DNA of 64,000 bases from Vermamoeba vermiformis (Eukaryota), in assembly GCA_045837725.1 (NCBI GenBank), contig JBEWZL010000152.1, positions 62,001 to 126,000 of the forward strand, read 5' to 3'. The notes under the pieces were generated by a model. It made no database searches. It saw only the letters and a list, made by a program, of their open reading frames with translations, and had not been told where the DNA came from. The first letter of the stretch is position 1. Each line of letters begins with the position of its first letter. Positions 1-64,000 of the stretch are shown here, piece after piece. The position numbers and the translations under genes are program-made.

Positions 1-3000
1 TGATGACGTATTACTCCCCCGGTTCCGGTCTTGCAGTTCTAAAAGATAGCATGGCACTCGTTCAACAGCAATTTTCAACGAAATTTATGTGGACTACTTT
101 ATGGTGTGATCCTGTGTATGGAGGAGGAGACGGGTAAATCTGGATTAACTTCTATATTTAGCTATTACTAACAATTTGTAATCAGTTTTGCATTCGTGCT
201 GGCAAAAGCAGTGCCAGAGACTTTTGCACAGAACAATGGCGGTAGCGGAAGCGATCTTGGAGTCAAGTTGAAAAGCAATGTAGCTATTGTCGGCTACAGT
301 TACGTGCGAAATGAATTCTACGTCGGAAAATGGTACGTTGTACAACCGAATTGGTCAGTGAACTAACATTAATGATTTTTGATATTAGGACGACACCCGT
401 TGCTGACGATATCAGCGCTGTGGTCCCGACATTCCCAAGTCCAATTGAAAGATTGTCCTGCGATCAATCGCATGCCTTTGAAATATCGTACTATCACGGA
501 GTTATTAAGGTACGTCAATTTGCACAAATTCTATTTCAAATACTTAACTTTTTTTTCAGTTGCAAGTGAACGGAGTTTTTCTGTTCGCAGCGGAACTTGC
601 ATTAGAGCCGCAAGCGCCCTACACTATTGGATTTACTGGAACTAATGGCCAATCTTCGTTCACACAAGTATTCAGCAAATGGTCGTTCAAATCAATGCCG
701 GATCTCGAAGAGCAATGGAGCATTACCGATTTTTACCAACAGCGTAACTCATTTTCAATTCTTGGAACTGCCTATGTCTCAAATTCCACCGCACTTGGTT
801 ATCTTAACACCCTCACTGGTTTGGTGAACAATACGGATAATGTCGGAGGCTTCATTTACAATACTCCGTTTCCAGCCCACAACGGTTTTGTCAGCACGTT
901 TTCTTGGTATTCTCCTTACCGCGCCTTTTGCAATGTAATGTCTATCTTCGACGGGTAAGCCAATCAGTAACAATAGAGCTAGCTCTAATGAAGTACATAG
1001 GTTCACCATCTGTATTAACATCGGATCCGTTGGTGTTGCAAATGCAAAATGTTTCGTACAACGATTTAGGTATTCGAAATCTACGCAACGTCGTGTCAAT
1101 TACAGTGCAAGAGCTAAATGATAAAGCCACCGTTTGTCAATGGTAATAGTTCATCATCGTGGATTCTAATGGTTCTAATTGTTGCGTAGGATTGAGCACC
1201 AAAATACCGCTGCGACAGATTTTCGTATGGCCGAAGAATATTGCCGTAATTTTCCTTTACCACGCTCAGCCTGCGCTATTTCTCCCTACACTGTCTACAT
1301 ACCTTTCGAAATCAACTTGACTGACCAGCAGCTATCTGTAAGTCATAAAAACTATCGTTTGTCCTCACTAATACTTGGTACAGTTAATCGCTCAAGACAC
1401 AGGCACCGTTGAATTTTCAGTTCCGCTAACACTTCCTCCAAGTTCGTACTACATTGGTATCCTAGCAGCGAATCATCACCAAGGGAAACGGAATTTGAAA
1501 GCTTGGAATCTGAAGTTACCACCAACTGCCAATCATTTCAGTTTCTCGTTAAGCAATCACACTGGCTATTTTGAGACCTACAATACGAATCCTTTAGAGA
1601 ATAACAACCAAGTGGTTATCGATGTGGGAACAAATGGATTGGTTGTTCATAAGGTACCCGTCCCCGCTCACTTTGGATTCACAACTTCGTTTGCCTGGAG
1701 TCCTGCAAACTGTTACGACACAGCTGGCTTCAGTTTCTTCCTCACCAAGACGAAGCCGTCAGATGTCACGGTGAAATCGGACGATGAAACCGGTCGTATT
1801 GCAACTGCAGGACTATCGAGCCTGACTTCGATTTCATTCAGCACTGCTTCAAAACAATTCAAGGCCTACTTCGGGTAACATTTTGACTGTACTGTGAATT
1901 ATATGGACATTACTTAACGAAATTACAGCTCGACTTTTGGTGACGCAGCCATTTTCTCTTCCGCCAAATTGAACAGCATGGACTTTTGTCAAACCCGAAA
2001 CTACGTGATCGAGTACACGACTGCCAATATAATACATGTACGCTTATGATTTTATATTCTACGAGCTAATTATTGACAGGTGTTCGTTGATGATGAGCTC
2101 TTAATGTCAATTGAAAACCGAACTCGTACTGCCATTGATCCGTCAGTCTATTATGTTGGAATTGGTGGCATTGGTGGAACTTTCACCGGTTGGAATTTCA
2201 CCACAGTAGCGCCGATTAAACAGCACTTTGATTTCGGATTCAACAACCGATCTGAAATTGATACTCTTGGCACAGCAGCAATCGTTGACAACAAACTTCG
2301 ATTGACCACTGGAGGCAGCGAGTCAGGCGTTGGCTTGTACCCATCGATGATCTATGCTACACACTGGCTTCAACTCGAGTCTCACATGGACTCCCTCGAA
2401 TTGCGACGCTGCAAACAATGGCGCTGACGGGTATGACACGTGTTATCAGTGGACCTTTCCGCGGTTTTGAAAGTTCTAACAATGTTATATAGCTTCACTC
2501 TTTTCTTGACGAAAACACATCCTCTACACTCCGAGGTATATTCATCAAGTGGTGGCCTGTTAGGTGTGCGTGCCATGTCGAACGTAGTGATGTTCGCGTA
2601 CAGTGCGACATACAACGAGTTTTATGTTTGCAACTGGTACGCATACCACTGGTTACCCTACACGATTGCTAATCCTTGTATCGATATTAAGGACGACTCC
2701 ACTTCAATATAATTTCAGGTACATTTGCAACTACGTGCTTCCAGTACCAGGACCGAAGATGACTTGTCCAAACAGTTACATATTCAGCTACTCTTATGAT
2801 CACGAGACATTCACAGTACGTGCACATTATTCTCGTTTTGATTGAGTTCGTACTGACGAACACGTGACTTGTTTTTAGCTTTCAGTGAACGGAACTCAAC
2901 AGTTCACAGCCTCGTTGATGCTTGAACCAGTGCCGTATTTTGTTGGTCTTTCAGGAGCAACAGGAGGAGGATACTTCACACAAGATGTCTCTGGTTGGTC

Positions 3001-3022
3001 GTTCGAGAGCATTGCGTTGTAA
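1..3022 (+). CDS. Multi-exon protein with at least 4 tandem L-type (legume/ConA-like) lectin domains; 5' end lies outside the window
   Basis: Repeated lectin motifs F-x-T-x-F-x-W, GGDG/GADG, IGFTGTNG...WSF and VGLSGATGG...VSGWSF, joined by GT-AG introns. Stop TAA at 3020-3022. One apparent frameshift near 2360. Confidence 0.75.
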
Positions 3023-3111
3023 TCTCCAGGAGTGCTAATGACGTATTGTAATTTGTTCAGTGTGAATTTAAACGCGATTCGCTGGCTTCAGAATTGTAAA
3101 ACATTTTTCTT

Positions 3112-5281
3112 TCAGTACACCCGAACTGCAGCTGGATACACAGTCTTTACAACCTGAAAGGGTTCATCATGATGTATGTGAATAACGTTGACATTGGGGT
3201 ACTGTGCGTGAGATGTTGGGTACTTGAACTCGTCTGTTTCAGGAGCGATTGTGAAGTGCACTAACCAGGCTTGTTGAGCACCAATTTGCACGGCATAATC
3301 ATGTGCGTGTTTGAAGTGTGCATTGATGTCTGCCAGTGGTGCATTTGCGACAAATTCAAGGACACATTTTTGCTCTCCTTGATACAACAAAACGCTACAA
3401 CGAGAGTCACTAGATGTAGACCCTCGAACGTTAACTTGTGGCAAGATGATAACAAACGGTGGCAGCCATGCGCGTAGAATGGAATAAAACTCTGCTAAGT
3501 ACACTGCCTCTTCAGGAGCACGTTTCTCCCGTGGAAACTCCTGGCGTGCGACACATCTTGTAGGCGTGAGTATAGGCACTGGCCATAGTCGGCACATCAA
3601 AGCACTCCAACACCCTTGGCATGATAGTTGGAATAGTATCTTCTTGAAAAAAGTACGGAGCAGCTGTGTCGGGAACTCGTCGCTGATCCACGGGCAATAC
3701 TTCGTAATTCAACAGCGTGTAGAGGAGCGGAGATGGGACTTTGAAAGTCTGACTGTCCAAGGCCACGAGTGCCCCCTCGGCCACAAGATACTCTCCAAGT
3801 TTTATCATCTCTTTTGTGCCGACTTCAACGGGTTTGAGTCCGCCAGCCATCACCATTCGCAAAAACCTCCGCGCTTCGAACGCTCGTTGGATTTCTTCCT
3901 GGGATCGGTTAGTGTCACTTTTGGTCAGTGCCAATTGCGTTGTCATCTTTGACATTGTTTGCCAGTTCTTGATCGTAGTCGTGACTAACTTGGTCGTGGC
4001 GAATCTAATCCAAAGATTGTAATCTGTCGCCATTCTCGGATCCAGCTCCGCAATGGCTTTGCCACACATGCAAACGAGTCCAGCATGGCCAGCAGTGCGT
4101 TGATGAATATCACTGATGACGTCATCGATCACACCAGCGTTGTTTTGGCGAAGTAACATGCCTACTTGATCTCTAGTCCAGTACTGAATTCTAACAGACT
4201 CGGCGAAATTGAACGGCGAGGCAGTTTCCACGCCGAGCTTCAGGATGCTTGACGGACCAATAGCCACGACAGAGTGTAAGCAGCGCGTGTCAGCTGAGTG
4301 CTTGTAGGCACGCAAAGGGCGCGAATGAACTCATCACGTTCTTTTCTTGGTACTTCGTAGAGTCGGTCGTATTCGTCAATAAAAAACACAACTTTCTTGC
4401 CACGGAAAAACTTCTGCATGTTACTCGAGCTAAATAGTTGTACGAATGCCTCATGAGAGTCGATTGCAGGGATAGAGGGTATTGAAGAGGTTCAAGCCGT
4501 GCCAAATGAGCACCAAAAGTTACCAGGTTGAACAAACTGCATTGTAACGTAGATGCAAAAAAACGACTCTTTTAACTGATTAATGGCTCTAAATGCTCGC
4601 GTAGATTTGCCTGACCCACGAGCGCCATAGAGCATGATGTAACTTCCTGCTCGAATTGTAGGGAGAAGATTCTTCTCGTTCTCTTCTTTCGGATCGAGCA
4701 CTTCGAAGTGGTTGTATTGAGAAACCAGTATAGCACCACTTATGGTAAATTTCTTGCTCAGCTTTGCCGCGTTTGAAAACCCGCATTGCTCTTTTGCACT
4801 AAAGAGCCGCGAAGGATCGAGAAACGTCCTTGTAGCTAAAATAACGTGTTAAAAACGAATCGCTGATTATTTATTAAAATACGTTATTGTAACGTACCAG
4901 GACGGGCTCGAAAACTGAAAAAGCTGGCACCAGATTTGGATTTCGATTTTAAATTTTTCGACTTGCTCTCTGCAAACACCTTCTTCTTAGAAAAATTCGA
5001 TAAAAGTTCTGGATTAAATTATTATTGGCAAAAAACCAGAAGGAAAATACTTGGAGATCCGGGATGCAGACCAGGGCAAGCAGCCCGACAGCTCGCAAGT
5101 AAGTTACTTGAACGAGCGAGCATTGGGGTAAGGAGAACGGCCTCCGTGGAATTTCTCTTTTTGTTCTCTTGTGGCTTTCATTTAATAAAATAAAAAAAAC
5201 AGTCGTCTTGGTGTCGCGACGGACTTCCCTCGATATTTCTCTACCAGGGCACCTCACACAGGTATATTTTTTAGCCGCCAT
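3112..5281 (-). pseudogene. P-loop (AAA+/STAND-like) NTPase fused to a C-terminal PD-(D/E)xK restriction-endonuclease-like domain, Crinkler/RHS-type effector architecture; disrupted
   Basis: Walker A LYGARGSGKST and Walker B KVVFFIDEYD. C-terminal EAVYLAEFY..L..W...ILPQV....RCSVLL....CVLEF. In-frame TGA at 4492-4494 and frameshifts near 4317 and 3535. The 5' exon structure is uncertain. Confidence 0.65.
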
Positions 5282-5364
5282 ATTATTATTTATGTTTCAA
5301 TAGGCAACCATCAAAAGAAACTCTCAATTACTGTCAACATTGCTAATAATTTCAAAGAACTGAA

Positions 5365-5917
5365 ATGACAGATCAGACAGCGCAACCAACGATCTACAAA
5401 GGACAATGCCCTTGTGGGACGGTTCATTTTGAGCTAACAGTGGATAAATGGGAGGATGTAACTCAGATCTACTGTCATTGCGCGGATTGTCGCGGATGGC
5501 ACTCGGCTCCATTTGTATTCGAAATTGTCGTTCCTAAAGGACTACTAAAAACAACAAAAGTAAGTGTAACAATTATAAAAAGAAAGATACGCAGCGATAA
5601 ATACGAGGAAATTCATCGCCACGTGCCAGATCTAATTTGTGATTTAGGGACTAGACAGCATTGTAATTCGAAGACAAACTCCAAATGGTTGCTTTAGAGG
5701 CTTCTGTAAGGAATGCGGCACACGCTTGACGACCGGTTTCGGCGAAGAGATCCCAGTTGAAGGAGTTTTTCCATCAGTGTTTCCTTCATTCCCTTTCAAA
5801 GCAACTGTTCACCTCCATTACAGCGAGAAGATTGTCTCGGTTCACGATGGATTACCAAAGTATAAGAACTGCCCTCCAGAAATGGGTGGAAACTGCTCGG
5901 ATGAGCTTCCAGAATAA
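5365..5917 (+). CDS. GFA/CENP-V family zinc-binding protein (glutathione-dependent formaldehyde-activating enzyme-like)
   Basis: GQCPCGTV, YCHCADCR and RGFCKECGT motifs. Intron 5560-5647 joins the exons in frame. Confidence 0.88.
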
Positions 5918-5979
5918 AATAATGTAAAGAATAAACGCTAATTTCATTTTATCTAGATTGAACCATATTTAGGTATGTT

Positions 5980-7867
5980 TTAGGCCAGCATTGCTACAAA
6001 GAACAAAAGCGTTGCAAAAGGAGGTGCGATCTGCTCCACCCCGCTCGCCACACGTGACTGGGGAGCGTTGCTTGGGGAGTTACTGTTACTCGAAGGACTA
6101 TTCGGTGCAGCGGGGACAGGTGGCACATAGAACTCAAAAGCTCCAAGATCCGGCGAATCTCCGCTATAATCCAGTGACACGAAATCTCCGTTGTTGAACG
6201 AGATCGGAGTCGCAACGGTCAAAATCTTTGTGTCATAATCGACGTTTGTGACCATGACTGCGTCGTTAGAGCCGACCCTAATCATATCACCATCAATTAA
6301 GCCATATCCATCAATAAAGTAGTACGGATCTTCAACTGGAATAGTGGTTGTAGCGGATCCGCTCGCAGTGGTTTTGGTCAGGTGAACTCCCGCGTCAATT
6401 GCTTTAGAATCAGGGCGCAAGTGAAAGTCCATATTTTTCTCGTCGACGAAGCCAGGATTGAATTCGTAATTGCTCTTGAAAACGCCAGGGTACTTATCCG
6501 TCGCCTCCGTTAAGTTCCAGCGATGCTCTGAGGTTTCTAACCAAAATAATGAGATATCACCAGGCTTGTCGGTGGTAGCATCAGCATTAAGGATAATATT
6601 GGCCTCAAAGTAGGCGTGGTCCTGCGCAAAAGCATCGCCCCATTTGTATTCAGGATACGCGTGGAACGTCTCAAAACCGATCGTGTAATTGCCGTACGTG
6701 GAATATTGCTCATAATCTCCACCAGTTTTGCTTCGGTACATAATATTGTTGACGAAGACGTTGTCGTACATCAAGGCGTAGTCTTTTTGGTTGACTTTAA
6801 GTGCGTAGTAGCCACACTCGAACATAATATTATTGTAGAAGCGATTATGGACGCAGCTCAGGTTTCGGCTTTGGAATACCTACGTAAGTAATTAATAAAA
6901 AGAATTCCAGAAAAAAAACGATCCGAATCCACGTACGAAAGAATTCAGTACGAAGCAATGATCGGCAGCATTTGCCCCATCAGACTTAGCAATAATGTTT
7001 CTACGAACAATAGCCTTTTCTTGGGCTACTTGAACGCCAGTTTTCGGGTAACTTGTACCAGCTCCCGCGTACAAAAGAATGTTGTCTTGGATAACAGCAT
7101 GAGTTGTTCCGCGGTGCACGTAGAAGCCACCACCCCAATACGACTCGACTATATTATGTTGCATAATGACATGAGAGCTAAAAGAGGTGTCGAATTCGAT
7201 GACGTCAATAGCGGCGTGAGCTCCATATGAAAAGTGGTTGTACTCGATAAGAACGTAAGTAGATCCCAAAATGTAAACGTTATCTGACTCGCCTATATTC
7301 GAATAATATTAATATTGCGGTTAGATATATAATTCTGTAATATTTGCCTTGATCCAAAGCATTTCCGCTCTTATAAAAAGTATTGTTTCTAACGACCACG
7401 TTGTTGCATTGGCGAACCTGAAGGCCGGTATTATCGCATTCTCCAAAGAATGTGTTGGTGATTGTTGAGTTGTGGGCACCAGAAAGAACCATCCAAATGC
7501 CTGCCTCGCTACAAGTTTCGAAACGCAATCCATCCACGACGAACGACGAGCCAAATAAATTCAAAAACACTCCATATGTAGGAGCTCCAGTAATGATAGG
7601 GACTTCGCCGGGATACGCCGCTAAAGTCACAGGCTTTGAAAAATCCGCATTTGGATTAGTTGCACCGTGGATGTACACCGAGTCGTAGGTACCACCGCGA
7701 AAATATCCGGTATCACCAGGTTGAAGAGCATTTAACTTTCCAGGCGATTTCCAAGGCGAAGAAAGGGAGCCATCGTTGAGGTCGTCTCCAGATGGCGAAA
7801 CGTAGTAGGTCGCGCTGAAGATAGAGCCAGCAAAAGCGAAAATGACGGCCAATTGCACGAGCTTCAT
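5980..7867 (-). CDS. Secreted, probably GPI-anchored right-handed parallel beta-helix (pectin lyase-like) protein
   Basis: Signal peptide, TYYVSPSGDDLNDGSLSSPWKS, PGDT..FRGGTY, PbH1-like repeats, DFHLRPDSKAIDAG, PDLGAFE, Ser/Pro stalk and hydrophobic tail. Two introns. Confidence 0.8.
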
Positions 7868-8043
7868 TACTATTAACCAATTAGAGAAAATTAAAAAAGT
7901 CGATTAAGTTGTCGTTCCAACGCGTTCTTACTAAAATTTCCTTTTTTCAAATTTCTGTAAATTTTCCATTATGACCACGCGCGCAGTAACTAGAACTTCT
8001 TGCAGTATTTAAAGCACTACCAATGGAGATCTCGAAAGCGATT

Positions 8044-8165
8044 CTAGTCGAAGGAGTTTTCTATTCGTTCACTGTTTCCTTCATTCCCTTTCAAAGCAAC
8101 CGTTCACCCCATACACCGAGAAGAGCCAACGGATGGAACGAAAGAGCGCCCCAGATGAGCGGCCA
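8044..8165 (+). pseudogene. Decayed copy of the 3' exon of the GFA gene
   Basis: 8073-8100 is identical over 28 nt to 5778-5805. Flanks remain alignable with indels. Confidence 0.75.
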
Positions 8166-8795
8166 AAGCCTGTTGGCGACAGAACTTTTGTTTTATCCAA
8201 AAATAAAATAAATCGTTCTTCTGTGGTATCTAAATTAACTATTATTAGTAGCGGTTTAAACGAACAGTCAAATGTCCAAAGCTAAAGAAGTATATTTACA
8301 ATACTAAGCCCAAGTAAAAATCGAATAAAAATTTGAATAAATTAATTTAATCTTCGTTCATACATACCGCCACAATTAATTAATTTTACGTATCTACTGC
8401 CATAAAATAACTACAGATTAAATGTTGCAGTTGGGATCCAAGACGGACCAAGTTGAGATCGATCATAACTAAACCAATGCTGACGTACACAGGTTTTTTT
8501 ATCTAGCATTATCGTTGCAGTGGCAACCATGAAGGAGTTACTTCATGACTGGCTAGGCACGAGCTTTGCACGAGATGTGGTGTGACACGTCAAAGAAGAA
8601 AAGTAAGAGCTACCCTGGGCGGAAACTGCTCTAACGAGAGAATAAGGCCAATAATAAACACCAATTTATCGAGTTTTACTTTACAATACAGGAATAACCA
8701 CAAGCAAAACAGGCTATTTACATCGTCGTTCGAACTGCAACTTCGCTGCTAACTCTATTTTACAAAATGAAGTTTCGTCCGAGGCCAATCAGATC

Positions 8796-11525
8796 TTATT
8801 TCAATGGGGGAGGCAACTTGTCTTTGCGCAAGGGGCAATATGAAATGTCCATCATAGTGCCTGTCGTTTGTTCCAATGCGCTCGTCAAGAAGTCAGCCAA
8901 AATTCTCGCCCATCGGAAGTTGCAGATGCGCGAGAACGCTCGGATGCAGAGCTCAGCTTGATCAGCGTACTTATCAACATCAACTGCTGTCATCTGCAGG
9001 TTGACGAAGGCGGCAAAGTAAATAGGAACCAAAGCAGGGAACTTTGGTGAGTCGAACAGACTGGCCTGGATCGTGGCACGAGATGCGTGAGCAGCAGCGT
9101 CTTCTTTGTTGCCAATGAGCCAGAACTCCATGGCCAACAAGCCTTCTTCAACCAGCTTTCTGTAAGATCGATTGCCGTCGTAGACTTGTTTGTAACGAGC
9201 TTCTTCCATGAGCGACTTCATGTCACGGAACAAGCCGAGCAAGTGATCGCGGAGTTGATCCGCAATGATCTGTTGTTGATTGCTGCTTCCACTAGCAGGC
9301 TTCTCGTTGAACTTGTGCAGTTCGGGTGTGCAGAGAGTCATGATCCACAAGAACAGCGAGTAGATCTGGACGTCACGACGACCGCGTTGTTTGGCCCATT
9401 CGAAGCCAGCACGCAGGGTGGCAATATCCAAGTTGTAAGTCAAGCGAGACCAGACTGCCGTTTCATAAACGGGCATGTCCAAGATGTCGTTGTGGCCGTT
9501 CTGAACCAAGTTCTCGAGCAAGTGATGAGCGTGAGCGTTGTAGAATCGGGCCTTGGTAGCATCACCACCAGATCCAAAGTAGAACGAGATTCTGTTGAGA
9601 CCGTCGGCTAACAGAATAATGTCCTTCTTGCTAGTCACCTTCGATTGCAAGAGCGTGTCACCCAATGCAATGGCAGTGTCCCAGAACTTTTCAGCGGCGT
9701 CCATGTAACCAGCGACGCAAGCGCCAACACCGAGCACGGTGTAAACTTGCAGCATAGCTGGGGATTGAGGGTCGGTGAATTCACTGAAAGGTCTGTTGAA
9801 GAACTCTGTAGTGTACAATGATCGCATGGGTGTAGGGAACATTGAATCGAAGACCGTTCGGTAATTTGAGGCGAAGTGGTTCAAAATTACTGAGGGCTTC
9901 AATTTGCACGGGGAGATAACAGAGAACAACTCTGTATCGCACTTAGCAGAGCAAGCTGAGCAACCAACATCACGTCTTTTGGCCTATGTTAAGAATGGAT
10001 TAATTTCCCTATCTTTCATCCGCTCTAATCCTCGCTCTCCTTACCTCATCAGGGAGCTCTTCAATATCGTTGGTAATGGCCTCTTCTTGACGGTGAACGG
10101 GCTCTAATTTAACCTTCTTGTTGGCAGAAACAATTGGAGCAATAGTGTTATTGACAACGCTGTTAACTGGAGGTGCGTTGACGACTTCAGAATGAGCGCT
10201 CTTATATCGCTCACGATCAGTGTCGGTGACCTTGCCCAACACTCTGATGTTCTCTTTTGCGGTCATGGTAATAACATTGCGGTGATCAGGTGTTGCGACT
10301 TCGACGGCCAAAGCCAAGCCATCGCAGTTCTTGTGGATGTCAAGTTTTTCTTTGCCGGTCTCATCATCTGAGCCCAAGTGGTTCATATGGTGCTGTTTGT
10401 TAACACCAACACAGCAACCAATGCGCAATCTAAATTTGACTTCTCCTTCGTCATCAATAATTTCATCACCAGTGCTCAACACCTACATCCGACATAAAAA
10501 TTAGTCATCTAATAATAATCATAACAATATTTAATATGGCATGTAATAGCAATCGACGCCCATAATGCTTTGCACGATATAAATGACTTACCTGAATGAT
10601 CTTGGAGTTGTTTTCCTCATCTGCGTCACTCCAGATTGAGCTTTCATCTCTCTTTCTCTTTCGCTTCGTCAATGCACGATCTTTCTCGCGGCAACGCTTG
10701 CACTTTCTCAAAGGACGGCCTGTCGTGGCACAGTTTCCATGAATTGTAAAATGTAAAGGAACTTTTTTGCCTCCGCTAGCATCTGCAGCTGGATTGCGTC
10801 TCCTGCCGTCGACGAAAGTAATCTTCGGATCGAATACAATAGGATGACCAGACAGTACGGCCTTGCCCTATAATTTGAGGCGCCGCCAGTTAGCGAAATC
10901 TAGAAATTGTGTTGATTTGAATCTCGCTTCTAGAACTTACGTCATTATCAGTAAATCTGCATGTAACGTAGTACCATTGTAATCTATTGAATAAATACTC
11001 TTGCAATTCGATTTCCACTTTCACATCTCGCAAATCGGTTTCGCCGGATGCGGAATTGAACTGGTTGAATGAGCTGAGCTGTACATTTGACTTGATATTA
11101 AGTGGTTGTTGAACAAAATATGAATTATTCTCCGATGAAGACGGATGCGGAGCCTGGGGAAATGGGATTGGGTGAAAGGATGTTTTGTGATAATCCTGTG
11201 TCGTTTGGAAATGACAGTGGCATATCTGCAAAATCTTCCATATCCTCGTATAATAAATTCTCGTCAGTTTCGACTTCATCGTCCCAAACCTTCGACTCCT
11301 TCAAAAAACTAAATCTCGGTTAGAAAAATTATAATAATGATGGCACCAACGCATTAAAACAATTCAAATTATTCATGACCTCGTAGATATTATTATTGGT
11401 CTTTATAATACGATCAAGAGGTTGATTATGGATCTTCACTGAATATTTCAAATTGCAGTTAGGGCGAGAGCTAATTACCTTTCGAGGGACATAGTCATCA
11501 TCGGATCCTGGAACGCGCCTTCCAT
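8796..11525 (-). CDS. Putative transcription factor: acidic N-terminus, Cys/His-containing beta-rich domain with basic NLS, and a helical C-terminal regulatory-type domain
   Basis: Exons join through GT-AG introns. CKRCREK, KRKRKR, LRIGCC..HH and CSAC motifs. Long final exon. Family assignment is inference. Confidence 0.5.
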
Positions 11526-12285
11526 GTTTTTGGTTCGTTCTTGTTCAAAAACGAGCTCTTGTGGCGATTATCCGATGTTTTCAAATATTCTGATGTTCTG
11601 CAAGTTTCTGCTCTGTTATTCTGTTCTCCCGCAGCCTGAGATGCAAGAACACAACTGCGTCAAACTTCTTCGAGTGCTCGAGAGTAAATGAATAGCGAGG
11701 TTTGAAGTTTATTCGACTAGGGTTATTGTTGGCAGTCTGGAGGTGAATCCATCCGGAGTTTTGATAGTATCCACGAAGAACTTATTTATCAACAACTTTT
11801 TTGAAGCAACTTGTAAATACGAGGGTAACCAAATAACGAAAATCAAAAATGCGAGAAATTAAATTATTGGCACTGTTCACAGTAATTGGGCTTGACCTCA
11901 CTTCGCACCGATTAGCTCGTTAATGTACCACGCCTAGCCAAGTAGCTGCAAGGCACGGTCTCCGTCGAACAGTGGCAATCTGACGACCCTTGTGGCCTCG
12001 AGAACAAAACTTTCATGACCAAGCTTCGGACTTGGTGGCTTTGCTCTGTTTCCTCGCAGTTCTACTTACGCAAAACATACGTCGTTCTCCTGCTCTCTTC
12101 ATCGTACTTTGCAGTATGACACGTGATAGAAGCAAGGACAATAGCAATGACGCGATTACTGGATCACTAGTTCCAATGAAGATAACTCGTTGTGTATGGA
12201 TAAGAGGCGTTTATTTTTGGCCTTCGTGGTTAATAGTACAGTATTTACAGTATTTCGCAACTATTTACATGTTGAGTGTTTCAAT

Positions 12286-14460
12286 TTACATAACATTAAC
12301 GGGCGGGGTTTGCTCCGTCTTTGGTCGCTTAGGGCAAGGACCAGCTTCCTCACTAGAACTCATTTCGCGTCTGTATCGCTCATTGACGAGCTTCTTGTGA
12401 GGAAGGGCGGGCTCCGATGATACGGAAAGGTGAGCAATGTTTGAAAGCAAGTGCGCGAAAGAAGGGTACGAGTTGGTCGATCCCTTCTTGATCAAAGCCA
12501 AGCTGTCTCCTTCGCGAGAAACTTCCAAGTGGATCTTAGAGAAGCCTTCGGGGACTTGCGAGTTGCGAATGAGCAAGTGCAAAGAGAGCGACTTGTTGCA
12601 GAAGCAAGCGCCGTAAGTACCGTCCTTTTGGAGCGAGAGCTTGTTGATCAAATTGCGCTTGCCAATGAAGCCGTGGAACCACTCGCTAGTGTTCTTAGGG
12701 AAGATCTGGTAGCAGATGCGAACAAAGTTAGCGAAGCTGCCAGCCCAAGTCGAGGCTTGCTTGATCGCCTTCCAGTCCATAAAGTGTTGGAAAGTGTTGT
12801 TCTTGAAGGTCCAAACTTTGCCGAGGACAGACGCAATCTTCTCGGTAATGTCGTTGCCCATAGAAACAGCAAATGTCTCGCGCATGTAGTCTTCGAACAT
12901 GTTCCAAGGCAAAGGATCGCATTGTTCGACAGCACAAGAGTTGATCTGCGCGATGAAAGGAGCGATGAAGGCCACGGGCATAGGAGAAGGTGACGAAGAG
13001 CTGTTATCTTCTTCGTCGCTCTGTGACTCCTCGCGTGTGCGCTTGCCCAAGGTTACAGCGACTTTAGAGTGAGGGGTAGAGACAGGGGCAGACTTGGAGA
13101 ATCTGTAGCCCTTCAAGTTGGTCTTGAAAGTAAGCACGTTTCTCTTCTCGACAATGATCTTGTTTTGAGCGTCGAAGCGGCAGAGATCGAAGCAAAGGAA
13201 GCTTTCTTTAGGCTTCTTATCGACCTTCAAGATGTCTTTGCACCACTGTTTAATCTGAGTTTGACCGAAAGTATCCAAGCGCAAGGCGGGCTCTTCGTCT
13301 TGGTCGCTGAATAAAGCTACCGGTCTGCCACCGCGTCGCACAAACTTGCGAATGTGTCTACCGCTCAAGCAGCTAGTGCAGTCTCTGAACTCGCCAGGGC
13401 GGCTGGGATCCTATGAACGTGCGCGTTAGTGTCAGCGTACTCCGGAGTTATTCAGTGAATTAATTACCTTGATAATCCATCGGGGCGCAATGCAAAAGGC
13501 TAAAGCCTGGTGTTCGGGAATGTTCCATTCAGGATTCCACTCGATCGAGGCTGAGTCATTATCAAATACAATTTTGTGTCCCAAGTGGATGTCAATAGTT
13601 CCTTGCCATGAGTGAGCTACTTCTAATTTCTCTTCGGGTTGGGCTTGGTGTTTAAAGGCTTGAGCTAATAAGATGAAAATGTTAGCATCTGGAATTACAA
13701 CGCAATTCAATAATTTCTACATGATTTTTCCATTTTACATCAATAAGAGTACGTACCTAAGTTGTGGCTAATAGGGTGAGGGATAGGTTGGAGTAAGTGA
13801 GCATCATAATTGGGTCTAAGGGCTCCAGGTGCGGGTGGAGTGTTGCATAAAAAGCCGATGCTGTGTGAGGTTAGTCGCTTGTTCATAACATTCACAGATG
13901 AAAGTAAATATAACAAACTAGATTAGTACTTACTCTAATAAAGCTTTATTACCGAATTGGGAAAGGACGTCCATTGCGAGACTTTTGCAAGCAAATCTGT
14001 CTTGAATTGAAAGATGGATGGATTGAGACAGACGTCCGACTACCTCGTAAACTAATTGAAAGAGAATGGCAGTGCATTTTCAAGGTTATAAGTTATTTGA
14101 TATTGGCAAGTGCCGATACTTTCGGCTTTGTGCCCAAAACAAACAATCCCTTTTTTAGAATCACAATAATAACAAAAATCACAAATAAAATCTTATTGCT
14201 GCCGAAAACACCACGTAATTACAATGCATTATTAACCTACATTCAACCGATAGACTAAATTTGGTCCTTATTGCATAAAGAGATGTTGTATTCGCCAATA
14301 GTAATAGGGTAGAACTTCGGCGCTCACATCCGATCGTTTGTTTTGGCATCTACTAATTTATGCACGCACGACAAATACAGCGTGGATGTCCAATAGAATT
14401 GGCAGAATTTTGGAACAAGCAAGACGTGAAAGCGGATCTTAGGGCAGCAAAGCCATCCAT
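12286..14460 (-). CDS. STAT/CudA-like protein with a helical linker and a C-terminal SH2-like domain
   Basis: EWFHGFIGK..LINKL...KDGTY....SYPSFAHLL resembles SH2. Upstream PLPWNMFEDYM linker-like helix and CTSC motif. Upstream exons were traced in frame, but the start is approximate. Confidence 0.55.
14067..14231 (-). mobile_element. Intronic ~165-bp repeated element, copy 1 (non-autonomous mobile element or structured intronic RNA)
   Basis: About 97% identical to 38702-38867. Lies inside predicted intron 14052-14240. Confidence 0.75.
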
Positions 14461-14592
14461 CTAATAATTACACGGAGTTTTGGTTTAATATTCCTTTATG
14501 CACGAATATACAGGTGTAATGATCCAACATACGAGAAATCTCATCCGTTGAATATTTTGCATTTTGCCGACAATCTTTAAACGGTGATGGTT

Positions 14593-17500
14593 TTACAACG
14601 AACTCTTCAAGTACCAATTCCAACCCTTCTCTTGTGGATCAACCCAGCTTGTAACTTGCTTAGGCTCAAGATAGTTCATTAAGCCCCAAGGGCCTAATTC
14701 TCGGCCTGAACCGCTTTGTTTCATGCCACCCCACGGCGCTTGAACAAGTGTCGGCTACGGTCAAATCAATTAGCAATCTATATTGCACGGAGAGAGAGCA
14801 ATAAATAAGAAGAGCGAATTGGACAATATGATTATCTCGCGGAGTTTCCTCCATCCGTGTTAAACGCGCAATCTCAACGATTTAAATTTCAGAGTTTTTG
14901 GCTGCCGTTAAATTAAATGCCGGCTTTTTGAATGTGATTTACCCAACAGTAAAAATAGATCTAGCTTACCTGACTGCAGTTAACCCAAACGATACCGCAT
15001 CTCAACGCACGAACAACTCGCTTGCATCGCTCTTGGTCTTTGCTAATGACTGCACCAGCCAATCCGTAGGTTGAATCGTTTGCGAGCTTCAACGCTTCCT
15101 GTTCAGTCTTGAATGACTTGACGGCCAATACAGGACCGAAGATTTCTTCGCGCCTATATTATACGAGGCCATTAGTTTAATTACTCAATCTCAGTAACGG
15201 AAATTACAGCGGAATAAATTCGGATCTCCCGTGTATCTCGCTATTCAATTGTGATTGCACGGTATCTAATCGAAGGCCGAAAGTGAACATACCATATGGC
15301 CATGTTAGGTTGCACATTGTCGAAGACTACCGGTTCGATAAAGAAGCCTTGTCGGAGTTTCACATCTGTCGGCAAACCTCCGCACAAAAGTTTGGCGCCT
15401 GCGAAACAATGAGTTATTTCAAAATGACTACTAATCTATTCGTATAGAGTAGCACGATGATAATCATTGCTACCGTTTCGGCATGGCTGAAGTTGTGCCA
15501 ACGCACGATAAATTTTATCGGGTGCCGGCACTTTTCGTCAGTCAAATTCCCTAGCCTTACCTTCATCTTGTCCGCGCTTAATGTAACTCAGTACGCGATG
15601 GTATTGACCTTCGCTAACAATAGGACCCATTTTCGCTTCTTCATCAAAGCCGCTGCCCAATTTGATTTTCTTGGCTTCTTCGACCAAACGAGCAACCAAT
15701 CGGTCCTTGATTCCTTCTTGGACTAAAAGACGGCTAGTAGCACTGCAGACTTGTCCTTGATTGAAGAAGATGCCGACCATAATCCTGGAATGGATGGTGA
15801 GTTATTGGCTCATACCGCCGATAAATCTTATGGCGTACCATTCAACGGCCTGTTCGACGTCTGCATCATCGAATACGAGAATGGGGGACTTGCCACCGAG
15901 TTCGAGAGTGACCTTTGCGTGAGAGGATCAGTACGGGATGGTCGAAACTCCGCGAGTATTTTTAGATCCGCCGATTTGTTTCATCTTTACAAATAGAGGT
16001 TTGCGTTGAATAAATTAAACCAAGAATGTAAATTCAGTGAGCGAAATACTGCCGATAATAATTATAACAAATGACACTTACCTTCTTTACTGTCTTTGAA
16101 CCAGCTTCCATGATTTTAGATCCAGTTGCGACACTACCAGTGAATGCGAGCTTAGCCACATCTAATAGGTATATAAGTGTTATGTTAACCGTATTGATAA
16201 TGAAAGGCGTTAGATCGTACCAGGATGGTTCGACAGAGGAGCGCCAGCGTCGGGGCCAAATCCAGTTAACACGTTCAAAACACCTTTGGGAAGATTGACC
16301 TAGCCACCACGAGTCACATTAGTACCTTAACTATGACACCATAGTGTTAATGTACCTTGTGAGCAGCTGCAGCGAGTTCGAGAGCAGTGACAGGTGTCAA
16401 TTCGCTAGGCTTCAGCACGCAGGTACTGCCAGCGGCCAAGCAGGGAGCGACCTAAACAGAATTGATTAGTAACTATATCTATAATAGGAGGTGTCGAATA
16501 GACTATACCTTCCAAGCGGCCATGAGCAAGGGATAATTCCAAGGAATAATCAAGCCTGAAAAGTCGGATCAGAAACGCGATGTCATTCAACTTTTAGAAA
16601 TCCAATAATTGTCTTACCGGCAACACCAACAGGTTCGTATCTAACATAACAAGCGACAGAATTTTGACCTTCAATTTCAATAGTTTGGTTTTGCTTCTCT
16701 TTCTCGAACAACAAGATCTGAGTCGCGTAGTAGCGGAAACAACCGATCACATCCGCAATATCCAAAGCGGCTTCTTTGTAGGGCTTGCCGTTATCAAGTA
16801 CTTCGAGCTTGCTAATTTCTTCTTGTCTAGCTTCGAGTTCAGCGGCAATCGCGTTCAAATAATCCGCGCGTTGTTGAGCGGTGGTCTGGCTCCATGATTC
16901 AAAAGCTTCAGACGCAGCGTGCACGGCTCTATTAACATCTATATACTCCCGTTAGTAAGTATACTATAATATTAATATTATTTCGTACCATCGACGCCGG
17001 CGGCAGCGACTGAATGAAAGACGTGTTTGTTGGCAGGGTTGACTACAGGCATGTAGCGAGAGGTCGAAGGATTGACCCATTCGCCGTTAATATACAAGGC
17101 ACTACGAAGGAAATAACCGCCTAAATAATAGAATTATTATTATGAAACTTGTTGCAGTTTTTGTTTGTTTACTGAAGGGACACCTACTTTTGAATGGGGT
17201 ACGGCCGAGAAGAGTCATAGTATTCAACGATACGACTAATAATAATTAGTTATTAGCGCTTAGAACTGAAAATCAAGATTGATTCTTACCATCAAATCCG
17301 TCGACTTCGTATTTTGGTACGGAACCCTTAGCAGCGGATAAAGAGGCATGGACGGCCGTGGCATTCGGTCCATGGTAAATATTCAAGCGAATAGGACCAT
17401 TCTGAATAATACGGGTTAATTTTGCATTTGAATAAAAACAATTTCCAAAATATTGTTGGCCCGATTCAAATCCCCCCCTTGTGTGAATTACGAATTTAAA

Positions 17501-18081
17501 AATTATAATTATCAGTTTTCTGGGCGTGGTAGTCATTACCCCAGACCAACCATAACAGCGACGTACCAACGATAATATAGTTGTATATGCTATCGCTGCC
17601 GCTAAGAACCAGGCGGCTGGGTGTCGACTGAGCGCCAAAATAAATTCCTCAACTTTATCAAAAATTCGAATTATAATTCCTAAAATGCACGGGGGGGATT
17701 TGAATCGGGCTAACAATAATAACTGAAAAATCCTTTTTAAACTCAATAAATTCACTTTACCTGCTCTTGAACTCCTAGGTGCTTAGAAAGGTCGGTTCTT
17801 AGCTGATATAATTTGTTTCCATCGTCTTGTCTGCTGACTTCATAAAATACTGAGGATTGATCTTGCTTGACACCTCCATCAAAGCTAACCACCAATTGTT
17901 CAAACGGCAATGTGGTAGTAAATTGTTTAACCTTTTGGGCAACATCTTCGGCATTAGAAACATTGTTCAAGAGAAGCAGATCGAGATGCGCTTTGGCATT
18001 GCTAGCAAACGAGCTTTTCTCAGAGAAATACTTCTGAGATTCCTTAGTATCGACACCAGAGGCCCAAATTAATACAGACAT
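14593..18081 (-). CDS. Betaine/aminoaldehyde dehydrogenase (ALDH10-like) with an N-terminal ~155-aa 2H-phosphoesterase-fold-like domain
   Basis: [55 protein letters not shown] and [15 protein letters not shown] motifs, ending WNWYLKSSL*. Introns 17402-17760 and 17236-17289 splice the upstream ORF in frame. Confidence 0.9.
17451..17718. mobile_element. MITE-like fold-back element in intron 1 of the 2H-ALDH gene
   Basis: ~28-bp terminal inverted repeats, TATTGTTGGCCCGATTCAAATCCCCCCC and GGGGGGGATTTGAATCGGGCTAACAATA (1 mismatch). The outer TA could be a target-site duplication. Confidence 0.7.
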
Positions 18082-18995
18082 TATTTAGTGGTTGTTGTAA
18101 CAATAACAAACTAGAATAAAATAAACGCAACTAAAGGTCCCAATTTAGCTCAGCTTTTGTGGCCTCGATAAAAAATTAGCTTATAAATAGGTTATTATTT
18201 AATAGACTATGTACATTTATTCGTTTGTATGACCTGAATCAGTCAGCAAGTATATTACAAAAGTGGTGTTTTTTTGAAGCGGATTTGCTTAATCGTGCAA
18301 TGATCGTCCGAATTTACGTCCAAATATAGTTGCTCTATTCTTATATACCATATATATCAGCGGAATAACGACTGTAAGGAACATAATTACAGCTCCGATC
18401 GTGTATGACGTGTAGCTTGGTGACTCGAATGTAATTGTGCTCTAAAATACGAAACAAATTAATACTATGCTAATATAAAATACAAAATAAATTTGGCATT
18501 GTTCTTATCGACTATACACCGCGACTAGATCACCATAAAAAATGAAAATAATATTTAACCGCACTGAAAATGGTAATAAGCTATAATTTGGTTATTAATA
18601 ATAAAAGTGGATATTTTACGTATTATTCTGAATTATTACGCATTATTTTTCGCTGACGTCAGTATTTTTCGATTTTCTTGCAATTAGATTTTGAAAGTAG
18701 TCCCTGGCGATTTATTCCACGAACACTTTGTATTTAATTTTATCAATTTAATTGGTTTTTTCGTGGTGTGAATTTAATGGTTGATCTTTAGTTCTGTTGT
18801 TAGCTACTACTTACTCCTGATACCATGACCGCTTTAATATATTTAATGGACTATTGGTAATATTATTTGTAATAATTATTATCCTTTGTGCTTCTCGTTG
18901 GCAAAAGAAAAAAAATAGTGTCACGGCAACATTGCGCCCTCAAAATCTAGTTGAACCGCTTATAGCGCAACCACAAACGATCATTTATATTAATA

Positions 18996-21139
18996 ATGGA
19001 AATCAACTTCGGTGATACGAGCCCTCTCTGTATTCTAGCAGTTCCAGACGAGATTCTGGTGAAGATCTTAGATTTTTGCTCGTTCCGAAGTATGCCGTCG
19101 TTGTGCTCGTCCAGCAAGAGATTTAATAATATTATTGATTGGAATATGAAGCGTTTTATGGCAGTGAGCTACTTAGAGTAAGGAACCGTTCAAAATATAA
19201 CAAATCTGTTAATTTTATTATATTTAGACGTGCCAGACAAAGAGAAGTTCCTAAAATTAAGGAGCGATTGGCAAACGGTCTTATTAAGGTCCTTGATTAA
19301 ATCATTTTCCTGCTGACGCATCCTTTCCGTGTCTAATTCTGACTTTTCAAAGGCGGCCATTCTCCTCGATAGTCCTGCCCATCTTGAATTTTTTATGAAG
19401 ATTAATGCGGATAAATCTTTGAATGACGCGATTAGCGAATTAACACCAGTGGTTCGGAAGCAAGAAGTTTACGTGTCTAAATCAAAATCAGCTCAACCGA
19501 ATCCATTTAATGAGAACTTCATTGATAATATGGTTAGTGGAGGCTTAGTGAACTTATATCGATGGTTTGTGCAAGTAAGTAGTTCATCCAAAGGTTGCAA
19601 AAAAAAAAAAAAGATCAACTTTTTCTAGTTTCGGCCAAGGTTTTTAATAAAATCATCCTAATTTTAGGCATGGGAAACATTATGGCCCGGCATTCGACGA
19701 AGAAAGCATTCCCAATCATTTCAGGTTTATTGGATGCGTCTTCTACACGCACTTTACACGAATTACAATGCCAACACCGCGGACTATCAACGAATATACC
19801 CGCTTATAATTGAAAAATTAGAAATATATAGCGATATGTTGATCCGATTATTGGTCAGCGACATTGATTCGCTTTTCATTGGAGTTTTCGTGAACAAGAC
19901 TTTGTCCAGCTTGTTGGTAAGTCGACCAATTAATACAAAACGTGTTAAACAGAGAGCTATATAACATTTTCCCGTTAGAATCATTCCAAAACGGTGTACT
20001 TGGCGTTTTTAAACAAACTGCGATCTGAGTCGAACCTCAAAATTGATTTTTTCAACGCGTCGCCGCACTTTATTGAGGAAGAAGATAAGTCTATACATAT
20101 AGGCTTTCAAAAGCTTATGATGGTACGAAGAAACTATTTTAAATGTTTAATTACGAGCTAATTAGAAAATAATATTGTAGTTGACACCACTGGAGGCGAG
20201 CTTTTATTCGGGCGTAGGAACAGATCTAATGATGAAGATAGTGCCGAAAGCACACTATGGCGCAGTGTTAGCTGCTCTTTTCGTCCGGGCGAATCCGCCA
20301 GATCGTGATGTTCCTCAATTACTCGAACTTGGCGCAGGTAAAATATTACAAATAGATGATATTTAAAACCATATAACTTATATATTCATGAAAAGGTGTT
20401 AATGCTCTCCTTCCAAAGCCGTTTTCGAAATTTTTAGGTCAAGATCCGATCATCGAATCAGCATTAGGCGCGTCAGTTTTCCTCCCTCGAACTCAACGTC
20501 ATTGGCGTATTGAATGGTTGCTTTCAAATGGAGCTAAATTCTCAGAATTGGAAAAAGAATTCATTCTCAAAGAGGACAAGCCCCTGTTCAACAAAATTCT
20601 TGCCGTTACACTGCTTCAACCGAAATACAATATGCTTTTGAACCAATATAACAACCCTCCTATAGAAAAATTAACGCAAGCGTCAGTTTATTATTCGCCG
20701 GAAGGACGAATTTCATTCAAGTCTGATAAAACTTTTCGGTACGAGAGAAATCGTAAGTAAAAATGCTTTAATTATAATAAAATTAACAATGGATATATTA
20801 ATTAGCGAGGAAGGTATACCTTGGCATATACACCGTTGTAGGTTCAAAAGTCAGTTGCAAATCCGTTGAAGAAGTCGTTGAAGTTTATCGAAATTCGTAC
20901 AGTAGTGATAGCGAGAAACAATCTTGCTCGGAAGAGTTCAATTTTATAGTCTACAAGTACGTAGTGCAGATGATACGAAGAATATTGTTATTAACTCAAT
21001 TTTTCAAATTCTCAGAACTGCATTCGACAGCGTGGCCTTCAAATTGTTGAAAGATTGGCAAATATTAGCTGGTGCCGCGAATACAAAATCTTATTTGACA
21101 TTCTTTGACATGTATTGGGACTTTAATTTTAATAAATAA
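18996..21139 (+). CDS. F-box protein, multi-exon
   Basis: LAVPDEILVKILDFCSFRSMPSLCSSSKRFNNII F-box. The first and last exons were traced in frame through GT-AG introns to TAA at 21137-21139. Confidence 0.7.
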
Positions 21140-21214
21140 AACTGGACCACTTTAGGTGGGCATTTGTATTGTTACGGCACAATGATTTTATTTTTTATTT
21201 AGTGACTGACGACT

Positions 21215-21592
21215 ATGACAACACAAGCGCAAGCCCAGTACTTGCACTTTCAATACGCGAATGCCTGTTACCCAATTAAGGATGGTCAAGCAGATACCTT
21301 AGCTAATGCTCTCATAGCAGCGTTACAAGACGGCAAAAACGATGTTTTTACGGTCAATTGCATCGCAGACCATTTGGAGCTCAGCGACCCAGTTGTTCGA
21401 CGAATGGCAAAAATGATTATTGCTCGTACATTAACCTTACCACCTTCAGCTCAAAATTTTACCGAGCTTAGAATAACAAAAGATCTCAAGGAAGGTTTCG
21501 TAATAACTCCTGAAGCGAAAAGGATCAACGGCACTCCATTAAAAGCTTTTGTTATTAACAACAGCAAGGATAAATATGAAGAGTGGTTTTAA
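21215..21592 (+). CDS. Hypothetical 125-aa single-exon protein
   Basis: ATG-to-stop ORF with protein-like composition between AT-rich flanks. No recognised motif. Confidence 0.55.
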   Translation: MTTQAQAQYLHFQYANACYPIKDGQADTLANALIAALQDGKNDVFTVNCIADHLELSDPVVRRMAKMIIARTLTLPPSAQNFTELRITKDLKEGFVITPEAKRINGTPLKAFVINNSKDKYEEWF

Positions 21593-21817
21593 ACTAATAA
21601 ACTCCCATCTTTGTTCTACTAACCTTCAAGATTTCTGTTTCCTTGAACTCCCCAAAAACAATGCCCTAGTCTCGAAAGAGTGCAGAAGAAAGTGGTGATC
21701 GGCGCCAAGTCGCACATTTGTGCCTGAATTGTTGGGATTTGCAGATTTTTCTCTGAATTAATATCCCTGGGATATAACTCTTGTTTAATTATGCAGCACC
21801 TCATAATCATGTACATG

Positions 21818-24800
21818 TTAATGGTAAATGATGGAGATTAGAGCCACAACAAGCACGAGAATAGATCCACAAATGACAGAGCCACCAGACACAGCGTCTT
21901 CATTCTGAGTCTTAGCGCCGTCAATTTGAATTTGAGAGGTGAACTGCGAGCCTTGGCGCGACAATGTGCCTTGCAGGGCCATGCGCTTCTTGAACGGGTT
22001 CGGCGAGTTCGATGAAACAGGTGTGGGAAGGGCATTGGGCGTGGCACTCTCAGGCGTCCATTCAACTTCAACTATGGCGACAAAGTTGTACACGCCAGTC
22101 TCACCCTTGTTCAGTTTGAACAAAGTGTCTTCGTTCGAATCTGGAGCACTCACAGTGACGTCAATACTGAACCACGCTTGTGAGTTTGACTGGTGACCCC
22201 AAGTGAAGTTATTAACGGCACCGAGATACGTGACGCTGTCGTTAGTCAGCAAGAACTGACCGGGCACATTAGGACCGTAGTAATAAATCGCATTGAGCGT
22301 CACGCTAGAAATGTCAACTTCGTCCGAGTACGCGTTGATCAAGAAGTACGCAGGCCTAAAAAGAAGTTGGTTATGTTAGTAGCCAAAGCTAGTGTCATGA
22401 ATTAGAACGTACTCTCCGAGGTCAAATGATAGTGCTTGGCTCGTAAAAGTTGGGTCATTGTAGGCCTGAAGCCAGCCTTGAAGACCGATGTCCACGTATG
22501 CCTCGCCGCAAGTGGGTTGTGCAACGATCGTGGCAGTAAGGAAGGTATTTACAGGTGAGTTTTGAAGTTCTGCAGGACAGTTCTGTTGCGTGGAGCAGCC
22601 AATTGCCACGACCATTCGATACACACCAGAAATATAGCAAGCGTGGATATCAAGATCGACCACCAAGTGTTGCAAGCAGTAGCCAGTCTCGCTGCAGTTA
22701 CTGCCGACAATTCGAATTGACGCGTTGACGCCGTATGGCAACTCACTGATTTGAGCATCGACTACGATAAGAGGTGCAGGGACTGACGTGACGAACTCAA
22801 GTTGACCTGTCTGAGAAGCGACGTTGACAGTTTGACCGACAAAAGCTGCTTTGATTGGCACGCTGAAGACAGGAGCTGCAATGATTTCAACGCTGGATTC
22901 AACCTAATTATGCATTAGTATCAAAATGGCTGTTAATTACTAAAGTTTCAGACCAGGTCTGAAAAGTCTTACCGCAATAACTTTAGGCAAGCGAATAACA
23001 ATATTGAACGGCGTATCAACAACACGTTCCACAGTGTTGCCGTCAATTTCAATAAGATCAATGTGCTTGACGTGCATCTCGCCGCGATAAATGTCTTGAT
23101 CGATCTGAGACGACTTTGTGAATCCGCAAGTAGCAAAAGGAACGTTAACGATAAACTCGTCGTAGCATCCGCTGATAGTCTTAGTGTAATAGTCAGGGCT
23201 GTTGATCAAGTTGCACTCGGGATCGGGGAACTCAATGAGCGTTCTTCGGTTAGCAATGAACGAAGAGTAGACGTTCAAGCTCAATTTGTTTCTAGAAGCG
23301 TGCAAGTTGTAGATAGACGGCACAACGTAGTTCTCCATAGGTGTAGTTTGGTTCAATGGTTGACAGTAGTACGGAGGCGGGACGGAACATTCGTAGCGTG
23401 GATCGGCAAAATCGTTCATGAATCTGATTGGCAGGAGGTTAAGATCAAGTTTAAAAATCTATATATGTATAATCGTGTATCTAAGGGTCCGAAAGGATCT
23501 GAAACGCTTACCCCGAGTAGCAATTGCAATAGCCAGTACTTTCAACGAATCCACCCACGCAGGATGGTTCTGAGACAGGAGCAGAGACGGGCGATTGGAC
23601 GGGCGGTGAAATGGAGGTGAAAGGAACGACGGTGGAGGTCCAACGGTAGCCCGGTTCCAGATCTCCGCTCAAGTAGACGACAGTGGTCGCATCCGGTGTC
23701 ACAGTCAAGTTGCGAATAAGAACTGAGACGTTGAGAATTAATAATTATTAATTAAGGCGAATAAATAGTCACTTACGAGTCTCGCCATCGAGATAGGCGT
23801 TGATGTCAACTTGGTTTTGGAACGGGCAGGAAAAAAGTGGATGCACCAAACGACACTTGAGTATACACAATAGAAATGCCTTCGCTAATGGCAAGGGAGA
23901 TGCGAGAGCCGTAGCTAGATGCTAAGAAAAATCGGTCAATAATTCGAAGAAATTAAAGTGAAGCGGAAAAACTCACCAACTACGTTCACAACTTTGACTA
24001 GCGCTTGGCCTGCATACAAGGAGGGATTGGTGGGTTTCTCTGCGACGCCAAACAACATATAGGGCATTGTGACATTATTCGTGCTATTGTCTGTGGGACC
24101 AACGCCAATGAACGTGTAGCTTTGATTGTCTTCTAACGTAACATTTCTTGGAACAGTCAAACCTTCACCGGAGAATAAATCAACCAGAAAGACTGAGGTG
24201 GGTTGATTAAGTTGAATTCCAGGAAGGGGCAACGAAAAGTATTCGGTCATGGGCAAATCAGATCCGGTGCTGCTTAATGCTTCCAAACCAGGTACTGGGC
24301 CGAATGAAGATACAGCAAGACCGAGGGTCACATAGTCGTTCATTTGGGCATTGGCGAATCTGAGGCGAGATTGGCTCGTAGTTACAGGAGTGGCGCTGAT
24401 TGGCGTGCTGGCAACGGGTGTCTCAGGCGTTGTGGTGGCGCAAGAAAGACAGCTAGTGTTGCCTGGAGCAGCATAAACACCTTGCAATACGAGGTTATTG
24501 CAGTAGTCGTCTTCGTGGCAGATTTGGCAGCAGTCGTAGCAAGGAGGAAGCGGATTCGGTGAAATTGGCGGTGAAAATGGCGTTAGTTGGGGACAATCTG
24601 CGTCGGTTGTACAGGATTGCAGAAAGCAAGAGTAGTTAGCAGGAACGCCTCCACCCACCGCAGAAGTCTCGTACATTGGTATTTTTCTTAGGGCAAACAT
24701 TGATCCAAGCGTCGTAGGCGAGTTTGAGAGCAGAAGAACGTCCAATCCATAGTAGACCGGGTTGCTATTATAGGAGCAGATTTTAGTGGGTAACAAGCTT

Positions 24801-24947
24801 TGAAGTTCCGTAGAATTGCAAATTGGAGCGGTAGTAGGGATCACCAGCCTCAACACAAACGAAAGTTTGTGCGGATGCAAGAGCGGTTGCCAAGGCAAAA
24901 ACCACCAAAATTATAGGGCAAATATTTTTAGAGCCAGATGACCACAT
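21818..24947 (-). CDS. Cys-rich cell-surface protein: signal peptide, Cys-rich region, DUF4397-like domain, EGF-like module, ZP-like beta domains, KKR site and C-terminal hydrophobic anchor
   Basis: Signal IILVVFALATALASA, RLRFANA...LEDNQSYTFIGVG, CVGG....GYCNCYSG, VPFATCGF, FKKR, tail LVLVVALISII. One +1 frameshift near 24838. Confidence 0.65.
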
Positions 24948-26393
24948 AGTGTGCAGATCTGAAGGTTCGGTGTTGATCTGTTGTTTCTGTTTCTGCTAAA
25001 TAATGAGCGCACAAAAGTATAAAAGTCCGCCAACGCTCACAATGACGTTCAGTGAGACGAACCAATCAAATCGTTTTGCGTTTGTGAGCACGTGATGGGC
25101 AGGAATTACCAAGCATTTTTATTGCGCTGTCATAAGATTACGGCAAAATTAAAACAATATTTTTATAATACTCGATAATTAGCGATAAGACGTACCCGGC
25201 ATTGATTCTTCGTTTCCACAACCAAATGATTTACATTGTGCATCCGTTTCGTTTTGTCCTTGTACCTACGACTGCCGTAAAGCTACATATAATCAAAAAA
25301 TATTCGTGCATTGTTGTGCACGCATACGTGTGGCGTTGCAAAAAAGATTTGTTGGTCGGCAAAAGTTGCGCCACAAATTTTTTTAGTTTTAGGATCACAG
25401 TCCCAACGCGCAGCACAATCAAAAACGGGACTTCGTTCATTATGGGAGACTGTAATGCAGCGATGAATCAACCCTAACCCTAAAAGAGCTCACTTCCTAA
25501 AAGATGTTTAGTTTTGGATCGTTTTCATCTCTAATAAAAAAATGATCTGGTGGTTGTTGCTGCGTGTTGGAGCCATGGAGGGCTTGCTTGGTCGCAATAC
25601 GTCCCATATCAGTTTTAAACCCCCTAACCCTAAAGCTGGGGATCAGCCAGGCTGGATTTTGTTGGCGATGCGCGAGAGGTACTTCGGTACAAAGGCTTGC
25701 CTTGTTCTCTTGTGCTGTGTTCATCAATATTTGGCGTTGGCGAGACGGGCGAACTTTGAAGTGGTGCTGTGGTCCTCATCAAAAAAAACTGCAAAAAAAT
25801 TTAAATATTATATTTAATATTGGGATTGGTGGGGTTTCGCAAGCAAAAACATTTATTTTATTGTGGTGTCGGACAAAATATTTCTTTTTTAAATTTGTTT
25901 CAATGATCTCAAAGCAAGATCTTGCCCAGTTTGCCTAGTTCCAACGAACCTCCGTGGTTCTTGCCGAGTATTTGAGCTAGTCAAGCAACGTGGTTAACCA
26001 AAAGTGATGCGTTTGCTTGTTTTAAGCCCGTGGCGCGAAGTCCTCATTTTCCCGCGCAATTTTTCGGTTCATTCAAATTTGTTTCTCGCGTCGGACGACC
26101 TCAAGGCATTGCACATCGATTGTATATAATCGATCTTGCATAACAAAGTGGCAGTACGTAGTCAGTACCACAAATGAGCGTATCACACAATCATAAAGCT
26201 CATCAACTGCCGAGCAAACCAGCTGTGCTGAAAAATAAGCCAAAGGTATAATAATATGCACATAAAAATATAATTTAATTATCCCTTAGCTAGAGGTAAT
26301 TATTCCTAGCGTTACAATAGTAATTTTATTTTATCGATCTAATTTTATTTACATGACGCTTATTCACAGTCAATAATAAAATGTTATTTTTAG

Positions 26394-29300
26394 TTGGAGC
26401 TTGACCGAATTATCGGCAACACTATTCTTTCGAACTCTGGATTAGCGATCAACTCTCACACCGGCGACATTGCCTATGCAGCGGGCTGCGTCATTGTTAT
26501 TTACAACCCTAAACAGAACAAACAAGTCAAGTTTTTAATGGGCAAGAAAAATAAGGCTATTGGAAGCCTTTGTTTCTCGCCTAACGGAAAATACTTGGCC
26601 GCTGGCGAGGTAAATCCAACACGACTCAACAAACGAACCCTTTCGATTCTAATACTTGTTCATATTTAATAGGTCGGGTACCAACCCTTAGTTCTAGTCT
26701 TTGAATTGGCCACGAAACAGGTGATTGCTGAACTGAAAGGCCACAAGTTCGGTGTCAGCTGCGTTCAATTTTCTCCCAATAACAAGCTGTTGTGCTCTAT
26801 TGGCTTCGAACACGATGGTTTGGTTAATGTTTGGGAGTGGCGGTCGAGCACCTTAGTCTGCGGCAGCAAAGTCACATCCAAGGTAACCACTTATCGATAA
26901 TTTTATCTTTAGTTGCCTCAGATAAATATGCCGATGCTAATGGTATAATATAGGTTCATGCAGTATCATTTGCCGAGGATGGTAGCTACTTTGTAACCGC
27001 TGGTAACAAACACATTAAATTCTGGTACTTGGATCCGCAACTCGGGTTGAAATCATCAGCTGTAAGTCTTTCTGTCATTATATGCTAGTAATGAAAGTTA
27101 TTAATGCATACTTGCATATTAGGGTGCTAAAGCGAAGCTCGTCGAAAGCAAATCGGCTATTCTTGGATCGCACAAAGACAGGTACAAATACGCTCAAGAA
27201 AAAAATTCCTTCCTTAATTATTTTGCACTCTTTTCTGACCCATATAATATAGTGACTATTTCGACGTTGCTTGCGGTCGTGGAGCGAATAGCAACTTAGT
27301 CTTTACAGTGAACGACAAAGGTCACTTGTGCATCGTCAATCCAGTCTCGCGAGTAATGGAGAAGTGGATTGATATGCGCACCAACGGCAAGGCACGTTCA
27401 ATTAGCGTCAATGAGAAAGTGATTGCTTGTGGCTGCAACGATGGTGTTATTCGTTTGTTCTCGCCCGATAAGTTAGAATACATTGCTACCGTTCCTAAGC
27501 CTAACCCCCTCGGCCAAGACGTAAAGTAAGGTTGTTATTAGCGTACAATCGCTTCTCAATTAATCCTCAATTTTTTTATTAATTTTATTTTTGTAAAGGA
27601 TTTTGGATGAAAAAGGAGAAAGCCACGAGAGGTCTTCAGGCGAAAAGATCTATCCTGATACTATTGCCTGCAAGTTAAACGAAGACGGCACTAAGCTCAT
27701 CTCGGTCTACAGCAATAGAAGCATGTTCATTTGGGACATTAAGGATCCCTCGAAAGTACCAAAGTACCGTTCATCTTTGGCTCATAGCGGATGTATCTGG
27801 GATATTGCCCTTCCTCCCGTTCAAAATGCCGCCATGCCTGCTGGTACTTTCGTCACTTGTAGCGCAGATCACTCGATTAGATTTTGGAACGTGGATCCGA
27901 CGTACAACAACAAGTAAGCTCTATTTTACAAAAGAATACTGATTTACTTGCTATACTTGATATTTAATCGGTCTTTCATATTTAATGGATCGTTTTAATG
28001 TTTGTACTTTCCGGATGCGTACTAATTTTTGAAAATAGGAACGTTTATTCAAAGGAAATGGTCCAGTCTATCTCCGTAGTTAATGAAATCAAGGAACTCA
28101 AGCACGAGCATCAACTTGAAAGTATTCACGTTGGTGACGGAGGTATTCGTTGCCTTGCGTTCAGCTGGGACGGTAGACGTGTTGCTTCAGGAGATCGTAG
28201 CGGCAATCTTCGAGTGCACAGTACTGATTCACTGAAATGCGTTAGTTTCACTGAAGCTCATGACGCTGAAGTTCTCTCGTTGGATTATGCTCACGTAAAC
28301 GGTACGCATCCGCTCTTTTTTGTAGGAAAGAAGATTTATCATTCAATATATACCTATGCATTTACCAATATTTTATTGGTGGCAAGCTGATAGTTGTTTT
28401 TTTTTAGGCAAGGATCTGTTGGCTTCCGGAAGTCGAGATCGTCTCATTCATGTTTTTGAAAATACTCCGTCGAATGACGAATATACTCTCTTCTCTACTT
28501 TGGATGAGCACTCAGCTAGCATCACTAGCGTTAAGTTTGCTCAAGGCGGATCCAAGATCTTGAGTTCCGGTGCCGACAAATCCATTACTTTCAGCCAACG
28601 ACAAGTAAGCTAACCTTATTCATGTCGCAAGACATAATACTAATACTTATACTAGGACGATCATTTTGCTCGTTATCACGTTACTACAGTGCACGGCACT
28701 ATCTACGATACCCAGCTGGATCCGTCGGAAAAGCTACTTATTACAGCCGGACAAGAAAAGAAATTCAACATTTACGATATTGCCTCGAGCAAGCTTGTCA
28801 AGTCCATCAAGACAGATGCCGAGAGCGACGAAATTGTGCGCATAGAACTGGATCCATCAGGTCAATTCTTGGCTGCCAGCTCTCAAGACCGACACATTCG
28901 TGTTTATCACTTGGAAAGCGGTGAATTGATTTCAAATGTTAGCGGACACAGCGAATTGGTCACTGGCTTAAAGTTCTCCAGCGACTGCAGCCACTTGATT
29001 TCAGTTTCAGGTACGTAATGCATTTGTCGAATTATTGTTGGATCTGATCTAACTTTAACTTTCTAGGTGATGGCTGTATCTTCTTATGGAGATGGCCTGA
29101 CGACTTTTCTGAGTCTCTTCGTGCATCAGCAGCAGCTATCAAGCCTGCTCGAGCTACCCGAGCGTTCGCAGATCCGCGTACAGTGCTGAACAACACGAGC
29201 GCTCTTCCTGTTTGGGCTCGAAAGGCTCTAGGTGAGAACGTTGAAAGCACTTCAGAGCATACAGCCGTTGCACATCCTTCTGGAGAGTGGGCTAAGGTAA

Positions 29301-30723
29301 TGTAACGACGATTTCGCCGCTCGATCCGAAAATTTTATTGACTCGGTTTATTTAGCGCGCTGGAGATTTAACCATTGGCAGCAATGTATATAAACTAGAC
29401 GACAATCAAAAGTTGCCTTTGGAATCTTCAGAGTCAAAGCAAGATCCACATCCGGCTCAACAAACACAGCAACAACCCTACGCGGAGCCTGTGGAAGAAG
29501 AGGCCGTGTTTTTGGAAGACGAAGGTTCCAAGGAAGTTTCGCAGCAACAATTTGAAGTCACTGCAACTCAACAGCCCACGCCTCATGTTCCTCATCACGC
29601 TCATCACGGATCTCACAGCAGCAGTGCACATTCATCAGAACATTCCACACCCGTTGTGCCTCATCATGACAAGCATGCTAAGGACGGCCACCATTCATTG
29701 AATCAAAGCAAAGATGTTCCCGAGAACGACGTTATTGAAGATATCAACTTCGAAGAGGACCTCAACTCGTTTGCAGAGTTCATGCACGGACCAACCAAAT
29801 TGATGAAATCGAACTTTGAGAACTTGACCGAGAAGTTCTTGCCGACGCAGAAAGTCGATTCGACGCGATTAAGTTTGTCGTCGAAGCACTTGAACCAAGT
29901 CACGAAACAATTGGCCAAAGAGCGTCAACAACAAGGCAAGGCTAGTCCTGTCAAAGCGACGAAGCACGAAGCTGAAAACGCGCCCGAGAATTCTCAGAAT
30001 GTCAATGCCAACGATGACACGCAAAAGACAGATCAATCTGGTGCCACCAAACCGATCGATCGATCTGATTTGGACAAGATCAAAGAGCGCAAAGAACAAT
30101 TGGCACGTGAAGTCGAACAGACCCGCGTCAGATTGGAACAACTAGGCGCCTTAATTAAGCACCCAGCGCCCGTCCCCGTGCCCGAACAAACTCAACCTGT
30201 CACTTCTACTGACGCGGCAGTTGACGCGCAGAATGACACTTTAACTGGAGTTGATGACAGCGTCAAAGTTGACGGCGAAGAAGACGAGGTCGTGAATGTT
30301 GATGACGTGGATGGCGAGGACATTTACGACGAGTACGGCGAAGAGCAGATTGACGATGAGTTCCGCGAGTACGACCAGGCCTTGTTCAATTTGCAGTCTT
30401 CGTTCCGTGACGCCGTGCGATTGTTCCGCCGTTTGCAGCAACAACAGTTCGAGACTGGCGACGCTGACACGGCTGCAATGGTCGAGCGATATTATGACGC
30501 GTTTGGTGACATGAAGTTGTCACTGAACAGCGTCGTGTTGGACGATGGCGCGGTCAATTTGCAGTCAACGCTGTTGGAGCGCTATTCGGAGTTATTGCTC
30601 GCGACTGTTCGTGAAAAGTTAATTTCGGGCAATAATAATAACTCCGGTGCCAATAGTACTTCTGGATCGAACAATAACAATAATGAGTCGAGTCCTAGTC
30701 AAGATAATGATGCCTCGAAATAA
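26394..30723 (+). CDS. WD40-repeat protein, WDR62/MAPKBP1-like; true start probably slightly upstream
   Basis: [68 protein letters not shown], and C-terminal [16 protein letters not shown]. Confidence 0.85.
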
Positions 30724-30800
30724 TTGTACGTTACGAAATAGAAGAAATTCCTTGTATAAATAAAATAATATTTTAATAGAGGTCTTTTATTATGTTTTTG

Positions 30801-32209
30801 TTACTCAATAACATTTTCATTAGCTTTGGAGTACGCTTTGTATATATCCGATTCAAAAGCCTTGGCTAGCGCTGATTTTTCAATTAGATCCAAACAAACC
30901 AGCGAGTTAGGGATCTGACTTGCGTGCGCTTTCGTTTGATAAACAGAAGAGGCAGATTTGACTGTCTGGGAGGTTGGCATAGCACCGTGATCCAAAAGCA
31001 ATTGTACTAAGCGTGGATTTTGAAGTGAAACGGCAGCGTCGAGAGCGGTAGTTGGCCGTGGATCCCAACCTTCTGCCAATAAAATTTCAACGCAATTCAC
31101 CCATCCATTTCTAACAGCCGTCAAGCCAAAGCTATTTGAGTCCTTGGTTTGCAGTCAATATTGATTTCGGAGCAAATTTTACGAGTGCCAAGTGACCATC
31201 TTCGAAGACTTTATGCCAAAAGGAAAAATTATCTGGATTAAATCGCAAAATGGCACCTAATCCGCTTGTCTGTTGATGAAAAAGAAAATTGTCTACTAGT
31301 GAAGGATACTTCGATACAATGAGTTGTAGTAGATCTTCTGGCAGTTCCAGATCCTTATTGGCCAAGCAGTGGTAGTATTGAATGTCGCTGTTGGAAAATG
31401 CAATTTCCTCGATGATGACTTGCATGCATTTGTACGCTTTGTGTTTAGCTGCTAGGCTGAGCCACACCTTCGTTACGCCGACACTAACATAAAATTTAAC
31501 CCATATAATGAAATGAATGCATATTTAACTTACTTTTTATGGCATATTGATTTCATTAGCAAGAAATCGTCATAAATAAACAGCGGATCTGGTCGTTGAC
31601 AAAGCAGCTGGTAAGCTTTGTCGTAATAATCGCTGAGAGACAAGTAGTAAACCAATTTGCAAAATTCATAGCGAAAAGTACGCTCTTCTTGCTTAGTTTG
31701 TAAGTGCACAACAAAGCCGGATCCAAAAAGTGATGTACATAATTGATCTGCGTAGAGATGCACCAAGTGCTGTTCATTGAACTGATGGGCCAGACGCACT
31801 AATTGGAACAGTTGGTGACCAATTGTAACGGGGTCCTGAGAATACATATTGTGTTGTTTGCCCAGTAAATCTCGAATAAATCTTAGGATAACTGGAAGTG
31901 AATAACTGTGCAAGCAGATCCGCTTCGTATTTGATTCTTGAAATTGTCCTGCTAACATTGCTGCAAATACTTCATTTGTTAAAAGCGGTTCAATTGGAAA
32001 TTTTAATTCCCAGTCCTCTTCTTTATTGTAAAATGTTACTTCACCTGCAAAAATTAATAAAATTAATAAAATTGGAATAAATTGGTAATTAATCTGTATT
32101 ATTATTAGTAAAAATACGCAATGAGCTAGGGCATAGCGTAACGTCTTGCTGTAAAGTTACGTATTTTTTTTTTTAACAACCAAATTATAATTATACCATC
32201 AGTCGTCAT
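30801..32209 (-). CDS. BTB/POZ plus ankyrin-repeat protein; frameshifted near 31130-31175
   Basis: FAAMLAGQFQESNTKRI.L BTB core. Ankyrin motifs AVRNGWVNCVEILL and TTALDAAV....RLVQLLLDHGA. Start is approximate. Confidence 0.65.
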
Positions 32210-32333
32210 TCTTCGGATTAACGCGTGGAAAAGAATGAAAAAAATAAGGTACTACAATAATAATAAAAGCCACTCTTATCTCTCTTGTTCAGCTTCGAAA
32301 ATTTTGTCAATTTTTGACGAGCAATGTTTTATT

Positions 32334-35300
32334 TTACAACCAAGGCGCCCAACCAGGAAACATTTTGCACAATCTTTCAGGATCTTGAGCCTCGCAAATA
32401 AGTTGCTGAACTTGACCTTCGACCTAAGAAGCGAAAAAAAACAAATTTAGTTTGCGAAATTAAAACGGATCTGGGTCGGTCGAAACTTACACTTAGAGCC
32501 TCGCCTGATTCATAGCCTTGCAATTTTTGCTTCAATCTCAACAAGGTCTTTTCAGCGTCAGCGTTCACTTTGCCACCAGAGCTCGAGTTCGATACTGCCG
32601 GTGCATCTTCTTTGTCGTCAACATCTTGTTCAATGTCCGAGTCATCTCGTTGCAATCTCAACGCCTAAAAAGGGCAAGTTAATATCATATCGGAAATGTC
32701 AATGATGGGAACTATCTTTTGACACGTGTCACTGCCATTTTTTCACGTGTCATAGAATATCGAGCGTTATTTTTTGTACGTGCGGAAGTTTGACAGGTGT
32801 CATTTTGACATGCCAAAGAGGAGTTTGTCTGACACTTACTCTCAAGGGCGATAGCGTCCATTTGTACAAGGGATCGTGAATGAACACTTCTACGATGGTC
32901 AGCAATGACTCGTGTTGATCGCGCAACACTCTGAGTGTCTCTTCGCAGCACCGACGGAACACGCCTTCAACGCCTGTGATGCCCATACCATCGATAATGT
33001 CACGTGTCAGACGGAACGGAACAACTTCGGGTGTTTTGAGGGCTTTACCCTATTTAGTAAAGTGTTAAAATTGTTGCAAACAATGATACTCGTAATGATT
33101 TTACCTGTTCGAACGCGACACCAAGATCGATGTGAACAATTTCTGCGGAAGGAATGTGCAGTAGAATGTTTTGTGCGTGTCTAAATGAATCATTCATGAA
33201 TACTTCGTTCACTGAACGACGATTTGATTTCGATTTTACCTATCACCAAGACCGAGCATGTATCCAACGATTGAGTTCGTTGCGACTGAACGAGTGTAGG
33301 CCAAACGCTTTTCGAACCACTAAAAACGAGAGAAATTAGAGAGATTTCCTTTTTAGGAAAGTGAGTGAGGTTTAGGTACGTACTTCGTGAGGCTCCAGAT
33401 AGTGCTCTAAAAAGAAGTGATGGAAGACAGGATGAAATTTCTCCATGATGCTTTTGAATGCTGTCAACTTGTCACCTTCAGCGGCATTGGTCAATTCTTT
33501 TCTGCATTCCAAAGAGAACAGATCCGACGGTCTGTAGCGGTAATGTGCGCCGACTTTGGGATTTTGAATGGATCCGACTAAGTATGAACCAATAGGCATT
33601 GAATCCATAACCCATTCTAAGAGACCTGCGGCGGGTGTCATCGGAATAATTTTGTAGCCCTTAATGTTCAAGCGTCGTTTTCTGGTCTCAGGATTTTCTT
33701 TCAACAGCACATTGACCATTGAAAACATCTGTTGCATGACCGCATCTTGACGCATGTCATCGCGACCTTTGACAAGTTGTTTGTAGCGTTGACCGTCACT
33801 GCCTTCACATTCGATAATCTTCGGCAAGTTCAAGCCACCTTTGGAACAAAGTCAATTTTTGACACTTTTGACACGAGTTTTTGACATGTGAATAAGCGTC
33901 ACGTGTCATTTTTTGAATGTTTTTTGTGACTTACCAGCAAGGGTGAACTGCGGAACAAATCCTTTCACTGAAATCAATTGACCGCGCTAAATTAAGTAAT
34001 TAATAGCTGTTTCAGTGAACAATAATTCATGCAACGACATACCCAAGGAGCAGTAGGCACGTGGACGTTATTCAAGTTAGCAATAGCTTTCAGTTTGAGC
34101 TTCGTTGGGAATCGAATCGGCTTTGTTTCTTTCTTGTACGGCGTTGCATCGAAGAAGGCAAGTTCAATGTACGCTTCAATGAGCAGCTCGAGTTCGTTGA
34201 TGTTGTCTTTCAACTTGGACTTGCGCAGTTCTTCAATGATGTTGCGCGCTGCACCAATTTTATCCGCGTCATACACGAATCTAAAAATCACGTGGTTAAT
34301 AAATACGTCCATGCCTATTATGCACTGATCGACTGACTTCGAAATATTCCATAAAAGGAAATTTGTGCGGGACTTGGTTCATGAAATTGTTTCGTGAACG
34401 TACCTGTCACGGCCACGCTGATCAGGCCCGACTTTGTTGCCGTTAGATAGGGCAAAGATCTGATAGAGTGAATGATGCGGATGGTCCATCACGACCTTTT
34501 TGATCAATGTCGTTAAGATGTGTTGAAAGACGTTCTCTTGCGCGCTCATTCTTGAGGCAATTTGATAGAACAGCAACAAGAACTTGTGCGACGGGATCTT
34601 GTCAATGTACTTCTTCAAGAACTCGTTGATGGCTTCATTGTTCGGGTTATTAAACCAAAGTGAGCATAATCTGAACACTGCACGAATATCTGCAAAGATA
34701 ACGTTAGCAGTGAAACTTTGCAAAAATTCTTCAGTCACGTGATGGACTTACCATATTTGTCACCAGAGTACAAGCAATGAGCGTAGTTTGTAATCGCGTC
34801 TTGCAAAAATCTGACGCGATCTTCTTCGATGCGCTGAGACTCTTGTCGATCAGTCTCAACTTCCTTTTGCAGCAGTTTGATGTGTCTTTGCAACTCTTCG
34901 ACGGTCGTTTTGGGAATTTGACCTTGCTTCAAAAGCTTGATACATTGCTCTAATTCTTTTTCCTATACGAAGAAATTAGCTACATTGCCTTTTTTGGTAA
35001 AAACGTACCTTTCGTTTTCGCAACTGCTGACTGGCTTCCCATTCGCTAGATTTCAGCTTCGCAATCAAATTTTCGTACAAATTGTCTGCAAATCTAGCAA
35101 GCGTGAAATAACCTGAAAAAAATATGGCGTTAGTGCCGGCATCTCCTTATTAGGGAATTTATCAAAGCGGTTACCTTTTGACTTGTTTCGACCACATTCA
35201 TCGAACACTTTGACAGCACGCTTCAAATAATCTTCAATGATAATGTGTGAACTTTCAGACCGAGTCTGTGCAAGCCACCTGCCTGATATGGTAAGTGCCT

Positions 35301-38300
35301 CGGCCAGTAACTCGACTTTTTGTCTTGTGTCTTCAGTCAATTCTTTGCCAGGCTTTTTCTTGAAGAAACTCTTGCTGGTGTTTTGGTTCAAGGCTTCAGC
35401 GATAAATTTGTCTTTTTCCAAATCGAGAATTAACGATTTTGACATCATTATGGCCTTGTTTTTCTCGCCTTTAGCCCACAGTGTCTTTGCCTCTTCCAAG
35501 AACCACTTAAAATCATCGGACGATAATTGGAGGCTGGCGTTATGTTTCAGCTCAAAAATTGCATTTGAAGCTGTTTGAAATCGACCCGCTTTTCGAGACC
35601 AATGAGCCATTTGCACTAAATAGCTCTTGGATCTGTCATCACGTTCGATAATTTTCAACAAAACGCTGCGTAGAGTTAGCAAGGGCTCCACTAACTCAAA
35701 GTTATTCCGCAAGTTGTTTCCGACACAATTCAAGCTAGCCGTCCAAAGTGACTCCAAAGCAGACATTTCTAGAACGAAATTTAATTAGCAAAGTGTCACT
35801 CGGGAAAATTTTCGATTGACACGTGTCATTTAGATGTCATATCGGAATTGACATACCTTCGCTAGTTGGGATATGTGCATCAAATTTCATAGACACCCCG
35901 TGCAAAGAGTTGGTCGTAGTGCCCGACAAACTAGCATTCTGTGAAACAATGTCTTGCCATCTCAACTTCCAAGCACGCTCAATCTCGTTGAAGAGATTCA
36001 GACGGGTCAACACTGGATAGATATTCTTCGTGCTTTCAATGTTGGTCAAGCTGATGTCATTCACCAAGTGCAAACGAATTTGCTACAACAACGTTAGATT
36101 ATCCATAAATACTATGGCAGGTACTTACTCTAGTCGTGTTGTTAAAGGCCTGTACATCGCCTTCAACTAGAGCTCGCAAGGCGGAGTGCACAGCGAAGTT
36201 AAATCCGATCTGGGGCTGATTTGGCGTGAGATTGGTCGATACAACAGGAACGTTTTGATTGTGCCATTCGCAGTTTCGCCAAGCTTCCTCGTATTGAAAC
36301 TCTGTGCAATGAAGTTACAGTCAGGATATCTGCTTCAGACGGTTCGACTGGACTTACCAGACAGTTCGGGGAACTTGTCAGCACTTTGAATAGCAAAACC
36401 CTTCAAGTACAACTCAACCAAGTGATGATAACCAAGATTTTGTAGGGCAACGAGTAGATCCTGGTGCAACTGAATGACGTCTTGGTTCGATCCGTTAATG
36501 GTTGTGGTAGCTCTCAGGTTAGACCCAGTACGACTGTAGCGCAACGGTTCAGCCTTTGTAACAGCTCTGTGGTGCGTTTGCAAGATTGCATCGTAAGTTC
36601 CGAGCATTTTGGACCAACTGCCTTCGTGCTTGTATTGACGCAAGTCAGCGGAAATGTTCCTACGTAGAATTAGCGACGATATTAAATGAGGCAATAACTT
36701 ACCATCGATCGTAGACTAAGCCATAGATGTAATCAGGCTCGTCAATGTTTGAAAAGATTTGACCAAGAAGCTCGAACACTTCTTTGTAGTTGACCTTCAA
36801 AGCCGAGTTGACGTTCATTTGATCTTCGGACTCGTTGTCAGCCGATCTCATCTTCAAGCTCTGATACTCCTTTTCGTGCCACAATTCGAGGTACAATAGT
36901 GACGTGAAGTACGCGTGACACTGTTGACTGGATCTGGCGACATTGAAGAAATCAAGGGACTTCCAGAATGATATGTCCCAGAGATAAGGCGATCTATACG
37001 GAGCTTTGCTTGCCGTCAATTGATTTGACTCAGACTTGGCTTGCGTCACAATTGACTTGACAGTTTGTTGTCGCAAAAAGTTCAACGCATCCAAGATCAG
37101 CAGTTTTGACTTACAAAGAAAGTGTCAATACACTATCAACATTCCATTATAAATATTTTACCTTGGGTTCAGAGTCCTTGATGAGATTTCGTCCGAGTTT
37201 TCCGGAAAGATCGGCAAAGCCTTGATCAAAAAGATCTTCGAGCAAGTACGGGAAAATGAACTCCGCGAACTCCACGCTGTTTTCACACAACGGAGCAACA
37301 AGCTTGAGCACTTCATCTTGCACGCCGTACTTGCTAACAGCATTGGTGAGTTCACAGAGCCATACCGCGTACTGTTTCTTGTGCGTCCTCCAAAGATATT
37401 CCGCGCTCAAAGTTGATTCCGAAGGAATATCCAGCCCTTGATTTTCCTGCGGTAACAATAATTCATAAGTAAATGTTGATATTAGTGTAAAGTTTCAAAA
37501 CTTACCGAGTTATTTTTGGAGCCAGATTTGGAAGGCTTGTACGGATTCAAATAGTTCTTAGCCTCATTGTCCAAATACTCATAGGCCTCAGCACCAGACT
37601 CAGTGCTTAAAATAGACTTGAGACACTTGCACGACAACTCGATCATCTTCACTTGCGGATGGATCAAGTAAGCGCTCAATCTTTGCAAGATTTCGACCTA
37701 CAAAACGTCAGCCTTCCATCAAAGGAAAGTTGAATACTCGCCGTACCTTCGCTTGCATGAACTTGTACTTGGCGTTGGGAATTTCGATTCCAGCTTGTAA
37801 GGCGTTCTGCACGGATTGATTTGGCATCAAGGCGCTACTGCCGTTTGGAGGCTTCTTTGAGCTAGTTCTGATCAACGGTTTGATGCCACCAAGCTCGCCG
37901 AGGCACTCACCAGCCTTGATTTTAATAGCCTCGTCGTTTTGAGGAGCACAGAGTGTCAGCAGAGACCAAACCAACTCCGCTAAGTCCTCGCGAGCTTTGG
38001 ACGTGTCACTATCGTCTTGCAACAGCTTGCCTAACTCTTCTTTGCGAGTAGCTAATTGTGTCTTCAAGTGCAACAATCGCGAGGATAAATTGACATTGAT
38101 GTTGTACTGCGAGTTGAAGGGATGTCTGATGAACCGTTGAATCTCGTCCTGTAATGTGCACGTGCCTCGCAAAGAGTTGTAGAGCTCGTTGATTTGTTGG
38201 AACTGAGGTAACTCTGGGAACGGATCCATCAGCTTGATGACATCGTTCAGTGAACCGTTAGAGTCCAAAATCAAGAACTTAATGACTGCCAATGCTTGGT

Positions 38301-41300
38301 GGCCAAGTTCATTGTCATGCACCGCGTATTGAGTCAAAGAAGCGATGATCTACGAGTAAATTTTTAGCTTGAAAGTGAGTGTGCAACGGTACTACTTACC
38401 AGCTGCAAATGACGCATCAACTCGACCAAGTTGTTCTTCAACGAAGTCTTGCAAACTTTGCTTAACAGCTGCACTGCCTTTGACTGCAATTCAGGGTACT
38501 GAATCAGACGAAGGATCGTGTGGACAGCGTCACGTAAGATACTCGGCTTGCACACGTAGTCGTCAAGTAAGTCCACGAAGAACTCAATCACAAACGCGAT
38601 GCGTTGACGTTCCTTGACACGACAGGCCTTTGCAAGTTGAATGTTCAAATGAAGCAAAATCTTTTGTACCCGACCCCTATGACAATAGAATCAGTACAGC
38701 GTGGCAATGCATTTTCAGAGGTTATAAGTTATTTGATATTGGCAAGTGCCGATACTTTCGGCTTTGTGCCCAAAACAAACAATCCCTTTTTTAGAATCAC
38801 AATAATAACAAAAATCACTAATAAAATCTTATTGCTGCCGAAAACACCACGTAATTGCAGTGCATTAGCAAGACTAGGACTTACCTTGCTTTGTATAACA
38901 AAGACGGGACGTTCTCTTTGTTGAATCCTTGCTTCAAATGTTCGATGACTTGCTTAACTGGCTTGCTGCTGTACGAAGGTGGATCCGGCTCAAAGTCTTC
39001 AACAGGCTCTTTTGTCTTGGCATCAAGTGGAGGCAAAACAATGGAGTCCAATAAATGAAGAATGATCTGATCGAGCTGTGCTGGAATCAATTTGTTGATT
39101 TCCTCGGCCTTAAGGTAATTCTGCAAGAAATCCTCACAAATAGCAACGCCCAACTTTTTGCTCTTCGTGTAATACAACGGGAACGACAGCGCAAAAATAG
39201 GTGCGAAGTTTTTCCTATGAATCAGAGAAGATTAACATCGCGCGTATTTGGAAATCGCGTTCTTACGTAATTATGGCGGAAATATCTTTCTGAAGGGTCT
39301 TGGCGACGAATTCCAAGTTGGTTTTGTCGAGCAAAAACACGACCTTCGGCAAAATGATCGAGATGTACTTCTCCAAAAACGCCTTCAGATCGCCAGGTTT
39401 GTGAGGTTTGAAGCCGAATAGTTGAATTGGAAACGATTCAATAGGCTTCTTAAGAGTCTTGATCCACTCGCCAAACACAAAACTAATGTGCTCGGTCAAA
39501 AAGTCAAGTTTGTTGCTGTAGCCCATTGCCGTGGACACGTGCTCGATTATCTGTGGAATTAGGTCTGCCAAATCAAGGCGGCTGGAGTACTTGAAGAAGG
39601 TCAAGATAATATCCCGTTCGTTGTCAGTGCTGTAACATGCGATCTCTCCAAGTGTCAATAGAGCTGTCACGCGATGTTCTTCTGAGACAGTTTCATCCTC
39701 TAAACACAAGAATAAGTCATTGTGCAGGTCCATCATAATCAATAGTAACTTACCCTTGAGCAAGGGGCTGAGGAAGTTCTTGACATCTTCGTAGATCGAC
39801 ACGTGTTCAGTGAAAAGCAGGAACAATAGGATTATTCCGCGGCTCATTGCCAATCGCACGCGATAGTCAGGATCGTTGATCATTTGCAAGAAGTGATTTG
39901 AGACTTCATTGTGCTTGCTGACCAAGTTCTCATCTTGTTCTAGCTCGAGCTTCAAAAATTCTTGAATGCACGCTGCCAGATCCAATCTCGTGGACCAATC
40001 CAGCTTTGATTTCTTCCACAACTCAATGAAGATATCCAGCACATTGAAGCACTTTTGCACGAGCTGGACCCACGTGATTGTCTCTTCATCTGCCTCGTTG
40101 AACTTGTCCGTATTTGCCATGCGACTGACGAGGCCATTGAGCAGCTTCAATATCTTACACCTCATTTCTACGTACAGAATTAGCAAGAGTAACGCAATTA
40201 TAAGAATGGTCCTTACCGCTATCACCAACAACTTCAGGGTAGTCCAATGCCTTGCAAAATCGATCGAGGACTTGTTGCGTGTACTTTGCGGAGTTGAAGT
40301 GAATCAAACACTTGCAGATCTCGAACACGAGTTCAATGTTAGATGTCTTGGTCAATGCTCGATACAACGTGTCTTCTATAGTCTTAATGTCAAGTGACGG
40401 GAAGTTCTTGTTCATAGCAATGAGTCGCACGCACGAGTGAATGGACTAAACAAATATTTGTTAAATATACTTCAATAATTTATATTGATTTATACCTTTT
40501 CACTTGACTCGGCAAAAGGAACGCTAGCCATAGAAGATTTGTTATGAGACGTGCCAACCTCGTCAAGATCGATGTCCATGGCTGACTCGGCGTTGTCGGA
40601 AGAAGGCTCCAATCCGCTCATTTTCAGCAAACTGCCCGATGTAGCCTTTTTGACCTCTTCTTTCAGAAAGTTGGTCAAGTAGTTAACGAGCGGCAAAACC
40701 ATTTGCTCGTAACTTTGCATGTTAGGCTCGTTCCAGATCGTGAATAAGTTTTCTAAGTCACTGAAACACTTATTCAACAATCTATAATCACCTTCTAACC
40801 GCCGAACATTTCCTTCGGCAAAAGTTAACATCTACAAACAAGGGTCAGTTAGTTGCCTTATTTGGTAATTTTGAAAAAACTTACGGATTCGAGAAGGTTG
40901 TGTAAAATAGTAGCCGTGTCTTGCTTGCCACTGCCGCTATTATTTTCTTCGTGCAAAGGAGTGTACTTGGACAAAATGAGCGCGAGTATTTGACAGTGGT
41001 GAAGTAACTTGCTCAAAGTGATAAACAGCTTATTTCTATCAACTCCGAGTGTTTTTTTCTACAACAAAAAACATTAGCACGTGGACAATTCCAAATTTCA
41101 TTCATACCTTTGCTTCGATAATTTGCTCACCGTCCTTCAATAAATTATTGGTGATGTTGCGCATGTAATCGACAAGATAGTCTTGCAAGCTGAGCTTCAG
41201 TCCGTCTGATATTCTAAACCTGTGAGACATCTTGGCATCGCGGTGCAATGAAAAACTATTTGCACGACTGATGTAAGTGCCTTCAATAACGCTGTCGTAG

Positions 41301-44300
41301 ATCACATCGACGAGACTGCCCTCACGAGACTCTCGATTTTCAGCGTACAAAATTCTCGTTTCTAATAAGACATTAGCGTTAGTATATTCTCGTAATAATA
41401 GTAGACGCTAGTACCTTCTACTTGAGTCAATTGTGCTTCAAGTTTCATTTGATGTTTGTCAAAGTCAATGGTCATGTCCTCGAGGCACGGAATGCTAATG
41501 CCATGCACAATCGTGTTGGCGGAATGTAAAATCTTCTTTTTGGCGTTGTCCTTGAGCGGCCTCAAATCACCAGCATTTTGTTGGAAATTAAGTTGCAAAA
41601 GTGTAATAATCGCTTGTGACACGAGTTTGGGGTATCTATTGTCTTCCCATTGCACACGTGTCTCGTAGACTTGTCTTAATGAAGAGCAAATCCATTGTAA
41701 ATGCTTTTCTCGGCGAGAAGAGCCTTCTAATGTATCAACTCCGTCTTCACGAAGCTCGTATTTGTTCAAAAATGTTATCAAAAAGTCAACAGCGGTCCTA
41801 TAAAATTATCATTAGAGATGACTTTAAAGCCTTGTTATTAACGCTTACCAAGTACACGGGTGAAAGTCGTTGAAGACGAACAACTTCCACACGTTGCCTT
41901 GAATAGCCGTAACGACCTGCGCGTCAATTAGCTGATGCTCGACGATCAGTTTCATGACTCGCAGAGCACAATCAGCGACGTTGGTATGTGCGTGGGATAT
42001 CTTAAGCACGAGTGCTTCCCAAGCCCTGATCCACGCATCCTGCAAGACCTTCATTTCTTGCGATGTTTGTCGCGTGCCAGAACTACAAAAGAGTTAGGTA
42101 AATTGCTTGTTCTCGGCAAAAAAAGTACTTACAATGAATCTGAAGACTGACTCAGTTGATTACTGTCGCTTAAAATTGACTTGACGTGAATAGCAGAGGC
42201 GATAATAAGCGGATAAAAACATTGCACGACCCAGATTTCTAGTTCAGGTTTCTCTCGCACTCTACAAACAAGTATTAATACTGCTGGGGTCGCACAACAT
42301 ATATTATATAAGATAGATCTCGGTGCTTACTTTTCACTTAGTGAGCTAAATGAGTGAATCAAGCGCATGCACGCGTGGAGATCCACTAACTGCGGGTGCT
42401 TAGAAATCAATATGATGAAGAATTGGATCCTGAAAGATACTACTGTTAGTGCCGAGCTAGAATAAAAAGGCTCTTCATACCAAAACAAGTTCATTGAAGT
42501 CGTGTTGAATATTTGTGACTCGAGGACTTCAACAACATTAAACGTGACTTTGCGCTTCTTTCGTGCTGAGCCTTCACTGCCCTCTGATTGGCCAGAAGAT
42601 GACGTCATTGATTGCGAGTTCTGCGAAGCTTTCTTGCAGAACACATCTGCTGCAAGATCTAGAAACACGAACGCGGAATAATTCAAGCGATATTCCGCCG
42701 TCGTTGAACCCGTCGTCAACTGTTTCAATCTTCCAAGGTACTGTGGGTGCGATGAATATTCATTCAACTCGCGTGTAACGACCCTAAAAGTGTGAAGTTA
42801 GTCGTGGCTTCTTTGGATCTGTCCTTTGAGTTGCTCACTTATAAAGCCCTTCTAGTTCAGGAATACTTCTCTCAACGCCAGATAAGCTCTTGTCCATTCG
42901 CATTTGCAGTCTGAAAAACTGCACGAATTGTTCTTTGAGTTCGGGTGTTCGGGTTGAAGGCCATTTCTTCAATATGATGTCATTTAAGCTCTCTGCTACG
43001 ACTTGAACGCTTCGCCCGTCGTTAATTCCCCAGTTCCTTAGCACGTAATTCAAGCAATAAAATAAGTAGTACGATGTTTTGTTGTCTTGGCTGGTTCAAA
43101 CAAAATGACGTCAGATCCCGCAAATTAATGTCTCATTCTCACGGTACGTACCAGTTGTCTATTAAATAGTTCACGATAATGGTTTTGATCTTGGGAAAGA
43201 ACCCGGCTAAATCGAATTGAAAACTCGTGATAAGTGTCATCAAGACACGTGCGTGTGTAATGTGATTTTTGTCGTTTGGATTGCTTAATAGCTTGCTATA
43301 AGTTGATAGTAGTTCTATAGAGCTGTTAGTTAACAAAAAATTCGGTGTCAAATGGTCATTGATGTGGTGCGGATGTGCTTCACTTCGTCATCCAAAAAAG
43401 CGGATGTATTACCTTGGAATTGATTTCCGCGTAATAGTTGGCAGTAAGCCGGGATTGGGAATAGATAATTTAGCATAATGTTGCTATATTCACTGGCTAT
43501 ATCCGTCACGAGTGTTTCTTCTTTGAGCACATCCGCGATATGTTTGAATATCTTAGGAATGCTTTTGAATAGCCTTGGACCACCTATAATATTAGTTAAG
43601 GAACGTGGTGTTTCATAAGAGCAAATGAATGCGAATGCACGTGCTTAGCAGAAGCAAGTAATTGAGCTGATCCGATCCAGATTTGGATGCAGGCTACAAA
43701 TAATTGAAAGGATACGTGCTTCTATTTGCTTGAAAAATTCTTTCATAACCATGACGACATCCGTAATATTTGTTTGAATTGTCTTCTTTGTAGTGGTAGT
43801 TTTTCCAAGTACTCGTTGGCGCTCTTTGTCAATGCAGTTAATCAGCCCTTCTACGATTTTGTTCCACGTAACCTTCTTAGATAAGTCTATGAAGATAATA
43901 TGAATATTGTAATCATGCTTGCGGTTATAAAAATTGCAAGGGAGGATCTCGATCGGCCTTAGCCTGGACGATTTTGTTTGAAATAATTATCAAAAGCATT
44001 GCTGTAATTTATTAACAGGCTTTTTCTGCGAAACGCTTACCGGCACTCTTGTCATTTTCAATGGTATTTTGATCTATGGCTGAAAAAACTGTCTCGTGCT
44101 TAATTAAAATTTGCAACTGGTCCAATGCATTCTAAATAATATGTTAGTAAATACAGTGGAATACTAAGCTATTTGATTGCCATTAAAAAATAAGAAAAAA
44201 TATTTAGTATTTTTTCCGCCATTTTTTGGATCAAAGGTTTTCCTAAATAAGCGAAGCATTCGTCGTGACTACGAACCTTTCGATCTTTGACTAACGTATA

Positions 44301-44351
44301 GTTAAATAAAAGCTCAGTATATTGAACTAGCTCTTTTAATAGATTTGACAT
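32334..44351 (-). CDS. ATM: Serine/threonine kinase ATM/Tel1 (PIKK family), many exons
   Basis: N-terminal TAN-like LVKDRK, HEAT region, FAT domain ([15 protein letters not shown]), kinase motifs [37 protein letters not shown] and [11 protein letters not shown], and FATC ending [18 protein letters not shown]. Confidence 0.96.
32720..32731. promoter_or_regulatory. Intronic palindrome TGACACGTGTCA (other perfect copies at 35817, 48434, 49018, 49308 and 59196)
   Basis: Perfect 12-bp palindrome seen six times, each within a predicted intron. Regulatory function is inferred only. Confidence 0.55.
38702..38867 (-). mobile_element. Intronic ~165-bp repeated element, copy 2, in ATM intron 38677-38884
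   Basis: About 97% identical to 14067-14231, with the same orientation relative to the host transcript. Confidence 0.75.
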
Positions 44352-44857
44352 ATGTAACTTCCGTGCTTAGCAGCCGTCACACTAAGTCAATAAATATATA
44401 TTACCGAATAAAAATATTAATAAAGGTGCTCATGTGTTCTTCTCCGAACTGTTAATAATAAGAATCATAAGAGCAAATTAAATTGTTTTTAAATGAACCG
44501 GCCCGCAAGGTACGAATTCAGCTTCGTGCGTCCTATCGGCATTGAATTTTTAAAACCTCGCTCCTATGTTCATACAATCACATACTAGAAGTATTTCACT
44601 GCTTACGGAAAGCGGACTGGTGAATCTCGGACGAACAAAGGGTTTATGAAGACTAAAAGCTTTTATTCTATTCGACTAAGAATTGAATTGTTTTTAATAA
44701 ATGTGTTCTGCCGCTTTATTTAATTAAAACATGCACACAATAAAATCGATAAAATAAAAACGGTAACGTGTCAAAAACCTGTCATCAAGATTTTCTGTTT
44801 ATTTTATTTATTTCGTTAGCCAGTAAACCACAACTGACAAACATACAGATGATAACG

Positions 44858-46000
44858 ATGTCCAAAATTCTGTTGTTTGTGTGCTTGGCATTATTTGGTA
44901 TTGCCGTTTACGGACAATACCCAGATATCAGCTTTATAAACGCCAAATACGAAGAGCGCCTCAACTTCCACGGACTTGTAGCCGAATATCAACGATTTCT
45001 TCAATACCACTGATAATTCAATAGGCCAACTGTTACTGGCAAAACTGACTTGGTTTCAAACGTCCCCTATACATCAATTCCATGCCACCAACTACCTTGA
45101 CCCTACCCATATACTCATTCAACGTTGGCCAACCTCTCATCTTTACTGTTGTCGCCGCAGATTGTGTCTCGGTACAGCAACCACCTTGTACCGAATAGCA
45201 CTAGTGCCAACATTACTGGTTGAAGATGGACAAAGCTACTCTTTCGTCTATATTGGCCACAAGCTAGACAATGATGACCCATCGGTGCAATAACTAACTT
45301 TCCTACTGCCTTATTGCTTCCTTTCTGAGGAGCGTCCTTCAAATCCTGTCTCCTTTCGGAAAAGCTCTCGTAAGAATCGTGAACGTTGCTAGTAAGTACT
45401 AGTTGCAACAACAATTAGCCTATTGGTCGCGTATTAATGACACCTACGATATAGTCTCCACCTTACGATCCCCCTTCAAATATGGTCGTTAACTTTGACT
45501 GGAGATAGCGTTGCAGGTCAACTCGTCTACTGTCCCCTTCGGCCAAGCCTCTGATTTCCTTGTATATGACGCTGCTGTTAGCTGTGACTCTTAACTTCAC
45601 TCTGCCTCTTTCGAGTGGTAGTATCCATAGTAAGTTCTACAGTGACAGTCCTGTTACGTGATTACCTTTTGCTGACTTTCATTCCTTCAGGATCTGATTC
45701 CCATTACTTACCGTTGTTAACCAAACGGTGGTGGTCTATATTCGTGGTGATATTGGCCCTACTACGCAACAATGGGCAATCTTGACCACACCGGTTGATT
45801 TTCCTCCTGCTCCTCCCACCGCTCCTGTTGCAGCTCCTACTACTCCTATGGCCTCTGAACCTGTCAGTGAACCAATGACTGCGACCCCTACCGCTCCTGT
45901 TGCCCCCACCGCTCGCACTCCCACGAAGAAAGTCTCATCTGCTACCCAAACCGTTGCTCAAATCGCCGGTGTTGCTGGCTTGATGGCATTGCTCTTCTAA
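44858..46000 (+). pseudogene. Secreted DUF4397-like, Pro/Thr-stalked, GPI-type surface protein gene with multiple frameshifts
   Basis: Signal peptide MSKILLFVCLALFGIAVYG. Fragments EDGQSYSFVYIG, EERPSNP and GKALVRIVNVA match the domain at ~23980-24370 but fall in different frames. The P/T-rich tail is intact. Confidence 0.6.
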
Positions 46001-46302
46001 ATTAATTTGGCTTGCTTGTAATGCCCATAAAGCAGTTATATTCAGGTTTCAGAATTTGTCCGTCAGATTTCAGATCCTTGCCATAAGCCGCTTACAATGC
46101 CAAAGCCGTAAAGGGTTCATATTAACGAATGTTACGGAATATCATGATTGCCGTATGACGGCAAAGATTAGCCACAACTGAATCAAACAAAATATCGAAC
46201 GAGATCCACCTAATCTTTTTTTAGTTATTTTTGGCTCTGCCATTTCGTTCTCTTTTTCTTTGTAATTGTATTTTTACTAAGATCACCATCACCAACTTCA
46301 AA

Positions 46303-49300
46303 ATGATGGACTCTATTGAGGAAGAGGATCGTAGTAAGTAAATTAGTAACAATCTTTCTAATGACGTTAGTGCGAGAGATCTCTTTAACTAACTTGATTG
46401 CACTAAATGATTGATAATATATTTTATGTCGTCGTTTACGGAATCCATACAATCGCACGATTATTGAAGGATGTGAGCTGATCATAATATCTTTAGTGCT
46501 TCTTGGCAATCAAAGGCCAAAAAAGCGAAGATTTCCTATTGGTGCAAAGGTAACACTAAATGATTCGTATTTTCAGTTACTGTTGACAGGGAATTGTCGT
46601 TTCATTTTGTAATTTCGTGATCCGAATCTATTTTCGTTCCGTAGTTCTCCTGTGAATAAAACTCTAAAATTTTTAGATTATAATTCTAAAATTAACTAGT
46701 TAATTTGCGAAGCGAAAACCATTTTGAAACTTCGGATGCATTTAAATTTGACACACCGCCAACTAACCGTATTAGAAATTATTCTTTTAATTAAATTATG
46801 CTTTGTAATTGCGTGATGTCAAATGAATTCAGAGCTAACGTATTGTTTGTAGATCGGAGTTGCCGTTGCAGTTTTAGTAGTCGCAGCGGGCCTGATTACA
46901 GGCCTTATCTTGTGGATGAAAAATGACCATCCTAATTATCAACAAATGATATTCGATACTATTAAGCCTGAAGGCGCAAAAGCTACTATTAAAGAACTCA
47001 GTTCTTATCCTCATATCGCTGGATCTCCTGAAAACTACCAAGCAGCCGAATGGGTACAACAAAAGTACGATACAATACAATCACCTTTCAAAATAATTAT
47101 CTTAAAAGCAAAATTTCTCCTTTCTCCTTTTTGTTGGATCCGACAAGCGACTTATTATTAAATCGATGGCTCACTTCCAAAATTATAAAATATAGCAATA
47201 ATATTATAATGTGACTATAGGTTCAAAGAATATGGTTTCCCACATACTTGGATGGAATCTTATCCAGTCCTATTGAATTACCCTATGTCTCGTGTTGTTG
47301 AACTGGTTGGCGGTGCCGCTGAGAACTACTCGTGCGTTATGGAAGAAACTGTACGTTATATTATATATTTACATCATTATAAGAACGCTAAACTAGTTAG
47401 CTTAAATCAAAGCCAGTACGCGATCCGATCGATTTTTTTTTGTTCGAAAAGACGCATACTAATGACTCAATATTATATCTAAACAGTCCTATCAAAGTTT
47501 CGACGGCACTTCAGGCGATCCTCGCGCCATTGCGACCTTCAATGGCTACTCTGCTTCAGGCAACGTAACAGCTGAGCTCGTGTACGCGAATTACGGTCGA
47601 ATTGAAGACTATCAATATCTTGATGCTAAGAATATTTCAGTCAAGTAAGTACTGTTCTTCTTAATGGACTAGAATTTATCAAGCGTTGTTTTTTTTCGAT
47701 CGCCTCAAAAAAGATCCAACACAAAAATTTATTTGTTCTTACAACGCTACCTTTCATAGATACTCCGCAGATAGCTTTATAGTAATAATGACATTTTAAT
47801 TAGAGACAAGATTGTTATCGTTCGTTATGACAAGATCTTCCGTGCCGATAAAGTACACATGGCCGAGAAGCGTGGTGCAAAGGGAGTGTTGATCTATTCT
47901 GACCCCGCTGACGAGGCTAAGGGCACTGTTTATCCGTATGGTCCTTGGAGAGCTCCCACTAGTGTGCAGCGTGGTACTGTTTGGATCGGCAATGGAGATC
48001 CAACTACACCTGGCTATCCTTCCACACCGAACAGTCCTCGCTTGACTTTAGACGAGGCACGTGACCCTGCCAAGAACTTGTGAGTGCATCTATATTTGGG
48101 TCCATTAGAGTTCATGTGACTCAGAAATTGTTTTCGGATCCCTCGATCTAACACGTGTTTTTTTCTCAGGAACACGCCTTTGCCTACTATTCCCGTTCAA
48201 CCTTTGTCTTACTCCGATGCCGAGCCTTTGTTGCGCGGTAAGCAATAAAAAGCTTTTAATCCTCCGACAAGTTCTAACGGTGATTTGTCATTAGCTATTG
48301 GAGGCAACAACATTCCTAGCGATGATTGGCAAGGAGGCTTGAACTTCACGTATCACATTGGCCCTGGCCCCGCTGTAGTATACATGAAGTAAGTCCGTCA
48401 CTATTATTAGACACCTTGGTACGGTGTCCAAAATGACACGTGTCACGATCTGTTCAGTCGACAATAGGAGCGTTTAGTTAACGATGTTTTTCTTAGTATT
48501 CAATTGAATTTCACCGTGGTCAACATTTACAACGTATTTGCTAAGATTCCGGGCTCCGTTGAAGACGACAGACTCGTCCTTGCTGGTGGTCATCGTGACG
48601 CTTGGGTACGGAACGACAATGACCCCATTTCTGCTTAATAGTAGTATTAATTCTATGGTACTATAGACTTTTGGTGCTGGTGATCCTATTAGCGGTACTG
48701 CTACCTTGTTGGAAGCAGCTCGTGGCCTCGGCCAGATCTACTCTCAAGGTAAGACTTTTCATCCTTATTTTTAACTTACCAAGTTACTGTACTTTGTCAA
48801 TGAACCGTAGATATCTTGTACTTGTTGGCTAACGTTGATGGTTAGGCTGGAGACCTCGTCGCACTATCATGTTGTGCTCATGGGATGCTGAAGAGTACGG
48901 CCTCGTCGGTTCAGTTGAATTTGCTGAAAAGCACTACAAAGCCTTGACTGAACGCGCCATCGCTTATCTTAACGTCGACATTGGTGTAAGTAATCAACAA
49001 CTAATTTTTGAAATCTTTGACACGTGTCATTAATCTTCCGATGACCTAGGTCTCTGGCACGGACTTTTTGACCGCTGCCGGCACTCCCAACCTTCGTCAA
49101 ATGATGGTCGATATTACTAAGGCCGTTCCTGGTCCCACTGTTGATAACGTGGCTACTACTATGTTCGAGTTGTGGAGCAAGTACGGCAATGATTCACGCA
49201 CTCAGTTGCCTATCTTCGATACGTTGGGCTCTGGTTCTGATTACACTTCTTTCCTCCAAGTACGTATAAAACAAGAGCATTCAATATCGCTTCTATTGAC

Positions 49301-50197
49301 TGATTCGTGACACGTGTCAAAGTGTCAAAGTGTCATTTGCTAACCCCTCATTTTCTCAGCTCGTTGGAGTTCCTAGCATGCACATTCAGTTCGACAGTGC
49401 CGATGGCAAGTACGAAGGAGTGTATCACTCAAACTACGATAGCTTCTACTGGTACACTCAGTGGGGCGATCCAAATTTCGAGTACCACGCTAGCTTGGCT
49501 AAAGTTTTTGGTATCATCGTTAAAACTTTGAGCGGTACGTAAAAATGTTAAATAATAACGTTATAAAGCATACTAATGATGTTTATTTATAGAGTCTGTT
49601 GTTCTTCCGTTCAACTACATCGATTACGCTGGTGATTTGACTGCCTTTGTCGAGGAGCTTGAGAAAGGCGCCACTTCGAAGTTCAACAAAACTTTCTCAG
49701 AATTTAATATTTTGAAGGACTCTGTAAGTGACAATGATTTATTATTATTGGAATGCAATTTCACTGAACTAACTTTGGTTCATGAATAGTTGACTGCGTT
49801 CAGCAAATGCGCTAAATCGGTCCAAGACGATGTCAATCGATACACCAAGCTTGCTAAGGACGAACGTGACTACGAGATTGAGATCCGCAAGTTGAACGAT
49901 TTGTTGATGTTAACTGAACGCGCTTTCATCGATTACAATGGCCTGCCTAACAGACCGTTCTTCCGTCACATTGTTTACGGTACGGAATACGATTCTCAGA
50001 AAAACCAATTTTGCTAATATTTGATATACAATGCAGCACCCAGCCAATACGACAGCTATTTCGGTCAAGCTTTCCCTGCCATTTCGGACGCTATTTTCAC
50101 TGCGGATCAAGACAGCTTGATCTGGGCTCTAAAATACAACTCGTTGTTCATTGACGGTGCGTCAAACTTCTTGTGCTATCAAAACAGCGATTTTTAA
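46303..50197 (+). CDS. Glutamate carboxypeptidase II / NAALADase-like M28 peptidase (type II membrane, PA and TfR-dimer domains)
   Basis: [98 protein letters not shown] and [16 protein letters not shown]. Start is approximate. Confidence 0.92.
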
Positions 50198-50285
50198 ACT
50201 TAAATTTTATTAAGTACTACTGCTATTGTTTGTTACAATCTAAATTCTGCTTACTTTAATATAGAAACTATGCGTTAAATTATAT

Positions 50286-51200
50286 TCATTGATTGTTGAA
50301 TTCATCAATCATTGCTTTGATTGTGAACGAAGGAATAATTTGCGTAGATGTGAGAACTTGGTGAGTGACAGGTGATGTGTCATTATCTGCAAGCCAAGCT
50401 TCAATTGCACTTCGTTCATAGGTGTGACCGTCAGAGAGTTGAACTGGATCCACCATTAATTGCTTTGTTAGAGGGCAAATCAATGCACTAGGAGCCTTCT
50501 TTTTGATCTCTTGCTTTAATTCAATCTTCTTTTTTGCTGGCTACAATCTAATTAGAGATTGAACAATTAAACTTGCACTTACCTTGACTTCATGCTGTTG
50601 GCCAAATTCATTAAAAGGATCATACTCTCGGCGAAGCTCCTTAATTGCTTCTTCAAATGCAACTTTAACTGCTATTGTTTTGACTTTGAATGCAAATGAT
50701 CCCAAGTCATGACCATCAATCATCAATAATTCTTGGCCAGTAATCTGATCAATTTGAAAATACAATGAGAATATATCTATATATTTCAAATGTTCTTATT
50801 ACTTACACCTTTGTGTTTGAAGGTAGTGGTCAATGAATTTAAGCCTTTCTCTTTTAGCCACTTCACAACATGCTTGGTTTTCCATGCCAATACTCCTGTG
50901 AATTCACTGAATATATCTTTTTTGCATTTGACTAAAAGAATATATGTTTGAAGGCGCTTTGCTTCATTGTAAGACATTTTTAAGCACTGAGTAATGTCTT
51001 GAGTTGTTAGACCAAGCAAGATTTGGCCTGAGATTTCATTTTGGTCTATTCCATGAACAGCCTCATCAGGGGCTTGGATGTCTTTCATAAATTCAACAAC
51101 ATCTGCCACTGTCCAATTTGCTACAGGTGATTTATTTTTTCTCTCTTCTATTGATGCTCTGCTCTTTCTGCTCCAATTTTGAAATTTTCAAATAAGTCTT
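50286..51200 (-). CDS. Tandem SAM-domain plus C-terminal U-box E3 ligase (3' part)
   Basis: VANWTVADVVEFM and LAWKTKHVVKWL SAM starts, and ITGQELL. U-box LICPLTKQLMVDPV..SDGHTYERSAIEAWL..NDTSPVT. Confidence 0.8.
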
Positions 51201-51536
51201 CAAGTGGATGATTATTTTAAAGATGATTCAGAAGAAATTTTTTACGATTCATTATTTTCTCTAACTCTACATTTATCTTATAAGGGTATTTTTTTAATTT
51301 TTATTCTCTTCTCCCTCTTTTTTACATTTTTTTTTCAATTTTTCTTATCATCTCCTTCACCCAGGAGCCTACTACTCGAGAATAAGATATAATAGGCTCT
51401 CTGTAATGCAGGAGGTTTTTTGCGGAAAGTGTTTTTTGGCACCGGGCCTGTGCCTCTCACATTTTATCTCGATCTAGTCTAAACTCCAATGTCCTCAAGA
51501 GCGAGCCCCATAAGGTGCTGAGTCGGCAAGCTAGAA

Positions 51537-51790
51537 TTATTGTTTGTTGGCTTTGGCAAAGTAAGTAATTCCTAACTTACAACTCAAGTCCAATCCAATT
51601 AGTTTACATGAAGCCAATGGTTCTACAACCCATTCTCCTTCCAAATAAATTCTGTTGTTAGACAGATTCAAGAGAGTCAAAGACTTGGACGTTTGTGCAA
51701 ATTCCAATATAAGCTTGGCACAAGTATCATCAAGATCACATCCTGAAATAAAAATGTCATTAACTTTGTATTTTTGCAATTACAATTTTG
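51537..51790 (-). CDS. Leucine-rich-repeat (RNI-like) exon, possibly the 5' part of the SAM/U-box gene
   Basis: SKSLTLLNLSNNRI and KLIGLDLS motifs. Linkage to the downstream exons could not be traced. Confidence 0.5.
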
Positions 51791-52588
51791 TACTTTTAAT
51801 ATCCAATCTTGTCAAATGATTTGGCGGCCTAATCCTGCCACAATTCGTGATGGAGTTCAATCAAGTATTAGTATAAATAATTTGTAGACATTTCTTACTT
51901 ACTGTCAAATTCCACTTCTTCATACTATTAATCAGCTGTAAAAAATTGACAAGATTTTTGTTGGTGATCCATCGAATTTGAAGAAAATAGTGTTAAAAAA
52001 TATATTAAAATGTAGAATAAAATTGATAATTGTACTAGGCCGCAATGACAATCGTAATTATTCAAAAATAAAACTTTTTTAATAACTTACCTTTAATTTT
52101 AATTTTTGTTGCTCCTTTCAGTCTGTTGAATTAATATCTTCTTTGTTGAGCAAGTGCGACTAATCTGTTTAAATTGGATGCCGTTTTTGACCTCTTTTTT
52201 GGTCGGTATTCGCTCGGGTCCAAACTGACCCAAACGAATCCTATTTCACGTTTTTTGGAATTGTTGTTATTAGACATAACTACTGGTGTGTTGTATTCAC
52301 TGTGAGCAGCTCATTTGAACAAAAAAAAACGTAATCGAACCCAAAAAATCTTTTTTGCTTTTCCCACAGAATTATTACTTCTGTTGCTGAATAATTGCTT
52401 CTGGAAGCTCGGCATGATTTAGCTACCATATATTAATTAATTACGTCAAAATTAGCTTTTATTACAATTGTTTCGTTGTGTCTTAACTGACACGGAGTTG
52501 GATGCGCAGTTTGAATTCTCGATTCAAACAGCACTGGTAATTAAATATTTCGTATATATTATATAGACTAGACTTGTAGCTACATATT

Positions 52589-54866
<2,278 letters not shown>

Positions 54867-55211
54867 GACGTGGTGTTGTTGTTGCTAGACTAATTTGAAA
54901 GTAATAACAAGCCAAAAACGCAATTTTTCAATCAACTTTTTACTGCTTTTAGAATTTTTATTGAAATCTCAGGTTTTTGTTCCGATCCGCAGACTTTTCC
55001 ATCAGATCTATATTACTTGATTGTATTGCTAAGGTACATCTTGGCATCGCAGTAAATGTCGGCCAATTTAATGGCCGTTGATTCGATTGATCCTGAAAAA
55101 CTGAAATTTTCATTAAAAGCGCAGTGTTGTTTGATTAAGGGGCGCAATTTTACTTAAAAATTCAGTTCATGTTGTCGTGTGCACTCGGCGATGCCATTCA
55201 CGTTTTAAAAT

Positions 55212-55674
55212 TTATTCGTCTTTGTTCTGATGCGAGCCCGCCGCGCTGTAAGTTGTCTTGTATGGGTTTGCAAGCGGTAATTTGCCTCTTAATACTGACT
55301 CCTTTTCATCTCGGGTCGGAATAATCTCGTATTGGCGCTTGTTCAAGCTATCAAAGCTCAGAGATCAGAATTTTTTTCTTTGGCAATACCAGCGGGATCT
55401 ACGGCTTACCTCGAGCGAGTGAACAAATATCGGCCAAAGGTAAAGACAGCAAGTATGGCAGGCACGCCAACGATGAAAAAGAGAGGATAGGCCTAATTAG
55501 AAATTAGCTATTGAATTTTCGAGTTAATATTGATTGATCCAGAAAGCGAACAGCAATTCAAATTATTTTAATATGCAATTACATTACTATTGTAAGGTAG
55601 TTACTTACTGCTTTGGCTCTGCCACTGAACCAAGCGTGTTTAGGGCTATTCTTTTGGGCGTTCTTTTTATCCAT
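55212..55674 (-). CDS. Small single-pass membrane protein, NDUFA4/COXFA4/B12D-like (absent from the ORF track)
   Basis: Exons 55609-55674, 55410-55492 and 55212-55347 splice in frame with GTAAGT/GTAAGC...TAG, giving MDKKNAQKNSPKHAWFSGRAKAAYPLFFIVGVPAILAVFTFGRYLFTRSSLNKRQYEII...NKDE*. It may extend further 5'. Confidence 0.7.
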
Positions 55675-56238
55675 TGGATTTGGTTTGATAGGCTATTAAT
55701 AGTTATGGTACGTGTTCCAGTTGTATTTATGAAGCAATACCGCTATTTTGCGTCGGTAAATATTTATCTGATTTTGAAATAATTCAAATTTTCTATTTGT
55801 TATCGTTCAAATCCGGCTGAAGTTTCAAAATTCTCATGACTACGAGTACTGAACGTAAAATTGTTCACTTGCGTATATTTTGTATTCGCTTAGCCATTAG
55901 CGGTTGATCAAGATATTTTGGCTCCAATCGATCGAGTTTACGGAATTATATAGCGCCCATACATAAATAATTGTTATTTATGCCGTTGATTTTTGTATGT
56001 TTTTCAAATTGCAGAACCCTCTGGCGGGATCCCTTGACCACAAATCCTCAGATGCTTCCTGTTCCAATAATGAATTAATACTAATAGTACGTTTGATATT
56101 TGATAGCGTTATAACTATCTTCTATCGATGGCAGTAGTTTACCTATTGACGTTTCGTTACACATTGGAAAATTTGTGGCCGTTGAAATCCTTTTGATTTT
56201 AATGGCCAAAAACGACCCAAAAACTATAACAATTTTGC

Positions 56239-56275
56239 GTCTATATTAACGACACAGTCTATATTAACGACCACA
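56239..56275 (+). repeat. Two-copy 18/19-bp tandem repeat immediately before the F-box gene ATG
   Basis: gtctatattaacgacaca followed by gtctatattaacgaccaca. Confidence 0.8.
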
Positions 56276-56278
56276 GTA

Positions 56279-58703
56279 ATGTCGACACAATTTGATTTGC
56301 CTCACGAGATCTGGACGGAGATTTTTAAGTGCTGCGAGGCAGATTCGCTTGCAGCTGATCTTCCTCTCGTATGCAAGTTATTCGCGCAACTAACTGATGT
56401 TAATGAGCTATGGAGAATCAAGTGCATGCAAAGAGGACTGGATCTGACGCTAAAAAAGTCCAATGAAACTTACAAAGCCTTTTATTTTTTCCGTAAGTAA
56501 ATTTAAAATTTGCAAAAATCTTTTTTATTCATATGACTATCATAGTATTAATAAGGCGCAATGATCGGCCACAAATTCATCATTTACGTTCAAATTTAAA
56601 AATAACTTGATCTGGATGGCGTTCTAACATTTTTATTGCGTTCAGAACACCTCGAGTTCTTTCCCTTATTTGGCATTGAAATCGGAAAGACCACCGAGGC
56701 AGAATTGTTAGCTATTAAAGGAGCGATTTCGCAGAACACCTCTCGTTACGTGACGATAAAACAAGTCAATTTTTGGTATAACAACCCTGATAGCGTATTC
56801 AAAATGATGTACTTAGTGAAGGGAATTTATGTTATACCTGAGTAAGTATAAATAAGCCAAATACAAAAAAACCGAGATTTAAATCTGCGATCGAAATTGA
56901 AACTAAGGCTAATTTAAATAGGGAGTGGCAAAAATTTGGGTTGCATTACGAATATGGCTGGAATTCACTATTGGTCTATTTAAAAGAATACAATCATAAC
57001 TACCAGATCAAAGCATTGCCGAGTCAAGAAATGTTTCAAGATCGAGAATGTTTCTCAGCTTCAGTTGAAACCATTGGCAAATGCAAAGACGTGTATTTTA
57101 GTGTTACTTTTGCCTTCAATTATACACCTGGTACGTCGACTACAAAAAAAATAACTTGAAATTTTTGGATCTAATTCGCTTTTTACTTAATTAGGAAATG
57201 TGAACACGAAAGGAACATTGTACAGCATTTCAGTGAACACAAGCTCAAACAAAGAGCAAGAAAAGGAGTGGAAGAGGTATTACGAAAAGAACGTGTTTAA
57301 TACCAAGGGCTATGTTATCGAGAACGAAGAACAAGTGCGAGAAGCGTTAGCAAAGCAATTGCCAAAGATTGCACCGACATTAAGGCGGAAACTTAGAGTC
57401 GTCAAACCAAAACCAAAAATTATTCCATTGGTCGCGGTCGACGGGGTGCAAATTCCAAACGATATTTGGCCAATAATTTTCAGACACACCGATGAAAAAT
57501 CACTTGCGATCAATGTGCCACAAGTGTGCATGGCCTTTAATAGGTTAAGCAGCGACGATCGAGTGTGGGAAGAAAAATGTTTGAAGGCTGGACGAGATAT
57601 GAAGGGCCGTTACGAAGACGAGACTTGGAAACATTATTATTTTACGAGTAAGTCTCATTTATTATTCAGATAATTTCCTTTTATGGTAATAACCAAGTAA
57701 CGATTGAAACACACTTCAAAAAATCGATCCAAATTTCATTAACTTCCTGGCGTCTTGTACAGTTGTACAGATTATTTCCTTATATGGCAATTTCACTCAT
57801 CGATTTCTTATTCGCAGAATTATTGCCGTTATTCCCATTGTTCGGTTGCGTCATTGACCAAACGACTGAAAAAGAATTGCTGGCTCGACCTGACGCCACC
57901 AAAGCAGAGCGAGACCAGTACGCGACGATCAACAAAGTCAATTTTTGGTTCAATAACAGCGACAAGGTGTTCAAAATGATGTACATTGTACGCGGCATTT
58001 ATCCAATTCCTGAGTAAGTAATCGTCAATAGAAGCAACTAACATTCTTACAATATTATCAATTAGCTATAATAATATTATAAATTAACGAATTTATGTGA
58101 CCTTACATCTCATTATAACAATTAATTGCTTTGTTATGGTAGCTTAAAATTAACGTCTTTTTGCCGTACAGCGAATGGCTCAATCTCGGCATTAATTTCG
58201 AAAAGAGTTACGTGGAGTACTTGGAATTCTTCAAATACAGACTGGGCAATTATCAAGTCACCAACGCTCCGTCGCAGCAAAACCATTCGTTCATGCCAAA
58301 GGCCAGCTTCAACGCTTCAGTCAACGTCATTGCTCGTCACAATGAAACTTTTTATATGATGACTTTCATGTTTGGCTACGTGCCAGGTACGTTCACGAAA
58401 AATAATGAAATTTCATGCGTTTTAAATTTACAGCGATCCGGACTTACAACTCATAACTTTTTTTCCTAATTAGGCAATACTCAAACCAAAAATACATTGT
58501 ATAGTATTTCAGTCCGCGGAGCGTACAATCCTAGCGAAGTGGGCGAGTGGAGAACGAATTACGAAGATCACGTGATAATTCACAAAGATCCAGTTGAAGA
58601 TCCCGAACTACCTGCAGATAACCCTGAGTACAATACGAATCAAAATAATCATTGGGAACCTGCTGCTGATGTTGATGTTGATTTTGACGAGTTATTTACA
58701 TAA
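56279..58703 (+). CDS. Protein built from two tandem (F-box + unknown domain) units
   Basis: LPHEIWTEIF...LPLVCKLF..LW and IPNDIWPIIF...VPQVCMAF..VW. Each is followed by FPLFG..I..TTE.ELLA, VNFW.NN.D.VFKMMY.V.GIY.IPE and TLYSISV. Confidence 0.8.
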
Positions 58704-58825
58704 ACGTATTTTGTCCAAAAGAATTCTAATATGAGCACATCGAAGACGAAGGTAAGCACAAAGACTGAGACGCGTTGCGATTTTCAAACAAAAATTTTAT
58801 ATTCTACTACAACACAATTTCGCAA

Positions 58826-61264
58826 TTAAATATTATTATTTACATTTTCTTCGTCGCTGTTATGACTTTCAGTTCCAGATTCATCGGACTCAGAAGCGCT
58901 AGTCTTGTCGTCGGATGCGCTCGGCTCATCCGCAACAGTAGTTTTCGGATCAGGCATGGTAATCGCGACTTCACCTTCGTTCATATTTGCACCTTGCACT
59001 TCTTCCTTTAGTGGCGACTCCAATTCCACTGAGCGATGAGTTTCCGTAGCCTGACTTAATTGTTGGAGTGGTGTGTTGGCCGTACTTGTGACCGATGTGG
59101 CGGACCCAGCACGGAGACGAGCAGTTGATACTGCTTTAGGAAGACTAACGCTCGACGGTCTCCTCGCATTGCCATCTTAATTGGAGGTCAGCATTTGACA
59201 CGTGTCACAAGAAAACTCGTAAAAGTACGTACCTCCGGAGCTCGATTTCTTCGAAATTGGGATTGAGAACGCTAACACTTTGAATAGACTAGTTGATAAG
59301 AACATAATGAAGCCAAAAGTATCTCCAGCGACGAGTCCATATGGATAAAAGGCGTAGTCTGTCGCTTGGAATATCAAGTACAATATAATGCCCAATTGAA
59401 AAGCTGCACTTGCGTATAACAACTTAATCGCCTATATATATATAATCAAATTGTAAAAATATTGAAGAGTTTTTCTATAGGAATATTAAACTACCTTATA
59501 TTTGCTCTTAGTCTTCTCGGTTTGGACCCGATTTTGAGTCGAGTTCAATGTCTTCATTAATGTATGGCCGTAGTAAAAGAAGAAAATTGACGTGAACGAC
59601 AGCACCACGCCATAGAATACTGATATAACTATAATAAGGGTTGACAGTGGACCTTCGCCGATGCCTCGCAAAATGGCGATCGTGAACTCGAAGGCCCAAA
59701 TGATCGATACAACGACGTAGAATGGAATCTGAGCCTTGTCCAAAAAAGTTACAGTTTTGCTCTTTTGTTTGGTCAGAAGTTCTTTCCTAAAAAGGAAATA
59801 ATCTATTTAGCGTATGTATACTTCCTAATTCATGTATGATTTTGATTTCTAATCAAATTCTGAAAATATTATTCGATAGTGATATGTAAAAATAATCGGA
59901 GGAGTGTCTTTCTCACAGGAAAACTTCGGATGTGCTCGAGCATTTTTGATTCAGTATCTTACCAATACAACGTGATCAAGAGCGAAGTGGCGGGTATAGC
60001 TGGAATACTGATAGTATACAAAATATGGCTAGCAGCTAACGGAAAAATAGCCCGACTGCCCCATGGATCAACCGCTACGAAGATCGCACGTTCTAATTTG
60101 TGCAATTCATTAATTAACCTTCCACAGGCCAGTATATGTGATATCATACCTAAATTGGCAAATAATTCTATCCACAAGCACACCTGAGGAATCGATCGTT
60201 CTGGTCCAAATGCACGAATAAACGTCTAAATTTATCGTTAGCCGGATGTCACCTTGTTTTGACGAGATATGATAAATAAATATTTATAAATACTACGTAC
60301 TGATAGCTTCCATGCAGCTAATATCGCTACTGCTAACGCGTAACTGCCCAAGACTGCGCTTATGACTGGAAATGCTGCAGAGTTGTACGCCTCTTCCCAA
60401 GGATTCGGATCTGTTCATTAATTTCCTATTAATATATTGTGCAATATACGAGGAAATGGGCAAGACTATGATTGATTTGATTTGCTGCGAAGACTAAATT
60501 TCGTTCACAAAAAATGGTTGGATTTGTTAAGTTTGCGTTTAAATTTTTGTTGAACCGTACCATCAAAGCCTATTTCAATTACTACAGTAATATTATCAGC
60601 ATCGGATTGCATATAGTTGATAACTTTCTGAAAATCCTTGTATGAGACATCCCAAACTGGTATGTTGATGTCGGAGATATCAGACCCGTCTCTTAATCGC
60701 TCTAATATGCCAGGAAATGCTATTAAATATATTAGCACATTTGATTAATCAAGAAGTAATTAAATAGCAATAATTACGTACATGAAAATCGCGCGCAATT
60801 CACATAGCCGATTATACCACGACCTATTTGACTTCTTATTTGGTCTTCAGTTCTATTGATGAATATTTAATCGTTAGAAAAAGCGTAATAATTAATTATT
60901 TAATGATTTTGTAACGGTCGGGATCGGATCTGTAAATTGTCTAGTCTTTGAAGACCAATGAATACATACGTTCCATGTCCTATGAAGCAAGAGAGTATAA
61001 TATTTCCTTCCGCAGGCCCAGCTCGGTCATTAAACGTAGCTGCCAGCCTCGATCTAATTGGCTCGGATGTGTTTCTGGGTGGAAAAAGCTGTTCAGGCCG
61101 AAATCCGACGTCGATTAATTAATTATTTTTACTTACATCTGATTATTTCCATATCGTCTAATCCACGGACTATTGTAAAAACCAGCAAGCTCTGGAGGTT
61201 CGAGTACTGTTAACGCATTGTTTAAAGCAATAAATACTAATAATACATAAATACAACGAGCCAT
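58826..61264 (-). CDS. Multi-pass (7TM-like) membrane receptor with signal peptide, PA-like ectodomain and acidic Ser/Thr-rich cytoplasmic tail
   Basis: Signal MARCIYVLLVFIALNNA, INIPVWDVSYKDFQKV (PA-like end), DPNPW, then about seven hydrophobic segments including AVDPWGSR and LLITLYW. Confidence 0.7.
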
Positions 61265-62110
61265 GGTGCTCGTATTACGCTCGAAATTAAACTAATTGCA
61301 GGACTTGGTTTCCTTCTTTTGGGTGTCCAATTTCTATAAAAGGAAACTAAGAATCAAACGTCAACAAATTTTCGGTAATTTTCGCAAGTACAAAAGACTA
61401 CGTGTTTGCAATTAGAGTGCACACCCACGAAGCTTGTCAGACGGACTCAACGACGACGCCCAGAAGAAACAGGAGAGCGCGCGGGGGGGGACCCACCCGG
61501 GATATTTTTGAGGCGAGCTGTTCTGTGAGGCGGGCTGATTTTTAGATGTATCGTCCACTTTTTTGTTTGTCTGCAGCAAAAGTGAAAAAACGCTATTCTA
61601 GAATTCTAAAGGATCGGAACGATCCACCAAATTTTTTTAGAAGGCCACCACGCGTACCTTGACAAATCATTAGCCACTGTATTGATCCGACGTCCCGCAG
61701 TCCTTTTTATTATGTTTTTTTTTATCGACCATTTTTTTCGTTATCACCCATTTTATGTACTTTAAATTTATTTTATTTCTATTAAAAAAGTATTATTATT
61801 TTTTAATATTAAAATAGGATAAATACTTCAAAAGATTAAGGAGAATATAAGTGATCTTAAAAGCCAATTCAGATCCGCTCTTTTAAGCGATAAGCCATCA
61901 GATTATGCCGCCGAGGTCTGGATATTTTACAAAACACGATGATTTTAGCGACTCGGCCTTGGATAAAAATGAACGAGAAAAGTAGTAGGAAAAGGACAAA
62001 ATAGAGGTGCTCTAGAAAAGTATACGGATTAAAAGTCTAATAAGCGACGCGGGTGTTGGGTGGTACGTGAGTTAATTCATTTTTGGCCAACGCAAGGAAG
62101 CAACGGCAGG

Positions 62111-64000
62111 ATGATTGATAGGAGAGTCATTGCTATAGGTCTCCTTCTTTGTGCTTCGTCTGCTCTGGCAGCGCAAACGGTGGAGCCGATCTGGTTGTCG
62201 CCTATCAACACGAATTACGGTAATTATTCTGGAGATGACGTCAAAAAATTTAATTTGTATATTTTAATGCTAATTAACAGTTAGTGATTGATTTACTGAC
62301 TTGATCTTGCATTTTGAAAGTTCCGATCCTCGGAGAATCTTTTTATTTATTAATTTAATCGCCTAAAATTAAAGCGTCAATTATTGACTGTATTAAACAG
62401 ATAATTTGGATGAATACTCTGAGCAATTCCCGGAACAAGGAGTTTGGTCCACCATCCCTGTGGGCGCTGGAGCTCGTGGTGCAGTTCCAATGTTACTGAA
62501 AGATTCGAAAGGTACTTTGTGGATCACTTTTGGAACCTCTCGACGCGTGCCACCTCTCTACTTACAGACCGTTTGGAATTACGATCCAAAACAAGATCTT
62601 TATCGTTGGGTCGCTGGTCCTGGAAACTCTTCAACATACCTTCGCAACCCTGGAGAGCTAAGAGTGCCTTCACTTGATAATTTTCCTGGTACTATTGCTT
62701 TAAGCACCGTTACAATCGATCATAACGACAACATCTGGTTCACTTCCTATACTGACTGCTGCGAACTTTGGATGTTTAATACTACGTCATACTTATTCAC
62801 TCGTATGCAAGGTAAGCGCAATCAGCAGATTATATGAACACAAATAAGTATAAAAAATAACTTACTTGCTCGGATCCAGATTTAAATCTCGACATTAAGA
62901 AGCCAAAAATTAATTTTTACTATTTAGGAGATTCTTCCGCTGCACAGGCGATAGATCCCAACTACGGAAATGTTCCAGGTGAACCAGGTCCCGAAGTCAG
63001 CCCTGGCAAAATTTCTGGTGCTTGTTTCGTGACCGATTCGCTCGACAATTTGTGGCTTATTTCAGGATTTGACTCAAGTTCAGCAACAAATAGAGTGTGG
63101 CACTTCAATACGACATCGTTACTATGGACCTTCATTAGTGGCAATGACACTTCTGTTGACACGACGTACGGCTCCAACCCTTATTATGGCGGTCGTATTT
63201 TGCCTGGCTGTGACATCGATGAAAATGACAAAGTTTGGTTGTTTGGCGGCGAAGGTTCAGCACAAGGTCTCTTTGACTTTAGTGACATGTGGTCATTTGA
63301 CACGCGCACGAAACAATGGCAGCTAGAATACGGCACACAAAACAATATTTTAAATGGCGCTAATATCGTATCAAGCGATTTCCATGCGGATAATTATCCT
63401 TCTGCAAAGCGAGCTCCAGCATTGGTCAACAGAAATGACGGAACTTTGGTTTTAGCCAGCGGAGGTGGCTACGATGTGAATCACGGTTCATTCGGAGGAC
63501 AAAACGATATTTGGCTATTCAATAAGACGTCGAAGCAATGGAAGATAATCTACGGCGATCCAACGAAACTCGATTTTCCGGGAAATTTCACTCATTACCG
63601 AACTGCTGGATCTGTTTTGAGTGGAAGATCAGCGATCGGAAGAGCGAATGGATTGAACCTTGACGGCGATTTATTCATTGTTGGTGGTGAGGTGAGCACT
63701 CGCTACATGGGAAGCAAGGAGATCTGGGTAGTGCCGTACGACCAATGCACCAACAACGCGCACAAGTGCTCAACGAACGCACAATGCATTGAAGAGATGA
63801 TTGGCTACTCGTGTGAATGCAATCAAGGGTTCACTGGCGATGGATTCACGTGCACTGCCAGCCCTGGATCTGTCAACGAACCTTCAAGCCCTAGCACTTC
63901 GAATCCCAATACAGGACCTCCTCCTACAACGAATCGTCCCGCCACTGTCTCTAGCTCGTACAGAATCTATCTTGGCTCTTCATGTTTTGCACTGGCATTA
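62111..64000 (+). CDS. Secreted Kelch/beta-propeller plus EGF-domain surface protein; runs off the window end
   Basis: Signal peptide, repeats such as DNLWLISG and DKVWLFGGEG..SDMWSFD, EGF DQCTNNAHKCSTNAQC....GYSCECNQGFTGDGFTC, Ser/Pro stalk and the start of a hydrophobic tail. Confidence 0.8.

Follow-up and report, generated by a model that had tools for sequence, protein, structure and literature searches.

The 12-letter palindrome TGACACGTGTCA occurs six times in the window, the 64-kb stretch of DNA analysed here, and every perfect copy lies in a predicted intron. It is interpreted, with about an even chance of being right, as a selected dimer-binding site on DNA that has the geometry of a TALE-homeodomain site and is set in small intragenic clusters. 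The recurrence of the word is non-random, its copies are clustered and symmetric with respect to strand, and they have no repeat homology; binding by a protein, the family of that protein and a regulatory output of the putative site are proposed from this pattern. At present it is a well-supported motif with candidate readers, rather than a demonstrated system.

There are exactly six perfect copies, at the positions given by the first-pass annotation (32720, 35817, 48434, 49018, 49308 and 59196), and successive copies are 3.1, 12.6, 0.6, 0.3 and 9.9 kb apart, with no regular spacing. None of 100 dinucleotide shuffles contained a single copy. Allowing up to one mismatch gives 10 sites in the window against 0.14 expected, and allowing up to two gives 16 against 2.55, made up of six perfect copies, four with one mismatch (two of these four non-coding) and six with two. 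For a transcription-factor site, perfect copies are unusually numerous relative to degenerate ones, and this weakens that reading. Two one-mismatch copies that had not been listed before, at 16388 and 32998, fall in predicted exons; the latter encodes a kinase motif that is also found in a related sequence, L001. The sole support for a chance or base-composition artefact is that CACGTG alone is common in the window (31 copies). Outside the seven introns described below as motif introns, however, CACGTG is at background level (five copies in 12.8 kb of introns), and the shuffle test rules out a chance origin of the full word; this explanation can practically be dismissed.

A gene model made in this analysis predicts 19 genes and 120 introns, and divides the window into 13,455 nt of intron (21%), 35,999 nt of exon and 14,546 nt of intergenic DNA. 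The perfect copies (6/6 in predicted introns, none with a strand assigned) are hosted by genes for an ATM-like kinase, a GCPII-like peptidase and a small membrane protein. Copy 1 (32720–32731) lies in ATM intron 32665–32839; the junctions of this intron and of ATM intron 33839–33934 fall within ungapped blocks in alignments with all five homologues tried. Copy 2 (35817–35828), in ATM intron 35769–35856, is placed by the gene model, in a region where the homologue alignments are weak. The spliced GCPII prediction is identical to the intron-free protein P0199 at 650 of 726 positions and ungapped at 13 of 14 junctions. Introns 48389–48496 (copy 3, 48434–48445; 16/16 residues), 48986–49049 (copy 4, 49018–49029; 16/16) and 49260–49359 (copy 5, 49308–49319; 14/16) are confirmed, because P0199 aligns ungapped across their junctions. 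Copy 6 (59196–59207) is in the 57-nt last intron of the membrane-protein gene (59176–59232), which the gene model supports and in which an in-frame stop must be skipped to hold the conserved downstream frame. The prediction for UDP-glucose pyrophosphorylase (UGP) agrees with P0080 at four of five junctions; the model erred in swallowing two small ATM exons at 33050–33383 and part of one UGP exon. The first-pass annotation had called both the perfect copies and the near-copies intronic. This is upheld for the former and for the near-copies at 32744, 32791, 33900 and 48151; that at 2434 is not intronic in this gene model, in which it comes 7 nt past a predicted stop.

The motif introns are the six with a perfect palindrome together with intron 33839–33934, a total of seven among the 120 predicted introns; they belong to three of the 19 genes, one of them about 1.1 kb long. 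None is found in the first 32 kb of the window, which contains 55 predicted introns. With so few introns and genes involved, and one of the genes short, the idea that long gene bodies have a general system embedded in their introns is not supported. By rank, they are introns 20, 26 and 28 of 29 in ATM, 7, 10 and 11 of 14 in GCPII and 3 of 3 in the membrane gene. Intron-mediated enhancement is a signal of the promoter-proximal first intron, near the transcription start; motif introns are never first introns, and this candidate was rejected. Every palindrome is placed downstream of the 5' splice site, by 25–108 nt, and upstream of the branch point, 20–55 nt from the 3' end of the intron. In ATM, the motif introns (175, 96 and 88 nt) are longer than the other 26 (median 53 nt; Mann–Whitney p 0.017), as if bearing a payload, and in GCPII there is no length excess over neighbouring introns (p 0.44). 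Specificity for introns is unproven, and within the window the statistics for a preference over intergenic DNA are weak: the odds come to 0.48^6 = 0.012 for independent copies and to 0.48^3 = 0.11 for three loci. Exons are under a constraint of their own, as the word contains TGA in one frame. No functional link between the three host genes is evident, which counts against a regulatory reading.

In intron interiors (12,375 nt from the 120 introns), no other 6-letter word is as enriched as the half-site GTGTCA/TGACAC, which has 27 occurrences against 3.7 expected (z 10.4). It occurs 2.16 times per kb of intron, 0.72 times per kb of exon and 0.48 times per kb of intergenic DNA. There are 29 intronic half-sites, 21 of them in the seven motif introns (688 nt) and 8 in the other 113 (12,767 nt). 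The consensus of single half-sites is roughly CAAAGTGTCA(A/T). Non-palindromic GTGTCA sites, eight in the motif introns of the window and three in L001, take the form AAAGTGTCA, and isolated half-sites have a 5' extension of their own, CAAAG. The intergenic DNA of the window (14.5 kb in all) contains no half-site cluster; as promoters are expected there, an ordinary regulatory site becomes harder to accept.

The densest cluster is that of intron 32665–32839 (minus strand), where the palindrome is accompanied by a one-mismatch copy (32791–32802), CACGTGTCA at 32744–32752, TGACAC at 32830 and more TGTCA/TGACA words. It comprises five 6-letter and eight 5-letter half-sites, and provides the top 120-nt segment of the whole sequence (7 hits; null maximum 5). 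The cluster in 33839–33934 (minus strand) lacks a perfect palindrome and consists of CACGTGTCA at 33900–33908 and TGACAC at 33860 and 33869, while that in 35769–35856 (minus strand) combines the palindrome with GTGTCA at 35793 and TGTCA/TGACA at 35835 and 35849. In GCPII, two tandem AAGTGTCA half-sites, 8 nt apart, are situated immediately past copy 5 (49322–49335, plus strand), and an inverted pair, GACACC/GGTGTC, with a 7-nt spacer lies just upstream of copy 3 (48407–48431, no strand assigned). A core-only copy, ACACGTGT, occupies 48151–48158 (no strand assigned) in GCPII intron 48080–48169, whose junction matches P0199 at 16/16 residues.

A companion word, ATCGGAA, is present in three of the six palindrome introns: at 32689–32695 (plus strand; within ATATCGGAA from 32687), 25 nt from copy 1; at 35841–35847 (plus strand; within ATATCGGAA from 35839), 13 nt from copy 2; and on the opposite strand at 49036–49042 (minus), 7 nt from copy 4. 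Three of its 10 occurrences in the window thus fall within the 688 nt of motif introns (p 8.5e-5), and the only two occurrences of ATATCGGAA are both inside motif introns. Its distance and orientation vary, as is usual among modules of binding sites but not among copies of a single element.

Relative to the gene, 14 intronic half-sites are sense and 15 antisense. An even orientation is expected of a site that acts at the DNA level and, with the palindromic form of the word, it agrees with the earlier proposal of a dimer-type site, still putative, on double-stranded DNA. The absence of sense bias also argues against action in the pre-mRNA, in which self-complementary copies would pair between introns or a dimeric RNA-binding protein would tune splicing. 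Such action would be compatible with a palindrome that reads identically when transcribed from either strand, with the transcription of all six copies as intron RNA (two perfect copies in one ATM transcript and three in one GCPII transcript), with the constant location of the word upstream of the branch point and, in the 57-nt intron, with its conservation along with the 5' splice site and branch point. However, the single copy of the membrane-protein gene has no pairing partner, the 12-nt hairpin of the palindrome would have a stem of only 4 bp, the window has no Rfam matches at gathering score, and fold stability in the seven motif introns (z −1.50 to +0.86) is no better than in six control introns (−3.01 to +0.90). 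A role in pre-mRNA is considered quite unlikely. A structured intronic RNA element was rejected, with no fold stability above shuffles and no Rfam match.

Comparison with related sequences indicates that the element is retained in orthologous introns of two relatives. L001 is identical to the ATM exon of the window at 386 of 455 nt (94% amino-acid identity), and its intron orthologous to 33839–33934 contains two GTGTCA, one TGACAC and one TGACA; three 6-letter half-sites are kept even though just 68 of 107 intron positions align. P0201/P0204 have about 53% amino-acid identity in the tail flanking the membrane-gene intron, and read through the stretch orthologous to the 57-nt intron, with R-D-T-C-H where the window has C-D-T-C-Q. 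In this translation-level comparison, R-D-T-C-H is compatible with all 12 letters of the palindrome, for which the chance is of the order of 1e-5, as estimated from intron base composition. T-Y (5' splice site) and L-T (branch point) are also kept, and the remaining residues differ.

Presence in orthologous introns points to old age with maintained sequence, not to recent insertion. This bears on the suggestion that the copies are relics of a mobile element, be it footprints of its excision, termini that became fused or a very short palindromic insertion; the half-sites would then be former subterminal transposase sites. Relics of this kind would survive in introns as harmless insertions, and would account for 12 identical letters at six loci with few degenerate copies and for ATM motif introns that exceed the minimal introns of the gene in length; clusters of a short word in both orientations would resemble the subterminal repeats of DNA transposons. 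Retention at the protein divergence of P0201/P0204 is difficult to reconcile with this, as are the flanks of the copies, which the first-pass annotation had rightly described as non-homologous. When the 120 predicted introns were compared with one another by blastn, all against all, any two motif introns matched over 12–15 nt only. No terminal inverted repeats are shared by the seven motif introns, in which the scan found only pairs of the motif words, and no consistent target-site duplications flank the palindrome, with a direct repeat of 6 letters close by at 49018 alone. The element is not a repeat, because similarity ends at 12–15 nt and terminal inverted repeats are not shared; an origin from mobile relics is highly improbable.

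A further explanation, that of the first-pass annotation, is that TGACACGTGTCA is the site of an abundant architectural DNA-binding protein (boundary, nucleosome-phasing or replication-related), and not of a gene-specific regulator, and that its sites are tolerated mainly in introns. This would suit a word that is information-rich and mostly perfect (six perfect against two non-coding one-mismatch copies), that forms no clusters in intergenic DNA and that is conserved in the minimal intron of a distant relative. Contigs of the DNA run X1 match the window, in at least six listed cases, only at the motif and a few letters and differ from it beyond that point, and these cases are read as further motif-bearing loci; if six copies in 64 kb are typical, there would be thousands genome-wide. 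The limitation to few genes and introns, with none in the first half of the window, the irregular spacing of the copies and the weak preference over intergenic DNA make an architectural site unlikely. Nor is there CpG depletion to hint at methylation, the observed/expected ratio being 1.28 in introns, 1.04 in exons and 1.18 in intergenic DNA; this is an indirect test, which speaks to CpG marks and not to 6mA or non-mutagenic marks. With ratios of 1.04–1.28 in all three classes, methylation targeting, as suggested previously, was not borne out, and the accompanying chromatin idea is unsupported.

The palindrome may instead represent an undescribed kind of intron-resident element of a little-studied protist lineage, conserved in that lineage and letter-perfect in minimal spliceosomal introns at the stringency of splice signals. 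It would then be either the genome-wide site of an architectural DNA-binding dimer, with introns as the one place where it is tolerated, or an RNA word whose self-complementarity allows the introns of one transcript to pair and so couples their splicing. This is a tentative possibility, worth bearing in mind though doubtful.

On the preferred reading, that of a dimer-binding site on DNA, a symmetric dimer of a sequence-specific protein would bind the palindrome on double-stranded DNA, each half being TGACAC. Half-sites and ATCGGAA would gather round it to form binding-site clusters of 60–170 nt in a few introns. With 19 predicted genes in 64 kb the genome is gene-dense, and introns would provide unconstrained space within transcription units; as intragenic modules, the clusters may regulate either the gene that hosts them or one next to it. 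The first candidate reader is a TALE-homeodomain (MEIS/PKNOX/TGIF) protein, suggested by inverted TGACA cores two letters apart, and the second an E-box/G-box factor (bHLH or bZIP) on the CACGTG centre. If this reading is true, a protist with scant regulatory annotation keeps high-information binding sites in introns of 57–175 nt across species, introns would be one of the principal places of cis-regulation in this compact genome, and a single 12-letter duplex would be a ready handle for fishing out the factor. If the factor is a TALE-homeodomain protein, a dimer-site geometry known from animals would be far older than animals; if the word is intron-specific genome-wide, it would constitute a new kind of intron-borne signal.

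The spacing TGACA-NN-TGTCA had been likened to that of TALE-homeodomain dimers, and it does match published sites: the MEIS3 SELEX site is TGACAGGTGTCA (PMC5449588), and the TGIF1 homeodomain was crystallised on TGACAGCTGTCA with two homeodomains bound (PMC6158717). The six copies share with these published words a length of 12 letters, inverted TGACA cores and a 2-letter spacer, and lone TGACA/TGTCA monomer sites near the palindrome are a further likeness. The window has the MEIS3 word unchanged at two places, one of them (32791) within the densest cluster and the other at 16388; this word is also attributed to PKNOX. Only these two variants have GG in the spacer. All six perfect copies have CG, unlike the published TALE sites available for comparison (GC or GG/CC centre), and this centre makes the palindrome fully symmetric, with a CACGTG core. 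A second difference from TALE-homeodomain sites is the CAAAG extension of isolated half-sites. TALE genes are reported in Amoebozoa (PMC6219170). For one conserved protein of the window, the nearest named relatives include amoebozoans; the assignment to this lineage, and with it the presence of TALE genes, is tentative.

Likeness to the E-box/G-box sites of bHLH and bZIP factors lies in CACGTG, present in 6/6 perfect copies. The partial copies at 32744 and 33900 keep CACGTG and one TCA flank and lose the outer TGA, which favours an E-box reader. Unlike E-box/G-box sites, many companion sites are AAAGTGTCA, without the CAC half, and one intronic variant (32791) has CAGGTG and no CACGTG; both favour a reader of half-sites. 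Factors of the bHLH and bZIP families do not normally bind half E-boxes. The 10-letter core GACACGTGTC (plant G-box/ABRE) also occurs in plant promoter papers, and a HES5-type E-box site, GACACGTGCC, is listed in PMC5449588.

Like introners, the element is a recurrent sequence inside spliceosomal introns of unrelated genes. Introners are intron-generating mobile elements of algae and fungi whose copies share their whole length, and those of DNA-transposon type have terminal repeats and target duplications. Here, by contrast, only 12–15 letters are common to the copies; an introner or MITE-type element was rejected, as the copies are not alignable over most of their length and have no terminal inverted repeats or target-site duplications. 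The intronic enhancers of animals and plants differ in that the host introns here are tiny and never first introns, and in that the core word is perfect, not degenerate. They are resembled in the combination of a repeated site with a second word within about 100 nt, in variable order, spacing and orientation, and in the retention of sites by orthologous introns despite turnover of the sequence around them.

Exactly six perfect copies of the 12-letter palindrome TGACACGTGTCA are present in the window, at 32720, 35817, 48434, 49018, 49308 and 59196, as the first-pass annotation had reported, and none of 100 dinucleotide-preserving shuffles yields even one. Allowing one mismatch gives ten sites (0.14 expected in the window) and allowing two gives 16 (2.55 expected), comprising six perfect, four one-mismatch and six two-mismatch copies. 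A chance origin of these copies has a negligible probability; the element is real and non-random. All six perfect copies lie in predicted introns. The near-copies had also been described as intronic, which holds for four of them (32744, 32791, 33900 and 48151) but not for that at 2434, which lies 7 nt past a predicted stop. In addition, one-mismatch copies that were absent from that list occur in predicted exons at 16388 and 32998. The latter encodes a kinase motif, and the same motif is found in L001, a metagenome contig carrying an ATM relative.

The window (approximately 41% G+C, without N) is gene-dense eukaryotic DNA with many short introns of the type GTAAGT...CTAAC...YAG. A small Viterbi gene finder, written by the authors with the long open frames of the window as its training set, predicts 19 genes and 120 introns with a median length of 71 nt, dividing the sequence into 13,455 nt of intron, 35,999 nt of exon and 14,546 nt of intergenic DNA. 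Three genes carry the palindrome. Single exons of a large minus-strand gene match the FAT, PI3/PI4-kinase and HEAT domains of Pfam, and its relatives are named ATM. Single exons of a plus-strand gene at 46.4–50.2 kb match the PA domain, and the relative closest to it, P0199, is annotated as N-acetylated-alpha-linked acidic dipeptidase (GCPII). A small minus-strand gene at 58.8–59.9 kb, encoding a membrane-protein-like product, has a THH1/TOM1/TOM3 match below the Pfam threshold. Elsewhere, ten large exons in 1–30000 and 52000–64000 were compared with Pfam at E 0.001. Seven match no family; the other three belong to a Kelch and EGF protein (62861–64000), UDP-glucose pyrophosphorylase (UGP; 52589–53041) and an F-box-like protein (57191–57673). 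The nearest named relatives of the UGP exon include Filamoeba, Arcella, Balamuthia and Acytostelium, all Amoebozoa, at 67–69% identity; Trichoplax and red algae are also among them, and the assignment to Amoebozoa is accordingly tentative.

Comparison with relatives allows the host introns to be assessed. The spliced GCPII prediction is identical to P0199 (729 residues) at 650 of 726 positions and aligns without gaps at 13 of 14 predicted junctions; across the three junctions of introns that contain the palindrome, 16/16, 16/16 and 14/16 residues are identical. The P0199 gene is intron-free, since its contig is only 2,840 nt long. Four of five UGP junctions agree with P0080, a 99% identical relative, and this provides a rough gauge of the error rate of the gene model. 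In ATM, the junctions of introns 32665–32839 and 33839–33934 fall inside ungapped blocks in all five homologues tried, while intron 35769–35856 is taken from the gene model alone. Of 356 tblastn segments from ATM homologues, two cross a motif site, both as gapped extensions that carry no information on read-through. One error of the model is apparent, in that a predicted 334-nt intron at 33050–33383 swallows two small conserved ATM exons (approximately 52 residues), revealed by L001 and by a 52–53-residue gap in five homologue alignments. In the membrane-protein gene, the 57-nt stretch 59176–59232 is in frame and contains a stop, and the conserved protein frame resumes downstream; the stretch must therefore be spliced out.

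Exons are a poor comparison for intron preference, because the word holds TGA in one frame and otherwise fixes three or four residues. Of the non-coding sequence of the window, 48% is intronic. The probability that six of six copies would be intronic rather than intergenic is then 0.012 for independent copies, or 0.11 when each of the three genes counts as one locus. The earlier claim that the palindrome recurs only in introns thus stands for the six perfect copies, but is not established as a rule. Clusters of TGTCA/TGACA give the preference some support: among the five densest 120-nt windows there are four that are intronic or overlap an intron, one in an exon and none in intergenic DNA. Five hits within one such window occur in just 0.5% of shuffles. 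The exonic cluster, at 63191–63310 in an exon of the Kelch gene, has four of these words in 120 nt; coincidence in coding sequence is its probable cause.

No 6-letter word is more over-represented in intron interiors than the half-site GTGTCA/TGACAC, which occurs there 27 times where 3.7 are expected (z 10.4). Introns carry 2.16 of these half-sites per kb, exons 0.72 and intergenic DNA 0.48. Seven introns totalling 688 nt contain 21 of the 29 intronic half-sites. These are 32665–32839, 33839–33934 and 35769–35856 in ATM (minus strand), 48389–48496, 48986–49049 and 49260–49359 in GCPII (plus strand) and 59176–59232 in the membrane-protein gene (minus strand). The remaining 113 introns (12,767 nt) contain eight, which is background. 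The half-sites are therefore not a general trait of introns or of long genes, and the chromatin system within long gene bodies envisaged by the first-pass annotation is not supported. Nor is the suggested methylation targeting, as the observed/expected CpG ratio is 1.04–1.28 in all sequence classes, with no sign of mutagenic CpG methylation. That the palindrome is a site for an architectural protein, as also proposed there, is considered unlikely. CGGATC, another enriched 6-letter word of introns, was rejected as a part of the element; with GATCCG it occurs 57 times in exons, introns and intergenic DNA alike, about three times the estimate from base composition (approximately 20), which looks like a genome-wide word bias unrelated to the palindrome.

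The isolated half-sites are extended in a common way, to roughly CAAAGTGTCA(A/T). The partial copies at 32744 and 33900 retain CACGTGTCA, and the variant at 32791 is TGACAGGTGTCA. A second word, ATCGGAA, adjoins three of the six palindromes at 7–25 nt in either orientation; these are three of its ten occurrences in the window. Relative to the host gene, 14 half-sites are sense and 15 antisense. The palindrome is located mid-intron at variable distances, 25–108 nt from the 5′ splice site and 20–55 nt from the 3′ end, and none of its host introns is a first intron. The three ATM motif introns (175, 96 and 88 nt) are longer than the other 26 introns of that gene (median 53 nt; p 0.017); those of GCPII show no such excess over their neighbours (p 0.44). 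Three consecutive open frames on the minus strand at 30801–32156 suggest a further gene, with its start approximately 200 nt past the ATM stop, in which case the densest cluster, 32665–32839, would sit approximately 0.5–0.7 kb upstream of its start, and could belong to the upstream region of this possible gene.

When all 120 introns are compared with one another, those with the motif match each other over 12–15 nt only, so the earlier observation that the flanks are not homologous is borne out. An inverted-repeat search found no shared terminal inverted repeats among these introns, and a target-duplication search found no consistent direct repeats flanking the palindrome. It is accordingly very improbable that the copies are relics of a mobile element. 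Action at the RNA level is also quite unlikely: folding z-scores are −1.50 to +0.86 for the seven motif introns and −3.01 to +0.90 for six control introns, with no difference from shuffles or controls, and Rfam and tRNA scans of the window gave no matches.

The element is apparently conserved. Searching metagenome contigs for the ATM kinase exon gave one locus, L001 (1,301 nt), in which the protein is 94% identical and the exon DNA matches at 386 of 455 positions. Only 68 of 107 positions align in the intron orthologous to 33839–33934; it contains CAAAGTGTCAA twice and TGACAC and TGACA once each, and a single GTGTCAA lines up between the two introns. The apparent donor of this intron (L001 362–369) is GTTAAT rather than the usual GTAAGT type, and the window's preceding exon has no aligned counterpart upstream of it; the exon structure there may differ.

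Comparison of the last membrane-protein exon with 1.84 billion representative proteins identifies P0201 (157 residues), an open frame called straight through the orthologous intron; its cluster mate, P0204, is identical across this stretch. Read through, the window gives KKSSSG G T Y F Y E F S C D T C Q M L T S N stop D G N A RRPSS and P0201 gives KKSSSG - T Y L S N F F R D T C H F L T F E E G I N D RRPSS. The surviving residues are T-Y (the GTACGTA donor), D-T-C and L-T (the CTGAC branch point). In P0201, D-T-C is flanked by R and H, which is compatible with xxT GAC ACG TGT CAx and hence with all 12 letters, as judged from protein residues alone; the chance of in-frame compatibility within the 18-codon stretch is approximately 1e-5, estimated from intron base composition. 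As the adjoining tail of P0201 is only 53% identical, the word appears to be about as well preserved as the splice signals. In the prokaryote genome collection, no relatives of P0199 were found. A 21-letter two-word pattern gave three matches there, all in bacterial MAGs, with approximately eight expected by chance and hence no excess.

Further loci may exist in the organism of X1, the best-matching DNA run. Some X1 contigs match the window only at the motif and a few neighbouring letters before diverging, and at least two combine one segment whose last part is the 32720 copy with a second that opens with the 49308 copy, 4 or 16 further letters separating the two. Among the contigs listed, one runs on into an apparent branch point and 3′ splice site. 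Such contigs would represent additional loci with one or two copies each. Over the 20 kb from 30501 to 50500, X1 differs from the window by approximately 300 single letters (40 + 259) and some 30 small indels (12 + 21), which points to another strain or to a heterozygous individual. Three RNA-seq runs with the same species label (X16–X18) gave 8, 3 and 13 reads, mostly partial fits and without splice joints, across this region, which contains at least three genes. Two explanations are offered: the label takes in another organism, or the organism of the window contributes little to those samples. Runs labelled as five other organisms (B–F) and several water metagenomes share 5–23% of sampled words with 40501–50500, which hints that this organism or a near relative is a companion in unrelated samples but says nothing of its habitat.

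A putative selected DNA site for a symmetric dimer protein is the reading proposed here, and it is held with about as much belief as doubt. It is based on the palindrome itself, the strand-symmetric half-sites (14 to 15), a second word in varying arrangement, the lack of repeat homology and retention in orthologous introns, and the earlier suggestion of a dimeric DNA-binding protein is supported on these grounds. Such a protein would recognize the palindrome, with half-sites and ATCGGAA clustered around it. Two observations are uncomfortable for this reading, namely the steep excess of perfect over degenerate copies and the lack of any cluster in intergenic DNA, and they keep bolder readings alive. 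Sites of the T-box, nuclear-receptor, Ndt80, WRKY and Sum1 types each have at least one core mismatch to the palindrome and were set aside. About half of the belief in a dimer site goes to a putative TALE-type binder. The palindrome has the geometry of TALE-homeodomain dimer sites, and the spacing remarked on in the first-pass annotation is that of the MEIS3 SELEX site, given as TGACAGGTGTCA (PMC5449588), and of TGACAGCTGTCA, on which two TGIF1 homeodomains were crystallized (PMC6158717). TALE genes have been reported in Amoebozoa (PMC6219170). Unlike the MEIS3 and TGIF1 sites, the palindrome has a CG centre, creating a CACGTG E-box. The two partial copies at 32744 and 33900 keep this E-box and not the outer flank, which leaves room for a bHLH or bZIP factor as the binder; a HES5-type site, GACACGTGCC, is listed in the same table as the MEIS3 site (PMC5449588).

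In the main texts of the literature searched, the exact word occurs only in primers from Ebola work; the listed matches to its 10-letter sub-words are primers or plant G-box studies, none concerning introns. A search for palindromic motifs in amoeba introns returned unrelated work only, and no prior description of the word or of such an intronic element was found in those texts. If specificity for introns held genome-wide, the interest of the element would rise sharply. The nearest known kinds are dimer binding sites and intronic site clusters, from which the palindrome is set apart by its centre, its perfection and the very small size of its host introns.
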